A DNA stretch of 64,000 nucleotides from Cyanophora paradoxa CCMP329 (taxonomy: Eukaryota; Plantae; Glaucophyta), in NCBI GenBank assembly GCA_004431415.1, contig QPMI01000651.1, positions 1 to 64,000 on the forward strand, read 5' to 3'. Below are positions 1 through 64,000 of this stretch, piece by piece. Each line of letters starts with the position of its first letter. Within the stretch, counting starts at the first letter, position 1. Both the position numbers and the translations under genes were made by a program. The notes beneath the pieces were generated by a model, which saw nothing but the letters and a program-made list of their open reading frames with translations, did no database searches and had not been told where the DNA came from.

Positions 1-135
1 TACCTTGCTCTTGAATAATAGTTTGCAAGAACTGCATTAACCACCTGGTTGTTGTCTCAAGTCCTCCATTCCTACTGCTAATTGGGTTCTGAATTTGTAA
101 TCCAGCATCACATGGAAGCCTCGATGAGTATTCAT
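1..135 (-). CDS. speD: S-adenosylmethionine decarboxylase-like proenzyme, N-terminal part (truncated by window edge, one apparent frameshift)
   Basis: Not in ORF track. Reverse strand from ATG 135 reads MNTHRGFHVMLDYKF, then after a 1-nt shift NPISSRNGGLETTTRWLMQFLQTIIQEQG. This aligns with element 2 MLAKGYHVMLDFQFSQPISDHVGLSKWLMTVSEDIIKKYG. Confidence 0.75.
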
Positions 136-175
136 TTTGAATAATTTAGAAAAATTAAAAAACGCGATTGGTAGA

Positions 176-334
176 ATGCGAACCATCTTAGCAAGAGTGC
201 TACCTTATGAGTTGGTGGATATCATTCTGCTGCACTACCACAAGACCTGTCCAAACTGCTTTGACACATGCATAATCACAAAGGGAAAATGGGGAAGATC
301 TCATTTCTCTCTCAAAGATCTAATCGAAATATAA
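176..334 (+). CDS. Small hypothetical protein (F-box-like LPYELVDIIL followed by CxxC)
   Basis: ATG at 176, divergent from the AdoMetDC gene across a 40-bp AT-rich gap; motif similarity is weak. Confidence 0.4.
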   Translation: MRTILARVLPYELVDIILLHYHKTCPNCFDTCIITKGKWGRSHFSLKDLIEI

Positions 335-592
335 TACTACTGGTTTATCATCTATCACGATTCCTGATGTAGTCTTTTTTCTGTAAGCATGAGAGGATTT
401 CTTGTTGCACTCTCTGCATCCACTTCCCCTTACATGATTAAATGGGTAGGTTTGCAGGATCTTGTTGCATTTGAGGCATCTAACAGAGACCTTCTCTTGT
501 GCTTTCTTATAGACTGTCTCACTGTAATCGAATTTAGCATCACCATGAACCATCATTGCAGATTCTATGAATTTCTTTGTTTTATCATCCAT
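320..592 (-). CDS. Stand-alone zinc-ribbon DNA-binding domain of the DUF723/CapR-like type seen in giant-virus endonucleases
   Basis: FIESAMMVHGDAKFDYSETVY...VSVRCLKC...PFNHVRGSGCREC pattern; no nuclease domain. Confidence 0.6.
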   Translation of the reverse strand: MDDKTKKFIESAMMVHGDAKFDYSETVYKKAQEKVSVRCLKCNKILQTYPFNHVRGSGCRECNKKSSHAYRKKTTSGIVIDDKPVVLYFD

Positions 593-617
593 TCCTCTCT
601 ATATATACCTGAGATTT

Positions 618-1447
618 CTATGGAGCAGTATCCTGCCCGAAAATGGGGAAGTATCGATTTGTGCCGTAATATTCTGCATATGTATTCTGTTTTGCAATAG
701 CATCGGTTCTCTCAGCATAGAGAATGCATTTGTAGATACCAAATCTGGTGGCTCTCACCAAGAATTGGTAATCTTCAAGACCGAAATTCACTCCATGATA
801 AGCAATTCCGAAATTATCATATGGAGTGATCACAACTGCAATATTTGGGGTTCCACCCTCTACTTGACAGACAGCATAAACATCTGGTGGATATCGACAA
901 CCACCTTGTAGTGGTCACCAATCTCAACAAGAGAATCAACTACTGATGTCTGCTCATTCACAACAATTGGGAAGATCTTTATAATATATGGTGCATTCAT
1001 ACTGGGGACATAGGTGCGAATTCTGGTGTTGGGATCAATGGGGTTGGGTTGATCATTTACGAAAAGAGGCGCACCAACAGCTCCACCAATCCGAAGACCA
1101 TCACCAATATATGCTCCCCCCGTTTTGCAGTTAATAGCTCCCGACCGAGATTCAAAAGAGTAAGTAGAAAGAGGATCACCATAACTGTCTGGGTCTCCAT
1201 AATGGGCAGAAAAGTTTGCATTTGTGACAAGGAGTTTCGTTGTCTTAACTATACCATTATTTTTATCACACCTGAGTTCCTGCAATCTCAGTTTATGGTG
1301 GAACCAAAGGTATTCATTGTAGGTTGGACTTTCTGTGGATTGGAGACCTTCTACATCATCAAAGGTAGCATGCTGCAAAAACGTGATTCGCAGGTGCTGC
1401 TAATGATAGTTGGGGTGTAATAATTCGTTCTGGTATTGGGCAGCCAT
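618..1447 (-). CDS. Putative virion/fibre-associated protein A (frameshifted)
   Basis: Joins ATG 1447 (MAAQ...) with ORFs 860-1378 and 618-833. Orthologous to 28357-29200 and paralogous to protein B (shared ELRxDKNxGxVKTTxLLVxNANF). Confidence 0.7.
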
Positions 1448-1470
1448 TTTACATTAAAGTGATATATAAT

Positions 1471-2317
1471 TTATGGGGTTGGGTCATCAATCACATCTGG
1501 TTCCTGGTAACCCTGTGTGAAGATATCTGCAACGTTTACCCCCGAAGTGCCGAAACAGCTGCTATATCTGTCCTCAGTCCATAATCATAGTATTGTAAAC
1601 TCCAACCTCAGTTACAAACAAATCATAGGTAAATGTCAAATTGTTATAAACACAATATCCTCGACCGAAATGGTTTGATGCTTGAACAAAGAATAGGTAA
1701 TTATGACCTGTTTGATTGTTGTTTGCTCTGCACATAGATAGCATTGCTGTGGGAAGCGAATATTTCTTCTTACTCGATCAGTTCCTGTTATAATAACCAA
1801 TTCCGAATTTTCAAGAGTGACAGAGAAGCAACATAGAAATGTAGAAAAGGTTGCTGTGCAACTGGTGTATAGAAACGTATTCGTTGGGGATTCTCTACAT
1901 TTTGTTCAAGAGTATCTGGGACATCATTATACGAAACTGATGAAGAGAGTTGTCCTGAAACACGACAACCACCACCAATAAATGCTCCTCCTGATCTCAC
2001 AGTAACAGCAGCAGAATTCTTGTCGAAATCGAGGGCTTTCAGATCAACACTGTAAGCATCAGGACCTCCATTAGTAGGTTGAAAGAATTCGCATTTGAGA
2101 CAAGGAGTCGAGTTGTTTTAACCACACCAGAATTCTTGTCTGCTCTCAGTTCTTTAACTCGAATAATCGAATTCTTATCAAATGAGTTACCATTGGAATT
2201 GGGTCTCTCTGTGGATTCTAAACCACGAACCTCATCATTAACTTCATGCTGGCGAAAGTGCATAGCAGGGGATCCAAGGGAATATATTGGAAGTTGAACT
2301 CGATTATATTCACCCAT
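1471..2317 (-). CDS. Putative virion/fibre-associated protein B (frameshifted)
   Basis: Starts MGEYNRVQLP at 2317; fragments 2039-2356 and 1788-2000 match the intact orthologue 29220-30065. Confidence 0.7.
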
Positions 2318-2356
2318 TGCTTCTTTTACTAAGAAGGAAAGAAAAATAAACACCAT

Positions 2357-2665
2357 TCAAGCCAAAGCAATTAGATTGGATCCAAGAGATTGGTAAGCGG
2401 TTGTTAGACATTGGATGTTGGATGTCATCGCTTTGAGGTTAGAATCACATTCACCATATTTTGTTACTGGGTCACCATAAGCCGATTGCGCAAGGACATT
2501 AACCAAAAGGTTTTTATATTCATGAACAACCGGTGACAGTTTGTTGGTTTGCTGTATCGTTTTTTCGACAGTTTGTAGTGCGGCTACAAGTTTGATAGTA
2601 TCGAATGCAAGAGCGACAGGCTCAGAAGAAGTAGAAGGAGTTCCACCGAGTGGATAGGTCGCCAT
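2357..2665 (-). CDS. Hypothetical 102-aa protein, element 1 only
   Basis: Clean ORF starting 3 nt after the fibre stop; absent at the equivalent place in element 2. Confidence 0.65.
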   Translation of the reverse strand: MATYPLGGTPSTSSEPVALAFDTIKLVAALQTVEKTIQQTNKLSPVVHEYKNLLVNVLAQSAYGDPVTKYGECDSNLKAMTSNIQCLTTAYQSLGSNLIALA

Positions 2666-2668
2666 TTA

Positions 2669-5600
2669 TTATACTGTGACATTTTTAATTTGGTCTATTT
2701 GACTTTGTAAATCTTTGCATTTCTGCGATAACTCCTTCACTGCTTCAATGAGAACAGGAATTAAACCTGTGTATTCAAGAGATAGGTAGCCATCGTCTTT
2801 TTTAACATTAACTACCTCTGGTATTACCTTTTCTACATCTTGTGCAATTAAACCTAATTTTGTTCCGTCTTTTTCGCTTCCAATTCGTTTAAAACTTACT
2901 CCTTCTAATCTCTCGATTGCTGAAAGAGCGCCGGATATCTTTTTAATATCGGTTTTGTATCTTATGTCACTTCCTTGTGTTAAATAACCTCCAATCCACA
3001 TCCATCCTCCATGATACATGTAACAAATATCAGTATCTTGTTCATTTCGGAATACAAGGGGAATATCTCCCCCTCCTTTCAAATATGTAGAAGTTTGGTT
3101 ACCGAAATGGATACGATTATATCCATCACTTGAACTAAACCAAGTCCCCACAGATCCTGTTAAGATATTTGGTTTACTATAAACGTTATTCCAATGAATA
3201 TAGCCGGTGTGACCACCATAACTATTTCCAACCCAAATTTTCATGTAACTAATACCCATAATATGAACTCTTCCAATCTTTGGTCTAATCCGAATTGTGA
3301 GGAATCGATTACCAAGATGTATTGGAACATTATTTATACCACTGTGGTTACCATCAGGAGATGTGCTGTATGGTTGATAACTATTTACTGATGTAATAAA
3401 AACTTCATTCCCTTGTCGATTCACTCCCCAAATTTCAAAAATTCGTGAGTTAGTCCAAGGTAAATAGGTTAAAAATGCTGTTCCTGTGTGGTATCCATCG
3501 GGTATATCGAAGTCAATCCAAGCGGTAGAAGTTTGGTCATCATATTGATTATTATAGACATATGAACCATAATTATAATATGGATCCCATGCTGAACTCC
3601 ATGCCCATGTCCAACCCTCAGAACATCTATTAAATGCAATACCTCCTACTGTTTTATCTGCTGTGTGAAACTTTGGGACATCATTACCGTTTATTTGGAG
3701 TTTGGTGGTTGCATTAATAGTAGGTGCTGTAATAGTATTATTCACCCAAAAGTTACCATTGTTATAAGATTTTAAAATGGCTGTATCTGCTGAGTTTCTG
3801 AATTCAATTGACACACCATCACCATTTGGTCTCCCTCGTATATATGTGCAATCGCCATTACCAAACCAAATTCGTTCTACTGCATCTGTTGATTTTAACC
3901 ATGTATTTGTTGCCCATGTTGCCGTTCCTGGGAGGTCTGCGGCTGTAATTAATGCGGGGCGACTGTAAATATTATCCCAAGAGATCATACCAACATCATT
4001 ATCTGTTGCCCTCTGCCTACTCCAACCAAAAACTCCTGTGAGATGAATGCGACCTTTTCGACCTTGAACATAAATATACTTGTAAAACTCGCAATTAATT
4101 GATACAAACAAGATAGTATTATTTGTCCCATCATGATTTACTGACTGTATTCCTTGATAATCGTTTACACGTTTTAAGAAATGCTGATTGTTATTGAGAG
4201 TCTGACCATAGATATCAAAATATCTGCCATTATACCAAGGCATATGCTGAATATAAATGATTTCATACCTGTGGGGACAGTCCACCTCATAAAACAACCG
4301 CTACAATCTTCATCATTTTGTGGTGTTGTATAACATCCTGTTTGTCCTGTTCTTGGTGACCAATTCAAATTCCAATTATTTGCGCTTCTATCTGTTGATA
4401 CTACATCTAATTGATCGAAATCATATCCTTTTGGAATTGTGTTTCCACCAATTTGTAGACTAGTAGCGTTTACAGTTCCATTAACTGTCCCACCTGTAAG
4501 AGGTAAATAATTTCCTAGAGCTGCTGTTAACTCTGCATCTGTTGTATAATTATTTAGAGTCGTTCCCAATTCACTTTCTGTTACATAGCTGCTTAAATCT
4601 GCTGTTGTAAGATACCCTTTATTGGTTAGGTAATCATCTGTGACCACACCTGAAAGGGTTGTATTGTGTAAGTTTTTTGCTGCCATCCTCTGATTGACTT
4701 CTAAGGCTCCACCTGATGTCGTTTTTATCCATGCAATCTCACATTTCCCATGATCATCTGTGGGTTGTCCCGCAACGGGAAGATAGTTTACAACTTTCTC
4801 CCTTGTGAATACTATTTTAGGTCTTGCTCCATCATATGCGCTTTGATCTGTTACGTTAATTTGAATAGCTGCTGAAAAATCCGCTACTTGTCCTATTTCT
4901 CCTGGGTGATAATTCGTAACATAGATACTGGGGAAAGTATCGTTTACTCCTACATTGAAATCGCCACTATACACTCCATTTACGATTGGATCCCTGGGTA
5001 ATCTTACTGCAAGAGTTCCCACCATCGGTGTGCCTGTTTCACCTGTAAATGAACCATTGAGACTAACATAATGATCATTCAAAAATAGCCTTTCAGGTGT
5101 ATTAATCGATTGGTAAAGTGTGACTCCATTAAAAACGTTTCCGATTGCATTCAATTGTGCGAATACTGGCTGTTCATCTATTTCACTCCAAATGTGTCTG
5201 TGATTAGAGTTTGTGATCTCTGAGTAGTCATGAGTGTGTGAACTGGGCGGGAAGGTTGAGGGGGGATTTGTTATATGCTCCCATAAATGATCATGTGCAA
5301 AATCTGTGATCTCATCTTTTGTGTGTGTGTGGGCGAAATCTGTTATTTGATCTTTTGTGTGAGTGTGGGCGAAATCTGTAATATCTGCTTTTGTGTGTGT
5401 TTGTTTTGCTAACCAATCTAAAACAACATTCGAAGTGGGATGATGTGGTAGAGTTGCATTTTTGGTAACTGTGAGATTTTCAATAAATATATTGCTCGAA
5501 TTAATTTTAAGATCTTCATTATTCAATATGGGCTGCGTATTTGGAAATCCATACAATAATTGTATATAATATCTAACCGCGTTCTTTTCTTCAATAGATA

Positions 5601-8456
5601 ACGCACGATTGAAAACGATAATTTCGGCAAGATCTCCATTAGCAACAGAAGAACCAAATGATGCAAAATTAGAAGGTGGAAGAAAATCACCCGATGATGT
5701 TCCAATATCAATACCACCCATTCCTACGACAATTTGCTCTGAGGAAACAGTGAAATCCCAATAATTCCACGAATTATAAATATATGATGCATCGAATAAT
5801 GGAGGAGTTGCATTTTCTAAATCATTTTGAATTTGTAGTGAAACACCAAACTTTTGATTTTTACAACCATATCCAATCCAATTTTGATAAGAACTATCCC
5901 TTATACTCAACATATAAGAAGGATTTGTAGTATTGATCCTACCTATAAAGAATAATGTAAGACCTAATGACCAATCTATTGAAACACTATTCCTATAAGC
6001 CATGTTTAATTCTTTCCCAATCGAAATTTGATTGTTTAGGGTTGCATTCAAATAATAATAAACAGTTTCCCAATTCGAATAATTTGTTAGATATGGTATC
6101 TGTGTAGTAACTCTGTTATATATCTGACCTTGATAATATATCAACTGACCATGTTGACCTGATGCTTTCCATGCAAATATACAATTTGGAATAATTGGGG
6201 CTGGATCAATGACAGTAGTAACAGCATAGTAAGGTCTATAAAGTATTTGTATAGTATTTTGTGTTCCAATTGTTATATTTCGATACACTGTAAGATTACT
6301 TGTGTAAATATCATCTGCCCATAGGTTACTTGTCCATATGTTACTTGCTGAAATGTTACTGGTGTAAATGTTACTTGTGACTGTAAGGTTTGTATCATTT
6401 TTAATCACGAATAAAGAAAGAATATTCGTTAGTTCTCCTTCGTCAATATATCCTTGATCTTCTAAATAATCTTCTGTTACCACTCTCGATATATTTTCGT
6501 TGTGAATGTTTTTTGCAGCCATTCTTTGATTGGCTTCCAGAACCCCACCATAGTTTGTTTTAATCCATGCAAGCTCTGCCCTTCCATAGTTATCATTTGC
6601 AGTTCCCACTATGGGAATATAGGAATATTTATCTCGACTGAAAACTATCATTGGTCTTGATCCATCTAGACTGCTTACATCTGCTACATGAACCTGTATA
6701 GCAGAGTTGTAATTTTGGTAGGTTGCTGGGTCTGTTGGGACTCTGAATGTATCTGTGGGAATGTCAGCCTCCATGTAGCTTGACACAAAGATATTTGGTA
6801 TGGTTGCTCCTGGTTCAGGTGGGTTTTCAAAAGAGCCTGGTAATGTCCGAATATGAAGTGGTCCTCTCATGGCTGAATTTGCAAGTGACCCATCCACATT
6901 GACATAGTGTTCATTCAAAAAGATCCTTTCAGGGACATTGCATGTCTGGTAAAGAGAAACTCCCATTAGAGGTTCAACTTTTGAAAATTCTGGTTGGTCA
7001 TTGATCTCATCCCAGGTGTGTTCATGGTTGCTTGCTGCAAACTTATCTGGTATCCCATCCAGATCACCCCAGTCATGCCTGTGATCCTCTGGTGGGAATT
7101 TCTCTGGTTTACCTAATATCTCATCCCAGTCATGGTTGTGATCCTCTGGTGGAAATCTTGCTGGTTTGTTATTGATCTGCTCCCAATCTGGGAAGAACTC
7201 CCAAATCTCTGGGCGAAATCCATCTGGTAATAATTCTTCATGGGTTCATATGGTTGCTCATAATCAACAACTGGTGGTTCGAGACCATCTGCTAAATATT
7301 CCTCATGGGGTTCATAATTCTGCTCATATTCATACTCTTGTGGATCTAAACCATCTGGTAAATACTCTTCCTCATTGGGATCATATTGATCATATTCATA
7401 CTCTTGTGGGTCGAAACCATCAGGTAGGTATTCCTCCTCATCTGGAACGAATTGGTATTCGTCAAGCTCCAAAATATCAATTTCAGGAGGTAAATATTGC
7501 TCATCAATTTGCTTTCTTGGTTCAATTATAGGTTTATTTCGAACCTGCTCCCAACTCACAATGTGTTGACCAAAAGGAACTGTCTCATCTGCTGTGTATT
7601 CTCTTCCTGGTTGCTTTTTGGGTGTTAAATCTGGTGGATCCCATGGTAGTGGGAAGGGAACTGGGACAGGTCCATAATACTCAAAGATCTCTCTTATGGT
7701 CTTCTCACTTACAAGTTTCTCTCCATTTGCATAGACATTGCTTCCATGGATATTTCGCCATTGTCTGGTTCTAATACCAAGATCTTTGGTGTTTGTCACC
7801 AAAGGTAAAAGGTGCCTATCCATTTCGACAAGGTCTGGGTGTAAATGAACTGTTACTGGTTGAGTGGGGCTACTGTTGACAGTGATAGACGCCTTATTCT
7901 TTGCTGTATCACCAGGTAGTTGGAAACCGAATTGTGCATTAGAAGCCGAATTCGCCACAATATCTCTTGGATAAACATTGTTAGTGAACTCGATTTTGTT
8001 GGTTTCTCCATGGGGGGCTATCTGTAATATTTCGGGAATTTGTGCAATTGCATTTGATCCTTCATTATAGATTCTCAAACCACTCTGATGCCCACCCTTC
8101 TCATTTTGAACATTGAATATTAACCTACCACTATCGAATCGAGTTGGAATATCTGGATGGGTTCCACTGGTTTTCAGTTTTCTTGGTCTGCTCCTGGTTG
8201 CTTTAATCTGGGCTACTTGATTCGATTTCACATTCCCCATGCTGAAAGCAACACTCACATCCTCCTTTTCGGGATCCATTTCGTTTATTGAAAGTGCATG
8301 CTCTCTTGGGTGAGTCTTTGAGGGTTCATCTGCACTGTGATCAATTGAGATTGACCCTCTGGCTGTCAAGTTATCGAAATTCACATGTTTGTTATCTGCC
8401 TTCCCTCTTCCTGATGAGGGAATGGTTTGAAGGTTTGCTGGGTAATTGAAACTCAT
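2669..8456 (-). CDS. Giant fibre protein (~1900 aa, frameshifted) with LamG-like domain, HxH repeats and C-terminal peptidase-S74-type intramolecular chaperone
   Basis: ORFs 7113-8456, 4174-6966 and 2669-4297 are collinear with the element 2 fibre. Motifs include YLPLTGGT, HTHTKDQITDFA and terminal SDIRYKTDI...GLIAQDVEKVIPEVV...YTGLIPVLIEAVKEL plus coiled coil. Confidence 0.85.
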
Positions 8457-8505
8457 CCCTGTTTACTCTACTTATAGAGATTTATTAAATTTGAGTTAAG
8501 TAAAG

Positions 8506-10046
8506 ATGCCTTTGAAGATTTGCCTCAGTCTCTCAGGTGGGGAGCTCGTGGTATAATTATTACGAGATTGTTAAAAGAAATCGAAACTCGAACAGGAAAA
8601 AGAGTAATTGACCTTGTTGATCTGGTGAGTGGAACATCCACTGGTGGGATAATTGCGATTGGTCTCAATGTGAAAAATCCCGAATTTCCAAACGAACCTA
8701 AACTTACTGCAACCGATTTGCATTCCACTTATCTCAATCAACTCCCCTTAATCTTTGCAAATCCCAGAAATATTATTGATAATGCACTTTTCAACACCAA
8801 GTATGATGTGACCCCATTGGAGACAGCCATTCTCACTGTTACTGGTGAGTCTCTCATTCAAGACTCTCTCAAAGATGTAGTGATCACAAGTTTTGACACT
8901 GTGAGTATGAAGCCCATTTTTATCACCAATGATAACTCCTACAAATCCATCCCCAGCAAGATTGCTGCAAGATCCACCTCTGCTGCTCCAACATATTTCT
9001 CACCTGTGAACTATGATGGGATGTCTCTAATTGATGGTGCAATCTCAGGTAACAACAATCCCAGTGTCTGTGGTTACAGTCATGCTAAGAAGATCTATGA
9101 TGATGATGATGATATTATAGTGATAAGTATATCCTGTGGTGAAGTCAATGAAACAGATGCTCCAAATGTGGGTTACTCTTATGAAGATGTGAACAGCTGG
9201 GGCATCCTCTCTTGGATTGCTTCGACCTCTGGAAGTCCATTAATCAATATGTTGATGGCTGCAAGTGAACTGTCTGCTCTGGAAAAGATGCAAGAGTTTC
9301 TCCCATACAATGATGATCAAGGATATGCAAGATATTATAGACTCTCTGTTCCACTTCCAAAGACCATAGTAAACTCTTTGGATGATACCTCTAAAATACC
9401 AGATATGATAGATGCAACCGAAATATATATAGCAGCAAACACTGTGATGATTGATAGACTCTGTGATTTACTGGTTGCAAATTACGAAATCAAGAACCCT
9501 GCAAGGTTCTATATATCATCCACTCTGAATAACATACCTCCCATTGATGCTAACTGGTATCTTCTATCAGATGGTGCATTCACTGCTTCATCATCAAAAA
9601 TTGGAAGGGAGGCATTTAAAGCAAGACCTTCCTTGACAGGTTGGGAAGCAAATGCATCTGCTCCTGATGGGATATGGAGTGTTCCCACTGAGTATCTCCA
9701 AGTAACCTTCCCATACATATTTGAGGTTGCATCTATAATTGCATATGGTTCTGGTGTAACAAACGCTTTTATTAAGACCTTCAATGTTGCAACATCACAA
9801 GATGGTGTTTCCTGGTCATTTATCAAGTATGAAGGTGTCAACAGAGTGTTTATGTGTGAAACTATTAATAATGCCCACAACAGTGGTGATGTCTCATACA
9901 GTTCTGGGTATCCCACCTCTATTAGAGACGTTTTCTATATTGGCTACCCTCTGAGGACAAGGTATATTCGAATTTATCCACTTGTATACATCAACACCCC
10001 AACTATGAGAGTGGATGTCACAGGTGCATTTATTCGAAGTGTATGA
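8506..10046 (+). CDS. Patatin-like phospholipase fused to F5/8 type C (discoidin) domain
   Basis: True start MPLKICLSLSGG(G)ARG at 8506 with a 1-nt loss in a G run. GTSTG nucleophile elbow, SAAPTYF, DGA catalytic Asp; C-terminus EYLQV...SQDGVSW...RYIRIYP...MRVDVTG. Confidence 0.9.
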
Positions 10047-10498
10047 TACATCAGGACTTCTGATGTATGGTGCACCAGATTATGGCTTTTTTTACAGTAG
10101 CTACTGTATTTTGCATTATTTTACTGTATGTTCCTTACATTAGAAAGTAGCCGATAAATCGTTTTTTCGAAATATATGTATGAAATATATACGTATATAT
10201 ACTTGATACCTACACCATCGTGTAGGTCTTTTTAAGCGCTTTCCAGCGCTATGTCGACGGTCGCGATCTGATGATCTGGTGGTGAGATACAAGCGTTTGA
10301 AGATGCCGACAGCCCCACAGTGGGAACGTTAGGCGATGCCGACAGTAGTAACGCGAACCGTCAAGTATATATGCGCATATATACATTTTGACCACAAAAT
10401 CGCGGATTGGTCGGTCGCCAACTCGGGGGGCTCAGTGTCACACGAAATGTATGGTATATATATATATGATGAAACAAGTGATGTCATGACGTCATAAT

Positions 10499-10746
10499 GG
10501 TTGCGCAACCTGGTTGCGATGATGCAACCATGGTTGCGATATGATGCAACCATGATGCAACCATGGTTGCGCTGGTTGCGCAACCAGGTTGCGCAACCAA
10601 TTTTTTTCCGATTGAGTGGTTGCGCAACCAATTTTTTTCCCATTGAGTGGTTGCGCAACCTGGTTGCGATGATGCAACCATGGTTGCGATGATGGTTGCG
10701 ATGATGCAACCATGGTTGCGATGATGGTTGCGATGACGCGCAACCA
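10499..10746. repeat. Array of palindromic GGTTGCGCAACC / GGTTGCGATGATGCAACC units
   Basis: Directly visible in the central non-coding region of element 1. Confidence 0.9.
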
Positions 10747-10774
10747 TTTTGCGATTCATAGAATTATCCGATTG

Positions 10775-10917
10775 ACCGAAACTTCACCGAAACTCCACCG
10801 AAACTTCACCGAAACTTCACCGAAACTTCACCGAAACTTTTCCGAAACTTCACCGAAACTTCACCGAAACTTCACCGAAACTTCACCGAAACTTCACCGA
10901 AACTTCACCGAAACTTC
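10775..10917. repeat. 11-bp tandem repeat (ACCGAAACTTC) x13
   Basis: 143 bp with two variant units. Confidence 0.95.
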
Positions 10918-11038
10918 AATATCGGTCATACATATGTATTTTATTACCAGGTGCTCCGTTTTTAAATCTGAAAACAGATTCGGAATCGCCACGATAGCGC
11001 CAATCAGGATTCGTCGTGATCGGGCACTTACAAAATAA

Positions 11039-11046
11039 AAAATTGA
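11039..11046 (+). promoter_or_regulatory. AAAATTGA, Mimiviridae-type early promoter motif
   Basis: Exact motif 32 nt upstream of ATG 11079. Confidence 0.55.
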
Positions 11047-11078
11047 CAAGGAGTTTCTGGATTCTCCCAACTTCTGCT

Positions 11079-11321
11079 ATGGATCCCATCTACCAAGACC
11101 CTGCTATCATCCATGCTGCCCAGTCAGACTGGATCCATGATTTCAAGACTGCTTTCTATTACAATTTCTTCATGTCACAGCCAGAGCATGTGAGACTGTT
11201 CTTTGTTTATAATTACCAACTGGTCTCAAACCTTGAAACTTTCTTCTTGGAAATTATTGAAAAAGATAGACAAATGAGGAAAATTCGCCAGAGGTCTAAG
11301 AGATTCCGAAAGCGTTGTTAA
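11079..11321 (+). CDS. Hypothetical 80-aa protein with basic C-terminus
   Basis: MDPIYQDP... ORF preceded by AAAATTGA, convergent with the integrase. Confidence 0.6.
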   Translation: MDPIYQDPAIIHAAQSDWIHDFKTAFYYNFFMSQPEHVRLFFVYNYQLVSNLETFFLEIIEKDRQMRKIRQRSKRFRKRC

Positions 11322-11322
11322 T

Positions 11323-12723
11323 CTATTTCCTCTGCCCTCTTCGTAGATTGAATCGAGTTTGGGGTGCAGTATATGTTTCTTTGGTGGTTGAAAAGTCATT
11401 ATACCACCTCTGACTGTTGACTTCTGATAATTTCTGGGTTCCTGCTATGGTCAACTTCTTTAATTCTTTCTCTACTCTACCCTTCTTTTGTGCTCTTGCT
11501 TCTGTGAGGGGTTCTTTTGGTATTTCACTTGCTTTTTCTATGCCCTCCTTTCTGATTGCTGAATCAACCCTGGCTTCCTCCTTTGCCTGTTCAAGAGCAT
11601 CCACTGTGGGAGTTTCATGATACTCAACACCTTTAATGGGCAGCAGTTCATGAAAAGCGAATCTACCATCAACTATCTCACCACTGGGACTTCTGATTCT
11701 GAACTTGAAGCCCTCTCTGCCCTCCACACTATAAACAATTCGAGACCAATTAACCCCTTGCTTTGCAAATGGATTCTTTTCAACTTTCACTCTCACAAAC
11801 ATTCCAGGTTTCAGGGCATCAAGATACTCAATCGATTTCTTGAATCTCTGATCCTCCATATTCACTATCTCTTTGTAGTGGGCTTCTGTGGTCTCTGCTG
11901 GTTTTCTCTTGGTTGCAGAGTGAATGGTATTATTATAATTATACTCAATATCACCCAACACATCAAAAAATCGTGCAGTATTATTTGCAATGCAGTAGTT
12001 TGTGATCAATCTCTTGATCTGTCTGTTAAAGGCTTCAATTCGACCTTGGGTTCTGTGATCTGCAACATCACTTAGTTGATGCTCAATGAATTTTGTTCCC
12101 AAATAATCTGTGAACAACACATTGGTAAATTCGCTTCCACTGTCACTCTGAATGCGAACAATTGGTCTGGGGACTCTCTGTTCAAGTTGCTTGAATGCTG
12201 CAAGTGTAGTAAGAGCACTCTTGTCTCTCATTGGAATTATGAACCCTGTTCTCAGGGTTGACTCCATTGCACTCATAAATGTATCATAACCATCATTCTG
12301 CTTTTTGTATGCAGGAAAGAAGAGCAGATCAATCACATAGGTATCAAGGGGTTGCCTTATTGGAATCATGGGATCTCTCTTTCGAGATAGGGTGGGTGCA
12401 TTAATCTGGACGACCTCCTGCTTATCATACCACTCTCTCATCTTCTTGTAGTTCTCCTCTGGTAGTTCCTGTCTCATTGCAGTAAATCCCTTGTAGCCTG
12501 TCCTGGGATCATAGAACTTCTTAGCAATCTTCGACTCTTTTGGTGCTGTCTCAGCTGGGAGGGTCTCTGGGATTAATTGCTTGACCATCTCTGATCTTTT
12601 CAATATTCGACTGCTCTTCTCCTCCACTGGAACTGTGATGGGCAGGATATTCCCTCGATCTTCAATTGCCTCTTTTCTTACAATTCTGGGTGGTTGTCTC
12701 AATCCTATTTGTGTAGAAGGCAT
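11323..12723 (-). CDS. Polinton-type retroviral-like (rve, DDE) integrase
   Basis: YVIDLLF (D), IQSDSGSEF (D), GRIEAFNRQIK (E), YNNTIHSAT, NWSRIVY. Start taken at MPSTQ by comparison with element 2. Confidence 0.93.
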   Translation of the reverse strand: MPSTQIGLRQPPRIVRKEAIEDRGNILPITVPVEEKSSRILKRSEMVKQLIPETLPAETAPKESKIAKKFYDPRTGYKGFTAMRQELPEENYKKMREWYDKQEVVQINAPTLSRKRDPMIPIRQPLDTYVIDLLFFPAYKKQNDGYDTFMSAMESTLRTGFIIPMRDKSALTTLAAFKQLEQRVPRPIVRIQSDSGSEFTNVLFTDYLGTKFIEHQLSDVADHRTQGRIEAFNRQIKRLITNYCIANNTARFFDVLGDIEYNYNNTIHSATKRKPAETTEAHYKEIVNMEDQRFKKSIEYLDALKPGMFVRVKVEKNPFAKQGVNWSRIVYSVEGREGFKFRIRSPSGEIVDGRFAFHELLPIKGVEYHETPTVDALEQAKEEARVDSAIRKEGIEKASEIPKEPLTEARAQKKGRVEKELKKLTIAGTQKLSEVNSQRWYNDFSTTKETYTAPQTRFNLRRGQRK

Positions 12724-12906
12724 CTTTACCTTATCTCTCATATAATAAATGCAAGAGTCTGTGTGGAAGGAGAACACAATTCCAAACTACTTTGCAATTG
12801 AGCCCAATGATCCAGGATTAAGATGTATATGGCTGCTGCATTTAATTCGCGGTTTATTACTTCTTGGAGAGCGAAACCAAAGAAAAAGAAAGATTGATGA
12901 AGTAGA

Positions 12907-15900
12907 TTAGAGCCCAAATGGAATGCTGTGAATTCCATCGTCTAATATCTTCCTTTTGCTATCGAGTTGGTTTAGAGCCACCCTTCTGCTCTCCAAATCA
13001 TATAGGTTGTGGTCTTGCCTTCGCTTGTTTACTACTGCTACTGTTTTGGTGATGCCTTCAAACAGGCATCTCTTGAAATCATCAAAGTGAACCTCTTTGG
13101 AGGAAGTCCCAGACATCTTTATTTTATCAAAGGTCTCAGTTCTGAAAGCATAGAGTTTCGATCTCAGACCTACATACTCCACAATCTTTGCATTTGGAAA
13201 CTCGTTTTTATATTTACCTGGAATCAAACGATTGCTCCTATCAAAGAGAGGGTGGGTGGGATCATAATTACTGCAATCCAGGTGTCCAGCAATTCGCTTC
13301 ATCTCATTATTTAGATCATTGGTATGCAGCAGGAGACAGAAAGAATCTGTATCATGGAATAGTAGCTCTGCTGTTTCCCAAGTTCTCCTCACCACATCAT
13401 AAAAGAACCTGCTATTGTGGAGTTTCGCGAAATCCAGCACAAAAGCACCAATTGCAACAGGTTTATCTAAGTGAACATGCTTGGAATACATCTCAAAGGC
13501 AACAGCATTTTCGTTTAATACATTGGTTGCCTTGATGAGTGGACTTGCAGCATATTTCTTGCAAAGTTTCTCACTGTTTGCAATCTTTACCACAGAGCGA
13601 CCCCTGCATGATTCGAGGCATTTACCATAGATTGCATTGTTCATTAATTTAAAGAAGTCACTCTCGAATCTGGACATAGATTGGCGCCTCAGTTTCGTAT
13701 TTAGATCAATATAACTCTTCATGAATGCAGAGGTTGCAAATGAGAGAACCCTGTGAACCTTCGTGATTATAATACCTTTGCTCACAAGATAGATCAAGAG
13801 AGGTTGGGAAATCACATAGTTATTTTTGGGTGAGAATGTTGCAGTGAGTTTGGGGTCTTTGCTTATCTTCTCACCTGTGATATCCAGTAACTTTCTTTGA
13901 TACCCACCCAGCATTTCGGTGGTGACATGTTCTTTATTAACTACAAGTGGAAAATCGTAATGATCTGTGAGAGTTTGTGGGTATTCCAGGTCAACTTCAA
14001 TAAAGGCACTTCGTCCTTGGGTCTCTTTAAGTGCCTCTGAGACATCTTCCCATCGAAAATCTCCAATGGGCAGTTCTTGACTGAGAGCAAAACCATACAG
14101 ATTATTTGCATCCAAGAGAACTATATGGTCATCTGGGTTTTCCACCTTTGCATATCGAGTAGGCATTGTAGCAAACCCACCTCGAATTGCTCTCTCAATG
14201 AATTCGTATTGCCCTACATCACTGATCTGCTCGATCTTTGCTCTGGTATAAATGAGCATTGCATCCCAGGATAATCCAGGAGCCGAAACATAGTGGGCAG
14301 GATCCAATCCATATTGGGAAAACGCCAATTCTCGGAAAGTCTGGAATTTACTCATAAGATCACCAGAATCCACTGCCTGGAAGTCCATGAAGTGCGAAGC
14401 ATCTATGAATTTCCACATGCCCCATTGCAGGGAGAGGTATTGATCGAAATTCTTGCTCAGGATCTCAACACGAAGTTTATCATCTTGCTGTGCAATTTTG
14501 CGGAATATTTCGTGTCCACATTCATCCATGTGATCCACCACTATTGCAACCTTGGTTTGTTTCGAGATTCTCCTGTGGAGATTGCAGTTTCTGCATGCTT
14601 TCCCAATAAATGCTCCTGATTGATGACAATGGTCTCTCACTGGGAAATTCTCATGGGTAAATCGTTCAGCACAGATATAACAGTGTTTAGTAATCTTGTA
14701 TTGTGCTTTCTGCTCCTCTGTGAGTGGGTGCATTGGAATATTGGTGAATAGAGTGCGGATTACTTGGGGTCTGATCTCTGTGAGAGTGGTAAACAGAGCA
14801 CCAAGTGGATCTGATCCCTCGAAATAATGAGAGATCACCTCATCCCCCATCACAACTGTTAGAGAAACCGATTTAACCTCTCTCTTACTGCGGTTCTCAT
14901 CAATTGGAACCGAGTGACTGTCCATTTTCACATAGCAGATAGTGGGAAGCCACACAGTTTTGCGAAGGTGTTGAAGCCCAAATGCAATGTGACTTCCAGA
15001 TTTCGGACATTTACCTTTGCTTTCCCTCCAATCAATGCAGCGATTGGCTTCTAAGTGAATGTCCAGCTTCTCCTGAGTTCTGAAACGAGACAGGCAGGTC
15101 TCACAATAATAAATGCGACCATCATGGGCTTTATCAAAGGTGGTTTTCAGGAGTCGACTCAGAGACATAATGGTGATATAATGTCCTCTATCATCCTCTT
15201 CGTTTTCGATTAATAAAAGGTTAATCTTGGTCTTTCTCCTCGGGTTGCTGGATTGATGGAGAGGATAGAAACACTGTGCTTGATTATCTGCACCATAAAT
15301 GTTGATACTCAGTTCAGGGTTCTGCTCCTCAAATCGATCAATGATTTCTGCATCACAGGCAACTGGAAACTGGATGCCTTCGAAATTGAGTTCGTTTAAC
15401 CATCTTCTATACTGGCTGGGTTCATTGCTCTTGTGTTTATTGATGTCCTTTCGGTGCAGGTAAGCCAAGATTGCATACTTGAAGCAGTCTTGACCATCAA
15501 TATTCTTGACATTCACAGTTGCTCTCTTTAATCCAATCCACTCAGGTGTTGAGAAGAAGCAACCACCCACAGGAGCATAAGACATTATAACCACTCTCAG
15601 CATCTCGATGCGATCCAGTCTGTAACTGTCCACCTGCATCATCTGTTCCTGCATTGCTTGAAGTGCATTTCGCAGTTCAACATCAATATTTCGAGATCTT
15701 GTGATGACAAAGTAATCACTATAAATGAACTTGGTGATCCACACCCTTGGATCACTCACTTTGGTGAACTTACAAATGAAGGTCAACCGAGTCTTAATTG
15801 CTCTCAGGTCTTGGAGTTTCTGTCTGAGTCTCTGAGGTAGAGTGGGTGCAATTCTCTCCAAGAATTCAATCCCATCTTGGATAACCTCCCCTCTTGCTCG

Positions 15901-16188
15901 ATAGGTTAACCAAGAGTATGCTTTGTTCATTGCTTCCCCATCTTCAATCTCGGGTTCAATTGTTCCCAACCTTAAACCTTCATCCCTGAATTCCTCCATC
16001 TTCTCAAAACGATCATAGAGGCGATTAGTAATTTCTGTGAGTTGAGATAATCTTGGTCTCCTATCCAGGATTGCTGCCTGGCGATCATATTCGAATTCTG
16101 TAATATCACCAGTAACTAAAAGGGTTCCTAAAAGACCGAGTATTTCGTTTTTCTTTTCTTTGATGATTCTATTTGATTGGCGGGGCAT
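12907..16188 (-). CDS. Protein-primed family B DNA polymerase (Polinton type) with degenerate 3'-5' exonuclease
   Basis: Pol motifs DANNLYG, KLMNNAIYGK, DTDS, GLRSKLY. N-terminal DCFKY...GHY (vOTU-like dyad); CYIC...RDHCHQSG...CRNCNL zinc insert. Confidence 0.95.
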   Translation of the reverse strand: MPRQSNRIIKEKKNEILGLLGTLLVTGDITEFEYDRQAAILDRRPRLSQLTEITNRLYDRFEKMEEFRDEGLRLGTIEPEIEDGEAMNKAYSWLTYRARGEVIQDGIEFLERIAPTLPQRLRQKLQDLRAIKTRLTFICKFTKVSDPRVWITKFIYSDYFVITRSRNIDVELRNALQAMQEQMMQVDSYRLDRIEMLRVVIMSYAPVGGCFFSTPEWIGLKRATVNVKNIDGQDCFKYAILAYLHRKDINKHKSNEPSQYRRWLNELNFEGIQFPVACDAEIIDRFEEQNPELSINIYGADNQAQCFYPLHQSSNPRRKTKINLLLIENEEDDRGHYITIMSLSRLLKTTFDKAHDGRIYYCETCLSRFRTQEKLDIHLEANRCIDWRESKGKCPKSGSHIAFGLQHLRKTVWLPTICYVKMDSHSVPIDENRSKREVKSVSLTVVMGDEVISHYFEGSDPLGALFTTLTEIRPQVIRTLFTNIPMHPLTEEQKAQYKITKHCYICAERFTHENFPVRDHCHQSGAFIGKACRNCNLHRRISKQTKVAIVVDHMDECGHEIFRKIAQQDDKLRVEILSKNFDQYLSLQWGMWKFIDASHFMDFQAVDSGDLMSKFQTFRELAFSQYGLDPAHYVSAPGLSWDAMLIYTRAKIEQISDVGQYEFIERAIRGGFATMPTRYAKVENPDDHIVLLDANNLYGFALSQELPIGDFRWEDVSEALKETQGRSAFIEVDLEYPQTLTDHYDFPLVVNKEHVTTEMLGGYQRKLLDITGEKISKDPKLTATFSPKNNYVISQPLLIYLVSKGIIITKVHRVLSFATSAFMKSYIDLNTKLRRQSMSRFESDFFKLMNNAIYGKCLESCRGRSVVKIANSEKLCKKYAASPLIKATNVLNENAVAFEMYSKHVHLDKPVAIGAFVLDFAKLHNSRFFYDVVRRTWETAELLFHDTDSFCLLLHTNDLNNEMKRIAGHLDCSNYDPTHPLFDRSNRLIPGKYKNEFPNAKIVEYVGLRSKLYAFRTETFDKIKMSGTSSKEVHFDDFKRCLFEGITKTVAVVNKRRQDHNLYDLESRRVALNQLDSKRKILDDGIHSIPFGL

Positions 16189-16244
16189 CTTTTACTTTAA
16201 GGGAACATATTATTTTTGGGCGTTTTAAACGCATTTCGCATTTT

Positions 16245-16436
16245 TCAGGTTCTGATAATTCGCACATTCGTGCCTTTGGGGACATATACATTCACTGTGT
16301 CGAGTCTGCTTGCATAAACACGCTTCTTTTGATAGGTTCTACCATAACCTGCTCTGATCTTTGCAATATAATCCGCCACCTCTGCAATATCATTCTTTTC
16401 GACAAGCTGCTGCCGAATTTCATCAAAATAATCCAT
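16245..16436 (-). CDS. Small hypothetical protein (63 aa)
   Basis: ORF upstream of polB on the same strand, preceded by AAAATTGA. Confidence 0.55.
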   Translation of the reverse strand: MDYFDEIRQQLVEKNDIAEVADYIAKIRAGYGRTYQKKRVYASRLDTVNVYVPKGTNVRIIRT

Positions 16437-16484
16437 TTTCTGTCTTAGTCAAGTGAAATACGCAACGATCCCTTAAATCGCCAG

Positions 16485-16492
16485 TCAATTTT
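16485..16492 (-). promoter_or_regulatory. AAAATTGA, Mimiviridae-type early promoter motif
   Basis: Exact motif 48 nt upstream of ATG 16436. Confidence 0.55.
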
Positions 16493-16580
16493 TGTCACAA
16501 CACAACGATTTTCGATACGTTTTTATATTGTCCGATTAAGAATCGAAACAGTCATCGACCCACAGGGGGGAGTCTGTGGT

Positions 16581-16730
16581 TAATTGGGTGTGACGCCTGT
16601 GACGCCTGTGACGCCTGTGACACCTGTTTTCAGAGGTTTGTAGATTTTTGAAATTTTAAAAAGTTTGAAAATAGGCGTCACAGGCGTCACAGGCGTCACA
16701 CTCAATTAAAAAGGTGTCACAGCTGTCACA
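16581..16730. repeat. Inverted iteron-like array (TGTGACRCC x4, 49-bp AT-rich core, GGCGTCACA x3 plus 2 more); candidate replication origin
   Basis: Directly visible, 70 bp downstream of the primase-helicase stop codon. Confidence 0.85.
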
Positions 16731-16799
16731 CAAACCATTTACAGTAAGGTTTTTAAAAAATAAGAAATTCAATCAGTATTAGAATCGATTCTGTTTTGT

Positions 16800-19163
16800 T
16801 TACTCATCCCCACCTTCAACATCACTGTCATCCACCAACTTGCGACTATGCTTCTTTTTGATCCCAAAGTAGCCACGAGCAAGAACACCATTGACTCGCT
16901 TTCTCTCAGCCTTCACATTAAAGACTTCGCGAAGTCTCTTCAAGATAGTGCATTCTGTGATTTTCTCATCAGATTTGCCCATGTGATCCATCTTAAAGTG
17001 ACTGATAATGGACTCACTTGTGGCGAAATCCCCTTGACTCTTGGTGAGTTCATAACTCTCACGAATCCATTCTCCAATCTTGTCATTCTCATTGAAATAT
17101 TCAACACCTTGATCAACAATGGACTGGGGTGGTTTGGTGACGAATTCATTGAGAGAATGGGTTCTCCACATTTCCAGGAGAATGGACATATGCGCCATTT
17201 TATAATCGTCATCATTCTTCATTAGGCGCATGAGAGTGGTGTCTGCTTTCTTCTCACCAGGCTGAGGATCGACCTTGAAGACATTTTCGAATCGGTAGTA
17301 GATAATTCGCCTTTGAATTGCTGCATCTGGTTTACTGATTCCCAAGTTGTCATTTGTGGACAAGAACAACTGGAACATGGGAATGAATGTAACAAGATCT
17401 TTGAAAAGAGCTCGAACCTTCATCTCATTCCCACCAGTAACCTGTTTGATTTTGTTCAGTTGAAGCATATCACCATCTTCTGCTTCATTACTGAAAACAA
17501 TTCGTTTACCAAGAATGCAAGCGAGTTCTGGGGAAGCCTCTGACGAACTCTTCTTGGGTTTAGTCCAATATGTCATGTCCAGTGACCCATAATACTCACC
17601 AAATGTGTCTTTCACCAACTCTTGGAGCAGTGATTTCCCATTTGCTCCAATTCCAGTCCAGCAAGTGTATCTCTGATTTTCTGTCAAACCACTCAGGGCA
17701 TAGGCAATTAATCCCATCATAAATTCGCGGTTTTCATCAGATTCGATAATATCTGCATAGATGGATTTAATCTTCGCAACTTTCTCTTGGTCAATTTCTG
17801 TGGTGTAATCGTAGCCAACAGTCTTACTCACCATATCATCTGGGAGTCCCTGTCGAAAAGTCATGGAGTTCAGGTCAAACACACCATTTGTAAATCCAAT
17901 GATGTTGGGAACAGTATCAAGTCTCTCGAAAAAGGTCTTGTCACTGAACAGAACTGAAAGATCAGACATAAGTGCAGTTCTGTATGTAGTCTGTTTGAGG
18001 CTCTTAGCAATTCCCAGCAGAATCTTTGACCTTTCCTCCAAGGAATTGCGGTTCTCTTCATCACGAAGTGCTCTCTGTGCGAGTTGAACAGAACGTTGAA
18101 GATAAACTGGACAGACCTTGCAGCTCAAACAGAGAAAGATTCGCTTCCCAGTTTCATCCATCTCCCAAATCCCACATACATCATTGAACTTGAACCAGGT
18201 CTTGTTGGAATACTTGTATTTGTCTTGCAGAACAAGATAGGCAACCTGTGCGACATCATAATGGGCACCATCAGATCCAGCAGACCGATCAATCAGATTT
18301 TCGATCTTCACATCTGTCTCTTCCTTCACACGAACTGTGATGCTTCGCTTTTTGCAGTTTGCACTGTAACTCGAAACAATATATTTGTCCTTCTCCTTCC
18401 CTTGAACAATATACCAATTGTTCGAGTCATGGCTTCCCTTGCAGCAGGGACAGATCAGACCTTTGTTCTCAGCAGTGAAATTGTATCCCATCTTGGTCTC
18501 ATTGATGATTGTGGGCAAGATGAAACCGAATTCTTCCAGTTTAGAAAGAATATGTTTCTGCAAATTCTCCTCAGCGCACCTCTCAAAATAAGAATGTGCA
18601 CCTTTGGGGAATTCGTAGTTGTCAACAATCCACTTTTGCAACTCAGCAGTAGGTTCATTTAACTCACACTCAGATGCCCATGGCTCTCTGATCCATGTTT
18701 TGTTGGGACTGGGACAAATATTAATTACCCCAGCAGTCCCAGTGGATGCAATCGTTTTGCAGTCGATCTTGGGGTTTCCTTTGAATGCACCTGCTTTATC
18801 CCAGATCTTAATGGTGTCGAATTCAGCAGGTCGAGCGAAATAAGCATGATATCCTTTTTTGGTTTTAGCAAGTGGATTAACACCACCGAAATCATCAGGG
18901 AATTGCTCCTCGAATTTGGCGAAATCCTCCTCTTGGTCGAAGTCAATAACCATGATATTACGAGCAAGAATGCCCCAAGCAGTATATTTACCGGATTTCA
19001 GGGCTTCATCGAATTTATCCCAAGTCCAGGATCCGTCTTTATGAGCGAAAAGCGGTCTCTTGGTATCAGGATCAACAGGAATTACGAGATTCTCAGACAG
19101 GACATCGTCTTCACGAAGCCAGTCAACAAGGCGTTTCAGGGATTTCTTGGCGGCAGCGTTCAT
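16800..19163 (-). CDS. Bifunctional Prim-Pol-type primase, Zn finger and D5-like SF3 helicase
   Basis: VIPV...KRPL, WGIL...VIDFD, KTKKGYHAYF; CPCC..H..N; IGFTNGVFDL; Walker A GIGANGKS; IKQVTGG; DAAIQRR. Confidence 0.92.
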   Translation of the reverse strand: MNAAAKKSLKRLVDWLREDDVLSENLVIPVDPDTKRPLFAHKDGSWTWDKFDEALKSGKYTAWGILARNIMVIDFDQEEDFAKFEEQFPDDFGGVNPLAKTKKGYHAYFARPAEFDTIKIWDKAGAFKGNPKIDCKTIASTGTAGVINICPSPNKTWIREPWASECELNEPTAELQKWIVDNYEFPKGAHSYFERCAEENLQKHILSKLEEFGFILPTIINETKMGYNFTAENKGLICPCCKGSHDSNNWYIVQGKEKDKYIVSSYSANCKKRSITVRVKEETDVKIENLIDRSAGSDGAHYDVAQVAYLVLQDKYKYSNKTWFKFNDVCGIWEMDETGKRIFLCLSCKVCPVYLQRSVQLAQRALRDEENRNSLEERSKILLGIAKSLKQTTYRTALMSDLSVLFSDKTFFERLDTVPNIIGFTNGVFDLNSMTFRQGLPDDMVSKTVGYDYTTEIDQEKVAKIKSIYADIIESDENREFMMGLIAYALSGLTENQRYTCWTGIGANGKSLLQELVKDTFGEYYGSLDMTYWTKPKKSSSEASPELACILGKRIVFSNEAEDGDMLQLNKIKQVTGGNEMKVRALFKDLVTFIPMFQLFLSTNDNLGISKPDAAIQRRIIYYRFENVFKVDPQPGEKKADTTLMRLMKNDDDYKMAHMSILLEMWRTHSLNEFVTKPPQSIVDQGVEYFNENDKIGEWIRESYELTKSQGDFATSESIISHFKMDHMGKSDEKITECTILKRLREVFNVKAERKRVNGVLARGYFGIKKKHSRKLVDDSDVEGGDE

Positions 19164-19357
19164 TTCGAAAATCGGGGGCTTCTTATCCTTAATGGAGAAA
19201 TTAATTTCTCCGGATCCTTGTCATTTTTTGGCGCCTAACCTTTAAATACCTTTGGGTTCTCCGATTGGCGCTCGATGTATGGTAATGATCCATCGAAAAG
19301 TCGATTGATCATGGTAACAAAAAGGATTCAGCGGATATCTGGGACTTTGGGGGCGGT

Positions 19358-19585
19358 TCAGTATTTTCTGGGACGACCTACTGGGCGTTTGACTGGATTA
19401 TTGGGATCCATCTCAGCAGCTTTCCTGCGATAATATCGTTCCAGTGCCTTTTTACGATATAATTCACGAAATTCCTCATCTTGATAACGTTTCTGGAAAT
19501 ACAAGCGGTCATACAACCTTTTCCTCTCATTGGGATCCATTTCGCTCATTGCAAGTTCGAATTCGACCACAGATTCAGTTTCCAT
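19358..19585 (-). CDS. Small basic protein with C-terminal AT-hook
   Basis: RYQDEEFRE...YYRRK...KRPVGRPRKY; paralogues at 46058-46288 and 51290-51481. Confidence 0.75.
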   Translation of the reverse strand: METESVVEFELAMSEMDPNERKRLYDRLYFQKRYQDEEFRELYRKKALERYYRRKAAEMDPNNPVKRPVGRPRKY

Positions 19586-19786
19586 TTGATATGTTCCTTA
19601 TATTTGGACGAGAAAATAATTTGTCCGGGTTCACCAATCAAACACACCTTACCCTTAAATCCCTTGTCATTTTTTGCAGATCGAGACCAGTTCCTGTCTA
19701 CGCTTTTTTATTGCGTCTTCTGTTGCATATTCAGCGGATTTCCTTTCAAGGATAGCATAGATCTCAGAGAGACTGAGCATTCGATA

Positions 19787-20020
19787 TTAATTACCGAGAT
19801 TTAATTTCGGATCTGTGAAAGATACAGAGCGTCGCCTCACTGTCTCTGTTTTAATATGCTCCTCGAAATCCACCGAGTCTGTGGATAATCGCCTACCGCC
19901 AGATCCATGACTTTCAGTGTCAGAGAATTCGATTTCGACTTTTGTATCACAGCAACCACTGTGACAATTGCTCACAATGTGGAGATTAAACATTTCAATG
20001 ATTTTTCGCAAGAAATCCAT
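19787..20020 (-). CDS. Small Cys-cluster protein (SNCHSGCCDT)
   Basis: Orthologue at 46314-46580 (SNYKCSCCDT). Confidence 0.7.
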   Translation of the reverse strand: MDFLRKIIEMFNLHIVSNCHSGCCDTKVEIEFSDTESHGSGGRRLSTDSVDFEEHIKTETVRRRSVSFTDPKLNLGN

Positions 20021-20047
20021 GATGCTCTCTCTCTTAAAGCGAGATAA

Positions 20048-20782
20048 TTATAGCCAAACTCGTCGTTTATATACTGTTGGGGCAACACCTTTATCGACCT
20101 CTGATTTGGTAGCACCAGGTTCAATGGTTCCCTTCTGGGTTTTGGTCTTCATCTCATCAACTGCCTGCTCATCAATTTGAGTCTCTTTTTTACCAATGAA
20201 CTGCTTATCTGGAAGACCAGTGATTCCCATTCTATACACCTCCTTTCGCAGCATCTCCTTTAATTTCGCTCTCTCTTTCTTCTCAGAGACATACTGTTCA
20301 AGTGCACTCGATTTCGCTTCCAGATCTTTAAGTTTCGCAGTCATTTCGTCCCATTGGGCTTTGGGAATTCGGTGGATGTTTTGAGTTGGTGCTGTCTTGT
20401 AGGTCACCTCACCAGCCATGGATTGAATTACCTTGTCTGATTCTTTGGAGACACCTTCACCTTTGCGAGCCAGTGAGAGATCTTGGAGACCCAGTCCTTT
20501 GTCATCAGCAGCACCAATAATTCGACGAGCACCTTCACCAACTGCCTTCATCTTAGAGGTTTCGGGCGAAATATTGAGTTGATCACTGGTGGATGTCTGG
20601 GGCGCTTTATCATCTGGTGATTCTTCGTAAGCAGCATTGAGGGGATCTTCTTGTTGCTGTGATGCTTTAACTTCATTGACACCATTGAATTTCATGGGCT
20701 CTGTGTTAATAGAACCGGTTCCAGAGGATGCAGAATATGACATAGCACCAGCAGGAACACCAACTTTGCGTTTGGAAGGCAT
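20048..20782 (-). CDS. Conserved 244-aa protein in the capsid module (possible core protein)
   Basis: Highly similar orthologue of identical length at 45295-46029. Confidence 0.85.
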   Translation of the reverse strand: MPSKRKVGVPAGAMSYSASSGTGSINTEPMKFNGVNEVKASQQQEDPLNAAYEESPDDKAPQTSTSDQLNISPETSKMKAVGEGARRIIGAADDKGLGLQDLSLARKGEGVSKESDKVIQSMAGEVTYKTAPTQNIHRIPKAQWDEMTAKLKDLEAKSSALEQYVSEKKERAKLKEMLRKEVYRMGITGLPDKQFIGKKETQIDEQAVDEMKTKTQKGTIEPGATKSEVDKGVAPTVYKRRVWL

Positions 20783-20833
20783 TGTATATTTATTAGAAGC
20801 AGAGATTATTTTATAAACCTCTCTTATATCGCA

Positions 20834-21592
20834 TCAGTTTATTCGAATGAACACCACTCTTGACCTCTTTGGGGCTTCCTCTTTCTGTGGAGGTGGTAAT
20901 TCGTCCTCTTTCTTTTTGGGCTTCCTGTGGAACCGAGGAAACTTAAAGTCTTTAACGAGTTCCGCTTTATCAACGTAGTATTCCACCGAATAATTCGCAG
21001 AACTCCAAATGAGAAACTGATAGGAGTGAACGTATTCCTCAAACATCTTATAGAAAGCGTCTTTATCCCGCATGATATTGTATTCTTCTTCAATGGCTTC
21101 CAGTTCTTTGCGATTGGCGGCACTGAGGAACATTGCATAATCCGAATTGACGCGAATGGTTGAAGAAACCTTACGCAGTTTCTGAGTTATGCAGAAAATT
21201 GTAATCGCCGAGTGGCGGCCGCGCGAATACAGAGATCCAATAATTTTATCACGGGTAAGGTCTACAATCTCATTGTCTATAAGATCATCGAGAACAACAC
21301 ATAATTGATTAACGGGTTCTCCTTTCTCAATTTTCTCTTGTCTTTCATCGAGAAGTTTAGCGATGTAAGGCGCATCCCATTTACCGAGCTGTAATGTTGC
21401 GACATCATCCCAAAAATGATTGAATGATGTCCCACTTATAACAAGAACAACATCTAACTTTTTCGCATCGTGAAGTTGTTTTAGCCAATATTTTACGGCT
21501 TCTGACTTGCCCGTCGCGCTTTTTCCGATTGCTAATACGCGAAAAGGGGGTTTAATCATCTCAGCAGCATTAAATTCGGGAACGTCAGACAT
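20834..21592 (-). CDS. A32/FtsK-HerA genome-packaging ATPase
   Basis: Walker A GKSATGKS, Walker B VVLDD, SRGRH arginine motif, ITQ, IRVNSDY. Confidence 0.95.
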   Translation of the reverse strand: MSDVPEFNAAEMIKPPFRVLAIGKSATGKSEAVKYWLKQLHDAKKLDVVLVISGTSFNHFWDDVATLQLGKWDAPYIAKLLDERQEKIEKGEPVNQLCVVLDDLIDNEIVDLTRDKIIGSLYSRGRHSAITIFCITQKLRKVSSTIRVNSDYAMFLSAANRKELEAIEEEYNIMRDKDAFYKMFEEYVHSYQFLIWSSANYSVEYYVDKAELVKDFKFPRFHRKPKKKEDELPPPQKEEAPKRSRVVFIRIN

Positions 21593-21654
21593 GGCTTTGT
21601 AGATCTTTCTTATTAAAGATAGATAAAAATAACGAAACGTTACTGATAATGGTT

Positions 21655-23022
21655 TTACAGATTAATTCGTCGGAGACCATCTTTGTCAACAATAATGAAA
21701 CTGTGCATGAGAGCACGAACATTAACTGTGAGTGCCTTGTCAGAAGGCATGTATAGAGTGAGGAAAGAAGAGGAGGAGTTCGTGAGATCAACATATCCAG
21801 ACTGGGCAATGTTGCGAATCGCTTTCTCTCCATCCACACAGAATGGTAGACCACTGAGGACATATTTGTCTGCAACCTTGTCCATATTCGAGCACTTGAA
21901 GGCATCCGCAATTAATTCGGCACCTTTGAGGAGAGGGATGGGCTCAGTAGCATAGAGACGTTGACCATTAATTTCAACAGTGAAAGTAATGTCTTTCGAG
22001 TTAGCATACGTTTTCAGAACACTGTGAGCACCAGTAGCACTATCAATACCTTCATAATCACGAACTGAAACAAGAAGACCATAGACAAGACCCGAGATCT
22101 GTGACAGATTAATACGATTGGGTTGCGCATTGCCTTTTGCAGCGAAATTGATGCTATCAACGAATCCAATATCCAGAGCAGGGATAGCCATACCAGTGGT
22201 CTTCACCTTCTCAATGACAGTAGCAAACAGCTCATCAGAAACATTAATAGCATGCATGTAAAGACGAGGAGAAGTGACTTTAATTTCAGGGGTTGTTCCA
22301 GAGATGGTGAAAGTGGTGATCTGTTGACCTACATGGGCAAGGGTTCCATCTGTGAAATTTCCAAGTCCATCATCAGCAGTTGCATCAACAGTTCCAACAG
22401 CAGTTGTAAGTTCACGACCACCATAAGAAGTCTCAACATAACCCTTTCCAGCATCCTTGAACCAGACAGTTACCACCATTTCTCCTGAGAGAGCACCAAG
22501 AGGGAGGTAGTGGTTTAGCCATGGGACGGGGATTTCAACAAAGAATGAACCACCAAGTCGGTTGGTTCCATGAGCAGGGATACCATGAACCATACCCATT
22601 GAACGCTTCTTTTTGGCGAGTTGATCCTCCGAATAATAGACAAGAGGGAAATGAGCAAGGAAATCAGAAGGCACATGGAATGTGTAAGATCCATAGGTAA
22701 TTTCAAGTCGAGAGACAAGAGCACCAACTGGGCGAACGTATCCATTGCGAACAAGGTCGGTATCACCAGCAAAAGTGATGGCTGGAAGGTCAAAGGCAAG
22801 TTCGAGTTTTCCACAGAAATTGTAGCGAGGGAGCTTGAAAGAAATGCGATTTCCAGCATTATTCTCGAAAGTGTTGCTTGGGTTCACAACAACAAGAACT
22901 GGCTTCGACTTGGATTCAAGACCAAGCATGAGAGAGTTGTCCAGGAAGAACGCCTTGGCTTCTTCCGGGGTTGTTAGAGCTTCTTTCAGAGAAAGACGTT
23001 GGAGGGTCGAAGTAATATCCAT
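21655..23022 (-). CDS. Major capsid protein (double jelly roll, PLV type)
   Basis: 455 aa from MDITS, beta-rich (ISFKLPR..F..KLELAFDLP; LVSRLEITYG), located between penton and ATPase, highly conserved in element 2. Confidence 0.85.
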   Translation of the reverse strand: MDITSTLQRLSLKEALTTPEEAKAFFLDNSLMLGLESKSKPVLVVVNPSNTFENNAGNRISFKLPRYNFCGKLELAFDLPAITFAGDTDLVRNGYVRPVGALVSRLEITYGSYTFHVPSDFLAHFPLVYYSEDQLAKKKRSMGMVHGIPAHGTNRLGGSFFVEIPVPWLNHYLPLGALSGEMVVTVWFKDAGKGYVETSYGGRELTTAVGTVDATADDGLGNFTDGTLAHVGQQITTFTISGTTPEIKVTSPRLYMHAINVSDELFATVIEKVKTTGMAIPALDIGFVDSINFAAKGNAQPNRINLSQISGLVYGLLVSVRDYEGIDSATGAHSVLKTYANSKDITFTVEINGQRLYATEPIPLLKGAELIADAFKCSNMDKVADKYVLSGLPFCVDGEKAIRNIAQSGYVDLTNSSSSFLTLYMPSDKALTVNVRALMHSFIIVDKDGLRRINL

Positions 23023-23076
23023 GATTATCTCTTTTATTATACTGCAACATAAAAAATTCACCAATGATCCTTGATT

Positions 23077-24087
23077 TTACGCAAAACTCGCAATTACAGG
23101 ATAAGATGGATGGGTTTCCGCCATCCTCCTCTTGAAATATTCATACACAGGATCACCAGCAGGTTCATCACCATATCGAATTTCGAAGGTGAGGTGGACA
23201 GGTTGACCCTCGAAATCAATTGGTTCATTGACTGCATTCACAATATCAACCGAAAATGTGGAAAGTCCCAGATTCTTGTTATAGTATTTATAAATCGGAT
23301 GGGCTTCTGTCGAATTATAAACGACATGCTCACCATAATCTTTATCTGGAACAACGATTTTGTGGAAGTATCCAGTGAGGAGACCATCACCACATTGAAC
23401 CAGATCACCCAACTCCTTTACTCTCACAAACAGAACACTATCCCTGGTCTTTTCAGGTTCAAATGAAGATATGATACCATGCACCATCGACCCAGTAAAG
23501 ATACCATCAGTCAGAGTATTATAAACTTGTGATTGGATTGGGGTGTTACCATATCTCCCAGGATCAAGACCAAGCAGTCGAGCAGAACTCAAAAACCTCT
23601 GAATCTGCGCCTGGGTTGGGTTTATTGCAGTTGAGAAAGCCAGGTAAAACGGTATGGTGGAATGGAATATTACTCGTTTCAGTGTATCATCCCATTTACA
23701 GCGAATTGCTACTGGTGGCTCTCTCAATGCAAGTTTGGAGTTAATTACATTCACCAGTTGTTGGTGGTTTTGAATGGGTGTGCTGCGACTTATCACAATG
23801 TGCTTCCATTGCTCATAATCGGCAGCAGGTCGATCAGTTGGAATACCAGTGCTTCCTGCACCAGAAAGATATTCAGACCAATAAAGGTAGATTGCATTAT
23901 CAATTGTCACATCTCCTACTTTGGTTTCACCACTCACCATGGGAATGCTGTTATAGAATTCTGCTGAGACCAGTCTCACTGCTCTTACAAATTCATATGT
24001 GCTGGGGAGGCGAGCAATAAAACTCGAAGTAGGTCCATCTCCCGAAATTGTATTGAAAGAGCTCACTTCAATGTAATCCACAGGCAT
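23077..24087 (-). CDS. Minor capsid (penton-like) protein 1
   Basis: N-term F..RLP.....VRAVRLVSAEFYNS and C-term LSTFSVDIVNAVNEPIDFEGQPVHLTFEI are typical single-jelly-roll penton signatures. Confidence 0.8.
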   Translation of the reverse strand: MPVDYIEVSSFNTISGDGPTSSFIARLPSTYEFVRAVRLVSAEFYNSIPMVSGETKVGDVTIDNAIYLYWSEYLSGAGSTGIPTDRPAADYEQWKHIVISRSTPIQNHQQLVNVINSKLALREPPVAIRCKWDDTLKRVIFHSTIPFYLAFSTAINPTQAQIQRFLSSARLLGLDPGRYGNTPIQSQVYNTLTDGIFTGSMVHGIISSFEPEKTRDSVLFVRVKELGDLVQCGDGLLTGYFHKIVVPDKDYGEHVVYNSTEAHPIYKYYNKNLGLSTFSVDIVNAVNEPIDFEGQPVHLTFEIRYGDEPAGDPVYEYFKRRMAETHPSYPVIASFA

Positions 24088-24115
24088 CTTCTTTTATCTA
24101 TAAACATATATTAAA

Positions 24116-25048
24116 ATGATTCGGCTGGTCAATATAGATAGCAGAGACCGATCAGATGGACAAATAGAAAACTCCTACAAAGTTTCACTCACAACCCCAG
24201 TGACCAAACCAAGAGAATGTCGAGTTTTGTATGCAGAGATCCCCAACAGCATCTATAACTCCATTGGAACAGACCACCTTCTTGTCAGATTCTACTACCA
24301 AGGCATCTCTGAAACCAAGCAGGTCTTCCTTCTCCCAAGTGGTTACATAAATCAAGGTCATTTCGGGGTCACCACTCCATATAATTATGGTCTGAATTTC
24401 ACATTTACTGGGAGCAACAATCTCACATATGCATTCAAGGTCTACTACAACCCTACCTCCTACAAATTGGAGTTTTACAGTAATGTTCAATTCGATATGG
24501 TTGCATCTACACAGAGATTGGGTAAACTTCTTGGTGTGAGTTCAGTGGAGTGGGTGGCTTCCACTGAACAGATTTACGATTTCCCAGAGTCTGCAAGGTC
24601 TTTATATGCCCCCGAGAATTTCCTTTATTTCGCAGGAATACCAATCACCCCAAACCATCCCCAATGGGGAATCACATTCACAGGATATGAATTCGAGGCA
24701 TCTCGCTTAAACTACAAGTTAGAAGCTTCCAAGATGACAGATATGAATGCAGAACAGTATTTATACATGCACATTAAAGAACTCTCCCCATTTGCTACAA
24801 ACCACAATATTGTCCCAAGATCACAACCACAGAATCAAGGGGCGATTCTCAGATTGCAGTTAAGTAAAGATATTGGGCAGTATGTTTATCACAGTGGAGA
24901 GCACAGTGAATACATAAAAATAACCGATCGAAACCTGGTGATTAGAGAGTTAACAGTTGAGTTTCGAGATTATTATGGTGATCTTGTAGACATGAATGGG
25001 ATTGACAACTCATTCCAGTTGGAGTTTCTGGCTATTGGTAATGATTAA
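24116..25048 (+). CDS. Minor capsid (penton-like) protein 2
   Basis: NIDSRDR...YAEIPNSIYN...YLYMHIKEL...ELTVEFRDYYGDLVDMNGIDNSFQLEF. Confidence 0.8.
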   Translation: MIRLVNIDSRDRSDGQIENSYKVSLTTPVTKPRECRVLYAEIPNSIYNSIGTDHLLVRFYYQGISETKQVFLLPSGYINQGHFGVTTPYNYGLNFTFTGSNNLTYAFKVYYNPTSYKLEFYSNVQFDMVASTQRLGKLLGVSSVEWVASTEQIYDFPESARSLYAPENFLYFAGIPITPNHPQWGITFTGYEFEASRLNYKLEASKMTDMNAEQYLYMHIKELSPFATNHNIVPRSQPQNQGAILRLQLSKDIGQYVYHSGEHSEYIKITDRNLVIRELTVEFRDYYGDLVDMNGIDNSFQLEFLAIGND

Positions 25049-25298
25049 ACCGATCCTGATAGAAGAACTCTCCATCTGTCTCGAAAATATTAAGAAGGGG
25101 ACTCTTTGGATCTTCTGTATACCATCGGCGAATTGTCTTATCCCATTTAGCACCATTCCTTTTCAAGAATCTACAAAGAGTTGATCTCCTTGTAATTCGC
25201 AATCCCATCTCTTGAAAGATCTCATAATGATCTTGCATTCTATTCACAATCAAGATGTAAGTCCCATGGAAATTGTGATATTGCTGGTTAATCGGCAT
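25032..25298 (-). CDS. Small protein with DUF5710-like motif
   Basis: ATG 25298 (MPINQQ); LKRNGAKWDKTIRRWY; AAAATTGA 32 nt upstream. Confidence 0.55.
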   Translation of the reverse strand: MPINQQYHNFHGTYILIVNRMQDHYEIFQEMGLRITRRSTLCRFLKRNGAKWDKTIRRWYTEDPKSPLLNIFETDGEFFYQDRFNHYQ

Positions 25299-25330
25299 CT
25301 TTCCTTTACAGCATGATGGGAAATCGTTTG

Positions 25331-25338
25331 TCAATTTT
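25331..25338 (-). promoter_or_regulatory. AAAATTGA, Mimiviridae-type early promoter motif
   Basis: Exact motif 32 nt upstream of ATG 25298. Confidence 0.55.
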
Positions 25339-25490
25339 TGGCGAAACGAGAGTATCTCATGAGATAGATGAGAGAATAACAGGTGTGTTTTCAGGGTTGG
25401 AGAAATCGGAGAAACATAGAGTATTGCGATTTCCGAGTTAGTTGACACTGAGAAATTCAGAATTTCAGATGGTCTTACTGAAATCCGTCT

Positions 25491-25928
25491 TGTGACACCT
25501 ATTTAATTGACTGTGACGCCTCTTTAATTGACTGTGACGCCTGTGACGCCTGTGACGCCTACTTTCAAACTTTTTAAAAATTTTCAAAAATGACAGACTT
25601 CTGAAAACAGCCGTCACAGCCGTCACAGGCGTCACACCCAATTAAAAATGGAATCTATCTCTCTTACTGAGATATTCAAAAATATATTCTTGTCTTACTG
25701 AAATCCGTCTTGTGACACCTCTGACACCTACAAAACACTATCCATTAATCCACCTTTCCGAAAATGCGAAGTTGTCTTACTGGAAATGGTCTGCAATTTC
25801 GCTGTGACACCTAATTTAATTGAGTGTGACGCCTGTGACGCCTGTGACACCTACTTTCAAACTTTTTAAAATTTTCAAAAATGACAGACTTCTGAAAACA
25901 GGCGTCACAGCCGTCACAGGCGTCACAG
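25491..25928. repeat. Two further copies of the TGTGACGCC inverted iteron array, inverted relative to 16581-16730
   Basis: About 25525-25645 and 25815-25928 match the reverse complement of 16581-16709, including the AT-rich core. Confidence 0.88.
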
Positions 25929-26040
25929 ACATTCCACCCCTCTTACTGACTTTCTCAAAAACAAAACTATCTCTTACTGAATATCATTTGAATACTACCT
26001 GTCACACTTGATCTCAATTATTCTGTTTTATAGAACATAT

Positions 26041-26295
26041 GCAATCTAATCGATTGTTCAATTGGAGACCATGCAACTCTGTGACACTTTTTCGGTGCAA
26101 AAATGTAAATCCGCAATTCCATCGATTGTTTAATTGGACGTGATGCAGTTCCGATATATTCCAATAGAAAATCGCGCAATCTTCTCAATTGTTTAATTGG
26201 ACATAATGCAACTCTGTGACACTTTTTCGGTGCAAAAATGTAAATCCGCAATCCCATCGATTGTTTAATTGGACATAATGCAACTCTGTGACAGT
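26041..26295. repeat. Subterminal ~65-72-bp imperfect direct repeats (~4 units)
   Basis: Recurring GCAAT...ATTGTTTAATTGGAC..ATGCAACTCTGTGACAC. Confidence 0.8.
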
Positions 26296-26619
26296 TTTTG
26301 CGTTTTCCGATACAAAATGGGCGGTGGTCTACTTCAATACCGATGAGATATATCGAGTTTATGCGAATTTATGCGAATTTATGCGAATTAATCGCGATTA
26401 TATCGTTCTTTAAGTAGTTTAATGTTAATCAATCGAAGTTATATATGTAATCGACAAAGAACATAATCTATCGATATTATATCGATTGAATCAATCGTGA
26501 ATATGCATTAAATTAAACGCGTTTATCATTTTTAATACAAAATTTGCATTAATTTATACAAAGTTTGCATAAAAAGTTAAAGAAATTAATCGATAAATAT
26601 GTATTTTAGTATTAAATTA

Positions 26620-26714
26620 ACACATATTGAAAAACGAATTTAAATCCAGAGTGAATCGAGATCGCGAAGCGATCGAGATGAACGAGGGATTTAAATTCGT
26701 TTTTCAATATGTGT
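26620..26714 (+). repeat. Right terminal hairpin of element 1
   Basis: Perfect 28-bp stem 26620-26647 / 26687-26714. The 39-nt loop folds further via three tandem GA:GA mismatches to a GC-GAA-GC tip. Confidence 0.93.
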
Positions 26715-27029
26715 CTACATGTATATAGCAAGCGTCACAAATTCGAATTCGTATCTGAAGCGCTCGGAACTCAGGTTTCGTTTGTTCGGTTTCCACGGTA
26801 TACGGCTGCGCTTCCGCTTGCTACCTGGCCGCTTCCTTTATCGGTACTTTATCAGCCGCTTTCCTTTATTCGCGATCGTACTGATCATGAATCCATGAAT
26901 GTAGATAACCCCTCGGCAATTCCCTCTTATAGCCGAGTGTGGTTCGTAACTGGCCCTCTAGCATGCGCATGACTAGTACTTGTAATTTGCTATAACTTTC
27001 TCCCTACATTGTATAATCAAGCCTAACTA

Positions 27030-27860
27030 GTACTCCCCCCCGAAGCGGATGTTGTCGTCGATACGCGTGACCGGTGGTCTACCACGAACACTCTTGATGT
27101 GTACGCCAAGTGCTCGGTAAGAGGGATATACACGATTACGCTTTCTCGCACGATTGTCTCGCCCTTACACCTTGCACCTGACTTCCGCACTCGCTCGCGA
27201 TTGCAGGTCCCCATCACGCTGAACGACGGGGTGCGTTGCTATACATATATATCCTAGCTGTAGGCATGGGTTCTCATCACGACGCTACGGTCCGGCCGAG
27301 CCGCTGGAAACAGCGTCGCGTTGGGAGGGGGGCACCCCCTTCGAATTCCTGCCTGGCCGGAACTATCCGAGCAACAAAAGTTTTCTAATTGCGACGCCGC
27401 AGTGGTGCCTTCGGATCAACCGTACAGACAACAAGCTTTTCAGTGTGAGTGAAGGGTTGACTTCGTTGGCTTACGTTGCAATTGTGCTGATTCCAAAGGG
27501 AGATGGCAATGAACACTTGGGGCATCGTCGGGAACAACGCCTCGCCGACGGGGACCGGTACGGGAACAAATAGTCCATTCAACAACGTCGGCCAGGTCAA
27601 CAATCTGCATGCTCGGCAGCGCAGCGGATCGATGGCCCGATTGATTCTGTGATCACAGGCGATGCACACGTTCGCTCTCACCGCTTCTACCGCCGTTCTC
27701 TTCGGTGCAAGTGCGAAGAGCGATCACGAGAGTGCACTCATGATGTGGCTGGGAAAGCGAAGCCCCAACCACCGCGTCCAGCCCGGCTGCAGCGGGGATG
27801 GATATGGGGCAAATTGCGGCCTCGCGTCGAGCTACAAGCCTCTCGTCGGTTCGTGTTATG
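27030..27860 (+). CDS. Probable short host exons between the two elements
   Basis: GC-rich stretches bounded by AG/GT, e.g. cag|VPITLNDG|gtgc and tag|AWVLITTLRSGRAAGNSVALGGG. Same style as 57200-64000; exact model unresolved. Confidence 0.4.
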
Positions 27861-28171
27861 TACGGCTGCAAGACACTGATAATGATCATGAGCTTCCCCG
27901 AATGTTTTCGAGGAAACTCGTGACTGACTGACCTTGGCACGGACTTGGCACGTGACTGACCTGCTGTGTTAGGTGGTTCTTCGTTTCCTCGCTGGCTCGG
28001 GCACAATCTTGGAGAAGTCATGTTTGCGGTAAGTAGACTTGGTAACGTAGATTCGTGTTGAGATGAAATCGCTAAATGGCTTTTTCGTCGATCTGCAGCA
28101 TCCCTGCATAACCTCTGGGGATCGCTTAGCCTGTGATAACTGGGTAGCACAGGAGCAATACGTCATCCGTG

Positions 28172-28326
28172 ACACATAGGGATACCCCTGATCCAAGCCC
28201 TCCGGCCTTCGGCCTACAGGCTTGGATCAGGGGTATCCCTATGTGTGCGCGTTTCAGGTACTAGGGTAGTAAGCATTTATTTCAGGTCTTAGGGTATTAT
28301 TCATGTCTTTTTGGCACCAGTAGGGG
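28172..28326. repeat. Left TIR of element 2 with terminal hairpin
   Basis: Perfect 28-bp stem 28172-28199 / 28219-28246. 28181-28326 matches the reverse complement of 56661-56806 with about 14 mismatches. Confidence 0.93.
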
Positions 28327-28356
28327 TTTAGAAAGAATTTCCAACGCCCTCAACAT

Positions 28357-29200
28357 TTATGGCAAAGGGTCACTTCCTCCAATGGGATTGTATAAATTTG
28401 TGGTTAGATATTGACCATATCTATTTCCTCTGGCTATTTCATCATTTCTTTCAGCATACATTATCACTGTGTAAGTCCCTTGCTGGGTAGCTCTTATAAT
28501 ATATTGGTCATCTTGTGTGTCAAGAAGTGGCAGTGAATGGAAAGCAAGTCCGAAATTATCTACTGGGACTACTTGGACAGTAATACGGGGTCTTGCTCCA
28601 TCTGTTCTTCTACATAATGCGTAAATATCAGCAGGCAACGTCTCAGTATATCTATAATGATTTCCCAAAGGCTCTAAAACATCAAGAACAGCAGTCTGAA
28701 GGTTGATAATGATTGTGTTGATTTTGATAATGTAAGGCTCATTCATTCCCGGGACATATGTCCTGATTCTTGTATTCAGATCATCTGGATTGGGTTGATC
28801 ATTTACTAATAAAGGCGCTCCAATAATTCCACCAACCCTTAAACCATCTCCAATATAGGCACCTCCTGACCTACATTTAATTGCTCCCTTCTTGCTTCGT
28901 AGGCAAAATTGGTTACCTTGTTATCATCATTGTAGCTGTCAGGATCCCATGAAATGCGTTGAAATTCGCATTTGTTACAAGAAGTTTAGTAGTTTTAACG
29001 ACCCCATTATTTTTGTCACATCTTAACTCTTTTAGTCTTAGCATGTGAGTGTCACCAAAAGTATTCAGAGTTGGGGCTATCTCTGTGGATTCGAGACCAT
29101 CAATATTATCAATAATAGCATGCTGTAAGACGTGGTTAGCTGGAGCAGCTAATGATAGTTGCGCTGTTAAAATGCGCTCTGGTGGTGCTGGTGCTGCCAT
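28357..29200 (-). CDS. Putative virion/fibre-associated protein A (frameshifted)
   Basis: ORFs 28913-29200 and 28357-28746 are collinear with 618-1447. Confidence 0.75.
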
Positions 29201-29219
29201 TTAATATACTGAAACATAA

Positions 29220-30065
29220 TTACGGAATGGGATCATTCGGAAATGGTTCATTGTAGAAATTCGAGACCTGCGAATCAGGATTTATACAGTTGGCAACAGC
29301 CCATGCTGCTTCATCATTACGATATCCAAAAATTAAAATATCATAACCCCCTACCTCTGATGCCCAAAAATCGAAACTGTTTGGTTGTGTGGCAAGATTT
29401 CTTGTGATCCATCCACGCCCACCATGGCCTACTGCTTGAACAAAGAAAGTATAACCTTCTAATCCTCCATTCTGAGAGCGACACATAGAATACATTGCCT
29501 TTGGTAGAAGCTGATTAGCCAATTTCCAAGGTCCAGCAATACCTTGGGGTTGTGTGGCATTTTGCGTATTTACATTAGCTCTAATGATACCAAAAGCATA
29601 CGGGGAATCCCCGCATGGAAGAAACATGCGAATTCTTTGGGGATTATCAGCATGTTCAGGTAAAGTGTCCGGAAAATCATTAAAGGCAGCAGAAGAGCCA
29701 AGCATTCCCGATACTCTACAGCCACCACCAATTATTGCTCCTCCTGATCTTATAACAGCAGCAGCCCTTGTATTGTCAAATTCAAATGCTTTGATATCTA
29801 CACCGTACGCATCAGGTTGTCCATTTGCTGATTGAAAATTCGCATTCGTTACAAGGAGCTGAGTTGTTTTTACCACACCCGAATTTTTATCCGCGCGTAG
29901 TTCTTTTACACGAATCATGCTGTTTTTATCAAAAGCATTACCAGAATTGGCTCGTTCTGTGGATTCAAGTCCACGAATTTCATCAGACACTTCGTGTTGT
30001 CTAAAATGAATTGCTGGACTCCCCAATGCGTAAACTGGTAATTGGACTCGATTATATTCGCCCAT
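29220..30065 (-). CDS. Putative virion/fibre-associated protein B
   Basis: Intact 281-aa ORF, orthologue of 1471-2317. Confidence 0.85.
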   Translation of the reverse strand: MGEYNRVQLPVYALGSPAIHFRQHEVSDEIRGLESTERANSGNAFDKNSMIRVKELRADKNSGVVKTTQLLVTNANFQSANGQPDAYGVDIKAFEFDNTRAAAVIRSGGAIIGGGCRVSGMLGSSAAFNDFPDTLPEHADNPQRIRMFLPCGDSPYAFGIIRANVNTQNATQPQGIAGPWKLANQLLPKAMYSMCRSQNGGLEGYTFFVQAVGHGGRGWITRNLATQPNSFDFWASEVGGYDILIFGYRNDEAAWAVANCINPDSQVSNFYNEPFPNDPIP

Positions 30066-30105
30066 TGCTTCTTTTACTAAGAAGGATAGAAAAATAAACG
30101 AATAT

Positions 30106-33100
30106 CTATGCTACCATCTTCCCTGTTGCTATATAAGTCATTTGATAGTGGAAAAGTCCAATGCTTTCATTGTATTCTCTATTTGCCGAAATTGTTGCAT
30201 AAATAGTAAATGTTGTTGTTGTGGAACTTGTGACACCATATACCAATACATATGAACCACCATTATACCCATCTCTTAAATTGAGAACGACTGCTGGGGC
30301 TTCTGCAAACGCTTTTGGGAATGTGACAACTTGTGGAAATCCCCAATGACCCGGACCTGTGATTGCTAAGGATTTTGAAAAACTCCCTGTCTGTATATAC
30401 TGGTCTTTATTGACCCGTTGTTCTGAGACAAGTTTCGCAATCTTACCATTGTCTTTTTCATCCATCGCATAGTATGCTCTTGCGTAAGCATTGCCACGAC
30501 ATAATAGTGTTTTATCGTATATGTTCGCGGAATTGTGGAAGAACCACTGTTCGTAGAATAAAGGAGAGTCTGGTTGGTAAATTTGACCGGATCCCACATA
30601 CATGGTCTTATTTGCTGTGATCGTATTTGCTACAAATGGGTCTAAGGTTGGGAAATCTGTGATTTCCGATTTCGTGTGAGTATGGGCGAAATCTGTTATA
30701 TTTGCCTTTGTGTGAGTATGTGCAAAATCGGTGATATCTGATTTAGTGTGAGAGTGAGGTCCGACAGTTGTGGAAGCTGTTGGTTTCCCGTAAATGTTAT
30801 CCCAATGCAAGAAGCCACTGTGTGATGATACAGCAGGATTTTTACTCCAACCAACAAGACCCACAAGGTAAATCCTTCCAATTCGCCCTTGAACACCAAC
30901 TTTACTCAGCCCTTCACAATTTACCCCGACATATTGCCTATACTCTACACTTGGGTCACTACCAGGAGAATAAGCATTTACTCTCGAAAGTGTATAAGAA
31001 TTTGTTGATGGATAAACTCCCACAACATCAAAGTATCTACTATTGTATTGACACACATAGAAGATATAGCATGTCTTCATTCCCGCGGGACAGTCCATAA
31101 CATCTTGTAGCCACTACAATCTTCATCACCAGAAGCCCATGTGTTTGCTCCTGAGTAAGGAGATATGAATGTAAAAAATCTCCAATCACCTGTGCGGTCT
31201 GTGGAAATACCACTTGTAGCATCGAAATTTGTGGGTGCTGTATATGTTGGTTTATTAATTAAATCATCATAATTTCCGCTTGTCGCAACTGCTGCTAAGG
31301 TGGGTCTATCCGTAATATGGCTCCATAAATGTAGATGTGGTGAAGGTGTGAATGTTACAGGCTTATCTGTTATACTATTCCATGTGTGTGTGTGGTCAAA
31401 ATCTGAAATCTCATCTTTTGTGTGAACGTGTGCAAAATCGGGTATCTCTAATCGGGAATGTGTGTGGGCAAAATCTGTTATTTGTGATTTTGTGTGAGTG
31501 TGTGTGGGTATCTCCAAATTGCTAAGTGTTAATCTGTCTTTGCCGATAATATTCAGAATTTCCCGAGTTAAGATTGGTTGAGTATTGGGGAATCCATACA
31601 TTTGTTGGATGTAATACCTTACTTTTTGTTTTTCTGCTGTGGTTAATGCTCTGTTGAATACAATAATCTCAGCAATGCTTCCCGCAAATATTGTTCCAAA
31701 TCCAAAATCGTTTATAGTGGAATCAGGTAAATAATTATTAATTCCTGTGAGAGTTCCCACATCGACACCATTTAGCCCCACTGTGTAGCTATCAGAAGTT
31801 ATTGTTTGGTCTGAGTAATACCATTTATTTAGCAAAGAGGGAACTGTGACAGCAATTGGAGGTTGTGTTACATCATTTATAGCGAAAGTAGTTGTCCCTA
31901 ATCTTGTTGAATTATTTGCTCCATAGTAGGCAAATCGCGTTGGTGATGTTGTTTTTAGCACACGCAAATGTGTATGAGAAGCACCTGTTTGTGTTAAATG
32001 ATATCTTCCAATATAGAAGAATGTCAAACCTTGTGACCAATCAATCGTTCTTGTCATCGTTGAGTTTGCTGAGTAGTTCCCTGAATCACTTGTTAAAGTC
32101 ATCTGATTATTTATAGCGATATTGGATGAGTAGTAGGGACTTCCTGTGGAACTGACAGTTATAGATGGAACGATTGAGGAGACCCTATTGTAAAGAATTG
32201 TTGATGCTGCATTTTGACCATGAACCCCTGATGCTTTCCATGCAAAAATACAATTGGGAATATTAGAAGCTGGATCAAAATTGGAAGTGATTCGATAAAA
32301 ATTTTCACTATAAGATTCTAAATAGCTTCCGGTTCCCATTTGAATTTTCCCTCCAACTGTTAGGTTGCTTGTCACAACCAAGTTGCTGGTGATGGTTCCA
32401 CCTGTGAGAGGAAGATAATTAGATAATGCTACATTAAGTTCAGGTTCAGTCACATATACATCAAGTTCTGATTTTGTCACATAATCTTCAAGAACTGCTG
32501 CAAGTTCTGTATCGTCTACATAATTTTTGCTTTCAAGGTAATCATCTGTGACAACACCTGAAAGGGTCTCATTGTGTAAATTTTTTGCCGCCATTCTCTG
32601 ATTGACTTCTAAGGCGCCACCTGCTAATGTTTTGATCCACGCCATCTCACATTTCCCGAAATCATCTTTTGGTTGTCCCACAAGTGGTGCGTAATTGAAT
32701 TTCGAGCGACTAAATATTATTTTCGGTCTTGATCCATCGGTTGCGCTTACATCTGTAACGTTTACTTGTAAGATGGCGTCTTTATCATCATAACTCACTG
32801 GATCTAATGGAAGTGGAGGTAAACCTGCTGTTAATGGGATATCTTCATTATAATAACTTGTCAAAAACAGACCTGGTTTAGTATCTATAACTCCCACCCC
32901 ACCTGCTGAAACCATTTGAGATCTTGAAGGTTGTTTAATGTATAATTCGCCATCCATTGTGGTGCCTGCGTCTATTCCTTTTCGGTGCAAATAGTATTCA
33001 CTTAATTGTAATCTTTCAGGAATGGTGTCACTCTGATAGAAACTAACCCCATAAAATCCGTCACCATTTACTAAATCACCTGTTGATGCAAAACGTGGTT

Positions 33101-36100
33101 TTTCATCTATTTCACTCCATGGGTGTTTGTGGTTAGAGTTTGTGATTTCGGAATAATCATGAGTGTGTGAATCTGGTGGAAAGGTTAACGGAGGATTTGT
33201 GATATGCTCCCATAAATGAGTATGGGCAAAATCTGTGATCTGATCTTTGGTGTGAGTATGGGCAAAATCTGTGATCTGATCTTTGGTGTGAGTATGGGCA
33301 AAATCTGTAATTTGATCTTTTGTGTGTGTGTGGGCGAAATCTGTGATCTGATCTTTGGTGTGAGTATGGGCGAAATCTGTGATCTGATCTTTGGTGTGAG
33401 TATGGGCAAAATCTGTGATCTGATCTTTGGTGTGAGTATGGGCAAAATCTGTAATTTGATCTTTTGTGTGTGTGTGGGCGAAATCTGTTATTTGATCTTT
33501 TGTGTGAGTATGGGCGAAATCTGTGATCTGATCTTTGGTGTGAGTATGGGCGAAATCTGTGATCTGATCTTTGGTGTGAGTATGGGCGAAATCTGTGATC
33601 TGATCTTTGGTGTGAGTATGGGCAAAATCTGTAATTTGATCTTTTGTGTGTGTGTGGGCGAAATCTGTTATTTGATCTTTTGTGTGAGTATGGGCGAAAT
33701 CTGTGATCTGATCTTTGGTGTGAGTATGGGCGAAATCTGTGATCTGATCTTTGGTGTGAGTATGGGCAAAATCTGTAATTTGATCTTTTGTGTGTGTGTG
33801 GGCGAAATCTGTTATTTGATCTTTTGTGTGAGTATGGGCGAAATCTGTGATCTGATCTTTGGTGTGAGTATGGGCAAAATCTGTGATCTGATCTTTGGTG
33901 TGTGTGTGGTTTTGTATCCAACCTTGAACCACATTCGATGTTGGATGATGAGGAAGATTAGCATTACTTGTTACAGTGAGATAATCGATCACTGTATCGG
34001 GTGATGTGATCTTTAAACCTCTGTAAATGGTCAGAGGTTGAGTATTGGGGAATCCATACATTTGTTGGATGTAATACCTTACTTGTTGTTTTTCTGCTGT
34101 GGTTAATGCTCTGTTGAATACAATAATCTCAGCAATGCTTCCCGCAAATATTGTTCCAAATCCAAAATTGTTTATAGTGGAATCAGGTAAATAATTATTA
34201 ATTCCTGTGAGAGTTCCCACATCGACACCATTTAGCCCCACTGTGTAGCTTGTAGAAGTTATTGTTTGGTCTGAGTAATACCATTTATTTACCAAAGAGG
34301 GAACTGTGACAGCAATTGGAGGTTGTGTTACACCATTTATAGCGAAAGTAGTTGTCCCTAATCTTGTTGAATTATTTGCTCCATAGTAGGCAAATCGCGT
34401 TGGTGATGTTGTTTTTAGCACACTCAAATGTGTATGAGAAGCACCTGTTTGTGTTAAATGATATCTTCCAATATAGAAGAATGTCAAACCTTGTGACCAA
34501 TCAATCGTTCTTGTCATCGTTGAGTTTGCTGAGTAGTTCCCTGAATCGCTTGTTAAAGTCATCTGATTATTTATAGCGATATTGGATGAGTAGTAGGGAC
34601 TTCCTGTGGAACTGACAGTTATAGATGGAACGATTGAGGAGACCCTATTGTAAAGAATTGTTGATGCTGCATTTTGACCGTGAACCCCTGATGCCTTCCA
34701 AGCAAAAATACAATTGGGAATGTTAGAAGCGGGATCATTACTGGCTGTAATAGAATACCATTCTCTGTAAAGTTGGTTCATGGTATTAAAGTTGCCTGAG
34801 CCAATCGTTAGAATTCCATTCACTTTTAGGTTGCTTGTGATTGTTCCACCTGTAAGTGGTAAATAGTTTGAAGAAATATGGTCTGTAATAGCTATGGTAT
34901 CTGCCTTTGGAGCTAACCAATTTTGAACGACATTCGAAGTCGTTAATGGAGCAATCCATTCTTGAACCACATTTGATGCTGTTAATGTTGCTATCCATTC
35001 TTTAACCACATTCGATGCTGTTAATGGAGCAATCCATTCTTCAACCACATTCGATGCCGTTAAGGGTGCTATCCATTCCTGAACTACATTCGATGCTGTT
35101 AAAGGTGCTATCCATTCTTCAACTACATTGGAAGTGGTTAAAGGTTCTATATTGGTATTGATACTGTCTATGCTTTCTTGTATCTGTGTAATCTGGGCAT
35201 TGATGGCAGTTATTTCTGCCTCTTGAAGGCTTGAACTTGTTTGGAAATCTTTGATAATAAAACCACCTCCTGGTGCTGGTGCTGTATATTGGAGGTTGTT
35301 GGCTATAAGACTTCCTGTAACTCTCAGGCTGTTTGTTTGTAGAAGAGGTTTGTTAGGGTCACTGGCGAAAGGATTGTCTAATGGCTCAGGATAGCCGTAT
35401 TTTTGGAGGAGATAACTTCGTATGTTGTCCTTCACGATTTCTGTTGTTGGTTTAATAATGACTATTAGCTCTGCTAAATCTTGTTTGGAGGTTGAAGAGC
35501 CAATACGACTTTCAGTAACAAGGTTATTGGGGAACATGTTTGTAACATTTGAAACACTTCTATTGCTACCATTGATCCCAAATGTAACAGTGGAAGGAGA
35601 GACTGTTACTTCATAGAGTGTCCATGTCGTCATTTCAGAGTATGTAATTTCTGCTTTTGCGTTACTTGGTGAAGTGCTTTCACCTAATCCTGCTGCTCCA
35701 ACCCCATTAGAAACCTGAATATAACAAGTCGCACCATTGTTCCATTTATTGATGCTCCAATTTGTGGTTCCATAACTCAAAGATAAAACGTTCTCTACAT
35801 TTGGAGGTGCTGTATCTGTGAATTTCGCGACGAAAAACACAGTTAAATGTTGCTGTGAAGTTTGGCTCATGAAAAGTTCACACTCAGCCCCCCACGTATT
35901 ATAGGCTGAAAAGTTGAAGTTGATTGTAGGATACGAATTAAAATAAGGTTTGTTGTTAGGACCTCCATTATTCTTAATTTGTGTCGAGTTCCCAGCAACA
36001 TTACCAAACCCAAGAAGAAAATTCGGTGTCTCAGGGTTATTATCAAACCAAACGTCTCCTGCTCCGTTTCCAAGTCCACTCACTATCGTTCCATCTTTCA

Positions 36101-39100
36101 TGTTGTCCCTTGCTCTGACCCAAACGAAAACATTAAGAACTGAAAGGACATTAAACGTTGAAACATCCAAATAATCCAATTTGAAAGTGTTCTCATATAT
36201 TTTTAGTTTGCTGTCAGTGTTTCCTTGATTGCTCACGTTAAGATTTCCTGTGATTGTTCCACCTGATAATGGTAAGTAGTTCTCTAACAACGCTTCTGAA
36301 TCTGCTATCCAACCCTCCACAACATTAGAAGTGGTGTATTTATTTAACCATCCGTCTACTACATTCGAGGTTGTGAATTCTGTAAGTAATGCTGCTACAC
36401 CATTGGTGGTTGCTAAGTTCATCCCTGTTACTTGTAGTTCCTGAGTCTTGATGAGTAGTTTATTATCATCTCTTGGTATTGGGTTTGAAGGGTCTTCCAC
36501 AAATCCGTAGAATTGATGAAGATACCATCGTAAATTATATAGTTCCTCGGCTGTGAAGGCTCTTGTAAAACAATAGAATTCGCACAGGTCAAATTTTGAG
36601 TATTGACTTCCCAAATATACATACTTTACATCATTTCGGGGCAGATGAGAACCATTTGTAATCGAAAAGGTCTGTCTCTCTTTCGCATTAACACCCACTT
36701 TTACGAATGTGCTTGTGATTGTGATGTCATAGATTGTCCAAGAATCTACTTCGTCAATTGTGAGTGGAACCCTGAAAGTAGATTGGTCTAATTTACTGAT
36801 GTTCAAAACGAAACCATCACCCCATTGACCTTTGGAAATACTCCAAATTTGCCCATTACTACCAAGTGTAGAAGACCCATCAAACTGTAAAATAGGTTCA
36901 AGCGGTTCAGCGTTTCTTAACTTAATCACAAATGCGACAGTTATCCCTCCACTGAAATCGATGGTTTCATAGCCTGCTGAATTTGTAGAAGTGAAGGAAT
37001 AACGGAAAGTAGAGAAGCTATTGGTGTCTGCTACATCATAGTAGGGTTTGTTATTAGGACCTCCTGAGTTTCTGAATACTACACTTCCTGACTGTATCAG
37101 TTTTTGAATAACATTAGCATTTGCCTTATTAACAAGCTCATAGACCAGTACATTATTTTCCCAAGCATCATCCAAACTCGCATTAAATCTTAGAAGGCAA
37201 TGAGACAAACCCCAACATCGAAATTTAAGAAGTTTAAAGGTGCTCTTGAAATCTCATTGTTCCCTATAACAATCTTATCCTTTACCTCCAGTTCTCTATT
37301 GACTGTAAGATCACCTGTAATGGTGCCACCTGTCAATGGTAAATATTTAGCAAGTTCAGCATCAAGCTCAGTCTCTGTAACATAGGGTATTAATGCTGCT
37401 GCCAGTGTTGTGGCATATTCAGTTTCTGTTACATAATCATTGAGTATAGTAGTTAATTCGGTTCCATCTATGTAATTCTTATTTTCTAAATAATCCTCTG
37501 TGACCACTCGTGATATATTTTCGTTGTGAATGTTTTTTGCTGCTGCTCTCTGATTTATTTCTAAAACACCTTGCTTATCAACATCATTATAGTTCGTTTT
37601 CTTCCACCCTATCTCACATTGCTTGTAATCGTCTCGATCTCCAACTAAATCATCAGGTAAGAGCCGTTCTCGGCTAAATATTAGCTTTGGTCTTGATCCA
37701 TCAAAAGCGCTAACATCAGTCACATTAATCTGAAGAGTCGCATCTTTGTCTACATAATTAATTGGATTGGCTGGAAGAGATGGTATAGGTGGTAATGTTG
37801 CTGTCATTGGGATGTCGTCAGGGTAGTAACTTGTTAAATAGATACCTGGTTTGGTGTCTTTTATTTCAACACCTCCACCAGCTGCCACTAAATTAACTCT
37901 TGTTGGGGGTCTGATATACAATTCGCCTTCCATTGTGGTTCCAGCATCTAATCCCCTACGATTCACATAGTAGTCATTTAATTGTAATCTTTCTTCAATC
38001 TCAATATTTTGATAGAGACTTACACCAAGTGGAAAGTCTGTCAACATATTGCCTGCTGATGCGAAAGTAGGTTGCTGGTCGATTTCATCCCAATCGTGTC
38101 TGTGGTCTTCTGGTGGGAACAATTCTGGTACATCAATTTCGTCCCAAGTGTGTCTATGGTCTGCTGGTGGAAATTCTTCTGGTATTCCATCGATTTCTCC
38201 CCAATCATGCCTATGATCCACAGGCGGAAATCTATCAGGTTTATTCTCGATTTCGTCCCAATCATGGCCATGGGGATCAGGTGGATATGTTTGTGGTTTA
38301 TTTCGAATGTCCTCCCAATCCACTATGAAATCGAATAGATCAGGTGCGAAACCATCAGGTAAAAGCTGCTCATCAAAAGGCTCGTAGCGATCATAAGTTA
38401 CAAGATTTGGGTCGAAACCATCTGGTAAGACATTATCCTCTTCAAATCGCCTATCTTCAAGAGGTATAACATTTACATCTGGTGATAAAAGCTCCTCAGC
38501 TGGTTGTTTGTAATCTGTAAATACTGGTTTGTTTCTGACTTTTTCCCAGCTAACTATGTGCTGCCCAAAGGCTACATTTTCCTCTGCTGTGTATTCCCTC
38601 CCAGGTTGCTTCTTTGGTGTAAGGTCAGGTGGATCCCACGGAAGCGGAAAGGGGACAGGAACAGGACCGTAATGCTCAAAGATTTCCCTTATAGTTTTCT
38701 CACTGACAAGCTTCTCACCATTGGCATACACATTGCTTCCATGGATATTTCGCCACTGCCTCGTCCTGATTCCAAGGTCTTTTGTGTTTGTGACCAAAGG
38801 TAAAAGGTGCCTATCCATTTCGACAAGATCAGGATGTAAATGGATTGCTACTGGTTGAGTGGGGCTGCTGTTGATGGTAATTGATGGCTTTTTCTGGTGG
38901 ACATCATTTGGAGTAAAAAACCCAAACGGCTCATTCCTCGCAAAGTCATATGTAATATCCTTGGGTATACATCATTAGTTGAACAGACTTGATTCGTGTT
39001 CTGGAAATGGCCCACTTGTAATACTTGGGGAACCTCTGTTTTTGTGGTGCTGCCCTCATTATAAATTCTTAAACCCGTGTTCTGTTTGCCCTGCTCATCT

Positions 39101-39443
39101 TGTACATTGAAAATCAAACGGCCACTATCACACCTTGATGGTATGTCTGGATGGGTTCCACTTGGTTTGAGTTTTCTCGGTCTCCTTCTGGTTGCCTTGA
39201 TCTCTGCTACTTGATTGGCTTTCACATTGCCCACACTAAAAGCTATACTGACATCCTCCTTGTCTGGATCGGTCTGATTTAAGGAAAGGGCATGCTCCCT
39301 TGATTGAGTCTTTGAAGAACCGTCAGAGCTGTGGTCGATTGATATTGAACCTTTAACTTTTATATTATCAAAGTTCACATGCTTTGTGCTGCTGGAATTA
39401 TCATCTTGAATTGTTTCCAGATTAGGGGGTAATTAAAGCTCAT
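30106..39443 (-). CDS. Giant fibre protein (~3100 aa, frameshifted) with four LamG-like domains, 19 HxH repeats and an H-type-lectin/gp53-like tip
   Basis: Start MSFNYP at 39443, the same as element 1. Joins ORFs 38848-39378, 37190-38818, 31077-37208 and 30106-31098. C-terminus IQTGS...VTFPKAFAEAPAVVL...TTTTFTI...YIATGK. Confidence 0.85.
31576..32277. repeat. ~700-bp near-identical direct duplication of a LamG-like fibre domain (partner 34036-34737)
   Basis: Offset 2460 bp, only scattered substitutions. Confidence 0.95.
33225..33908 (-). repeat. 36-bp coding tandem repeat x19 (HTHTKDQITDFA)
   Basis: 684 bp; nucleotide variants are all synonymous. Confidence 0.95.
34036..34737. repeat. Second copy of the ~700-bp fibre-domain duplication
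   Basis: Matches 31576-32277. Confidence 0.95.
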
Positions 39444-39486
39444 GGCTTTTACTATATGGATTTATAAAATTCCTTATAAGTATTAG

Positions 39487-41041
39487 ATGCCTCTCAAGGT
39501 CGTTTTAGCATTGTCAGGAGGCGGAGCAAGGGGCATTATCATTACCAGACTGCTTAAAGAAATCGAAAATCGAACTGGCAGGCGTATAATAGATCTTGTG
39601 GATCTTGTTAGTGGAACTTCCACGGGTGGGATCATTGCCATTGGGTTGAACATCAGGCATCCAGATAGGGCAGGCGAACCCAAACTCACAGCCAGTGATT
39701 TACATAATATATACCTCACTCAGCTGCCCTTGATTTTCGCGAATCCTCGAAATATAATCGAAAATGCCCTTTTTAACACCAAGTATGATGTGGCTCCTTT
39801 GGAAAGCGCAATCTATTCTGTTACTGGCGAATCTCTCATTCAAGATTCCTTAAAGGACATTGTGATTACTTCGTTTGATACTCAGTACATGAAACCTATA
39901 TTTATCACAAATGATAACAACTATAACTTTCTGCCCTGTAAAATAGCAGCAAGGGCTACCTCTGCTGCTCCCACCTACTTTTCTCCTGTGAGTATAGTTG
40001 ATTTTAATCGAGGGGTAACTGCTTGCCTTATTGATGGTGCTATTTCAGGAAACAATAACCCAAGTGTGTGTGGCTATAGCCATGCGAGGAAGATTTACAG
40101 TGATGATGATGACATTATAGTTATAAGCATCTCTTGTGGTGAGGTAGACCCATATTTAGAGTCTGATTACTTCGGCTATGGTTATGAGACTGTGAATAGT
40201 TGGGCATTCTCTCATGGATTGCCTCAACAGATGGAAGCCCATTGATCAACATGCTCATGGCAGCAAGTGAGCTGTCAGCTCTTGACAAAATGGAGGAGTT
40301 GCTACCTTACAACTACGATCAGGATTATGGGAGGTACTATAGGCTATCTGTTCCTCTTCCAAATCACATAGTCAAGTCCCTTGATGATACCTCTAAAATC
40401 CCCGACATGCTTGCGTTCACTGAGACATACATAGCAGCAAACAACACCATGATTAATAAGCTTTGCGATTTGCTGGTAGCAAACTATGAGTTAAAGAACC
40501 CATCAAAAGCTTACATCTCTTCCACTCTCACCCTGTCACCACCTTTGGATGCTAATTGGTACAAACTTGCTGATGATGCCTTTACTGCCTCCTCCTCTGT
40601 GACAGGTAAAGAGCCCCACATGGCTCGACCTTCATCATTTGGCTGGGAAGCTGGGGCATTTGCTCCAGAGCAGATATGGGAGACCCCCACTGAGTACCTT
40701 CAAGTTGCGTTCCCATACACTTTTGAACTCTCTTCAGTGGTTGCCTATGGGTCAGGGACACCAATGCTTTTATAAAGACTTTCAATGTGGCTACATCAAC
40801 TAATGGGGTCAACTGGTCTTTTATTCGAGCCGAAGGGCAGAACAAAACATTTGTTTGTGAGAATATAAACAATGCTAATAATTCCGGCGATGTAGCTTTA
40901 TTAAATGGTTACCCTCTCACCATCAAGGATGCTTTCTACATAGGGTTCTCTTTGAGAATCAAGTATGTTCGCATTTATCCCCTTGTTTATGTCAATGCTC
41001 CCACAATGAGAGTCGATTTTACAGGTGCCTTTATTCGATAA
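39487..41041 (+). CDS. Patatin-like phospholipase with F5/8C domain (two apparent frameshifts)
   Basis: GGGARG, GTSTG, DGA; three ORF pieces collinear with 8506-10046. Confidence 0.88.
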
Positions 41042-41965
41042 ACTCGAGCTGAAAAGAATTGTCAATTCCATTCATGTCAATGATGTCACCAAAGTAGTCT
41101 TTGAACTCAACTGTTAGTTCTCTCACCACCAGATGTCGGTCATTAATTCGAATAAACTCCCCATGTTCACCATTATAGTAAACATAGCCTCCTATATCCT
41201 TGCTTAATTGGAGTCTCAGTATGGCGCCTTGGTTTTGTGGCTGTGATTTTGGGACTATATTATGTCTGCTGGCAAAGGGAGCAAGTTCTTTGACATGTAA
41301 ATAAAGGTACTGCTCAGCATTCATATCTGCCATCTTATTGCTGTAATAAACATATCTAAGAGGTGTGGATGAAAGTCTGGATCCCGAAAAGGTAGTTCCC
41401 ACAAGGGGTGATTGAGTGTGATAGGTTTGCCATCATACTTTAGAAAATTCTCAGGGCGATATGGAGATTGAGAGGGCGAATTGTCATCCATAAATGAAGA
41501 CTGGAACTCAGTTGAGCTTAACCCCAGAAGCTTACCAATACGCTTATTGCTTGCTCTTATACGGAAAAATCTGTTACTGTAGAACTCCACTTTATAAGTG
41601 GTTGGATTGTAGAATAATTTGAATTCGAAAGCAACTGTTTTTCCTGCTATAGTTTCCTCATAGAACACATAGTTCAATCCATAGTTGTATGGTTGGGTGA
41701 CCCCAAAATGACCCTGATTGATATAACCGGTTGGCAGAGGAGAGATGTTGTAAGTTACTGTTTCAGTGACAGAACTATCCTGATAGGTGAATTCCACTAT
41801 TAAATGATCTGTTCCCACACTATTGTAAATGCTGTTTGGAATTTCTGCGTAAATGATCCTACACTCTCGAGGTCTCTCTACTGGTGTTGTGAGGGCAACC
41901 CTGTAAGAGTTTTCGGTTTCACCTTGGCTGCGATCCCTGCTATCAACATTGACAAGCCGGTTCAT
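41031..41965 (-). CDS. Minor capsid (penton-like) protein 2 (frameshifted)
   Basis: ORFs 41321-41965 and 41031-41402 match 24116-25048. Confidence 0.8.
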
Positions 41966-41994
41966 TTTAATATATGAATATAGATAAAAGGAGA

Positions 41995-43005
41995 ATGCCC
42001 GTGGATTACATTGAGGTGAGTTCTTTTAATACAATCTCTGGTGACGGTCCTACTTCAAGCTTTGTAGCTCGACTTCCAAACATATATGAGAATGTGAGGG
42101 CTGTCAGGCTGGTCTCGGCCGAATTTTATAATAGTATCCCTATGGTGAGTGGTGAAACGCAACCAGGGGATATTACAATTGATAATTCATTCAGCATTTT
42201 TTGGAGTGAAGAATTCGATGGTGCTGGCATTGATGGCATTCCAACTACTCGACCAGCGGCCGGCTTTGAACCTTGGAAGCAATTAATCATAAGTCGCAAA
42301 AAACCCATTCAAAGCCACCAGCAATTGGTAAATGTAATTAATGCGAAATTCGATGATAGAGAGCCGGAACCATCTATTCGCTGTAAATGGGATGAGTCAC
42401 TAAAACGAATTATATTCCACTCAGAGAAACCTTTCTATTTAGCCTTCTCTAACGCTGGAAATCCAAACCAGAAAACGATCCAAAAGTTGCTGAGCGCTGC
42501 CCGATTGCTTGGTCTTGATCCCGGAAGATATGGAAATTCCCCAATCCAATCACAGGTTTATAATGCTCTTACTGATGGCATCTTTACTGGTGAACGGGTG
42601 AATGGTATTATATCTTCATTTGAGCCTGAAAAGACCAGGGACAGTGTTTTATTTGTCAGAGTAAAAGAGTTGGGTGATCTAGTTCAGTGTGGGGATGGTC
42701 TCCTGACTGGCTACTTCCACAAAATCGTGGTTCCTGACAAGGACTATGGTGAGCATGTGGTTTACAATTCAACAGAATCTCACCCACTTTACAAGTACTA
42801 TAACAAAAAAATGGGTTTGTCTACATTCTCTGTGGATATAGTAAATGCTATAAACGAACCAATCGATTTTGAGGGTCAACCTGTCCACCTCACATTTGAA
42901 ATTCGATATGGGGAGGAGCCAGCAGGCGACCCTGTCTATGAATACTTTAAGATGCGGATGTCACAAAGTCATCCAACATATCCAATCATTGCGAGTTTTG
43001 GGTAA
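41995..43005 (+). CDS. Minor capsid (penton-like) protein 1
   Basis: MPVDYIEV start; orthologue of 23077-24087. Confidence 0.82.
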   Translation: MPVDYIEVSSFNTISGDGPTSSFVARLPNIYENVRAVRLVSAEFYNSIPMVSGETQPGDITIDNSFSIFWSEEFDGAGIDGIPTTRPAAGFEPWKQLIISRKKPIQSHQQLVNVINAKFDDREPEPSIRCKWDESLKRIIFHSEKPFYLAFSNAGNPNQKTIQKLLSAARLLGLDPGRYGNSPIQSQVYNALTDGIFTGERVNGIISSFEPEKTRDSVLFVRVKELGDLVQCGDGLLTGYFHKIVVPDKDYGEHVVYNSTESHPLYKYYNKKMGLSTFSVDIVNAINEPIDFEGQPVHLTFEIRYGEEPAGDPVYEYFKMRMSQSHPTYPIIASFG

Positions 43006-43059
43006 ACACAAGGTTCATTCGTAATTTTTTTATGTTACAGTATAATAAAAGAGAAAATC

Positions 43060-44430
43060 ATGGATATTACGTCGACCCTCCAGCGCCTTTCGTTGAAAGA
43101 AGCCCTAACAACCCCAGAGGAGGCCAAGGCCTTCTTTCTGGATAACTCCCTAATGCTTGGTCTTGAATCCAAGTCGAAGCCCGTTCTTGTTGTTGTGAAC
43201 CCGAGCAATACTTTTGAAAATAGTGTTGGAAATCGCATTTCATTCAAACTCCCTCGCTACAATTTCTGTGGCAAACTCGAACTTGCCTTCGACCTTCCAG
43301 CTATCACTTTTGGTGATGCTGATCTTGTTCGGAATGGGTACACTCGCCCAGTTGGTGCTTTGGTTCAGCGACTTGAAATTACCTATGGGTCATACACCTA
43401 CCATATCCCTTCTGATTTCCTTGCTCATTTCCCTCTTGTCTATTATAGTGAGGATCAGCTTGCCAAAAAGAAGCGATCAATGGGCATGCTTCACGGCATC
43501 CCCGCCCATGGAACCAACCGACTTGGTGGCTCATTCTTTGTTGAAATTCCTGTGCCTTGGCTAAACCACTACCTACCTCTTGGTGCTCTGTCTGGTGAAA
43601 TGGTAGTAACTGTTTGGTTCAAGGATGTAGGGAAGGGTTATGTTGAGACTTCTTATGGTGGTCGTACTCTTCCTAAGGCTGGGGACACAGCCATTGATGG
43701 GGACAAGGATGATGGGCTTGGCGTCGCACCTGCTGAATCTGTGCTGGCACATGTTGGCCAAAACATCACCACTTTCAATCTTGGTGCGCCAAACGTTGAA
43801 ATTAAAATTACTTCTCCTCGCCTTTATATGTATGCTGTTAATGTGTCTGATGAGCTTTTCGCTACTGTTATTGAGAAGGTAAAGACAACTGGCATGGCTA
43901 TCCCTGCTCTGGATATTGGATTTGTGGATGTCAGTGATTTGAAAGCCAAGGGTCTTGCCCAACCCAATCGAGTTAACCTCTCCCAAATATCAGGTCTCGT
44001 TTATGCTCTGCTTGTTTCAGTTCGTGATAACGCTAATGTTGACAAAGCTAATGGTTCCCACAGTGTACTTAAGACCTACTCCAACTCCAAAGATATTACT
44101 TTCACTGTGGAAATTAATGGTCAACGTCTCTATGCCACTGAGCCCATTCCACTGCTCAAGGGTGCTGAGCTGATTGCTGATGTCTTCAAATGCTCTAATA
44201 TGGATAAGGTTGCTGATCGCTATGTTCTTTCAGGGCTTCCGTTCTGTCTTGATGGTGAGAAGGCAATTCGCAATGTTGCCCAGTCTGGCTATGTTGACCT
44301 GACCAATTCTTCATCTTCATTCCTCACTCTCTACATGCCCACTGACAAGGTTATTGATGTCAATGTTCGCGCTCTCATGCACAGCTTTATCATAGTGGAC
44401 AAGGACGGCTTAAGGCGAATCAATCTATAA
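43060..44430 (+). CDS. Major capsid protein (double jelly roll, PLV type)
   Basis: 456 aa, close orthologue of 21655-23022. Confidence 0.85.
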   Translation: MDITSTLQRLSLKEALTTPEEAKAFFLDNSLMLGLESKSKPVLVVVNPSNTFENSVGNRISFKLPRYNFCGKLELAFDLPAITFGDADLVRNGYTRPVGALVQRLEITYGSYTYHIPSDFLAHFPLVYYSEDQLAKKKRSMGMLHGIPAHGTNRLGGSFFVEIPVPWLNHYLPLGALSGEMVVTVWFKDVGKGYVETSYGGRTLPKAGDTAIDGDKDDGLGVAPAESVLAHVGQNITTFNLGAPNVEIKITSPRLYMYAVNVSDELFATVIEKVKTTGMAIPALDIGFVDVSDLKAKGLAQPNRVNLSQISGLVYALLVSVRDNANVDKANGSHSVLKTYSNSKDITFTVEINGQRLYATEPIPLLKGAELIADVFKCSNMDKVADRYVLSGLPFCLDGEKAIRNVAQSGYVDLTNSSSSFLTLYMPTDKVIDVNVRALMHSFIIVDKDGLRRINL

Positions 44431-44483
44431 ACCATATTCAGTCACATCGTATTATTTTTATCTGGTTCTTTATAGAAGGAAGC

Positions 44484-45266
44484 ATGGGCGACTTGGACGA
44501 ATTTAATGCTGGTGAGATGATAAATCCCCCTTTCCGCGTTTTGGCAATTGGCAAATCTGCTACTGGTAAATCAGAGGCTGTCAAGTACTGGCTCAAACAG
44601 CTTCATGATGCCAAAAAGATTGATGTCGTTTTGGTGGTGAGTGGAACAAGCTTTAATCATTTCTGGGATAAAGTGGCCACATTACAATTGGGGAAATGGG
44701 ACGCCCCCTACATTGCTAAATTGCTGGATGAAAGGCAAGAGAAAATAGAAAAGGGGGAACCTGTAAACCAATTATGTGTTGTTTTGGACGACCTTATTGA
44801 CAACGAAATAGTAGATTTAACCCGAGATAAAATAATCGGAAGTCTTTACAGTCGTGGTAGACATTCGAAAATATCTATTATCTGTATCACACAAAAGCTG
44901 AGGAAAGTCTCATCAACAATTCGTGTCAACTCAGATTATGCTATGTTCCTAAGCGCTGCCAATAGAAAGGAGCTTGAAGCCATTGAGGAAGAATATAATA
45001 TAATGCGGGACAAAGATGTTTTCTATAAAATGTTTGAAGAGTACGTTCATTCCTATCAGTTTCTAATTTGGTCATCCGCCGATTATTCTGTGAAATATTT
45101 CGTAGATAAAGCGGATTTGGTCAAAGATTTCCCATTTCCACGGTTCCACAGGAAGCCAAAGAAGAAAGAAGATGAGCTTAAACCACCAGAGAAAGAAGAG
45201 GGGCGCAAAGAAGTGAAAAGCCAAGTTCATAGTAATAAGTTAATGCGATATAAACGCGGTCTATAA
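44484..45266 (+). CDS. A32/FtsK-HerA genome-packaging ATPase
   Basis: GKSATGKS, VVLDD, SRGRH. The last ~20 codons may be out of frame (homologous stop near 45243). Confidence 0.95.
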   Translation: MGDLDEFNAGEMINPPFRVLAIGKSATGKSEAVKYWLKQLHDAKKIDVVLVVSGTSFNHFWDKVATLQLGKWDAPYIAKLLDERQEKIEKGEPVNQLCVVLDDLIDNEIVDLTRDKIIGSLYSRGRHSKISIICITQKLRKVSSTIRVNSDYAMFLSAANRKELEAIEEEYNIMRDKDVFYKMFEEYVHSYQFLIWSSADYSVKYFVDKADLVKDFPFPRFHRKPKKKEDELKPPEKEEGRKEVKSQVHSNKLMRYKRGL

Positions 45267-45294
45267 AAATATCTCTCACTTTAATAAAGACACA

Positions 45295-46029
45295 ATGCCC
45301 CCCAAACGGAAAATAGGCATCCCTGCTGGGGCTGTTGGTTATTCAGGTGGTGGTAACAATGGCTCCATTAACACAGACCCGCTTAAATTCAATGGAATGA
45401 ATGAGATAAAGCCCTCACAACAGCAAGAGGATCCCCTTAATGCCGCCTATGAGGAATCCTTTGATGACAAAGCCCCACAGACGTCCACCAGTGATCAGCT
45501 CAACATCTCCCCTGAAGCTTCTAAAATGAAGGCTGTGGGTGAGGGTGCCAGGCGAATTATAGGTGCTGCTGATGATAAAGGTCTTGGGCTCCAAGATCTA
45601 TCACTCACTCGCAAAGGTGAGGGTCTCAGTAAAGAATCCGACAAGGTTATCCAGTCTATGGCGGGTGAAGTCACATACAAGACTGCTCCCACCCAGAATA
45701 TTCATAGAGTTCCCAAGGCTCAATGGGACGAGATGACTGCCAAGCTTAAAGATCTGGAAGCCAAATCAAGTGCCTTAGAGCAATATGTAACTGAGAAGAG
45801 AGAGAGATCCAAACTCAAGGAGATGCTAAGAAAGGAGGTGTTCAAAATGGGGATCACTGGGATTCCAGATAAACAGTTTATTGCCAAGAAAGAGAACCAA
45901 ATTGATGAGCAAGCTGTTGATGAAATGAAAACAAAGACCCAAAAGGGGACTATTGAGCCAGGTGCTACAAAGGCTGAGGTGGACAAAGGTGTAGCCCCCA
46001 CAGTGTATAAACGACGGGTTTGGCTTTGA
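45295..46029 (+). CDS. Conserved 244-aa protein in the capsid module
   Basis: Orthologue of 20048-20782. Confidence 0.85.
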   Translation: MPPKRKIGIPAGAVGYSGGGNNGSINTDPLKFNGMNEIKPSQQQEDPLNAAYEESFDDKAPQTSTSDQLNISPEASKMKAVGEGARRIIGAADDKGLGLQDLSLTRKGEGLSKESDKVIQSMAGEVTYKTAPTQNIHRVPKAQWDEMTAKLKDLEAKSSALEQYVTEKRERSKLKEMLRKEVFKMGITGIPDKQFIAKKENQIDEQAVDEMKTKTQKGTIEPGATKAEVDKGVAPTVYKRRVWL

Positions 46030-46057
46030 GAAAAAATAAACGTTTTTTCTATTATAA

Positions 46058-46288
46058 ATGGATGATACCATCAGTCTGGTTGAGTTCACCGTTGATAGTC
46101 CTGTTAGTGAGAGTTATATTAAGAGCGCTGTAGCAAACCAAAAACGATACAGGGAAGACCCAGAATATAGAGAGTTTAAGAAACAGCAAGCCTTGGCATC
46201 ATATTATCGCCGAAGGGCACAAAAAGATGTTGTGAGGCCTATAGGGAGGCCAATTAAACATTATTTGACCACTGAGAGCAGCAACTGA
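46058..46288 (+). CDS. Small basic AT-hook-like protein
   Basis: RYREDPEYRE...YYRRR...RPIGRPIKHY. Confidence 0.7.
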   Translation: MDDTISLVEFTVDSPVSESYIKSAVANQKRYREDPEYREFKKQQALASYYRRRAQKDVVRPIGRPIKHYLTTESSN

Positions 46289-46313
46289 GTTATTTTGTCC
46301 TGTTACTTGTAAG

Positions 46314-46580
46314 ATGTGGCAATGGCTCCAACAATTGCTGGATATGTTTCATATACATGTGACCAGCAATTATAAGTGTAGCTGTTGTGATACTACTATT
46401 GACGTCAGCATTGGATCTTCCTCCCCAAGTGGATCCAGGAGTGGGTCTCCCTATGATGTGGTGCGCTCAACTGAGGGGCAAAGGGTAAGCTTGGAGAGCA
46501 TTGAAGAGGTGACAGGGGAGCAATTTGCTCAGGCTGTAAGCAGCGCTTGGAATGAGTACCAAGGAAACCGTCTACATTGA
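46314..46580 (+). CDS. Small Cys-cluster protein
   Basis: Orthologue of 19787-20020. Confidence 0.7.
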   Translation: MWQWLQQLLDMFHIHVTSNYKCSCCDTTIDVSIGSSSPSGSRSGSPYDVVRSTEGQRVSLESIEEVTGEQFAQAVSSAWNEYQGNRLH

Positions 46581-46585
46581 ACACA

Positions 46586-46822
46586 TTATCTGCCATCAGG
46601 GAAGGGGCTAATCTCATTTCCAAGCATGAGGAGATCGTTTGATATTTTTTGTAAAGCTGCTTTGATATGTGGAGACAGGGGGGCTATTCGATGACCAAGG
46701 TTGTACAGTTCTATAGAGACGCGATGTATGGAGTCACTCAATTCAGGGCTTGGAGACGTCAGCGCCAAATATGAGAGTTCAAAGGAGACCTCTACAAGGC
46801 GAGTATGGATGGGAGTTGTCAT
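46586..46822 (-). CDS. Hypothetical 78-aa protein
   Basis: Clean ATG ORF convergent with 46314-46580; no homologue recognised. Confidence 0.45.
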   Translation of the reverse strand: MTTPIHTRLVEVSFELSYLALTSPSPELSDSIHRVSIELYNLGHRIAPLSPHIKAALQKISNDLLMLGNEISPFPDGR

Positions 46823-47018
46823 AATAATCTACTTTTAGGTAGCATAAAAATGCGAAAGGGGCGGCTCTGCGTAGAGCTTGATGAGAGCTTCACAGGAAAA
46901 AAAAGAGCGCTCAAAACGGCCAATCTGGTGCCGAGATATTCGCGTTTGAAGTTCCTTAAGTGGCTCTAATTGAAAGTTTTAGAAACATTCTTATAGAGCT
47001 CTATAAGGAAATAGCTGC

Positions 47019-47195
47019 GCAATCTCAGCGTTGCGCGGCCATACAAGGAGCAATCTCAGGCTTGCGCAGCCACACACTGAGCAATCTCCGGCTTGCGCGG
47101 CCATACAAGGAGCAATCTCAGCGTTGCGCGGCCATACAAGGAGCAATCTCAGGCTTGCGCAGCCACACACTGAGCAATCTCAGGCTTGCGCAGCC
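47019..47195. repeat. 31-bp tandem array A (~5.7 units, GCAATCTCAGGCTTGCGC...)
   Basis: Unit starts at 47019, 47050, 47081, 47112, 47143, 47174. Confidence 0.9.
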
Positions 47196-47202
47196 CGCGT
47201 GT

Positions 47203-47357
47203 ATATGTATATGATATATATGAAAAAAAAAACAAGTTTTGGTAAAAACTACAGCGCCGTGATCGCCATGACGCGGCGAGTCCGGAAAGCTATGATATAT
47301 ATATATGTCATGCGACATTATGATATATCATATACATATATCATTATGGTATATACA
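47203..47357. repeat. 155-bp direct repeat (partner 47698-47852)
   Basis: Near-identical block following each 31-bp array. Confidence 0.92.
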
Positions 47358-47446
47358 AGTCGCTCAAATTGAAGTCTTATAAGGTCTTATAAGAGTTGTC
47401 TTATAGAATTCTTTTCTAAAATCTTATATGGTCTTATAAGATTTAA

Positions 47447-47687
47447 TGTGCGTACCGTAGCGCAGTACGCAAGCCACTTTGCGTACCGTAGCGCCGTACG
47501 CAGCCCACTGTGCGTACCGTAGCGCAGTACGCAGGCCACTGTGCGTACCGTGGCTCAGTACGCAAGCCACTGTGCGTACCGTAGCGCAGTACGCAAGCCA
47601 CTGTGCGTACCGTAGCGCAGTACGCAGGCCCCTGTGCGTACCGTAGCGCAGTACGCAGGCCCCTGTGCGTACCGTGGCTCAGTACGC
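47447..47687. repeat. 31-bp tandem array B (~7.8 units, each with TGCGTAC-N9-GTACGCA inverted repeat)
   Basis: Directly visible; no unique spacers. Confidence 0.92.
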
Positions 47688-47697
47688 GCGAACGTAC

Positions 47698-47852
47698 ATA
47701 TGTATATGATATATATGAAAAAAAAAACAAGTTTTGGTAAAAACTATAGCGCCGTGATCGCCATGACGCGGCGAGTCCGGAAAGCTATGTTATATATATA
47801 TGTCATGTGACATCATAATATATCATATACATATATCATTATGGTATATACA
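47698..47852. repeat. Second copy of the 155-bp direct repeat
   Basis: Matches 47203-47357. Confidence 0.92.
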
Positions 47853-47946
47853 TTTGGTATATGCGAAACTGAAAATATTCGTAGCTCGTCACCAGATCAT
47901 CGTAGGGCTATGATATTGGGGTCTTTAAATATCTACGTTTTACGCT

Positions 47947-48270
47947 CTATTTAACGGGATAGGTTTCGCGACGCTGCTCCAGCTTTCTACGGAGTCGGTC
48001 GGCAACAAGTATGGGGACATGGTCTTTTTTGTACTCAATTTTGCGGTGCTGCTCACTCACAAAACCCAGATGATTGTATTGCTCCTGCTGTCTTTTTCTT
48101 TGTCTTCTTGACATTTGACTGAGAGTCAAGCCCATTGCTCTTAGCTTCATATCCAACAACATGTCATCATATTTGGCCATGGGTGGTAATTTGTCTCTCT
48201 TTTTCTTGAGATTATCTTCAATCTGCTTTCCCATCGCCTCATCTGTGATTGAAGTATTGAGATAGCTCAT
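47947..48270 (-). CDS. Hypothetical basic 107-aa protein
   Basis: Clean ATG ORF, K/R-rich. Confidence 0.65.
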   Translation of the reverse strand: MSYLNTSITDEAMGKQIEDNLKKKRDKLPPMAKYDDMLLDMKLRAMGLTLSQMSRRQRKRQQEQYNHLGFVSEQHRKIEYKKDHVPILVADRLRRKLEQRRETYPVK

Positions 48271-48319
48271 ATCTACTGCTCACTATATAATAGGGGGATG
48301 TTCTTAAGTAGGGGGAGGA

Positions 48320-48455
48320 AAGGCAGGTAAGGCAGAAAAACCGCCTTATTTGAAAACTTTTTCCATTGGCCATTTTACGTTTTTCAAAAACGCAAAATCT
48401 CCATCCAGATATTTTTTTTCAAATAAGGCGCCTTACCTGCCTTACCTGCCTTACC
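48320..48455. repeat. Inverted iteron-like array based on GGCAGGTAA with a 15-bp inner inverted repeat
   Basis: AAGGCAGGTAAGGCAG...CGCCTTATTTGAAAA // TTTTCAAATAAGGCG CCTTACCTGCCTTACCTGCCTTACC. Confidence 0.8.
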
Positions 48456-48500
48456 TTCTTCCAATAACTATACCAATTAATCATCCCCTCCCTCCAGAAA

Positions 48501-48682
48501 TAGAGGGTAGAGGGTAGAGGGTAGAGGGTAGAGGGTAGAGGGTCTGGGTAGACAGGGTAGAGGGTTGTTTGTAAACTTTCCTAGAAAAACCCCCTTTCAT
48601 GGGGAATTTTACAAACAACCCTCTACCCTGTCTACCCAGACCCTCTACCCTCTACCCTCTACCCTCTACCCTCTACCCTCTA
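48501..48682. repeat. Perfect 75-bp inverted repeat of (GGGTAGA)n iterons around a 32-bp spacer; candidate replication origin
   Basis: Arms 48501-48575 and 48608-48682; ends 15 bp from the primase-helicase stop. Confidence 0.9.
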
Positions 48683-48697
48683 CCCACCCTCATATGA

Positions 48698-51175
48698 TTA
48701 TTCACTATCACTTTCAATTCCACATTTTGACTTCAAGCCCACATAGTAAATGGAATTCACACCATTCCTTTTCACCTGTTTCTTAGGAATTCCATTAATC
48801 ACAGTCATAGCTGTTCCAAAGGCTGTTTGGCTCATTTCTTTATCCACTCTGGAATACTCTTTGAATAGATCAGCTGCCTTGATGACGTCACTGCTGCTGT
48901 GGGTGATTTCAAAGTTTGCCTGAAGCCATGTCAGCACTGGGTTGTTTTCAGTGATATATTCCTTGCTGGCCTCTTTGACAGATTCAGGCACTGGGATGAA
49001 GCCCATGGCGCTCACCTCAGTGGTGTATGTGTCAATGAGCAGCCTCATGAAAGCCTGAGCATATCTCTCATCATCTCTAATTCTGCCCATCAGGCTGGGG
49101 TCTGCCTTCTTTTGGCCTTGAATGGGATTCTCCTTGAACTGGTATTCAAAATGGGACACATGGAGGCGCCTTTGAATACCTCCATCTAACTTGGAGAGCT
49201 TTGGTATATCATTTGTCAGCAGGAAGGGGATGAATTGAGGGCTGAATGTAATGGGGTTAGCATGTAGTAAACGAGCAACAAGTTTCTCACCTCCAGTGAT
49301 CTCTTTGATTTTGCCCACCTGAAGCTTGTCACTGGCCTCAGGCTCATTGGAGAAGATGATCCTCACACCCTTCTTATCAGCCAGCTCAGGCACAGGGGCC
49401 CCAGACCTTGGTTTCCCACTGACCCAATAAGAGCTGTCAAGGGGCTGGGCATAATCACCCAGAGCCTTCAGAACCAACTCTTGGAGTGTAGATTTGCCAT
49501 TGGAGCCAGTGCCTGTCCAGATGTGGAAGCGCTGGTCTTTGTTGCCCTTCCCAGAGAGGGCACCTGCCAATGTCCTCACAAGGAATTTGCCAGTCTCTTG
49601 ATCTTTGAATGGCTCATACACGATTTTCTTGATTTCTTCCATGACATTCCCATCAATCATAGGGGCATATGGATAGCCACAAGTCCTACTGACATACTCA
49701 TCAGCTTTGGCTGGGCGAAAGACCTTATTTTGAAGGTCATAGACTCCATTGGTAAACCCAATCAGCTCCTTAGATTCATCCATACTGGCAGCTATTTCAG
49801 TGTCAGCAAAGTGAGCCTTGGCCTCTTTGATGATGGAATCTTTGAATCCACATTTCAGGAGCTGTTTGGAAATTTCAAGGCATTTCTTGGCATTCTCCTC
49901 ATACTTTGAGCTTTCATCTGGATCAGCAGCAGCTGAACGAGTGTTTTCCATTGCCTCCTTCAGAAAAAGCTTCATGACATCAGTGGAAAGCACTTTGCGC
50001 AGTGTATGGGGTTCCTTTTCAGCTCTCCACAGTCCAGTGAGCTTATTCCTGACAAACCAGATGTCTTTTTGATTGGCATCATAGCGGAATTGGTCTTTTT
50101 GTGTGTGGTACAGGACTTCAGCCACATTGTAATGACCCCCATTTGAAGCAATGGCATTTTTAATGGCCTGCTTGAGGTCTCCCTTATTGGTAAACAGCTG
50201 AATATATAGATCCAGATTATCAGCTTTGAGCCAATAGACAAGAGAAGCATATGCCAATGGCTTTACTGAGCTACCTTTTTGGAAGCTCTGCCAAGCCTTG
50301 TCACACGCCTCAGCCCTATACTTGCTGCTCTGTTGGCTGAATTTGTGCCAGATGGCCAGTACTTTGTCCTCAGGCATTTTCTTGTCTTTCATAGTGCTTG
50401 TCAGGGCCAAGCCAACATTAATCCAGTCAGCATAGCCATCAGCTCGTTTTTCACTGAGTCCCATCACAAGCTTTTCTAGCTCTTCAGTGGTGATGATTTC
50501 GCTGGAATAATCATTATTTTTGGGCAGCTGCTGGGCAGGCTCCTCCTTCTCTGGAAGAGTGAGCAGGGCCTCCTTGCCAGTGAGAAGCTGGACAAAGAAA
50601 TCAGTGTCCTCATGGGATGTTAGCTTGGTGAACACAGTGTTCCAGCATGGTTCCTCATAGGTGCTGCTCTTGTCAGCAAGAGCCTTCTCTTTACAGCACC
50701 CAAGGCACACAAGCGCCCTGTTGTTGTTGTAAACAGATGGATCATAGTCCTCATGAGGCTTGAGCCCAGCCCTCTCAAGGAAAACAGGGAAATCCCTGTA
50801 GATGCCATGAAGGGTGGTACATACCATGTGGGCACTCACTTTGTAGCATGGATCCTGTGTGTCTTTTTTTATCAGCAGCCTTGATCTGGTGGAGATGGCA
50901 ATGGTGCTGATGTGGACACCAAGTGCCTTGGCCAGCTTTTCAGCCTTGGAGTTAATTAGCCCAAGTCCCTCATCATCAACCTCATCAACAGGCAGAACCT
51001 GTTCGAAATCAATGTAGAGCTTGGTGAATTTATGGCCACTCAAGTACTCAGCCATGTGCTTGTTGCCTGAGGCAATCAATTTGAGTGCCTCAGTGACCCT
51101 GATGGTCACAGTGCTGGCTTCGCGACTGCCAATGATGCTTGTTAGGAAGGTGCCAATGATGCTGGTGGATGCCAT
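48698..51175 (-). CDS. AEP-type (NCLDV-like) primase, PriCT-2 and D5-like SF3 helicase
   Basis: KLYIDFE, KVSAH, DPSVYNNNR; PriCT-2 ADGYADWINVGLAL...WHKFSQQSSKY...W.SF; IGFTNGVYDL; Walker A GTGSNGKS; DGGIQRR. Confidence 0.92.
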   Translation of the reverse strand: MASTSIIGTFLTSIIGSREASTVTIRVTEALKLIASGNKHMAEYLSGHKFTKLYIDFEQVLPVDEVDDEGLGLINSKAEKLAKALGVHISTIAISTRSRLLIKKDTQDPCYKVSAHMVCTTLHGIYRDFPVFLERAGLKPHEDYDPSVYNNNRALVCLGCCKEKALADKSSTYEEPCWNTVFTKLTSHEDTDFFVQLLTGKEALLTLPEKEEPAQQLPKNNDYSSEIITTEELEKLVMGLSEKRADGYADWINVGLALTSTMKDKKMPEDKVLAIWHKFSQQSSKYRAEACDKAWQSFQKGSSVKPLAYASLVYWLKADNLDLYIQLFTNKGDLKQAIKNAIASNGGHYNVAEVLYHTQKDQFRYDANQKDIWFVRNKLTGLWRAEKEPHTLRKVLSTDVMKLFLKEAMENTRSAAADPDESSKYEENAKKCLEISKQLLKCGFKDSIIKEAKAHFADTEIAASMDESKELIGFTNGVYDLQNKVFRPAKADEYVSRTCGYPYAPMIDGNVMEEIKKIVYEPFKDQETGKFLVRTLAGALSGKGNKDQRFHIWTGTGSNGKSTLQELVLKALGDYAQPLDSSYWVSGKPRSGAPVPELADKKGVRIIFSNEPEASDKLQVGKIKEITGGEKLVARLLHANPITFSPQFIPFLLTNDIPKLSKLDGGIQRRLHVSHFEYQFKENPIQGQKKADPSLMGRIRDDERYAQAFMRLLIDTYTTEVSAMGFIPVPESVKEASKEYITENNPVLTWLQANFEITHSSSDVIKAADLFKEYSRVDKEMSQTAFGTAMTVINGIPKKQVKRNGVNSIYYVGLKSKCGIESDSE

Positions 51176-51249
51176 TCTACTATAGGGTGAGATAATTATT
51201 TCAGTGAACTATACCCTTAAGTACTTTTCGAAAAAAGGAGTAGCTCAAA

Positions 51250-51257
51250 TCAATTTT
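51250..51257 (-). promoter_or_regulatory. AAAATTGA, Mimiviridae-type early promoter motif
   Basis: Exact motif 74 nt upstream of primase-helicase ATG 51175. Confidence 0.55.
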
Positions 51258-51289
51258 TCGGACCCCCCTCCCCCCTGCCCCCTGCCCCC

Positions 51290-51481
51290 TCACACATAGG
51301 GATCCCGCTTTCTCGGCCGCCCCCTCCTGTCTGGGGTCGCCTCCTCAAACAGATACCTGATACACAGGAGAGCCCCAGCCTTGTATGTGCTGACCCTCAC
51401 GTATTTTTTGTGGAGCTCGCGAAACTCTGGATCGTTTTGGATCCTGCGCTTGATGTACCTCATTTGCTTGGTGTACGCCAT
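51290..51481 (-). CDS. Small basic AT-hook protein (63 aa)
   Basis: MAYTKQ start; NDPEFRELHK...RRGRPRKR. Upstream of the primase, as in element 1. Confidence 0.7.
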   Translation of the reverse strand: MAYTKQMRYIKRRIQNDPEFRELHKKYVRVSTYKAGALLCIRYLFEEATPDRRGRPRKRDPYV

Positions 51482-51629
51482 TGCTTGATGTGTTCCCCTT
51501 ATAGTATAGTTGAGATTTCTTTTTAAATAGGGATCGCGGGGTTTATTCTCATTGAGCACTGCGAATTGTCCACAATATAAACATTTAAAGATTATTTTCG
51601 TACCTAGATATAAGTACAACCCCCCAACC

Positions 51630-54600
51630 ATGCCCCGCCCCAGCCACTACCAAATTAAGGAGCTCCAGGACAAGATTCTCGGGAATCTGGCCTTCCTCCT
51701 TGCGAACCACTCCATCAGTGAAAGCGAATATGAATCATACATAAGCCAAACCAACAAGAAGCTCAAGGGGCTTCAAGCTCTCAATCGAGAGCTATTAGGG
51801 AAAATCGAGACCCTTGATGAGACTGATCGCCTTGGCCAAATCCAAGTCGAACAAACTACCACAACTCAAGTCAGAGGAGATGAATACACTACCTTAATAA
51901 ATGAGCATCGCGCTCTGAATAATAAATACATCGATTTCACAATCAGAGCTCAGCACCAGATCCTGACCACTCAAGAGTTTATAGACACCTACTCTGAGGA
52001 ACTCCACACAAGGCTCCAAGATGCCATCAATTCACAAATGTCGATTAAAACTCGCTTTACATTTGTCTGTCGCTTTTCTAAGGCCAATAATTCGAGAGAT
52101 TTTATTACCAAGCACATTTACAGCACCTATGCTATCATGACAAGATCTCGAATCCTCACAAAAGAGACAGCTAAACTTGCCAAGGAATGCCAGTCGCAAA
52201 TTAATGTCACAGATAGCTACAGATTAGATAGCATCCAAGCCCTCAGGGTCATTGTTCTCTCCTTTAAGCCAATCTCAGGAGGAGCATTTATTCCATTGCC
52301 TGAGTGGCTGAAGAATAAACGCGCCATTGTCAATGTTAATAACAAGGACAATAGGTGCTTTGAATACTCCATCCTGAGCTATATTCACAAGGACGAAGTA
52401 AATAGCCACAAGCGCAATGAGACTTCCCAATACAGGAGGTGGTTCAAAAAAGAACTAAATTTCGAGGGCATTGAGTTTCCTGTGAAGGCGGATGCTGATA
52501 CTATTGATCTCTTTGAAAATCTCAATCCAGCAATCTCTGTTAATATTTACGACCCCTCTAACTCTACAGAAGAAATTAATCTACTCCACAACAGCTCCTC
52601 AAGGAACAGGAAACACCAAGTGGATCTGCTGCTAATTACAGACGAAAATGGTAACAGTCATTATACCACAATATTCAGCATGTCCAGAGTCTTAGCTAAA
52701 AATGATAAGCAGCGACTCCATTTCTGTAAAACCTGTTCCAACCACTTCAAGACTGAGGAGAAGCTTCAATCCCACATTCAAAGCAAACGTTGTGTGGATT
52801 GGAAGACAAGTGCTGGAGAGACCCCAAAACAACCCACATTCATTGAATTTGGTCTTAAACATCTCTCAAAGACTGTATTCCTCCCCGTGATTGCCTATTG
52901 CTATTTCGATTATGAAACAGATATTTCTGGTATGTTCAAGATCAAATCAATCTCACTGACAGCTCTTCATAATAATAGAGTAGTACTCACTAAAACCCAC
53001 TCCAACATCTTTGAGCTCCTGAGTACCCTCGACAGCACAGCCCCAGAGCTATTCAAAGCCCTATTTACCAACATCCCAATGTCACTGACCAAAGAGCAGA
53101 AACGTACCCATTACCTTGCTAAAACCTGCTACATCTGTGAGGGTACGTTTTCCCAAGACAACTATAAAGTGAGGGATCATGACCATCAAACAGGCGATTT
53201 TGTAGGCTCAGCCTGTCGCAAATGTAATCTCCACAGACGCACCAGCAATCTCACCAAGATTCCCATAGTGACCAATGATCTGTCCCTATCTGGAACGCAG
53301 ATATTCAAGGCAGTCGCCTTAAATCCCGAAAAAAGGGTGGAAGTCCTCGCAAAATCGTTTGACAACTACATGTCGATCACTTGGGGTTGCTTTAAATTCA
53401 TTGACATCAAAAACTTTATTGATTATGGCGTCCAGAACGTGGAAGGATTAATGGAAAAGTTCCAGCTTTTCCGCCAGAAATCACACAAAACTTTTGGGAT
53501 GGATGCTGCCCACTATGTCTCAAGTCCAGGGCTTTCGTGGGACAGCATGCTATCTATTACCAAGCCTAAAATCGAGCTTCTTTCCAACCTTGATATGTAC
53601 AACATGGTTGAAGGCATGATCAGGGGAGGCCTTTCGATTATGAATCATAAATATGCCAAAAAGGAAAGGGACAGCCACATTATATATTTGGATGCCAATA
53701 ACCTATATGGATATGCCCTATCCCAAAAGCTACCCCTCTCGAATTTCCAATGGCACCCAGAACCCTCAAATTACGACCTGTCATCAGCAGAGGGGGCCAT
53801 CTTAGAAGTTGACATCCATTATCCCCAGCACCTCCATCAACTCCACAAAGAACTGCCTCTTGTTATCAAGAGAGCAGAGGATGGACTACAAGCAGCCTGC
53901 GAAGACATTTGTAATTATGTGGTGTCGAAACCTTTGCTCCAATTCATGGTAGCGCAAGGCTTAAAGGTCACCAAAATCCACAGGGTGCTAACATTTACTC
54001 AGGCTGCCTTTATGAAGCCTTACGTCGAATCCAATGCCCAAAACCGCAAAGCAGCCCCTTCCAAACCCGAAAAGGACTTCTTTAAGATCATGAACAATAG
54101 CCTTTTTGGCAAAACCATTGAGAAAGTGAGAGGAAGGTCTAATGTCAAGATTGCCACCAACGAAAAGCAATTTATGAAATACGCCAGATCGCCCCTACTC
54201 AAAGCAGAAACAAGACTAAGCGATTCAGCAGTAGCCTTCGAAATGCTACAGAAAAATGTCAAGTTAGATAAGCCCATAGCAATTGGGGCAGTTGTTTTAG
54301 ATCTTGCCAAGCTGCGGCTATTTGATTATTATTATAACACCATCAAGCGGAAATGGCCAGACTGTAAACTGCTTTTTACTGATACAGATTCGCTTTGCCT
54401 TCAAATAAATTCGAAAACTATAGCAAAAGACCTACAAGACATTGACACCCACCCCACAGAGCTTGGCAAGTTCAAAGATGAGTTTGAGGGCAGAACCATT
54501 ATTGAATATGCTGGGGTAAGGCCGAAATGCTACAGCATTAAAACAGATGATGAGGAAATAAAAAAGCTGGCAGGTGTTTGTAAGGAGACCATTCAAACAG

Positions 54601-54725
54601 ATCTGTCTTTCCAAGATTATAAAGACCATGTGCTCCACCAAAAACCCAAGCAAATCGAAATGACTGTCCAAAAGAAGCTTGAAAATGAGACCTTCAATGT
54701 GAAGATGTCAAAGATTGCTTTCTAA
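51630..54725 (+). CDS. Protein-primed family B DNA polymerase with degenerate exonuclease
   Basis: MPRP start; DANNLYG, KIMNNSLFGK, TDTDS, GKFKDE; DNRCFEY...SHY; zinc insert CYIC...RDHDH...CRKCNL. Confidence 0.95.
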   Translation: MPRPSHYQIKELQDKILGNLAFLLANHSISESEYESYISQTNKKLKGLQALNRELLGKIETLDETDRLGQIQVEQTTTTQVRGDEYTTLINEHRALNNKYIDFTIRAQHQILTTQEFIDTYSEELHTRLQDAINSQMSIKTRFTFVCRFSKANNSRDFITKHIYSTYAIMTRSRILTKETAKLAKECQSQINVTDSYRLDSIQALRVIVLSFKPISGGAFIPLPEWLKNKRAIVNVNNKDNRCFEYSILSYIHKDEVNSHKRNETSQYRRWFKKELNFEGIEFPVKADADTIDLFENLNPAISVNIYDPSNSTEEINLLHNSSSRNRKHQVDLLLITDENGNSHYTTIFSMSRVLAKNDKQRLHFCKTCSNHFKTEEKLQSHIQSKRCVDWKTSAGETPKQPTFIEFGLKHLSKTVFLPVIAYCYFDYETDISGMFKIKSISLTALHNNRVVLTKTHSNIFELLSTLDSTAPELFKALFTNIPMSLTKEQKRTHYLAKTCYICEGTFSQDNYKVRDHDHQTGDFVGSACRKCNLHRRTSNLTKIPIVTNDLSLSGTQIFKAVALNPEKRVEVLAKSFDNYMSITWGCFKFIDIKNFIDYGVQNVEGLMEKFQLFRQKSHKTFGMDAAHYVSSPGLSWDSMLSITKPKIELLSNLDMYNMVEGMIRGGLSIMNHKYAKKERDSHIIYLDANNLYGYALSQKLPLSNFQWHPEPSNYDLSSAEGAILEVDIHYPQHLHQLHKELPLVIKRAEDGLQAACEDICNYVVSKPLLQFMVAQGLKVTKIHRVLTFTQAAFMKPYVESNAQNRKAAPSKPEKDFFKIMNNSLFGKTIEKVRGRSNVKIATNEKQFMKYARSPLLKAETRLSDSAVAFEMLQKNVKLDKPIAIGAVVLDLAKLRLFDYYYNTIKRKWPDCKLLFTDTDSLCLQINSKTIAKDLQDIDTHPTELGKFKDEFEGRTIIEYAGVRPKCYSIKTDDEEIKKLAGVCKETIQTDLSFQDYKDHVLHQKPKQIEMTVQKKLENETFNVKMSKIAF

Positions 54726-54736
54726 TCCCAATATAG

Positions 54737-56105
54737 ATGTCATCAAAGATCACACGCAGACAAACAGAGTACGATGTGAGTATATTGCCAATCCCAATCC
54801 CTCAAGAGGAGAGAGGGGGTCGCATTCAGAAAAAGAGTGACCTCAAAGCTTTAGTTCCTGTGGATATCCCAACTGCCATTGCTGTGCCCCACTTGGATCC
54901 CTTAGCAAGGACATTCTATGACACCAAGGTAGGATTTAAAGGCCTTGCTTCATTGGCCAAAGAGCTTCCAGATGTGCCAAGAAAGACAATCCGTAGATTC
55001 TATGACGCCCAAGAAATCAACCAAATAAATAAACCCCTCCCATCTGCCAAGAAGACTGCCTATATCCCAATAAGACAGCCACTCGACTGCTATGCCATAG
55101 ACCTAATCTTTTATCCCTCATATAGCAAACAGAATCAAGGCTATAACACATTCCTCACAGCTGTAGAAAATACCACAAGGCTCGGCTTTATTATTCCAAT
55201 GAGGGGAAAGACAGCAGAAAGCACATTGAACGCATTTAAGGAGCTTGAGCAACAAGTTCCACGTCCAATAATCAAGATACAAAGTGATGCTGGGAGCGAA
55301 TTCCTGAACAAGGTATTTAAAGACCATTTAGAAACCCAGATGATTGAGCACCAAGTTTCGCAGGTTGGAGATCACAATAGCCAAGGCCGAATAGAGGCCT
55401 TTAATCGCACAATAAAGAAGCTAATTAACTCGTATTGTATAGCGAATAATACTGTAAACTTTTTCGACAAGCTCCAAGATTTTGCCTACAACTACAATAA
55501 TACCATCCACTCAGCAACGGGGATGAAACCAGCAGAGACCACAGAGGTACATGTTCCCCTCATACTCGCAAAAGAAAACGAGAAATTCATGAAGTCAATT
55601 GAATATCTAAAGGACTATCCAACGGGAACCCACGTGAGAACTAAAATAGAGAAGGGTCCATTCGCCAAGCAGGGCAATAATTGGAGCCGCGAAATATTTA
55701 CAATAGAAGGAGTGGAGGGGTTCAAGTTTAGATTGAGGGACATTGCCGGAAAAATGATTGATCGACTTTATGCCCACTACGAATTACAGAAAGTGGAAGC
55801 CGTGGAGTTTCTGGAAGCCCCATCAATAAATGTCATTGAAGAGGCAAAGAAAGAGGCCAGAACAGAGCGACTGTTGGCCAGAGAGGGATTGAGAGGGCTC
55901 CAAATGTGCCGGATAAACCTTTATTGGAGGACAGAGCAGGGAAGAAGAAGAAACAAGGGAGAGAGTTGGAAAGATTGAGGGTGGCAGGGACAGAGAGATT
56001 AGCAGGGGAGCAGAGGCAGTAAGGTGGTATAGAGATTTCTCAAATTCAAAGGAGACCTATGAAGCTCCAGCAATTTCCACGAGATCAAGGAGGAGGGCAG
56101 GATGA
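54737..56105 (+). CDS. Polinton-type rve integrase (two apparent 1-nt losses in the C-terminal tail)
   Basis: YAIDLIF, IQSDAGSEF, GRIEAFNR. Restoring G runs near 55886 and 56006 gives ...RWYRDFSNSKETYEAP..., matching element 1. Confidence 0.92.
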
Positions 56106-56152
56106 CACATCTGTTCCACATTATTGTTTTTTCTTAGCTATTGGTATTCAAA

Positions 56153-56553
56153 ATGCTTGCCAAAGGTTACCATGTGATGCTTGATTTCCAATTCAGCCAA
56201 CCAATTAGCGACCATGTGGGGCTCTCTAAATGGCTCATGACTGTCAGTGAAGACATCATCAAGAAATATGGAATACAGGTTGTCCACAAACATGCTGAGA
56301 TTTTTGATGGCACCAAATCACCCCTGGATTTGCCCAAGTATTATTATTAGATGAAAGCCATTGCTCTGCTCATTGCTACAGTGATCAAGGCATGTTAGCA
56401 ATAGATATATTCAGCTGTGGAAAACAGGCAGAAAGGAATACAAGTTTAATTGCTTTTGAGCTGGAGGAGGAGATAAACAAATATGCTGTTGGATTTGGGG
56501 CAGTGATCAAAAAGAGATTACACCATGAGAAGAGGAGGTTTGAACATGGATGA
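56153..56553 (+). CDS. speD: S-adenosylmethionine decarboxylase-like proenzyme (~133 aa, one apparent frameshift)
   Basis: MLAKGYHVMLDF...VVHKHAEIF; adding one C to the run at 56321-56324 continues PGFAQVLLLDESHCSAHCYSDQGMLAIDIFSCG, i.e. the ESH autocleavage and DIFxCG motifs. Confidence 0.85.
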
Positions 56554-56658
56554 GAGAGGGTAGAGAGGGTAGAGAGGGTAGAGGGTTATATGTAAAAATT
56601 CCCGCGAGAAGAGATTTCCCTTAGAAAGTTTACAAACAACCCTCTACCATGTCTACCC
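56554..56658. repeat. Diverged, inverted second copy of the GGGTAGA iteron array
   Basis: GGGTAGAGGGTTATATGTAAAA...AAAGTTTACAAACAACCCTCTACC resembles the reverse complement of the core of 48501-48682. Confidence 0.85.
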
Positions 56659-56660
56659 AC

Positions 56661-56806
56661 TCCCTGCTGGTACCCAAAAGACGTAATTAATACCCTAAGA
56701 CCTAAAAGAAATGCTTACTACCTTAGTGCCTAAAACGCGCACACATAGGGATACCCCTGTTCCAAGCCTGTAGGCCGAAGGCCGGAGGGCTTGGAACAGG
56801 GGTATC
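56661..56806. repeat. Right TIR of element 2 with terminal hairpin (outer 9 bp missing)
   Basis: Stem 56750-56768 / 56788-56806, loop containing GGCC-GAA-GGCC. Confidence 0.92.
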
Positions 56807-57199
56807 GACTACATCGAAGGGTCTCAGGAGACAGGGCAGCAGATCGCATTTTGCGGGTGCCTTTTCATATTTTTGAATTTTTTAAATTACGTTGTATGTG
56901 ACCTTGGCTTGATTCTTTGATTTCTCAGTGACTACTTCGTCCCGTGCGTTTGTTATTCCTAAGATGTTGTTATTCTTCCTGGAGCTGATCATGAATGGGT
57001 TCTTTATTATGTGTGCATGTATTGTTTGCAGAGGCCTGCCGGTAAATACGTTCTCATGTTGTACTTCGTCAATGTAGCTGATTGCAGTGAATGTCCTTCT
57101 TCGCGCCTGCAGTTTGAAGGGTTCGAATTTGCCGCACACTTACTTGAGCTGACTTCTCGGCTCTGAAATTGACATGGCGTCAGGTGGGGAGTCAAGCTA

Positions 57200-60100
57200 G
57201 GCGCAGACGAATTCCAGAACGCCGGCGCATCGCGACAGCTCGCCCCGGGGCAGCTCAGCAGTGCCGGCCTGAACGGAACCATTGTGAGTAACACCGCAGA
57301 CTCGACCGGCGTGACAGTTGTCCACCGCGCGTTCCATCCCGTGAACAACATTTCCGTGGAGCACACGTGCGGCGTTTTGAAGGCTTGCTCTTCTGCGTTG
57401 GACATGGTCAATTCATGCGGGCCTGAGCGCAGGTACTACTTTGCAACAGAGGACAGCGTGGCGCCGCAAAACTTGATGAGTGAGTTATCGCGCGGAGGCA
57501 CGAGATCTGTTCGACGTCTGACAGTCTTCAATTTTCCCCAACAGTCTATATCAACGTTGTCATTCGCAACGGCGACGGGTCGCCTGCGACGCAGCTGCCT
57601 TACTACGGTGCGCTGGTTTTATTTGTGCAGTCGCACAGCTGGAACTCTACTGAGCCGAGACACGCGCAGTGCGAGATATAGATCCTGGTGCTCCACCTTT
57701 TTCAATACGCGTTTCATCAAGAAATCTGAATGTTGATTCGCGATATCGTTGAAGACCAGGGGCAGTCGCGCACGGCTGCCGGCAGGTATTCGGCCCAGGA
57801 GGACCTCGGTAACTGGGCCACTGACACAATCGACTCCATAAAAACGGACTATTGGGGACCTGGCAAGCAGGTGTACGACGTATCCAGTTCCTTATATGCG
57901 ACGGTGGACTTTCTCGGCACGCGATCTGAGATTTTCATGATGTCCTAATTTATAAAAACCAAATTTGAATAATCTCTTACACACGTTTCAGAAACGAAGA
58001 ACGAGATTTTGGCTCAGCCAGCCGGCACCACCTACACCGGGGCTTCCGGCACCATTGCGAGCAACATCGCCTCGGGAATCGTGGCAGGTTATTATAAACA
58101 GCCCAGAAGAGAATCCGAATGCATTCCTGCTCAGAGCGATCACAGAACGCTGCGAAATCGGATATGTGGCCGAAGATGTGAGGGCGCGCGTCGGATATTC
58201 TTCTGCCACCTCAACCGGAACCCGGTTCGCCGCGGCCCGGTTCGCTTCAGCCGCTTGTTTTCGCTCAGCTGAAGAAGATTGCAATCAGAACGTTCGGCGA
58301 GAAGATTAGCGATCCGATCGCGAACCCCTACGTCGGGACAAACGTCGGCGCAATCTCCACTGCCGACAACATGATCGGGGTCCGCCCTCACATGCGAATC
58401 GAATCGCCTTGCGATCGCCCGACCCGCCGAGCAACTCGTTGACGCGGACCTGCAGGTCTGGTTCTCCTTCGGTCAGCGGAATGGCGGCTGGCTGGAGTCC
58501 GGCGACGCTGTTAGCATCGGGGTAAGGCAATCCCGTCCAGAAAAGATGCAGTATTATAGTTAGTGTCGTGGAAGCCAACTCGAACGTTTTCCTTCAGTTT
58601 GCCATGGGCTTCAGGAGGGCCGACATCCTCGGCTTCAAGGACCCGTACAGATTTGTCGCGCCTCCGGTCACGATGACCGGCCTCACCGGTGAGTCCCGAA
58701 ACGTTAACCGAGCACTAAACACTGCCATCTGCTCAAGCAAGCTTTTATTCGGTTGCTAACGCTAAAGAATCCATCAGCTGGCTGGACGAATCCCGCGACT
58801 GGGCTCACTCCCATTGGCTACAGTCTCACCATTTTTGAGGTTGGCAATGGGACATCCTTCGATTGATATTCTGCACGCGTGCGCGCAAACTAATTGATGC
58901 GATCGAACACAGATTTCTTCGACCGCCAACGCGCCGTCCGCCACGCGCGATCACGTGAAGCGCATCTGCACCGTGGATGGCGTCGCAAAGGGAGAGGCCG
59001 GCGCCGCGATGACGAACGACATGAGCTTGAGCTGCCCCGTCGAGGGATTCGTCTGCGGCAAGTGGTACCGCACGTACCTTCGGGCCTTCAACAAGTTCGG
59101 CGGCTTCCAGGAGAACTCGGTGGCGTTCCAGGCCGTGATTCCGTATTGCGCGGCTCCTCCGACTCCGACGCCGTCGCCGATTCCTCCAGCGACGGGGCCG
59201 ACGCCCGTTCCTCCTACGCCCGCGCCCCGCCCTCCCCCCGGCGCGGACGGGCTGCCGACCGTCCTCACCGCGATCATCGCTGGAGGCGACCGCAGCGTCG
59301 GCCGCGATGCATCCTTCGTCGTCGACGGCTCCCCGTAAGCATCCCTGCAGTCAAATGCTAGCGCTCGCAGCGTGTCTCACCGCTGGCGCTCGCGTTAGAT
59401 CGTACAACCCATCCTGCCCGAAGACCGCAACGTACGAGTACCAGTGGCGCCTCGTGCCGAAGGGAGAGCCCTTCGACGGCGCCTCGACCGTGCTCTTCGA
59501 GACCGCCTTCGGCGCCGACAAGAAGACGGTCCCGCTCGCCACCAGCACCGCGCCGGCCCCTGCTCCCGCCATCCGTGCGTCCCGCGGCAAACCGATCGAC
59601 TATGTAGCCGCTTGTTTGAGAGTTGTGTGCTTTCGTCGCACGCAGCCAACTTCGCGTTCGGCAAGTCGTACACGCTCTACCTGCGCGTGAACTCGACCTG
59701 CCCGGGGGCCGGCTGGGCCGAGGACACCACCTCCGTCACCATCAACGTCCTCGACAAGGTCCTCCCCGTCGTGAAGATCGACACGGAGACCTCCAGCCTC
59801 AAGGACCCCACCAAGCTCACCGACTCCAAGACGCTGACCATGCGCTGCCGCTCCCGTGTCGACCCCGATCCCAGTGCGCCATGACGATTTGGACCTTCGC
59901 CCCGCATGCGTACCCGCGGACGGCGGCTTCTGACCAGGTCGCAGGCTGGCCGAGCGTGGCGGTCATGTCGTGGGTCGCCCCGAACAAGGAGCCCGAGCTC
60001 GCGGAGATCCTCACCTACCTCAACGCGGGCGCCAACAAGGCGGAGAACTTCATGGTCTTCAGCCCCGAGAAGCGCCCCAAGCTCGTCTACGGTGAGCCTC

Positions 60101-63100
60101 TCGATCGCATACACGCGTCGATGCATGCTCGCTCATTGTCCTACTCGCAGATAAGCTGTACCTTCTTGTGAGCGAGATGTTCTAATATATATTAATTGAG
60201 ATCGTGCATCGTTTTTGTGCTCACGATCATCCGCGTTGCGCAGCGCTGCGTGGCCTCGTACCCGAACGCTCCGCAAGACGAGGTCGTGTTCGACGAGATT
60301 CGCGTCCGGTAACTCTTGGAACTCGTTGAAATCCGATTAAGCTGCTCGGTGACCTCGCTTCACAGCCTCATTGGTCCGCCCAAGCCCGGCAAGTGCTCCG
60401 TCACGCCCGCGAATGGCATCCTGCTTCAGGTGCACTCCAACTATATGTAGATACGGAGGGTGTTTCAGCTCTAAAACTCGCCTTTAGGATACCTTCACTG
60501 TTGTGGCTGAGGGCTGGACGGTCTCGGACAACGACACGCTTCCCCTTTCGTATACGCTCAAGGTCCGTGGCAGGGACGAGTATCTGCTTTGTGAATGCAT
60601 TGTGACTCCCCTGTGCAGCGCAACGGCCTGCCGGTGGCGCCCACGCAGTACAGCGGCTCGTTCGCGGAGCTCTCCTTCCCCGTCGGCCAGGTCCCCCTCG
60701 TCATCACCATCTGCGACAAGGAGCGCAGCTGCGCCGGTGCCTTCAGCGTTTGCCTTTACTGATCCTTCTATAGCTTTCATAGACTGAAGCCCGGCTCGTT
60801 TTGCCGCTCTCCGCAGACTGCCAGACGAGCGCGACCGTCGCCTCGCCGCCTGCCGGCTCCGCGTGCGACCTGTACAGGAAGCGGAAGGCGGACCTGGACG
60901 CCAAGCTCGCCGCCGGCGCCATCACCAAGAAGCAGTACGACCAGAGCATCCTGCAGGCCGTCTCGGCCGTCACAAGCCAGTTGCTCGAGGAGGACGCGGG
61001 TGCGCTGGTCCCGTCGTAGTGTGTTAACGTTCGGACACCCTGAAGAGCCCCGCAGCGAACCCGGGCAAGTCGGAGTGCGCGAAGGCCCTGACCGACTCGC
61101 TCTTGAAGGACACGTGCGCGGCGACGAAGGACATGAACGGCACCTCATACGCGGAGGCGGCTCCCGCCATCGGCACCATCCGCGCCTTCTCCCGCCTCGT
61201 TGCCAAGTGCGAAACTCTAATTTTAATTTGAGCTCGCGTTGTTATCCGCCTTTCTGATTTGTAGTCGCCACGTACAGATACCTGAAGTAATTGCACCGCC
61301 CTCGATCCAGCGATTTACGGGGGTTTGCTTACGTTGCCGTTGCGTGTTTCCGCAGCTACTCAGCGGAGCAGATCCTGTACGGATGCTACCCCGACTTTGA
61401 TCCCTGCTCGATCCCTCCGGACCGCTTCGCCGAGATGCTTGGCGGGGTGCGTCATGCATTCGAGTCGGGGTGCGCGGAGCGCGATCTCACCGCACTGGCC
61501 CGGGGCGGCGCCCGCACCCGCAGGCGGCGGCTACGATGTCGAGCGCCATCGCCTCCGACAGCTGGACGCCGAGCACGGCGACCGGCCTGGACGCCACAGC
61601 CGGCAAAGGAACCTCCTCTCCCCTGAAGGACGTCCTCAGCAACCTCATCAAGGCGCGATCCGGGTGCGTCGAGCGCATGTTTGTAATCAAGTGTTGAATA
61701 TTCATCATCACGATCGTCCGATCGCAAACCGCTCACTTGACTCAACACCCAGTTGCATGCCGTGCGGCGACGGTATGAAGAGGAACGCCGCTGACGAGGC
61801 TGCACTGGTGCGCATACGCAATAATAGAACAAACATCCGGCACAATTATATTCCTGACGCGCGTCCTTGGACGTTTTTAACATCAGACTGCTGGCAAGAG
61901 TGCGTCCACATGCACATTTGAGATTATTTGCATTCCCTCGCATTGCTGACACTGAGTGCGCCTTCCGCGGCGTACAGTCTGCTTCCCTGATCCCCCCGAC
62001 CGCGTGCGCTTGCCTTTCGGGACATTTATTTTCACCCGATCGCGATTTTGACAACGCGTGCGCAGGACGGCGTCTGGTTCGAAAATTCGCTCTTGCAATG
62101 CTGAAGAGCTCGAGCTCGCGATGTAACTGACCCGGTTTCCAGGTTCACGATTCCCACAAATGTCGCCGACAACGTCAACAGCGCGGTGGTACTCCTTCCT
62201 GACGAAATCAAGGCGAGCATTTCTAGAAGTATAGATGCGTAGAATTGAGCGTGCACATGTCATTTCTGACTGGTACGCGGGCAGAGATTCGTGCCGAAGG
62301 ACGGGAACGACGGCACGTATAAATATTGATCGAATTTTGACTCGTTACCGTCTGCACACTAATCGAACCTGAGCAGGTTTCGCCGTTTCGGTCCTCACGA
62401 TGAGCAAGCCTCCCTTCGCGCCGGTCTACAAGGGGCCCGCAGGTGCTGTCGTGGGCACCGCTCGCATTTCCGGCCTCTTCGTGGACATTACGGTCCTGGG
62501 CGTCCCAATTTCCGGCATCAACCCGGAGTTTCCCATCATCATTGAGGTGGGCGCACGGCTGGTTTTCAGTGGATCGCTGCAATTGTTCGGTTCCTGACGC
62601 GTGGAACGCATACAGATTCCCTACGCCCAGGGAGTCGAGAGGCCGACGAAGCAGCAGGTGCGGTTTCAATGTCGCCAGATGCAGGGTAACACAGTGGGCG
62701 CTCATTTTCGCACGGCTGATCGCGTCTGTTGTTATGTAGTACCTGCTCTTCTGGAACGGTGCGGTTGCATTTCGTCTTTCCTTCGCTCCGATGAGAGCTC
62801 TCTAATCGAATCACCGCAGTGACATCGGAGAGCTGGGAGCCGTGCGACCCCTACGGCACGGGTCTCAACATGGCGGTGAGCTTTGGGCGTCGTCTAAGTC
62901 GAAAGCTCGTTCACTGAAACATTTCACTGAAAGCTCGGCGATCCCAACGTCATCACGCGTGGCTCCGGCGACGTGCGTGCCCATTCAGCCTTCCGGAAGT
63001 ATAACGCTGAAAAAGTTTTCGCGATGCAGATCTTCTTCAAGGACGGCACCTACTACGCCCGCGGCCGCTGCACGCACCTTACGACGTTCACCGTCGGCGA

Positions 63101-64000
63101 GATCGAGCTGAACACCTTCAAGTCGAACGTGCCCGCTCTCGGCTCGGCGATCGGCAACGGCAACATCGCGCCGCCCGACCACGAGACCTCGAAGAGCAAC
63201 AACAGCCAGGTCCGCGTCCGCCGGCGCCCGCCCCTCTCGGACGCGCCCGTGTTCGAGCCCGGGCCCGGCGCCGCGCAGCTGGCGTTCATCCTCCCGCTCG
63301 CGTTCGGCATCGGCGGCGTGGCGCTGCTCCTCACCGGCCTCGCCGTCGCCAAGGCCAAGGGCGTCCTCCCGAGCTGGGGGCCCAAGTCCTCCTCGCCCTA
63401 CACCCCGTACTCCGGCCCCGAGCCCGGCGCCGGTGCCGGCGCTGGTGGCAACCCGTTCAACCCGCCGCGCAACGTGGGCGCGTTCCCGTCGCCGGACCAG
63501 CCGGGCGGCACCACCGTCACGTGGAGCAAACCAGAGACCGCCAGCTCGAACCCTCCCTCGCAGTACGAGGCGAGCGGCGCTTTTCACCCAAGCGCCGATC
63601 AAAGCTCTGCTGACACGCGCCGCAGATCTGGTCGTCCGACCCCAGCGGCCGCCCCGGCAGGAAGCTCGGCTCCGTCCCCGCGGACAGGCTCAGCTACACC
63701 CTCCCGGCGGCCCTCGCCGGCGTGCCCATCATCGTCCGCGCGGTCGACCCCGGCGGCCGCTTCGCTGACGCGCCGCCCGTCTCGCCCGACCCCGCCGGGG
63801 CGCCGGCCGCCCTGCTGCCGGGCCGTTCGACCCGCGCAACGTCCGCTCCATGCCCGCCAGCGAGCCCGCCCCGGCGAGCCCGCCCCGGCCCCGTCCTCAC
63901 GTGGAGCCCGCCCGAGGCCGCCAGCTCCGGCGCCGAGCCCGTCGCCCAGTACCAGGTCGGTGCCGCATGCGCGCAGCGGAGGCGCCCGGGGCCGAACTCG
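57200..64000 (+). CDS. Host multi-exon gene for a REJ/GPS-domain, membrane-anchored polycystin-like protein (boundaries approximate)
   Basis: Many short GT-AG introns. Exons read PPKPGKCSVTPANG|DTFTVVAEGWTVSDNDTLPLSY (REJ-like, ~60370-60560), FWN..W..C and CTHLTTF (GPS, ~62740-63090), and TM LAFILPLAFGIGGVALLLTGLAVA (~63280-63350), followed by a Pro-rich tail. Confidence 0.65.

What the first reader, a model, noticed from the sequence alone, without database searches (positions are those of the whole stretch)
1..56806. Two sibling, near-intact endogenous Polinton-like viruses with an unusual gene set
Seen: two elements share MCP, two pentons, ATPase, pPolB, rve integrase, primase-SF3 helicase, giant fibre, patatin-discoidin and AdoMetDC. 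Known: canonical Polintons carry pPolB, integrase and an adenain-like protease; no such protease is visible in the near-complete element 2. Inference: a distinct PLV lineage, probably still able to form virions.
Basis: partly seen in the sequence, partly recalled or inferred. Interest (0 to 1): 0.75.

Follow-up and report, generated by a model that had tools for sequence, protein, structure and literature searches.

The report
Algal proviruses with proofreading-less polymerase
Two related ~28-kb Polinton-like viruses sit side by side in what is likely the genome of the alga Cyanophora; their family and gene set were already catalogued, but their DNA polymerase has lost its proofreading residues and likely works with a swappable primase-helicase, and sister copies show open reading frames, so the family is likely still able to make particles.

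Summary
Both elements are real: element 1 (1-26714, left end off-window) and element 2 (28172-56806, terminal repeats). The major capsid protein folds as a double jelly roll; no adenain protease was found. The host is likely the glaucophyte Cyanophora. The lineage is divergent but not undiscovered: Bellas 2023 lists these capsids (366 hits, two unnamed 'new' clusters), and Bulzu 2025 Table S6 already tabulates the gene set in 156 glaucophyte elements (protease 0, pPolB 49, rve 85, lipase 89, AdoMetDC 66). Lacking a protease is normal for PLVs. New here: (i) all 9 tested frameshifts of element 2 match one-base homopolymer differences in short-read contigs, so the family has open frames, under purifying selection; (ii) both pPolBs keep polymerase, vOTU and EndoVII motifs but have lost the Exo I/II residues and ~93 residues with Exo III, which 117-119 of 119 relatives keep. 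That is likely a third exonuclease loss paired with a helicase, as in mavirus. The swapped primase-helicase/iteron cassettes and hairpin ends were found before by this scan on other DNA of the same genome. Verdict: new variant of a known kind.

The parts
1..26714 (.). Element 1 (left end lies outside the window)
   Evidence: GC 0.40; end fixed by the terminal palindrome and by a published gene model in which the same end runs into another MCP
2..135 (-). AdoMetDC N-terminal fragment, cut by window edge, broken
   Evidence: tblastn to element-2 AdoMetDC E 0.003; frames
621..2317 (-). Two paralogous fibre-associated genes, broken
   Evidence: 45-86% to element-2 counterparts in several frames
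2669..8456 (-). Fibre locus, 1929 codons in three pieces, C-terminal S74 chaperone
   Evidence: Peptidase_S74 E 8e-16; PHROG tail-fibre hits
8506..10046 (+). Patatin-discoidin fusion; GxSxG and DG motifs present, broken near the start
11323..12741 (-). rve integrase, unbroken
   Evidence: PF00665 E 0.002; 55% to element 2
12907..16188 (-). pPolB: putative terminal protein, vOTU, EndoVII insert, dead exonuclease, intact polymerase motifs
16578..16712 (.). Palindromic 9-nt iteron array just downstream of the helicase gene; likely origin
   Evidence: (z -12.6)
16800..19163 (-). Prim-Pol primase fused to D5-type SF3 helicase
   Evidence: PF09250, PF08706, PF19263; Walker A
20048..20782 (-). Conserved 244-aa ORF of unknown function beside the ATPase
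   Evidence: 88% to element 2; dN/dS 0.04
20834..21592 (-). A32 packaging ATPase
   Evidence: Pox_A32 E 4e-9
21655..23022 (-). Major capsid protein
   Evidence: 87% to element-2 MCP
23077..24087 (-). Probable minor capsid protein (penton) 1
   Evidence: recalled motifs, position; weak match to penton 2; fold not confirmed
24116..25048 (+). Probable minor capsid protein (penton) 2, unbroken
   Evidence: 2 unnamed homologues
25490..25940 (.). Two further copies of the element-1 iteron palindrome near the end
26620..26714 (.). Terminal 95-nt hairpin palindrome of element 1
   Evidence: z -11.7, 0 of 200 shuffles
26715..28171 (.). Spacer between the elements, host-like
   Evidence: GC 0.53; no Pfam hit
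28172..56806 (.). Element 2, 28,635 nt, both ends present; right end lacks the outermost 9 nt of the palindrome
28172..28325 (.). Left terminal repeat beginning with a 75-nt hairpin palindrome
   Evidence: z -11.0; 132 of 145 identical to the right arm
28357..30065 (-). Two paralogous fibre-associated genes (one broken)
30106..39432 (-). Giant fibre locus, 3109 codons in four pieces, with 12-aa tail repeats and a tip unlike element 1
   Evidence: PTR and PHROG tail hits; 36-nt x19 array
39487..41041 (+). Patatin-discoidin fusion in three pieces
   Evidence: breaks match short-read indels
41031..41965 (-). Probable penton 2 in two pieces
   Evidence: break matches a short-read indel in 4 of 4 runs
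41995..43005 (+). Probable penton 1
43060..44430 (+). Major capsid protein, double jelly roll
   Evidence: model pTM 0.72; Foldseek E 3e-18; Z 27.9 to PBCV-1
44484..45266 (+). A32 packaging ATPase
   Evidence: Pox_A32 E 8e-11
45295..46029 (+). Conserved 244-aa ORF
48316..48685 (.). Two palindromic iteron arrays (9-nt and 7-nt words) downstream of the helicase gene; likely origin
48698..51175 (-). AEP-type primase, PriCT-2, D5-type SF3 helicase
   Evidence: PF08707, PF08706; other copies diverge at its start codon
51630..54725 (+). pPolB, exonuclease-dead as in element 1
54737..56100 (+). rve integrase; two breaks in the C-terminal tail
   Evidence: PF00665 E 1e-5
56153..56553 (+). Class 1b AdoMetDC-like gene in two pieces, ESH motif present
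   Evidence: break matches a short-read indel
56553..56665 (.). Copy of the 7-nt iteron palindrome beside the right terminal repeat
   Evidence: (z -5.5)
56662..56806 (.). Right terminal repeat with truncated hairpin

Best explanation
These are two integrated members of a divergent, multi-copy Polinton-like virus family, likely of the glaucophyte Cyanophora, whose protein-primed polymerase has lost its proofreading residues and likely copies the genome together with a swappable primase-SF3 helicase that would load at its own palindromic repeat array. Shown: double-jelly-roll capsid, A32 ATPase, rve integrase, polymerase with intact polymerase/vOTU/EndoVII motifs and missing Exo I-III, two unrelated primase domains each followed by its own repeat palindrome, hairpin ends, open frames and purifying selection in sister copies. 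Inferred steps: rve inserts the linear genome; the host likely keeps it silent by CpG methylation; when active, the helicase unwinds from the internal or subterminal palindromes, the polymerase (terminal protein released by vOTU) elongates and completes the ends, and the ATPase fills a capsid with two penton types and long phage-like fibres, without a maturation protease; patatin-discoidin likely helps entry. Dependence on a giant virus is plausible but untested.
For: MCP fold. Polymerase: Exo I Asp kept in 118 of 119 other homologues and Glu in 119, Exo II Asn 119 and Asp 117, Exo III Tyr 118 and Asp 119; Exo I Asp, Exo II Asn/Asp and Exo III Tyr are absent in both elements and in P0006; the span that holds Exo III is 35 residues against 124-177. 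vOTU Cys/His, Pol A/B/C and EndoVII residues kept. The three exonuclease-dead proteins form one branch, SH 100, with exonuclease columns removed (46 of 122 rows). Krupovic 2024 section 10 links exonuclease loss with helicase gain in mavirus and PLVs; Jeong 2023 reports conserved Exo motifs across Polinton pPolBs (passages). Cassette: primase domains differ, each iteron word clusters beside its helicase and near an end; in 3 of 3 DNA runs other copies leave the window sequence at the helicase start, and helicase contigs have about a third of the depth of neighbouring genes. Integrity: 6 of 6 and 3 of 3 breaks in the laid stretches match one-base indels in short-read contigs, all 9 at runs of 3-5 equal bases against 11% background; dN/dS 0.04-0.12; 44 of 53 classified substitutions are synonymous, none a stop. 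Host. Viral genes are methylated and giant-virus remnants occur in C. paradoxa (PMC12344493 passages).
Against: No particle, free genome or transcript was observed. Element 2's right end is 9 nt short and has no target-site duplication, so this copy may be unable to excise. Pentons are not confirmed by fold. The origin role of the palindromes and the polymerase-helicase partnership rest on position and analogy. In Bulzu Table S6, pPolB (49), D5 helicase (40) and SF1 helicase (34) are counted per group, not per element, so co-occurrence is not shown. The tree has no mavirus pPolB and no root, so independence of the loss is inferred from the EndoVII insert and the nearest homologues.
Confidence: 0.68

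Rival explanations
1. The primase-helicase is a second, independent replicase caught during replacement; the exonuclease loss is unrelated, or marks a pPolB reduced to priming and finishing the ends while host polymerases copy the bulk.
For: Elements with two replicases bracketed by repeats are described as replicase turnover (10.64898/2026.10.13.758929 parts 3-4; Halocafeteria preprint passages). The helicase gene is swapped among copies.
Against: Two elements whose pPolBs are only 41% identical both keep a primase-SF3 gene next to pPolB; a swap of one helicase for another in the same slot suggests the slot is needed. Polymerase motifs are intact.
Confidence: 0.3
2. The elements are decaying fossils or transposon-like copies that no longer form virions.
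For: Many frameshifts in the window; truncated right end and no TSD; CpG observed/expected 0.5-0.6 against 1.24 in the flank.
Against: 9 of 9 tested breaks look like homopolymer errors; capsid genes under strong purifying selection; fibre tips differ between siblings, as expected for receptor-binding proteins of an infectious particle (inference).
Confidence: 0.15
3. They belong to an already named PLV group (Aquintoviricetes or one of the NCLDV-like groups of Bellas and Sommaruga 2026) and are no separate lineage.
For: Protease-less module is typical of Aquintoviricetes; MCP is structurally closest to nucleocytovirus capsids, as reported for most PLVs; two mCP genes occur in Trimcap B.
Against: Bellas 2023 puts C. 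paradoxa MCPs in clusters 20 and 28, marked 'new' with no group name; only 2 of 156 glaucophyte elements hit the PLV MCP profile of Bulzu 2025; 5 hits in 1.84 billion proteins; the 2026 framework text does not mention Cyanophora.
Confidence: 0.35
4. They are canonical Polintons that lost the maturation protease.
For: pPolB plus rve plus terminal repeats; the pPolB's nearest exonuclease-positive relatives are EndoVII-type proteins, one named from a sea anemone.
Against: MCP outside the Maverick-Polinton clusters; extra primase-helicase; dead exonuclease; replicases move between capsid lineages.
Confidence: 0.08

Closest known systems
Cyanophora paradoxa endogenous PLVs in Bellas et al. 2023 (PMC10120064; Tables S2, S4) and Bulzu et al. 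2025 (PMC12220804; Table S6)
   Same: Same capsid family (P0001 is a Table S2 entry, 59% identical; a 465-aa entry is visibly closer); same gene set: ATPase, mCP, pPolB, rve, D5/Prim-Pol/PriCT-2, S74, lipase, AdoMetDC, no protease; patatin-discoidin and tail-repeat fibres mentioned in the text.
   Different: In what I read they are only counted: no group name, genome description, polymerase analysis, origin or end structure, or test of the frameshifts.
Mavirus and EMALE virophages (Virophaviricetes)
   Same: rve integrase, exonuclease-less pPolB with TP and vOTU, separate SF3 helicase (Krupovic 2024).
   Different: MCP fits mavirus far worse than nucleocytovirus capsids (Z 15.3 vs 27.9); no maturation protease; pPolB is of the EndoVII-bearing type and keeps a degenerate exonuclease scaffold; helicase carries a primase.
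Maverick-Polintons (Polintoviricetes)
   Same: pPolB, rve, ATPase, MCP, mCP, terminal repeats; polymerase 32-38% identical to EndoVII-type pPolBs.
   Different: No adenain, unrelated MCP cluster, dead exonuclease, added primase-helicase, about 28 kb.
Halocafeteria seosinensis virophages and PLV subtype 4 with terminal palindromes (10.64898/2026.07.28.741278, passages)
   Same: Palindromes at the ends of the terminal repeats; some elements with pPolB plus D5 primase-helicase.
   Different: There the palindromes go mainly with non-pPolB replicases; different host and capsid.
Multi-replicase and tandem polisuviruses (Barth, Ha, Aylward, 10.64898/2026.10.13.758929)
   Same: Tandem sibling elements with 70-78% identical capsid modules and different replicases, with repeat arrays and palindromes.
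   Different: Parts 1-4 of 5 do not discuss exonuclease loss or helicase-matched iterons; figures and supplements not seen.

Membership tests
Polinton-like viruses (broad sense) | [quoted passage not shown] | tested here: met
Polinton-like viruses (broad sense) | A32-type packaging ATPase | tested here: met
   Pox_A32 above cut-off in both
Polinton-like viruses (broad sense) | [quoted passage not shown] | tested here: inconclusive
   no Pfam hit, model pLDDT 38, weak paralogy E 0.007; motifs recalled
Polinton-like viruses (broad sense) | 14-40 kb element with terminal inverted repeats and an integrase | tested here: met
   28.6 kb, 145-nt repeats, rve
Aquintoviricetes | Reduced morphogenetic module without maturation protease | tested here: met
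   no hit; remaining gaps too small or repetitive
Aquintoviricetes | MCP/ATPase place with TsV, PgVV or Dino groups | not testable with these tools
   reference profiles not held; Bellas 2023 leaves clusters 20 and 28 unnamed
Polintoviricetes (Maverick-Polintons) | pPolB and rve integrase | tested here: met
Polintoviricetes (Maverick-Polintons) | Adenain/Ulp1-type maturation protease | tested here: not met
   on near-complete element 2
Polintoviricetes (Maverick-Polintons) | pPolB with conserved Exo I-III motifs | tested here: not met
Polintoviricetes (Maverick-Polintons) | 5-6 bp target-site duplication | tested here: inconclusive
   none found, but the right end is truncated
Polintoviricetes (Maverick-Polintons) | Mavpol-type MCP | tested here: inconclusive
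   5 hits in 1.84 billion, none a named Polinton; published clusters not labelled Mavpol
Virophaviricetes (mavirus-like) | Virophage-type MCP | tested here: not met
   Z 15.3 mavirus and 16.5 Sputnik against 27.9 PBCV-1
Virophaviricetes (mavirus-like) | Maturation protease | tested here: not met
   as above
Virophaviricetes (mavirus-like) | Exonuclease-less pPolB with separate SF3 helicase and rve (works like mavirus) | tested here: met
Virophaviricetes (mavirus-like) | Replication depends on a giant virus | not testable with these tools
   giant-virus remnants reported in C. paradoxa are only circumstantial
Mriyaviruses and NCLDV-like PLV groups | HUH endonuclease, VLTF2/3, Mriya48 | tested here: inconclusive
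   no such Pfam hit; Mriya48 profile not held; the 244-aa ORF is unassigned

The most novel reading that the evidence does not exclude
A glaucophyte-specific, still infectious virus lineage that lost polymerase proofreading independently of mavirus and of pPolB-SF1 PLVs, keeps an EndoVII nuclease inside the dead exonuclease domain, and obligately plugs in interchangeable primase-helicase-plus-origin cassettes: a third natural test of the proposed exonuclease-for-helicase trade-off.
Probability: 0.4. Interest if true: 0.68.

Novelty: new variant of a known kind. Interest (0 to 1): 0.5.

Why it matters
The exonuclease-helicase trade-off in these viruses rests on two cases; an independent third case with many copies in one culturable alga makes it testable by census and by enzyme assay. 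The read evidence turns apparently broken proviruses into a family with open frames, the best current candidate for a small DNA virus of glaucophytes, an early-branching algal group. The gene set itself is not new.

Tried and rejected
No whole genome was held, so no copy census. Protein atlas gave no answer. No RNA holder listed; the one RNA-labelled run laid covered next to nothing: no evidence either way. Penton-1 structure failed. pPolB profile found no solved relative. No tRNA. No Pfam family in 41 of 88 flank and spacer frames scanned, so the host gene is unnamed. AdoMetDC as a unique trait rejected: a text search found 0 papers but Bulzu Table S6 lists it in glaucophyte (66), Rhodomonas (45) and Cryptomonas (10, 17) elements. 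Chimeric assembly at the right junction is unlikely: one 1706-nt contig with 0 differences starts 30 nt inside the element in 3 of 3 DNA runs, one letter short of the tool's bridging rule. dS was saturated for ATPase, rve and pPolB. No complex prediction was run.


Full report
Observation. The window holds two low-GC elements separated by 1.46 kb and followed by GC-rich, intron-rich host DNA. Element 2 runs from 28172 to 56806 with 145-nt terminal repeats (132 of 145 identical). Element 1 ends at 26714 and starts left of the window. The two share MCP (87%), ATPase, two probable pentons, a 244-aa ORF, patatin-discoidin, rve, pPolB, a primase-SF3 helicase and very long fibre loci. AdoMetDC is complete only in element 2; element 1 shows a fragment at the edge. 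The MCP model (pLDDT 65, pTM 0.72) matches iridovirus and chlorovirus capsids at E 3e-18 and Z 27.9, well above Sputnik (16.5) and mavirus (15.3). No capsid-maturation protease was found in 186 frames scanned in Pfam or 25 in PHROGs; element 2's uncovered gaps are 185, 427 and 1676 nt, the last mostly tandem repeats. The penton label is not confirmed by fold.

Host and prior knowledge. The only MCP relative among 7998 scored candidates is a Cyanophora paradoxa protein; a profile read against 1.84 billion representatives gave 5 hits, one of them spurious-looking. Bellas 2023 (main text parts 1-4 of 7 and supplement rows read) counts 366 MCP hits in C. paradoxa in clusters 20 and 28, both marked new and unnamed, and lists that same protein. 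One of its gene models begins with the exact translation of element 1's terminal hairpin, which ties the window to this host species and fixes the element end. Bulzu 2025 (passages, sections 9 and 11, Table S6) tabulates 156 glaucophyte elements: all nine protease columns 0, pPolB 49, rve 85, D5 40, Prim-Pol 8, PriCT-2 15, S74 37, lipase 89, AdoMetDC 66, and mentions patatin-discoidin fusions. A protease-less module is normal for PLVs and two mCP genes occur elsewhere. So the 'unusual gene set' is catalogued, though the lineage has no name in what I read; supplements of the bioRxiv papers were closed and may cover it.

Are they intact? Twenty DNA runs of one organism label hold three quarters of the sampled words of element 2. 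In 37000-46900 all 6 frameshifts, and in 48700-57000 all 3, coincide with one-base indels in short-read contigs of 2 to 4 runs each; all 9 touch runs of 3-5 equal bases, against 11% background, and the host flank shows the same kind of difference. Contigs merge copies, so this shows open frames in the family rather than in this copy. Element contigs are roughly 10-20 times deeper than the unique flank contig in three runs (depth is only a rough guide). Between siblings dN/dS is 0.12 for MCP and penton 1, 0.06 for patatin and 0.04 for the 244-aa ORF; of 53 substitutions classified (of 80 shown; 23 in broken or non-coding parts and 4 clustered ones dropped; 239 more not shown) 44 are synonymous and none is a stop.

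The polymerase. The best relative is one full-length unnamed protein (P0006, 43%); the other 119 listed are EndoVII-type pPolBs at 32-38% (120 of 377 hits listed). In these 119 the Exo I Asp/Glu, Exo II Asn/Asp and Exo III Tyr/Asp are kept in 117-119. Both elements and P0006 lack the Exo I Asp, both Exo II residues and the Exo III Tyr, and the span holding Exo III is 35 residues against 124-177. vOTU Cys/His, the EndoVII residues and Pol A, B, C are intact. The three form one branch with SH 100 after removing exonuclease columns (46 rows, unrooted, no mavirus). Krupovic 2024 (passages and section 10) describes exonuclease loss only in mavirus and pPolB-SF1 PLVs, each with a helicase gain; Jeong 2023 (passages) found Exo motifs conserved in Polinton pPolBs. 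Searches found no report of this case. I read it as a likely third loss.

Helicase cassette and ends. The helicases align only in their C-terminal 490 residues (33%); the primase domains are Prim-Pol and AEP+PriCT-2. Each gene is followed by a palindromic array of its own word, repeated near an element end. Reads show other copies leaving the window sequence at the helicase start, with lower depth over this gene, so the slot is refilled within the family. Both elements end in long hairpins (z -11). I noted these before consulting earlier notes; the scan had reported the same traits on other pieces of this genome, which is no independent support. End palindromes and two-replicase elements are in print.

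Mechanism. Likely cycle: rve-mediated insertion; methylation-linked silence (C. paradoxa methylates viral genes and carries giant-virus remnants; passages; CpG depletion); helicase loading at the palindromes; elongation and end completion by the non-proofreading pPolB; ATPase-driven packaging without a maturation protease; entry helped by fibres and patatin-discoidin. Gene content, motifs and selection are shown; each functional step is inferred. The main rival is that the helicase is a second replicase in transit.

Verdict. Real, a divergent PLV family already counted in two surveys, likely functional at family level, with one feature I did not find in print: an exonuclease-dead, EndoVII-bearing pPolB beside an exchangeable primase-helicase. 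New variant of a known kind; interest 0.5. Other papers seen: PMC12721341 abstract only; PMC9992855 passages; 10.64898/2026.06.19.733378 abstract, passages, sections 6-7; 10.64898/2026.10.13.758929 parts 1-4 of 5. Penton, AT-hook and REJ motifs are recalled, not from a call.

Noticed in passing
window 26627-26713 versus Bellas 2023 Table S2 gene_58741: The first 29 residues of that published 'MCP' are the translation of element 1's terminal hairpin, followed by a different MCP: an element-1-type end nested in another PLV's capsid gene.
   Followed up: partly
window 26620-26714 and 28172-28246: The two terminal hairpins differ in sequence but share the same outermost 7 bases at both sides of the palindrome.
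   Followed up: partly
window 1-56806: CpG is depleted (0.61 and 0.50 observed/expected) and TpG/CpA raised in the elements, against 1.24 in the flank; fits long exposure to host methylation or simply viral composition.
   Followed up: partly
window 56807-58482: The flank next to element 2 has about half the read depth of the host gene beyond 58400, so it may be present on one haplotype or the gene may be duplicated.
   Followed up: no
window 58900-63600: GC-rich, intron-rich host gene for a probable membrane protein; looks REJ/PKD-like (recalled), no Pfam hit on exon frames.
   Followed up: partly
window 19361-19597, 46058-46270, 51290-51631: Small basic ORFs ending in a GRP(R)K-like motif, possibly AT-hook DNA-binding proteins (recalled); the first two are homologous (E 3e-8).
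   Followed up: no
window 20048-20782 and 45295-46029: The 244-aa unknown ORF has the lowest dN/dS measured (0.04); likely a core virion or packaging factor.
   Followed up: no
window 320-760, 2357-2665, 10998-11321, 25032-25502: Element-1-only ORFs: an HNH-associated zinc finger fragment (PHROG endonuclease E 6e-11), a DUF5710-like ORF and two unknowns.
   Followed up: no
window 10500-10920 and 46988-47690: Non-coding tandem arrays (11-nt x13; 31-nt x6 and x8) separate the structural and replication modules in each element, at different places.
   Followed up: no
P0006 (6.3-kb contig), P0002, P0126: Relatives from unnamed sequencing runs show the exonuclease-dead pPolB and this capsid family outside the window; their hosts are unknown.
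   Followed up: partly
window 8500-25050 versus 39487-56000: Gene order differs: the capsid block is inverted and moved relative to the fibre-patatin block, and the helicase faces pPolB differently.
   Followed up: no

Follow-up and report, generated by a model that had tools for sequence, protein, structure and literature searches.

Inverted repeat arrays behind primase-helicase genes as candidate replication origins of two polinton-like viruses integrated in the genome of Cyanophora paradoxa

The window analysed here, a 64-kb stretch of DNA, contains two related integrated viruses surrounded by GC-rich host DNA. Element 1 extends from before base 1 to about position 26714, its left end lying outside the window, and element 2 (about 28173–56806) has both of its ends in the window. 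Both elements encode an rve integrase, a polinton-type family B polymerase, a D5/SF3 primase-helicase, an A32-type ATPase and a likely double jelly-roll capsid protein. The integrase genes are located at 11323–12741 on the minus strand (element 1; E value of 0.002, below the cut-off) and at 54737–55978 on the plus strand (element 2). The element 1 polymerase (12907–16188, minus strand; 1093 aa) has an internal EndoVII-like stretch and was assigned by its motifs, the sole Pfam match being Endonuclease_7; that of element 2 is found at 51630–54725 (plus strand; 1031 aa). In both polymerases the catalytic motif reads F(H/T)DTDS; their exonuclease motifs, judged by eye, are presumably degenerate.

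The primase-helicase of element 1 (16800–19163, minus strand; 787 aa) comprises a Prim-Pol domain (PF09250, below the Pfam cut-off), D5_N, an SF3 helicase and a predicted C-terminal winged helix, whereas that of element 2 (48698–51175, minus strand; 825 aa) comprises an unassigned N-terminus, PriCT_2, D5_N, an SF3 helicase and a predicted RFX-type winged helix (nt about 48722–48937). Pfam D5_N and DUF5906 were identified in both proteins, which differ at the N-terminus, Prim-Pol-like in element 1 and PriCT_2-bearing in element 2, where no catalytic primase domain was recognised with Pfam.

The A32-type ATPase of element 1 (20834–21592) matched Pox_A32 (E value of 3.9e-9), and the adjacent gene (21655–23022, minus strand) was designated a likely double jelly-roll major capsid protein on the basis of model matches; the model is of low confidence (pLDDT 40) and its matches are mostly major capsid proteins (best E value of 1e-10, TM about 0.3). 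No match to a Sputnik-type major capsid protein was obtained with Pfam for the selected ORFs of the window, nor was an adenain-type protease matched among the 20 selected ORFs scanned. The capsid proteins encoded at 21655–23022 and 43060–44430 had a single homologue among the scored candidates, EukProt protein P0197, and no relatives in the viral contigs, which suggests, at the sequence level, that these viruses represent a little-sampled lineage of polinton-like viruses (PLVs). The A32-type ATPase, the likely double jelly-roll capsid, the rve integrase and the TIR of element 2 identify both elements as PLVs (Polisuviricotina). Large fibre-like proteins (31077–36422 and 2669–6966) contain 12-aa HTHTKDQITDFA repeats and an endosialidase-chaperone (Peptidase_S74) domain, and several structural genes are seemingly split by frameshifts. 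In element 1, a palindromic GGTTGCGCAACC/GCAACCATGGTTGC block (10499–10736), followed by 13 copies of ACCGAAACTTC (10775–10918), separates the structural genes from the integrase gene. The matching module boundary of element 2 is occupied by two 31-bp tandem arrays (47019–47195 and 47447–47687), each followed by a copy of one block of about 100 nt.

The right end of element 1 is a palindrome with 46-nt arms (26620–26714), beyond which host single-copy DNA begins. In element 2, the left TIR (28173–28325) starts with a 75-nt palindrome, and the right TIR (56662–56806; 145 nt) has a terminal palindrome in which the outer 9 nt of the left end are absent. The palindromes at 28173–28247, 56738–56806 and 26620–26714 have ACACATA in common at the terminus, and no target-site duplication was recognised at the ends within the window. 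The two end palindromes of element 2 are distinguished by a single pair, A-T in one and T-A in the other, that is swapped in both arms; this hints weakly that each end is copied anew from its own sequence. Single TGTGAC(A) units are scattered among longer direct repeats from the terminal arrays of element 1 to its end (25491–26287).

The preliminary description of this DNA reported an inverted array of short repeats directly behind each primase-helicase, with a copy near the right terminus, and our analysis confirmed both features. The gene-proximal array of element 1 (16580–16709) consists of three to four TGTGACGCC units, a 45-nt spacer and three inverted units. The units are located at 16589, 16598 and 16607, with TGTGACACC at 16616, and the inverted units at 16674–16700; the array lies 99 nt behind the helicase stop (16800), and its spacer contains AAAGTTT at 16660. 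In element 2 (48501–48685), seven GGGTAGA units (48505–48561) face eight inverted ones (48622–48685) across a spacer, with AAACTTT at 48573; this array lies 12 nt behind the helicase stop (48698) and its two 75-nt arms are 100% complementary. As to an AT-rich core, the AT content of the spacer is 78–80% in element 1 and only 65–66% in element 2, against about 57% in the surrounding element. Element 1 has two terminal TGTGACGCC copies, at 25511–25636 (AAACTTT at 25567) and, as a direct repeat of the first about 290 nt further on, at 25825–25928 (AAACTTT at 25859); they lie about 700–1100 nt inside the terminal hairpin. The terminal array of element 2 (56553–56660) has three AGAGAGGGT units with a GGGTAGA core and AAAGTTT at 56625, and abuts the inner edge of the 145-nt TIR. 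All three terminal copies are inverted with respect to the gene-proximal copy of their element, the orientation being judged from the spacer.

A further inverted array (48320–48456), in which two AGGTAAGGC units face three, with AAACTTT at 48354, is found beside the element 2 array, and no helicase belonging to it is present in the window. It shares a contig piece at single-copy depth with an ORF of 107 aa (47947–48270), and its units resemble the GGTAAG-type units of loci L144 and L066 (see below for the locus set). This orphan array is likely to be a relic origin of another helicase type, and it predicts a third helicase type in the family. The AAACTTT/AAAGTTT motif lies a few bases inside one arm in all six helicase-type arrays of the window, the orphan included. 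A detector requiring at least two tandem 7-mers facing at least two inverted ones identified six arrays in the window and none in 30 dinucleotide shuffles, ruling out a chance repeat. The six were four of the five arrays of the preliminary description, the AGGTAAGGC array at 48320–48456 and a different, GGTTGCGCAACC block (10499–10732); the array at 56553–56660 was missed because its left arm has a 9-nt period and its right arm is degenerate. A telomere-like or G-quadruplex role was also rejected as a general reading, since most units are not G-runs.

An AlphaFold2 model of the last 400 residues of the element 2 helicase (pLDDT 83) matched poxvirus D5, ASFV PrimPol and SaPI5 PriRep (7ola; Z 24.4, rmsd 4.0, 325 residues aligned), and residues 322–393 of the model matched the RFX DNA-binding domain (1dp7; Z 8.8, rmsd 2.2, 70 residues aligned). 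The C-terminal domain of this protein is therefore predicted, from the model, to be an RFX-type winged helix; a sequence comparison of its C-terminal 125 aa with the PDB yielded nothing meaningful. For element 1, the prediction of a winged helix is based on a match of aa 688–774 (nt about 16842–17102, minus strand) to a profile of the other C-termini (37.7 bits).

We assembled 194 helicase entries from viral contigs, metagenomes (4 loci, one of them a repeat of L163) and two phage records. Six entries were dropped (five duplicate contigs and one fragment, L009) and the remaining 188 were clustered at 85% into 108 clusters, which were assigned, by FastTree tree and contig context, to PLV/virophage-type (31), phage (7) and giant-virus core D5 (70) classes; these labels were given by eye, and L078 and L182 branch next to the core clade. 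Three clusters with less than 150 nt downstream were excluded, leaving 29, 7 and 69 clusters, respectively. An inverted repeat with a score of at least 23 within 420 nt of the stop, a threshold fixed after inspection of the data and reached by the best of 8 shuffles in 4.9% of loci, was found behind the helicase in 14 of the 29 PLV/virophage-type clusters (12/27 without the two of the window) and in 5/7 phage clusters, but in none of the 69 clusters of giant-virus core D5. Of the remaining 15 PLV/virophage-type clusters, eight have one arm and the edge motif or a variant of it, one has a weak array (L127), one is cut off (L175), and five have no array behind the gene (L170, L178, L179, L182 and L192), L182 having one upstream. 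Sputnik-type capsids are encoded by L001, L004, L144, L163 and L174.

The arrays consist of facing sets of 7–10-nt repeats around a spacer of 45–65 nt, and in 11 of them the arms mirror one another at 85–100% identity, irregular units included. The AAA[C/G]TTT edge motif was present in 11 of 15 full arrays, versus 7 of 143 control windows, and sits 6–12 nt inside one arm irrespective of the repeat sequence. The motif of a locus recurred elsewhere as a tandem pair at 17 of 24 loci, against 0.9 expected from the motifs of other loci, a count that takes in the two loci of the window, close relatives and one palindromic contig. The whole of contig L062 (9950 nt) is palindromic: two helicase genes lie head to head on either side of a central inverted repeat, and apart from a 356-aa pair there is no capsid ORF of at least 180 aa. 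L127 and L168 are satellite-type helicases with arrays in giant-virus-sized contigs of 548 and 720 kb. A single arm was also observed inside the 5' end of the helicase ORF in L163 (285–302), L164 (272–289) and L191 (about 160–177); it points outward, opposite to the arm behind the stop, and the two arms, if joined, would make a full array. A single-protein scan with either helicase of the window identified no relatives in the viral contigs, the exact GGGTAGA-array pattern occurred in none of these contigs, and none of 52 candidates from prokaryote genomes was confirmed.

The preliminary description proposed testing the downstream repeat for co-variation with the helicase C-terminal domain across D5 loci, and the comparison supports such co-variation. 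In partial Mantel tests over 25 eukaryotic-virus loci, which are related to one another and were permuted without regard to kinship, with repeats and clade labels chosen by eye, the repeat was correlated with the winged helix when the helicase core was controlled for (partial r 0.37, p 0.001); with the winged helix controlled for, there was no correlation with the core (r 0.04, p 0.34). When GC content was also controlled, the value was 0.39 (p 0.002) for helix 3 plus wing, as against 0.08 and 0.12 for the equally divergent collar and linker. The correlation persisted without the single-arm clade (n=16, 0.38) and after thinning, and was weaker with automatically chosen repeats (0.20, p 0.024). 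The N-terminus was also correlated with the repeat in the 21 full-length proteins (partial 0.38, p 0.016, versus 0.46 for the winged helix).

The same pattern can be seen in individual pairs. Close pairs have common units (L167/L066, AGATAG; L174/L175, TTTATGAT; L144/L166, GGGTAAG; L164/L191, GGGTTGG), whereas L004 and L174, with a similar core (68%) and a diverged winged helix (32%), have different repeats. The two helicases of the window are sisters in the core tree (45% identical), with winged helices only 14% identical and unrelated repeats. L168 and element 2 have a GGGTAG repeat in common at 29% winged-helix identity, so the code is not one-to-one. No second locus with a winged helix of the element 1 or element 2 type was found, and the direct comparison of same domain with same repeat therefore rests on other clades. 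The co-variation speaks for the C-terminal domain as a putative determinant of repeat specificity, but the loci are related and the N-terminus is correlated as well.

Several observations bear on the portability of the helicase gene and its array. Elements 1 and 2 are 86% identical in the capsid and 91% in the ATPase, as opposed to 41% in the polymerases and 33% in the helicases, the latter over just the C-terminal half of the protein. The helicase has the same place with respect to the capsid block in both elements but the opposite orientation, and the array stays 3' of the gene. Contig depth from four runs, a rough guide to copy number rather than a strict measure, placed the element 2 helicase at about 4x the host flank (in the three runs with this piece), versus 13–15x for its polymerase and 0.7–0.9x for the piece with the orphan array; the element 1 helicase and polymerase were level, at 22–29x. 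These depths suggest that most copies of the element 2 polymerase lie beside a different neighbour and that the orphan array is a remnant. The idea of a portable cassette is thus supported by signs of exchange. A protein of which only the sequence is available, P0001, appears as a natural chimera of an element-1-type Prim-Pol (43% to the N-terminal 285 aa of element 1) and an element-2-type helicase and winged helix (C-terminal domain 68% to element 2 and 25% to element 1).

We consider it likely that the arrays are origins for their own primase-helicase, forming with it a helicase-plus-cognate-origin cassette like P4 alpha/crr, SaPI Rep/ori and pRN1, because they lie directly behind the gene, consist of facing repeats around a spacer, and carry a repeat that tracks the predicted winged helix. 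By analogy with SaPI, P4 and pRN1, the winged helices would bind the repeat units, one hexamer would load per arm, and the spacer would melt, after which the primase domain would prime synthesis. If priming takes place at the array, copying would begin internally and need no terminal protein. The second array would serve as a partner or second start site, as do crr and ori in P4, and the gene and its array would travel as a single cassette, as a new winged helix would need its own repeats. The choice of the extending polymerase is among the least certain parts of this proposal, as is the suggestion that the palindromic ends could let forks turn round. The combination of an internal origin with hairpin ends is known from N15.

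The closest parallels come from prokaryotic replicons. The alpha protein of P4 likewise combines primase, SF3 helicase and winged helix in one polypeptide, according to sections of PMC2777425. In the P4 genome (NC_001609), crr lies 45 nt behind alpha and has inverted 8-mers at a 9-nt period, which are reused in ori, 4.7 kb away; crr is made up of two 120-bp direct repeats, and the terminal site of element 1 of two copies of about 125 nt. However, the P4 primase is of the DnaG/TOPRIM type, unlike the Prim-Pol or PriCT_2-bearing primase region here, the iterons of P4 have no evident AAA[C/G]TTT next to them, and P4 itself is a bacterial satellite that circularises, whereas the elements described here are integrated eukaryotic viruses with an rve integrase, a family B polymerase and palindromic ends. 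For SaPI Rep, passages of PMC9371898 describe 6–12 iterons directly downstream of rep, with at least two in opposed orientation on each side of an AT-rich centre, which are read by the C-terminal winged helix; binding was shown in that bacterial system, whereas here it is predicted, with units of 7–10 nt and common second copies. The pRN1 protein ORF904 has the Prim-Pol/SF3/winged-helix plan and, as here, an inverted element of about 100 bp just behind the gene, but the pRN1 origin, as presented in parts of PMC4234260, lies 54 bp behind orf904, depends on a stem-loop with a stem of 21 nt and a loop of 58 nt, and lacks iterons. Lactobacillus phage A2 has an annotated rep_origin behind its primase, with inverted ACGGGAGGAT units and AAACTTT inside one arm, and a spacer (about 130 nt) longer than those observed here.

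It is unlikely that the arrays are transcription signals, be they RNA hairpins at which the helicase transcript is terminated or polyadenylated, or promoter or operator motifs with a helper giant virus or the helicase itself as regulator. Both gene-proximal arrays can be folded into long hairpins just behind the stop codon, the TGACG sequence, which we take to resemble the plant as-1/CRE motif, may be counted in the same direction, and Mimiviridae polyadenylate at hairpins, as stated in parts of PMC4402537. In the single-arm virophage clade, moreover, 7 of 16 further sites are found at most 25 nt behind the stops of other genes, on the coding strand. However, none of the other gene ends in the window carries the repeat, no gene of at least 100 aa lies between the terminal copies of element 1 and the hairpin end, the arrays of L001 and L174 lie between divergently pointing genes, and none of the 69 giant-virus core D5 clusters has an array. 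Tandem units that vary with the winged helix, furthermore, are not required of a terminator. Transcription thus has real support in the single-arm virophage clade and fits the window poorly.

The arrays could also mark the limits of a mobile replicase module or be the sites of its recombination, engaged in its excision, inversion or integration without starting replication, which we judge improbable as the sole function, although a bracketing role in mobility is compatible with the origin reading. The two inverted arrays of element 2 enclose exactly the helicase, polymerase and integrase, arrays are present on both sides of the helicase in L001 and L174, as are outward-facing single arms in L163, L164 and L191, and repeats bracketing replication modules are read as signs of mobility in passages of bioRxiv 10.64898/2026.10.13.758929. 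By contrast, the copies of element 1 enclose the helicase together with the capsid genes and leave out the polymerase and integrase, paired copies retain their arms and edge motif while their spacers differ, the repeat varies with the winged helix, and the similar layout in P4, SaPI, pRN1 and A2 is a replication element. We attach an equally low probability to the possibility that function resides in a cruciform or stem-loop whose sequence is read with little specificity, and that slippage and template switching produced the tandem units and the mirror symmetry. The mirror identity of the arms extends to irregular units, the pRN1 origin is conserved in structure rather than sequence (as reported in sections of PMC4234260) and element 1 shares the domain plan of the pRN1 protein, but single arms with the same units and edge motif persist in eight clusters in which no stem is possible, and the repeat sequence follows the winged helix. 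Even under a stem-loop, the array remains an origin. Separate points against the origin reading are the spacer of element 2, with an AT content of only 65%, and the G-rich repeat of this element, which could form G-quadruplexes.

Two further suggestions of the preliminary description fared less well. A special partnership with pPolB is not supported, since the pPolBs of the window were unmatched in the flanks of 10 array-bearing loci (partial genomes), and L192, the only relative with a Pfam pPolB match, has no array behind its helicase. To speak of an undescribed replication system is too strong: P4, SaPI, pRN1 and phage A2 have the same design, and mobile primase-helicase modules on repeats have been proposed for PLVs, as passages of PMC11296320 and bioRxiv 10.64898/2026.10.13.758929 indicate. 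Support was obtained for the origin-like layout, the placement behind the primase-helicase and the own-type second copies at 17 of 24 loci.

In most virophages and PLVs, the start of replication is described as unknown in parts of bioRxiv 10.64898/2026.07.28.741278. In the "end module" model, as set out in sections of PMC11296320, primase-helicase modules of PLVs turn over and may use inverted repeats as an origin. Passages of that paper and of bioRxiv 10.64898/2026.10.13.758929 mention a direct repeat of Gezel-14T in the TIR and behind the end module and "small repeat arrays", and the latter also describes replicase mosaicism with repeats bracketing replication modules. In these passages, unlike here, the origin is placed in the terminal repeats, or the repeats are marks of mobility; the term "iteron" is absent from the main texts, and the passages contain no link between a repeat and a protein domain. 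The "small repeat arrays" drawn in these two papers by Barth may include sites of the kind described here. For Halocafeteria virophages and PLVs, some of which pair pPolB with D5, palindromes at the TIR ends have been proposed to prime replication in parts of bioRxiv 10.64898/2026.07.28.741278; that work concerns the ends rather than internal arrays, and its palindromes are mostly associated with non-pPolB elements. The relevant portions of PMC12220804, PMC8547959 and bioRxiv 10.1101/2022.07.28.501842 contain no description of an origin. We found no description of iterons in PLVs, virophages or polisuviruses in a literature search that covered the main text of openly accessible papers, and the sole match to "virophage" and "iteron", as far as its accessible text goes, concerns Vibrio PLE. 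Both the anatomy of the iterons and the way in which they track the winged helix appear to be newly described for these viruses.

The arrays are real and widespread, and probably functional. They represent a replicon design of prokaryotes that is newly recognised in satellite-type viruses of eukaryotes, and not a system of a new kind. A broader reading, possible rather than probable, is that D5-type virophages and PLVs share an origin code, in which the repeat would be set by helix 3 and the wing, and the constant AAA[C/G]TTT, found also in the Lactobacillus phage origin, would mark the site of loading or melting. The gene and its origin would then constitute a self-sufficient replicon that moves between capsid modules and into giant viruses, rewriting secondary sites to its own repeat, leaving orphan origins behind and letting sibling viruses within a single genome replicate independently. 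Together with the palindromic ends, this would amount to internal-origin replication of a hairpin-ended eukaryotic virus, with a "protein-primed" polymerase primed by the primase.

The analysis yields candidate origins of about 100 bp together with their matched proteins. One genome provides two naturally occurring specificity variants, the constant motif offers a target for mutation, and the giant-virus core D5 serves as a clean negative group. If the proposal is true, it would provide orthogonal origin-initiator pairs for algal vectors and a DNA signature by which satellite-type helicases can be distinguished from core D5, and would also account for the free exchange of replicase genes between capsid modules in these viruses.

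What the first reader, a model, noticed from the sequence alone, without database searches (positions are those of the whole stretch)
26620..26714. Strand-specific terminal hairpins with tandem G-A pairs and GAA triloops
Seen: element 1 ends in a perfect 28-bp stem whose loop parses as a-GA-gt-GA-atc-GA-gatcgc-GAA-gcgatc-GA-gat-GA-ac-GA-g. That gives three tandem GA:GA mismatches between Watson-Crick blocks, capped by GCGAAGC. Element 2 has a different sequence but the same 28-bp stem length, the same ACACATA...CC arm ends and a C(GAA)G tip, always on the strand whose 3' end is terminal. Known: tandem sheared G-A pairs and C(GNA)G triloops are very stable in ssDNA, and the complementary strand cannot form them. 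Inference: a selected ssDNA structure for terminal replication, end protection, packaging or integrase recognition, unlike plain Polinton AG...CT TIRs. The terminal ACACA suits sliding-back protein priming.
Basis: partly seen in the sequence, partly recalled or inferred. Interest (0 to 1): 0.85.

Follow-up and report, generated by a model that had tools for sequence, protein, structure and literature searches.

The report
G·A-capped hairpin ends of algal virus
Two virus-like elements inserted in a likely algal genome end in a 28-base-pair palindrome whose tip keeps G·A mismatch motifs on the 3' strand in every variant read, so the free virus's exposed ends are predicted to fold into a nuclease-resistant cap that likely templates protein-primed end copying, much as at Streptomyces telomeres.

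Summary
Real and selected. 26620-26714 is the right terminus of a multicopy endogenous polinton-like virus (double-jelly-roll capsid, A32 ATPase, rve integrase, protein-primed-type PolB, primase-helicase). It has a perfect 28-bp stem, and all 8 mismatches in its tip are G·A (0 of 200,000 shuffles do this). A second element keeps the 28-bp stem with 12 compensated pair changes. Contigs from public runs gave three more complete tips. In 5 of 5 tips the cap is C-GNA-G and every internal loop is bracketed by G·A, while N and the paired blocks vary. All lie on the 3'-terminal strand; no flipped isomer was seen. This points to a DNA fold-back cap on exposed 3' ends. The best mechanism (0.45) is Streptomyces-like protection, self-repair and protein-primed patching; the main rival (0.3) is self-priming or closed hairpin ends opened by the integrase. 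Terminal palindromes in polinton-like viruses are already reported (Halocafeteria preprint, 2026); my searches found no report of the G·A code there. The scan noted this hairpin before on another piece of this genome (e1-10595593). Nothing was tested on free virus DNA.

The parts
26620..26647 (+). Element 1 terminal hairpin, inner arm (28 nt)
   Evidence: pairs perfectly with 26687-26714
26648..26686 (+). Element 1 hairpin tip (39 nt): AGA/GAG loop, two GA/GA tandems in pyrimidine-GA-purine context, GCGAAGC cap centred at 26667
   Evidence: 8 of 8 mismatches G·A or A·G; 0 of 200,000 shuffles
26687..26714 (+). Element 1 outer arm; its 3' end is the element terminus
   Evidence: summed contig depth in X2 falls from about 16,000 (26705-26710) to 191 (26717-26722) and to host level, 77, by 26729
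56741..56806 (+). Element 2 right terminal hairpin, outer arm short by 9 nt; differs from the left stem by one compensated pair (arm position 20)
28181..28325 (.). Element 2 left TIR (shared part with 56662-56806, 145 nt, 91%)
1..26714 (.). Element 1, polinton-like virus, left end outside the window (GC 0.40)
28172..56806 (.). Element 2, polinton-like virus of about 28.6 kb (GC 0.42)
26715..28171 (.). Single-copy host spacer between the two elements (GC 0.53)
   Evidence: one 1511-nt contig 26688-28198 in 4 of 4 runs at host depth
12907..16188 (-). Element 1 protein-primed-type PolB: candidate terminal-protein region with conserved DSY (187-189), GG (208), vOTU-like Cys235 and His336, EndoVII-like insert, shortened exonuclease region, intact palm motifs
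   Evidence: fold of the N-terminal part not confirmed (pLDDT 38)
51630..54725 (+). Element 2 protein-primed-type PolB, 45% identical, same motifs (DSY 195-197, Cys243, His344)
16800..19163 (-). Element 1 primase-helicase (Prim-Pol, weak; D5_N; SF3)
48698..51175 (-). Element 2 primase-helicase (PriCT-2, D5_N); helicase 33% identical to element 1, N-terminal part not alignable
11323..12741 (-). Element 1 rve-type integrase, D-D-E residues present
   Evidence: (E 0.002, below Pfam cut-off)
54737..55978 (+). Element 2 rve-type integrase, 52% identical
   Evidence: (E 1.3e-5, below cut-off)
21655..23022 (-). Element 1 double-jelly-roll major capsid protein
   Evidence: Foldseek to PBCV-1 capsid, E 4.8e-17
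43060..44430 (+). Element 2 major capsid protein, 87% identical
20834..21592 (-). Element 1 A32-type packaging ATPase (element 2: 44484-45266 +)
16580..16709 (.). Internal repeat palindrome just downstream of the element 1 primase-helicase gene; candidate internal origin (inferred)
48501..48682 (.). Internal repeat palindrome just downstream of the element 2 primase-helicase gene; candidate internal origin (inferred)

Best explanation
The palindrome is the end of an integrating polinton-like virus, and its G·A-coded tip is predicted to fold the exposed 3' strand into a nuclease-resistant DNA cap that likely serves as the template for protein-primed copying of the end. Shown: position at the termini, 28-bp stem with full compensation, a conserved G(N)A code on the 3'-terminal strand, and the gene set. 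From published chemistry: GNA loops and sheared G·A pairs stabilise that strand, whereas TTC loops are nuclease-sensitive. Inferred steps: (1) replication of the free linear genome, from an internal primase-helicase origin or by strand displacement, leaves the 3' end single-stranded; (2) it folds back and rebuilds a 28-bp duplex with the terminal sequence; (3) the terminal-protein domain of the PolB primes at that 3' end and copies stem and tip, which keeps the tip in one orientation; (4) trimmed 3' ends are rebuilt by copying the inner arm, which would explain why stem changes are always compensated; (5) the rve integrase joins the completed duplex ends to host DNA.
For: Covariation: 12 of 28 stem pairs differ between elements 1 and 2, none broken, and 1 more pair differs, compensated, between element 2's two ends. 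Five complete tips of 17, 19, 29, 29 and 39 nt (two in the window, three from loose-end rows) all have a C-GNA-G cap and internal loops bracketed by G·A, with A, G or T in the middle. Stem length is 28 in the 4 cases where it can be counted (two window ends; loose lengths 57 = 29 + 28 and 45 = 17 + 28). Only GNA of the GCNNNGC loops forms the mini-hairpin, and TTC loops are nuclease-sensitive (PMC13037366, passages). Internal palindromes of the same elements have mixed mismatches, so the code is specific to ends. No flipped tip: no strand-change joints, and X8 record 9 runs unbroken from the interior to 26648 (inference for 31-letter contigs). Both polymerases keep Ser/Tyr before the last strand of the N-terminal region, GG, and vOTU-like Cys and His, where bioRxiv 10.1101/2024.03.18.585575 (sections 6 and 7 and passages) places the linking residue and protease. 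An N-terminal homologue carries DNA_pol_B_2. Both elements encode a primase-helicase beside a long internal palindrome. Precedent: G·A-closed hairpins on 3' overhangs, protein-primed patching and fold-back repair in Streptomyces (PMC4513846 passages; PMC5449611 abstract and section 20).
Against: No free genome, 5' protein or single-stranded end was observed. The terminal-protein fold was not confirmed (pLDDT 38). A perfectly paired 3'-OH is also an ideal primer for ordinary extension, which favours the rival. In Halocafeteria, terminal palindromes go preferentially with elements that lack pPolB. Streptomyces telomeres have several short palindromes, not one long stem. Folding energies differ by only 1.4 and 0.7 kcal/mol between strands. 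All tips come from one organism label; the absence of flipped tips rests on partial tables (24 of 181 and 12 of 21 loose-end rows shown), and integrated copies may be a selected subset of free ends.
Confidence: 0.45

Rival explanations
1. Self-priming or closed hairpin ends. The folded 3' end primes synthesis and leaves a covalently closed, G·A-capped end. The integrase (or the EndoVII-like domain) nicks at the stem base, 28 bp below the tip, and joins that 3'-OH to host DNA; repair synthesis unfolds the hairpin into the palindrome seen in the genome.
For: The 3'-terminal base is paired in a perfect primer-template geometry. A fixed 28-bp stem with conserved ACACATA at its base fits a nicking site. 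The Halocafeteria preprint proposes hairpin priming and finds palindromes mostly with non-pPolB replicases and particular rve integrases. Some bocaparvovirus termini occur in one form only, yet are thought to use rolling-hairpin replication (PMC8242256 passages). Both PolBs carry an EndoVII-like insert.
Against: Copying a closed hairpin and resolving the junction should give flip and flop tips; none was seen (partial). No HUH/Rep, protelomerase or RuvC-type family was found among 41 + 46 ORFs scanned. Terminal-protein and vOTU motifs are kept in two polymerases only 45% identical. EndoVII/HNH inserts are common in polinton pPolBs and are read as homing elements.
Confidence: 0.3
2. The hairpin is mainly a recognition signal for integrase, packaging ATPase or primase, formed by cruciform extrusion or transient melting, and has no part in end replication.
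For: Mini-hairpin sequences occur at primase sites such as phage G4 ori and RSF1010 ssiA. Stem ends are conserved while the middle varies.
Against: The design survives replacement of the primase N-terminal domain between the two elements. Tip sequence and length vary from 17 to 39 nt, so only structure is kept. A recognition role alone does not explain why the folded strand is always the 3'-terminal one.
Confidence: 0.17
3. Neutral by-product of repair or template switching at integration, an assembly artefact, or an RNA hairpin.
For: Fold-back chimeras occur in long-read assemblies (own knowledge). The Halocafeteria authors mention accidental annealing. Rfam gives a weak microRNA-precursor-like match, 28.7 bits against a gathering score of 80.
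Against: Identical multicopy short-read contigs; covariation of non-canonical pairs across five tips; 0 of 200,000 shuffles; the GNA mini-hairpin is a DNA motif. The Rfam match is far below threshold, as are those to internal palindromes.
Confidence: 0.05

Closest known systems
Terminal palindromes of endogenous virophages (subtypes 1, 2, 5, 6) and PLV subtype 4 of Halocafeteria seosinensis (bioRxiv 10.64898/2026.07.28.741278; section 7 and passages read)
   Same: Palindromes at the outer ends of TIRs of rve-integrating Polisuviricotina; hairpin role in replication proposed.
   Different: There mostly with non-pPolB replicases; here both elements keep pPolB plus primase-helicase. No G·A code or strand asymmetry is mentioned in the text I read; figures and supplements were not seen.
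Streptomyces telomeres (Tap/Tpg end patching; PMC4513846, PMC5449611, PMC7205883; passages, abstract and one section read)
   Same: GNA loops with sheared G·A pairs on the 3' strand, compensatory changes, internal origin plus terminal-protein priming, fold-back repair of trimmed ends.
   Different: Bacterial; several short palindromes over 160-300 nt; Tap/Tpg proteins. Here a single 28-bp stem with a G·A tip, a eukaryotic virus, a PRD1-type pPolB, and integration into host DNA.
Parvovirus terminal hairpins (PMC8242256 passages; PMC4513846 for the rabbit-ear comparison)
   Same: 3' fold-back with mismatched bubbles; some termini found in one orientation only.
   Different: ssDNA viruses with a Rep/NS1 nickase and a single-jelly-roll capsid (own knowledge); no Rep found here; no Y- or T-shaped ears in these tips.
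Polintons/Mavericks and glaucophyte PLVs (PMC12220804 passages; bioRxiv 10.1101/2024.03.18.585575)
   Same: pPolB with terminal-protein and vOTU-like N-terminus, rve integrase, A32 ATPase, double-jelly-roll MCP, TIRs; patatin plus F5/8 genes as listed for glaucophyte PLVs.
   Different: Ends are AC...GT inside a hairpin, not AG...CT (recalled norm); no maturation protease found; extra primase-helicase; capsid with only 5 relatives among 1.84 billion proteins.
d(GCGAAGC) mini-hairpin and tandem sheared GA (PMC13037366, PMC8163305; passages)
   Same: The exact cap and mismatch chemistry.
   Different: Described from oligonucleotides and phage or plasmid origins, not from ends of eukaryotic dsDNA viruses in the passages read.

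Membership tests
Polinton-like virus (Polisuviricotina) | Double-jelly-roll major capsid protein | tested here: met
   pTM 0.71; PBCV-1 capsid, E 4.8e-17
Polinton-like virus (Polisuviricotina) | A32-type packaging ATPase | tested here: met
   E 3.9e-9 and 8e-11, above cut-off
Polinton-like virus (Polisuviricotina) | 14-40 kb unit with TIRs, integrated in a eukaryote | tested here: met
   element 2: 28.6 kb, 145-nt TIR at 91%; single-copy host spacer
Polinton-like virus (Polisuviricotina) | Minor capsid (penton) protein | not tested
   candidates 23077-24087 and 24116-25048 have no Pfam match; not folded
Canonical Polinton/Maverick | Protein-primed PolB with terminal-protein and vOTU domains | tested here: inconclusive
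   palm motifs, Cys/His and DSY kept; homologue P0007 hits DNA_pol_B_2; own Pfam hit and terminal-protein fold not obtained
Canonical Polinton/Maverick | rve integrase | tested here: met
   Pfam rve E 0.002 and 1.3e-5, both below cut-off; D-D-E residues aligned
Canonical Polinton/Maverick | Adenain-type maturation protease | tested here: not met
   no Pfam hit among 41 + 46 ORFs, no motif in the elements; element 1's left part lies outside the window
Canonical Polinton/Maverick | AG...CT termini (recalled) | tested here: not met
   termini read AC...GT
Canonical Polinton/Maverick | 5-6 bp target-site duplication | not testable with these tools
   element 1's left end is outside the window, element 2's right end is cut, and no genome is held
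Streptomyces-type telomere | GNA loops and sheared G·A pairs on the 3' strand | tested here: met
   (sequence pattern; structure not probed)
Streptomyces-type telomere | Several tightly packed palindromes in the last 160-300 nt | tested here: not met
   only one GNA-capped hairpin in 25900-26714 on the 3' strand
Streptomyces-type telomere | Terminal protein covalently bound to 5' ends; internal origin leaving 3' overhangs | not testable with these tools
   needs free virus DNA
Parvovirus-type rolling hairpin | Rep/NS1 HUH nickase | tested here: not met
   no such Pfam family among ORFs scanned
Parvovirus-type rolling hairpin | Flip and flop isomers of the tip | tested here: inconclusive
   none seen in window or contigs; tables partial; some parvovirus ends also occur in one form
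Halocafeteria-type palindromic PLV ends | Palindrome at the outer end of the TIR, with rve integrase | tested here: met
Halocafeteria-type palindromic PLV ends | Preferential link to non-pPolB replicases | tested here: not met
   both elements encode a pPolB-type polymerase as well as a primase-helicase

The most novel reading that the evidence does not exclude
These viruses use a Streptomyces-type telomere, evolved independently in a eukaryotic DNA virus: an internal primase-helicase origin leaves 3' overhangs that fold into a self-repairing, sheared-G·A cap and are patched by a terminal-protein-primed PolB. This would be a third replication mode for Polisuviricotina and would explain why some carry two replicases.
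Probability: 0.33. Interest if true: 0.82.

Novelty: new variant of a known kind. Interest (0 to 1): 0.62.

Why it matters
How most polinton-like viruses copy their ends is unknown (abstract of bioRxiv 10.64898/2026.07.28.741278), and that preprint asks for tests of terminal palindromes. Covariation of non-canonical G·A pairs turns a palindrome into a strand-specific prediction: the 3' strand must be single-stranded and folded at some step. The host appears in many public runs and the family is multicopy, so end sequencing of free DNA, and oligonucleotide probing of five natural tips, can decide between protein-primed patching and closed hairpin ends. It also supplies natural, selected examples of (GGA)2-, (GAA)2- and mixed GNA-type DNA loops, and a rule for finding such ends in other elements.

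Tried and rejected
No whole genome is held, so no genome-wide census of termini or target-site duplications. Relatives elsewhere: none in viral contigs with the capsid, ATPase, P0002 or P0005, none in metagenome contigs with alignment A1; a pattern for the conserved stem ends found 0 matches in both collections. Run X17 (organism B) gave nothing at the hairpin. No RNA holder listed, which is no evidence on expression. A tip-only motif hit 74 viral loci; only 1 of 74 (L046) sits on a stem of 15 bp, and it looks like a phage, not a relative. The PolB N-terminal model was too poor to test the terminal-protein fold (pLDDT 38; Foldseek no match at E 0.001; VIA rows only for a helical hairpin at residues 1-72). 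The protein atlas could not be used. No solved structure matched PolB by sequence. ViennaRNA cannot show the strand difference; the two parameter sets gave identical numbers, so I count them once. Rfam matches are far below threshold. No tRNA genes. Literature searches without a hit: polinton + sheared + hairpin, 0 papers; polinton + palindrom + termini + G-A + single-stranded, 0; polinton-like + terminal hairpin, 3 papers, of which only the Halocafeteria preprint is on point among the two I opened. Subscription journals and preprint supplements were not searched.

Full report
Observation. A perfect 28-bp stem encloses a 39-nt tip. In the symmetric register all seven internal mismatches and the loop-closing pair are G·A or A·G. 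None of 200,000 shuffles of the tip gave only Watson-Crick or G·A opposed pairs, and of 20 palindromic centres in the window with at least 16 of 24 pairs only this one has G·A mismatches alone. Two corrections: the lowest GA/GA is part of a 3x3 purine loop, and both strands form the long stem in ViennaRNA (-34.3 and -32.9 kcal/mol). The claim of strand specificity therefore applies to the tip and comes from published chemistry. A review states that current parameters do not explain mini-hairpin stability (PMC13037366, passages).

Context. The window holds two AT-rich elements in GC-rich eukaryotic DNA: element 1 from before position 1 to 26714, and element 2 from 28172 to 56806 with a 145-nt TIR. 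Each encodes an A32 ATPase, an rve-type integrase, a D5-type primase-helicase, a PolB with an EndoVII-like insert, fibre-like proteins and a patatin-F5/8 gene. The 455-aa protein folds like the PBCV-1 double-jelly-roll capsid. No maturation protease or Rep-type nickase was found among 41 + 46 ORFs scanned (5 of the 51 listed, overlapping repeat arrays or host DNA, were left out). These are polinton-like viruses. The capsid has one relative at 60% in the first search and five in the HMM search. The host is likely a glaucophyte alga: this rests on my recall of the id style of P0001, on PMC12220804 listing F5/8-patatin fusions in glaucophyte PLVs (passage), and on unchecked earlier notes; I did not test it directly.

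The hairpin is the true, multicopy end. In four public runs the spacer 26688-28198 is a single contig at host depth. In run X8 a 94-nt contig matches 26620-26713 with no difference at depth 2852 against 40; in X2 a 73-nt contig has 3256 against 77; summed depth falls to near host level just after 26714-26716. Depth is no exact copy number, but tens of identical ends are indicated, and a long-read artefact is excluded.

Covariation. Stems: elements 1 and 2 differ at 12 of 28 pairs, each changed on both arms; element 2's left and right stems differ at one further pair, also compensated. Tips: besides the two window tips, loose-end rows gave three more complete ones. One has GGA/GGA and GAA/GAA loops and a GAA cap (X2, rows at 26647 and 26684; the 26647 row is a consensus of two contigs at 0.95 agreement). 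One has GGA/GGA and GGA/GTA loops and a GTA cap (X8, 26647). One, on an element-2-type stem, has the same AGA/GAG loop as element 1 and a GCGAAGC cap (X2 and X8, 28219, read on the other strand). A sixth, partial tip begins A-GGA (X8, 26649). In 5 of 5 complete tips the cap is C-GNA-G, every internal loop is bracketed by G·A pairs with zero or one middle base, and GAG precedes the outer arm, while length (17-39 nt), the middle base and the paired blocks vary. The non-G·A oppositions are the middle positions of these loops (G·G, A·A, G·T) and a T·G pair at the stem top in three tips. Only GNA among GCNNNGC loops forms the mini-hairpin, and TTC loops, which the complementary strand would have, are nuclease-sensitive; tandem GA shows very strong sheared stacking (PMC8163305, passages). 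Loose-end lengths of 57 (29 + 28) and 45 (17 + 28) give a 28-bp stem again. Limits: 24 of 181 and 12 of 21 loose-end rows were shown, all from one organism label; one further stem variant (26615) could be read on one arm only.

Orientation. The G·A strand is 3'-terminal at element 1's right end and at both ends of element 2. For the GTA-cap variant, X8 record 11 has AT-rich interior-like DNA 5' of the stem and depth about twice the host, as expected for both ends of one element (inference). No strand-change joint was listed, and X8 record 9 runs from the interior to 26648 without a break, which a common flipped isomer would have caused in a 31-letter graph (inference; not testable this way in X2, where another variant breaks the contig).

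Mechanism. A structure selected only on the 3'-terminal strand means that strand is single-stranded at some step. Both polymerases keep a DSY loop between a predicted helix and strand at the end of the N-terminal region, a GG, and vOTU-like Cys and His. bioRxiv 10.1101/2024.03.18.585575 places the linking Ser/Tyr of PRD1-type terminal proteins in such a loop and the protease after it; here the usual Gly or Pro neighbour is missing and the model is of low confidence. Both elements also encode a primase-helicase beside a long internal palindrome. This matches the Streptomyces design: internal origin, 3' overhangs folded with sheared G·A pairs, protein-primed patching, and repair of trimmed ends by extension on the fold-back. 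Protein priming predicts a fixed tip orientation, and fold-back repair predicts always-compensated stems; both are seen. I give this 0.45. The main rival (0.3) is that the paired 3'-OH primes directly, giving closed hairpin ends that the integrase opens 28 bp below the tip; it explains the fixed stem length well and agrees with the Halocafeteria link to non-pPolB elements, but needs an extra rule to avoid flipped ends. A pure recognition role (0.17) does not explain the strand rule, and the design survives a primase-domain swap. That the tip is a selected DNA fold-back of some function I put at about 0.9.

Known and new. Terminal palindromes in virophages and a PLV, with a hairpin-priming model, are in a 2026 preprint. 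Sheared-G·A telomere hairpins are known from Streptomyces and compared there with parvovirus ends. I found no paper joining the two (open-access library only; figures and preprint supplements unseen). This scan reported the same 95-nt hairpin on another piece of this genome (e1-10595593, unreviewed) and favoured self-priming; that is not independent support. Verdict: a new variant of a known kind, interest 0.62.

Noticed in passing
L046:2978-3044: A 93-kb phage-like IMG/VR contig has an intergenic hairpin with the same G(N)A-loop tip design on a 15-bp AT-rich stem; possibly an origin. 1 of 74 loci matching the tip motif.
   Followed up: partly
window 16580-16709, 25523-25927, 48316-48682, 56563-56662: Repeat-array palindromes next to each primase-helicase gene, with inverted copies near the right end; they bracket different gene blocks in the two elements. 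Repeats bracketing replication modules are described in bioRxiv 10.64898/2026.10.13.758929 (passages).
   Followed up: partly
window 16800-19163 and 48698-51175: The two primase-helicases share the helicase (33%) but their N-terminal primase parts do not align, while capsids are 87% identical.
   Followed up: partly
window 12907-16188 and 51630-54725: Both PolBs lack well over 100 residues of the exonuclease region present in two homologues, so proofreading is likely reduced.
   Followed up: no
window 56806: Element 2's right end lacks the last 9 nt of the TIR; no remnant or target-site duplication was found nearby. Real decay or assembly error was not tested.
   Followed up: partly
window 26715 and 28171: A C follows the outer arm at both window junctions and at several contig junctions (one 32-nt contig through CTA at depth 265 against 40), but not at all (X2 record 5 stops at 26714): possible target preference of the integrase.
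   Followed up: partly
window 56308-56550: Frame-broken S-adenosylmethionine decarboxylase-like gene next to element 2's right TIR (Pfam E 3.4e-9).
   Followed up: no
window 20052-25027 vs 41040-46025: The capsid module is inverted relative to the fibre module between the two elements (76% identity over 5 kb).
   Followed up: no
window 27224-27400: A short high-depth host repeat lies inside the single-copy spacer.
   Followed up: no
L005, L043, L025, L064: Tandem 7-nt arrays of the GCGC-GNA type in viral contigs, able to form long G(N)A-loop hairpins in many registers.
   Followed up: no

What the first reader, a model, noticed from the sequence alone, without database searches (positions are those of the whole stretch)
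56153..56553. Prokaryote-type pyruvoyl AdoMet decarboxylase in a Polinton-like virus
Seen: a ~133-aa protein with ESH and DIFSCG motifs, hidden by a 1-nt gap, and a homologue in element 1. No spermidine synthase is present in element 2. Known: this short class self-cleaves at E-S to form a pyruvoyl cofactor and feeds polyamine synthesis; some homologues decarboxylate arginine or ornithine instead. Inference: it may supply polyamines for DNA packaging, or drain SAM to blunt host methylation silencing or helper-virus capping. A metabolic gene is unexpected in a <30-kb element.
Basis: partly seen in the sequence, partly recalled or inferred. Interest (0 to 1): 0.75.

Follow-up and report, generated by a model that had tools for sequence, protein, structure and literature searches.

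The report
Likely arginine decarboxylase in Polinton-like virus
A small virus integrated in a eukaryote's genome carries an intact gene for a bacterial-type, predicted self-activating decarboxylase that likely turns arginine into the polyamine precursor agmatine rather than acting on SAM; the gene family was already catalogued in such viruses, but under the SAM label.

Summary
The gene is real. The one-base break at 56321-56324 is an assembly error: contigs of 5 of 5 public runs laid on it read through. The 133-aa product keeps the class 1b SpeD processing residues (Ser69, His74, Cys89). It is probably not a SAM decarboxylase. It groups apart from three assayed phage AdoMetDCs (98/100) and from ornithine-type SpeDC (100/100), with Poseidoniales genes that sit beside speY in 73 of 74 loci, the group in which PMC10407285 measured arginine decarboxylase (SpeDA). 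The assayed sequences themselves were not in my tree. The SAM-drain idea therefore loses its basis; agmatine/polyamine supply remains plausible and untested. The same clade occurs in six other small PLV-type contigs and in giant viruses, and one origin for the PLV genes is rejected (p-AU 0.00045). Novelty is limited: the supplement of PMC7805220 lists a 22-member SAM-decarboxylase cluster in virophages and PLVs, and metabolic genes are common in PLVs. New here: the arginine reading, repeated capture, and many intact endogenous copies. The scan's earlier notes hold SpeDA readings for cellular genomes, none for a PLV.

The parts
56153..56553 (+). Gene for a 133-aa class 1b SpeD-fold pyruvoyl decarboxylase, likely arginine-specific (SpeDA type); last gene before the right terminal repeat
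56153..56320 (+). First 56 codons (most of the predicted beta chain); 63% identical to P0001
56321..56324 (+). Frame break in a homopolymer run; assembly error of the window, absent from contigs of 5 of 5 runs
56356..56358 (+). Ser69 codon, equivalent of Thermotoga maritima S63, predicted pyruvoyl precursor (cleavage E68/S69)
   Evidence: residue roles from PMC10407285
56371..56373 (+). His74 codon, equivalent of T. maritima H68
56416..56418 (+). Cys89 codon, equivalent of T. maritima C83
1..135 (-). 5' end of the homologue in element 1, cut by the window edge, frame break at ~88-91
28181..28325 (.). Left terminal inverted repeat of element 2 (145 nt, 91% complementary to the right one); begins in a hairpin 28172-28246
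56662..56806 (.). Right terminal inverted repeat of element 2; GC-rich host-like DNA follows
54737..55978 (+). rve-type integrase (Pfam rve E 1.3e-5, below cut-off); its true end probably lies near 56100, hidden by two more one-base breaks (55884, 56004)
51630..54725 (+). Family B DNA polymerase (DANNLYG, K...NNSLFGK, FTDTDS motifs; motif names recalled) with an endonuclease VII insert
48698..51175 (-). D5-like primase-helicase
44484..45266 (+). A32-type packaging ATPase
43060..44430 (+). Probable major capsid protein (456 aa)
   Evidence: position; low-confidence all-beta model whose best matches are adintovirus and giant-virus capsids

Best explanation
The gene is an intact accessory gene of an integrated Polinton-like virus, encoding a small SpeD-fold enzyme that is predicted to cut itself at Glu68-Ser69 to make a pyruvoyl cofactor and likely decarboxylates L-arginine to agmatine, not SAM. 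Shown: open frame, family, fold of the nearest relative, the three processing residues, clade, and absence of partner enzymes in the element. Inferred: self-cleavage (from conserved residues), arginine as substrate (from clade and the gene context of cellular relatives), origin by capture from a giant virus (weak), and purpose. The most likely purpose is to raise agmatine during virus replication, which host enzymes would carry on to putrescine and spermidine, or which would itself serve as a counter-ion for viral DNA; a 133-aa enzyme that needs no PLP is the cheapest way for a 28-kb genome to do that.
For: Open frame in contigs of 5 of 5 runs. Ser/His/Cys at the exact spacing of T. maritima AdoMetDC. 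AlphaFold model of P0001 (63-64% identical to both halves): pLDDT 97; the top 5 Foldseek rows are T. maritima and Aquifex class 1b enzymes. Genome scan: 436 related stretches; the best 80 were kept and nearly all are titled Poseidoniales, Thalassarchaeum, Euryarchaeota, Methanobacteriota or Thermoplasmatota MAGs (one is titled Yoonia). Of the 74 of these 80 loci with 1200 nt or more downstream, 73 have a speY/DHS homologue and 22 an agmatinase-family gene within 1.5 kb. 5 of 5 such genomes have exactly one PF02675 match and 0 of 5 a spermidine synthase (incomplete MAGs). PMC10407285 assayed this group's speB/speY-linked gene (DAC51064, AIF02979) and Gimesia, Nannochloropsis and Tribonema relatives: arginine only. 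PMC13625781 finds the SpeY route dependent on agmatine. Trees: typical SpeD with the assayed S-PM2, phiYS40 and P2559S enzymes split off at 98/100, SpeDC-motif proteins at 100/100 (quick tree of 123 rows agrees). 0 of 4 SpeDC-diagnostic positions match. 0 of 9 searchable viral records with this clade's gene hold a spermidine synthase. A deeper, diverged copy in X12 and X16 differs at 5 listed codons near the active site, 3 of them silent.
Against: No assay. The assayed SpeDA sequences could not be fetched, so the link runs through taxon and gene order (searches found none of the accessions). Inside the clade the window protein is joined firmly only to P0001 (100/99); its tie to the Poseidoniales branch is an unresolved fork, and PMC10407285 says SpeDA is little diverged from AdoMetDC. 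The proline that the paper uses to tell them apart is shown only in a figure I could not see; the window lacks the Pro at +8 that 59 of 60 typical SpeD carry, but so does the assayed AdoMetDC of phiYS40, and it would keep the Pro at -12 as 165 of 165 Poseidoniales/metagenome loci do: inconclusive. No enzyme that uses agmatine is in the element or in 9 searchable viral records (agmatinase 0 of 9, agmatine deiminase 0 of 9), and the host genome was not available, so the downstream step is unsupported.
Confidence: 0.65

Rival explanations
1. It is a true SAM decarboxylase that feeds host spermidine synthase, or lowers SAM.
For: Best family hits are all named AdoMetDC. Eukaryotic viruses do encode assayed class 1b AdoMetDCs (Heterosigma akashiwo virus 01, Yellowstone Lake phycodnavirus 2; PMC9992855), and many phages carry speD without speE. 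A eukaryotic host would have spermidine synthase (general knowledge). The proline test is inconclusive.
Against: Long, well-supported branch to all three assayed AdoMetDCs in the tree. TIGR03330 cut-off not reached (P0001 45.1 of 75.65), though one clade member, P0021, passes at 76.7, so the model does not sort substrates. Cellular relatives pair with speY, not speE. No methylase was seen in the element that could use decarboxylated SAM.
Confidence: 0.13
2. It makes agmatine, but the point is competition: arginine is drawn away from, or agmatine interferes with, a co-infecting giant virus or a host response, which would benefit an endogenous, many-copy element.
For: No downstream enzyme in the element or in 9 viral records. 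The gene is kept intact in many integrated copies. PLVs are reported to cut giant-virus yield (abstract starts of PMC12220804 and PMC12945077).
Against: Giant viruses carry the same clade themselves, which fits a pro-replication role better. Assayed SpeDA enzymes of this group are slow (kcat/Km 20-180 per M per s), poor for a drain.
Confidence: 0.08
3. It is an ornithine decarboxylase, or acts on another amino acid.
For: Substrate has shifted several times in this fold (PMC10407285). A virophage-like contig (L309) and virophage V523K carry ornithine-type genes.
Against: 0 of 4 diagnostic positions (Gln, Thr, Phe, Tyr; positions inferred from Fig. S5 text) and 100/100 separation from SpeDC-motif proteins.
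Confidence: 0.08
4. It is a decayed or silent passenger gene.
For: Both copies in the window are frame-broken. Some relatives have changed the residue before the serine (P0002/P0151, L006, L015).
Against: The break is absent in 5 of 5 runs, and diverged copies change mostly silent sites near the active site.
Confidence: 0.06

Closest known systems
SpeDA pyruvoyl arginine decarboxylases of Poseidoniales/marine group II archaea, Gimesia maris, Solirubrobacter, Nannochloropsis and Tribonema (Li et al. 2023, PMC10407285)
   Same: Same fold, length and processing residues; same motif type (SPPGF..LLDESH..AHCYSD.G.LAID.F.CG) as Poseidoniales genes beside speY/speB; no spermidine synthase partner.
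   Different: Viral, alone, with no speY or speB; about 38-56% identity between P0001 and the archaeal genes; activity not measured; assayed sequences not compared directly.
Class 1b AdoMetDC (SpeD/SpeH): T. maritima (PDB 1TLU, 1VR7), Aquifex (2III), phages S-PM2, phiYS40, P2559S, Heterosigma akashiwo virus 01 (PMC9992855)
   Same: Fold, ESH processing site, His and Cys; carried by viruses as a small PLP-free enzyme.
   Different: About 20% identity by structure; HCYSD instead of HTWPE; separate branch; below the TIGR03330 cut-off.
Protein cluster PC_0120 of virophages and GKS2 PLVs, and V523K orf16 (Bellas and Sommaruga 2021, supplement of PMC7805220)
   Same: SpeD-family gene in small eukaryotic dsDNA viruses; 22 members, among them 7 of 19 and 2 of 7 in two GKS2 clusters and 8 in three virophage clusters.
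   Different: Annotated there as SAM decarboxylase (one column says DNA methyltransferase), not discussed in the main text; from metagenomes, not integrated; the one sequence I saw (V523K orf16) has an ornithine-type motif.
Chlorovirus PBCV-1 arginine decarboxylase pathway and pelagiphage HTVC201P pyruvoyl ADC (PMC9992855)
   Same: Viruses that make agmatine from arginine.
   Different: PBCV-1 uses a PLP enzyme and encodes the downstream steps; HTVC201P's enzyme is closer to SpeDC and infects a bacterium.

Membership tests
Class 1b SpeD-fold pyruvoyl decarboxylases (PF02675) | Pfam score above the curated cut-off | tested here: met
   35.6 bits on the C-part alone, cut-off 25
Class 1b SpeD-fold pyruvoyl decarboxylases (PF02675) | Ser, His (+5) and Cys (+20) of the processing site | tested here: met
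   ungapped match to T. maritima S63/H68/C83
Class 1b SpeD-fold pyruvoyl decarboxylases (PF02675) | Class 1b fold | tested here: met
   model of the nearest intact relative P0001, pLDDT 97, best matches 1VR7, 1TLU, 1TMI, 2III; the window protein itself was not folded
Class 1b SpeD-fold pyruvoyl decarboxylases (PF02675) | Self-cleavage and pyruvoyl formation | not testable with these tools
   needs protein
Bona fide AdoMetDC (SpeD/SpeH) | Groups with assayed AdoMetDCs | tested here: not met
   11 typical rows incl. S-PM2, phiYS40, P2559S split off at 98/100; two of these rows have long branches
Bona fide AdoMetDC (SpeD/SpeH) | TIGR03330 equivalog cut-off (75.65) | tested here: not met
   C-part 37.8, P0001 45.1; 1 of 8 full-length clade members passes
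Bona fide AdoMetDC (SpeD/SpeH) | Conserved 'gamma' proline of PMC10407285 Fig. 8 | tested here: inconclusive
   figure not visible; +8 Pro absent here but also in assayed phiYS40; -12 Pro is at the break and present in P0001
Bona fide AdoMetDC (SpeD/SpeH) | Spermidine synthase partner in the same genome or cluster | tested here: not met
   none in the window's elements, 0 of 9 viral records, 0 of 5 archaeal MAGs; host genome not held
Bona fide AdoMetDC (SpeD/SpeH) | Restores spermidine in E. coli delta-speD | not testable with these tools
   needs the bench
SpeDA (arginine decarboxylase), Poseidoniales/Gimesia/stramenopile clade | Same clade as Poseidoniales SpeD homologues | tested here: met
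   87-row clade, SH-aLRT 95; same side of the 98/100 split; assayed accessions not in the tree
SpeDA (arginine decarboxylase), Poseidoniales/Gimesia/stramenopile clade | Cellular members linked to speY and often speB | tested here: met
   73 of 74 and 22 of 74 loci; not true of the viral gene itself
SpeDA (arginine decarboxylase), Poseidoniales/Gimesia/stramenopile clade | Arginine to agmatine activity | not testable with these tools
   needs the bench
SpeDC (ornithine decarboxylase) | Diagnostic Gln, Thr, Phe, Tyr | tested here: not met
   window has Leu, Glu, Cys, Ala at the inferred positions
Polinton-like virus / Maverick-type element | 15-30 kb with terminal inverted repeats | tested here: met
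   28181-56806, 145-nt repeats; range from PMC10120064
Polinton-like virus / Maverick-type element | A32 ATPase, PolB or primase-helicase, integrase | tested here: met
   integrase hit is below the Pfam cut-off
Polinton-like virus / Maverick-type element | Double jelly-roll major capsid protein | tested here: inconclusive
   model pLDDT 39 from 3 sequences; best Foldseek rows are adintovirus and NCLDV capsids, TM only ~0.2; no Pfam or PHROG hit
Polinton-like virus / Maverick-type element | Target-site duplication | tested here: inconclusive
   none seen by eye in the flanks printed; exact ends uncertain

The most novel reading that the evidence does not exclude
The smallest eukaryotic dsDNA viruses have captured, several times and from giant viruses, pyruvoyl enzymes of the first polyamine step, arginine-type in PLVs (at least three lineages here) and ornithine-type in virophages, all mislabelled SAM decarboxylase. 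In this host the gene rides in about 15 near-identical and further diverged integrated copies, so the proviruses would add an agmatine pathway to the cell and make amine supply a contested resource between host, PLV and giant virus.
Probability: 0.3. Interest if true: 0.65.

Novelty: new member of a known kind. Interest (0 to 1): 0.42.

Why it matters
It would be the first arginine decarboxylase of the SpeD fold assigned to a Polinton-like virus that I could find, and it corrects a label that would send experiments towards SAM and methylation. The protein is 133 aa and the assays exist (PMC10407285), so the substrate is cheap to settle. Repeated capture of one enzyme by 15-30 kb viruses points to polyamine precursor supply as a real limit on their replication or on their interplay with giant viruses. 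The case also shows that broken-looking genes in long endogenous viruses can be assembly errors, as PMC10120064 warns.

Tried and rejected
No whole genome is held for the window, so host ADC, ODC, agmatinase and AdoMetDC genes were not checked. Direct scan of viral contigs with the C-part found no relative; alignment-based scans did. Expression: no RNA holder listed; no evidence either way. Look-ups for the assayed SpeDA accessions in 30 protein clusters found none. P0003, third-best hit, is a repetitive tick protein and was dropped as chance. The careful 123-row tree did not finish; the quick tree is cited, and a 63-row careful tree was built from a hand-picked subset. In that tree P0032 is drawn next to the SpeDC branch with weak support (59/84), a likely long-branch effect. 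PLV identity of L002, L009-L012 and L018 rests on size, A32 ATPase, primase-helicase, recombinase and a ~450-aa capsid-sized gene; L012 shows no ATPase or capsid in the part held. Whether true AdoMetDCs also occur in PLVs was not tested. Paper searches: SAM decarboxylase + Polinton 0 papers; adenosylmethionine decarboxylase + virophage 2; Polinton-like viruses + decarboxylase 4 listed, the one read names phosphatidylserine decarboxylase; virophage + agmatine 1; SpeDA + arginine decarboxylase + agmatine 2; one search was swamped by unrelated papers. Supplements are not covered by these searches, and one supplement did hold the gene; that of the SPOT preprint was not seen and may list it too.

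Full report
Setting. The window holds two related AT-rich elements (GC 35-47%) followed by GC-rich, host-like DNA from about 57000. Element 2 runs from 28181 to 56806 between 145-nt inverted repeats and encodes an rve integrase, a family B polymerase, a D5 primase-helicase, an A32 ATPase, a patatin and long fibre-like proteins. The 456-aa gene beside the ATPase is the probable capsid: its model is poor (pLDDT 39) but its best fold matches are adintovirus and giant-virus capsids. This fits an endogenous Polinton-like virus as described in PMC10120064 (passages).

Observation. The gene at 56153-56553 is in two frames, 56 and 76 codons. The second part passes Pfam AdoMet_dc and aligns without gaps to the processing site of T. 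maritima AdoMetDC. The break is an assembly error: 20 of 24 listed runs hold about 70% of the words of 51600-56800, and the contigs of all 5 runs that I laid are one base longer at the break, at full depth. Other breaks of the element (patatin, a minor-capsid-like gene, the integrase end) are removed in the same way, mostly beside G or C runs. The homologue in element 1 is real but only its first 45 codons lie in the window.

Copies. The contig over the gene has 14.7, 15.3, 15.3 and 16.7 times the depth of an identical 636-nt contig at 47895-48530 in X1, X2, X12 and X9. If that contig is single-copy, which I did not test, about 15 near-identical copies carry the gene; the tool warns that depth is no copy number. 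Deeper contigs (4348 against 650 in X12) match only the active-site region and then diverge; of 5 codons with listed differences 3 are silent. So the gene is a regular, constrained part of this element family.

Which enzyme. A search of 1.84 billion representatives gave 220 hits at E 0.001 or better; the best, P0001, is 133 aa and 63-64% identical to both halves, from an 800-nt contig without context. The hits share SPPGF..LLDESH..AHCYSD.G.LAID.F.CG. A profile of 22 of them found 436 stretches in prokaryote genomes; the best 80 are nearly all marine group II archaea. There the gene lies beside or is fused to speY (73 of 74 loci with enough downstream DNA) and often speB (22 of 74), is the only SpeD match in 5 of 5 genomes and has no spermidine synthase in 0 of 5 hits. 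PMC10407285 (abstract, all Results, first part of the Discussion and supplement text read; figures not seen) assayed genes of this arrangement from a Poseidoniales genome and a marine group II/III clone, with Gimesia, Solirubrobacter, Nannochloropsis and Tribonema relatives in one clade: all were active on arginine and not on ornithine or lysine, and those tested did not restore spermidine. PMC13625781 (passages) reports that SpeY works on agmatine. In my trees the window protein, read with X at the break, lies on the same side as these archaeal genes, apart from typical SpeD including three phage enzymes shown to be AdoMetDCs in PMC9992855 (parts 1, 2, 3 and 5 of 7 read) and apart from SpeDC-motif proteins. 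Against this reading: the assayed SpeDA sequences were not obtained, the inner forks of the clade are open, and the proline test is inconclusive because the assayed phiYS40 enzyme also lacks the +8 proline. I put arginine at about 0.7, SAM at 0.13.

Spread among viruses. The first viral scan gave 18 loci. Six are 4-20 kb contigs of PLV type (L002, L009, L010, L011, L018; L012 less sure), eight look like giant viruses or are GVMAG bins, four look like phages (labels are my reading). A second scan added 7 contigs, 6 of them GVMAG bins. The closest relative with context is on a giant-virus-like contig, L099 (RNase III, Erv1, D5), but the link is weak (SH-aLRT 80, open). The other PLV genes nest among giant-virus genes in two places, and holding all PLV genes with P0001 in one clade is rejected (p-AU 0.00045; group labelled before the trees were built). 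None of 9 searchable viral records holds spermidine synthase, arginase/agmatinase, agmatine deiminase, a homospermidine-synthase-like domain or a PLP decarboxylase (9 other records, among them all six PLV contigs, were not held). A scan with ornithine-type sequences gave 45 loci; 2 have an A32-type ATPase nearby, one giant-virus-like (L304) and one 29-kb virophage-like contig (L309) with all four diagnostic residues.

How it most likely works. The proenzyme would cut itself at E68/S69, the serine becoming a pyruvoyl group, and convert arginine to agmatine and CO2. With no partner in the element, agmatine would be passed to host enzymes for putrescine and spermidine, needed for translation and replication, or would neutralise DNA directly. 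The first step is inferred from residues, the second from clade, the third only by analogy with PBCV-1 and pelagiphage HTVC201P in PMC9992855.

Prior art. The main texts of PMC7805220, PMC10120064 and PMC12220804 do not contain 'decarboxylase' (term searches), nor do three supplementary files of PMC10120064. The supplement of PMC7805220 does (rows seen): virophage V523K and cluster PC_0120, 22 members across virophage and GKS2 PLV clusters, annotated as SAM decarboxylase. A 2026 preprint (10.64898/2026.05.28.728513; passages and section 8; supplements not seen) counts 289 PLVs with carbohydrate transferases and 51 with ribonucleotide reductase and names no polyamine gene. So a metabolic gene, and this family, in a PLV is not new; I found no paper that reads it as arginine decarboxylase. 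The scan's own notes hold no PLV case; e1-347807 and e1-9866647 reach SpeDA readings for cellular genes, e1-347807 gave me the term diagmatine, and e1-3305857 suggested a methylase partner, which I did not find here.

Verdict. Real, intact gene; family right, substrate probably wrong; a new member of a known kind with a testable correction. Interest 0.42.

Noticed in passing
window 38962, 40201, 40754, 41397, 55884, 56004: Further one-base omissions of the assembly split the patatin, a minor-capsid-like gene, the gene at 38851-39432 and the integrase end; public contigs read through them, so element 2 looks intact rather than decayed.
   Followed up: partly
window 8520-10046 (+) and 39487-41040 (+): Patatin phospholipase fused to an F5/8 type C (discoidin) domain in both elements.
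   Followed up: no
window 28172-28246 and 56741-56806: The terminal repeats begin with a long hairpin; the right copy lacks the outermost 9 bases and no target-site duplication was seen.
   Followed up: partly
window 31077-37208 (-), 33073-34020: 2043-aa fibre-like protein with a 36-nt tandem array (HTHTK..ITDF-like units); element 1 has a shorter relative, and its 524-aa gene (2669-4243) ends in a phage-type peptidase S74 chaperone domain.
   Followed up: no
window 48316-48685, 56545-56665, 16578-16722, 25511-25939, 10750-10930, 46988-47718: Nested inverted and tandem repeats between the divergent replication genes and near the ends of both elements; candidates for origins or promoters.
   Followed up: no
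window 48698-51175 and 16800-19163: The two elements share the helicase part (33% identity) but have different N-terminal primase domains (PriCT-2 in element 2, Prim-Pol in element 1), while capsid and ATPase are 86-91% identical: module exchange.
   Followed up: no
L046:3998-5290, L049:3992-5284 and others: In one marine group II lineage the SpeDA-type gene is fused to the speY/DHS gene, downstream of an agmatinase-family gene.
   Followed up: partly
L309:3948-4325: A 29-kb virophage-like contig carries an ornithine-type (SpeDC) gene with all four diagnostic residues.
   Followed up: partly
L012:12574-13176, L002:9502-10092, L018:645-1010: Other accessory genes in small PLV-type contigs: deoxynucleoside kinase, LicD family, SET domain.
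   Followed up: no
window ~58560-63700 (+): GC-rich host-like gene broken by many short AT-richer stretches that look like introns; not annotated.
   Followed up: no
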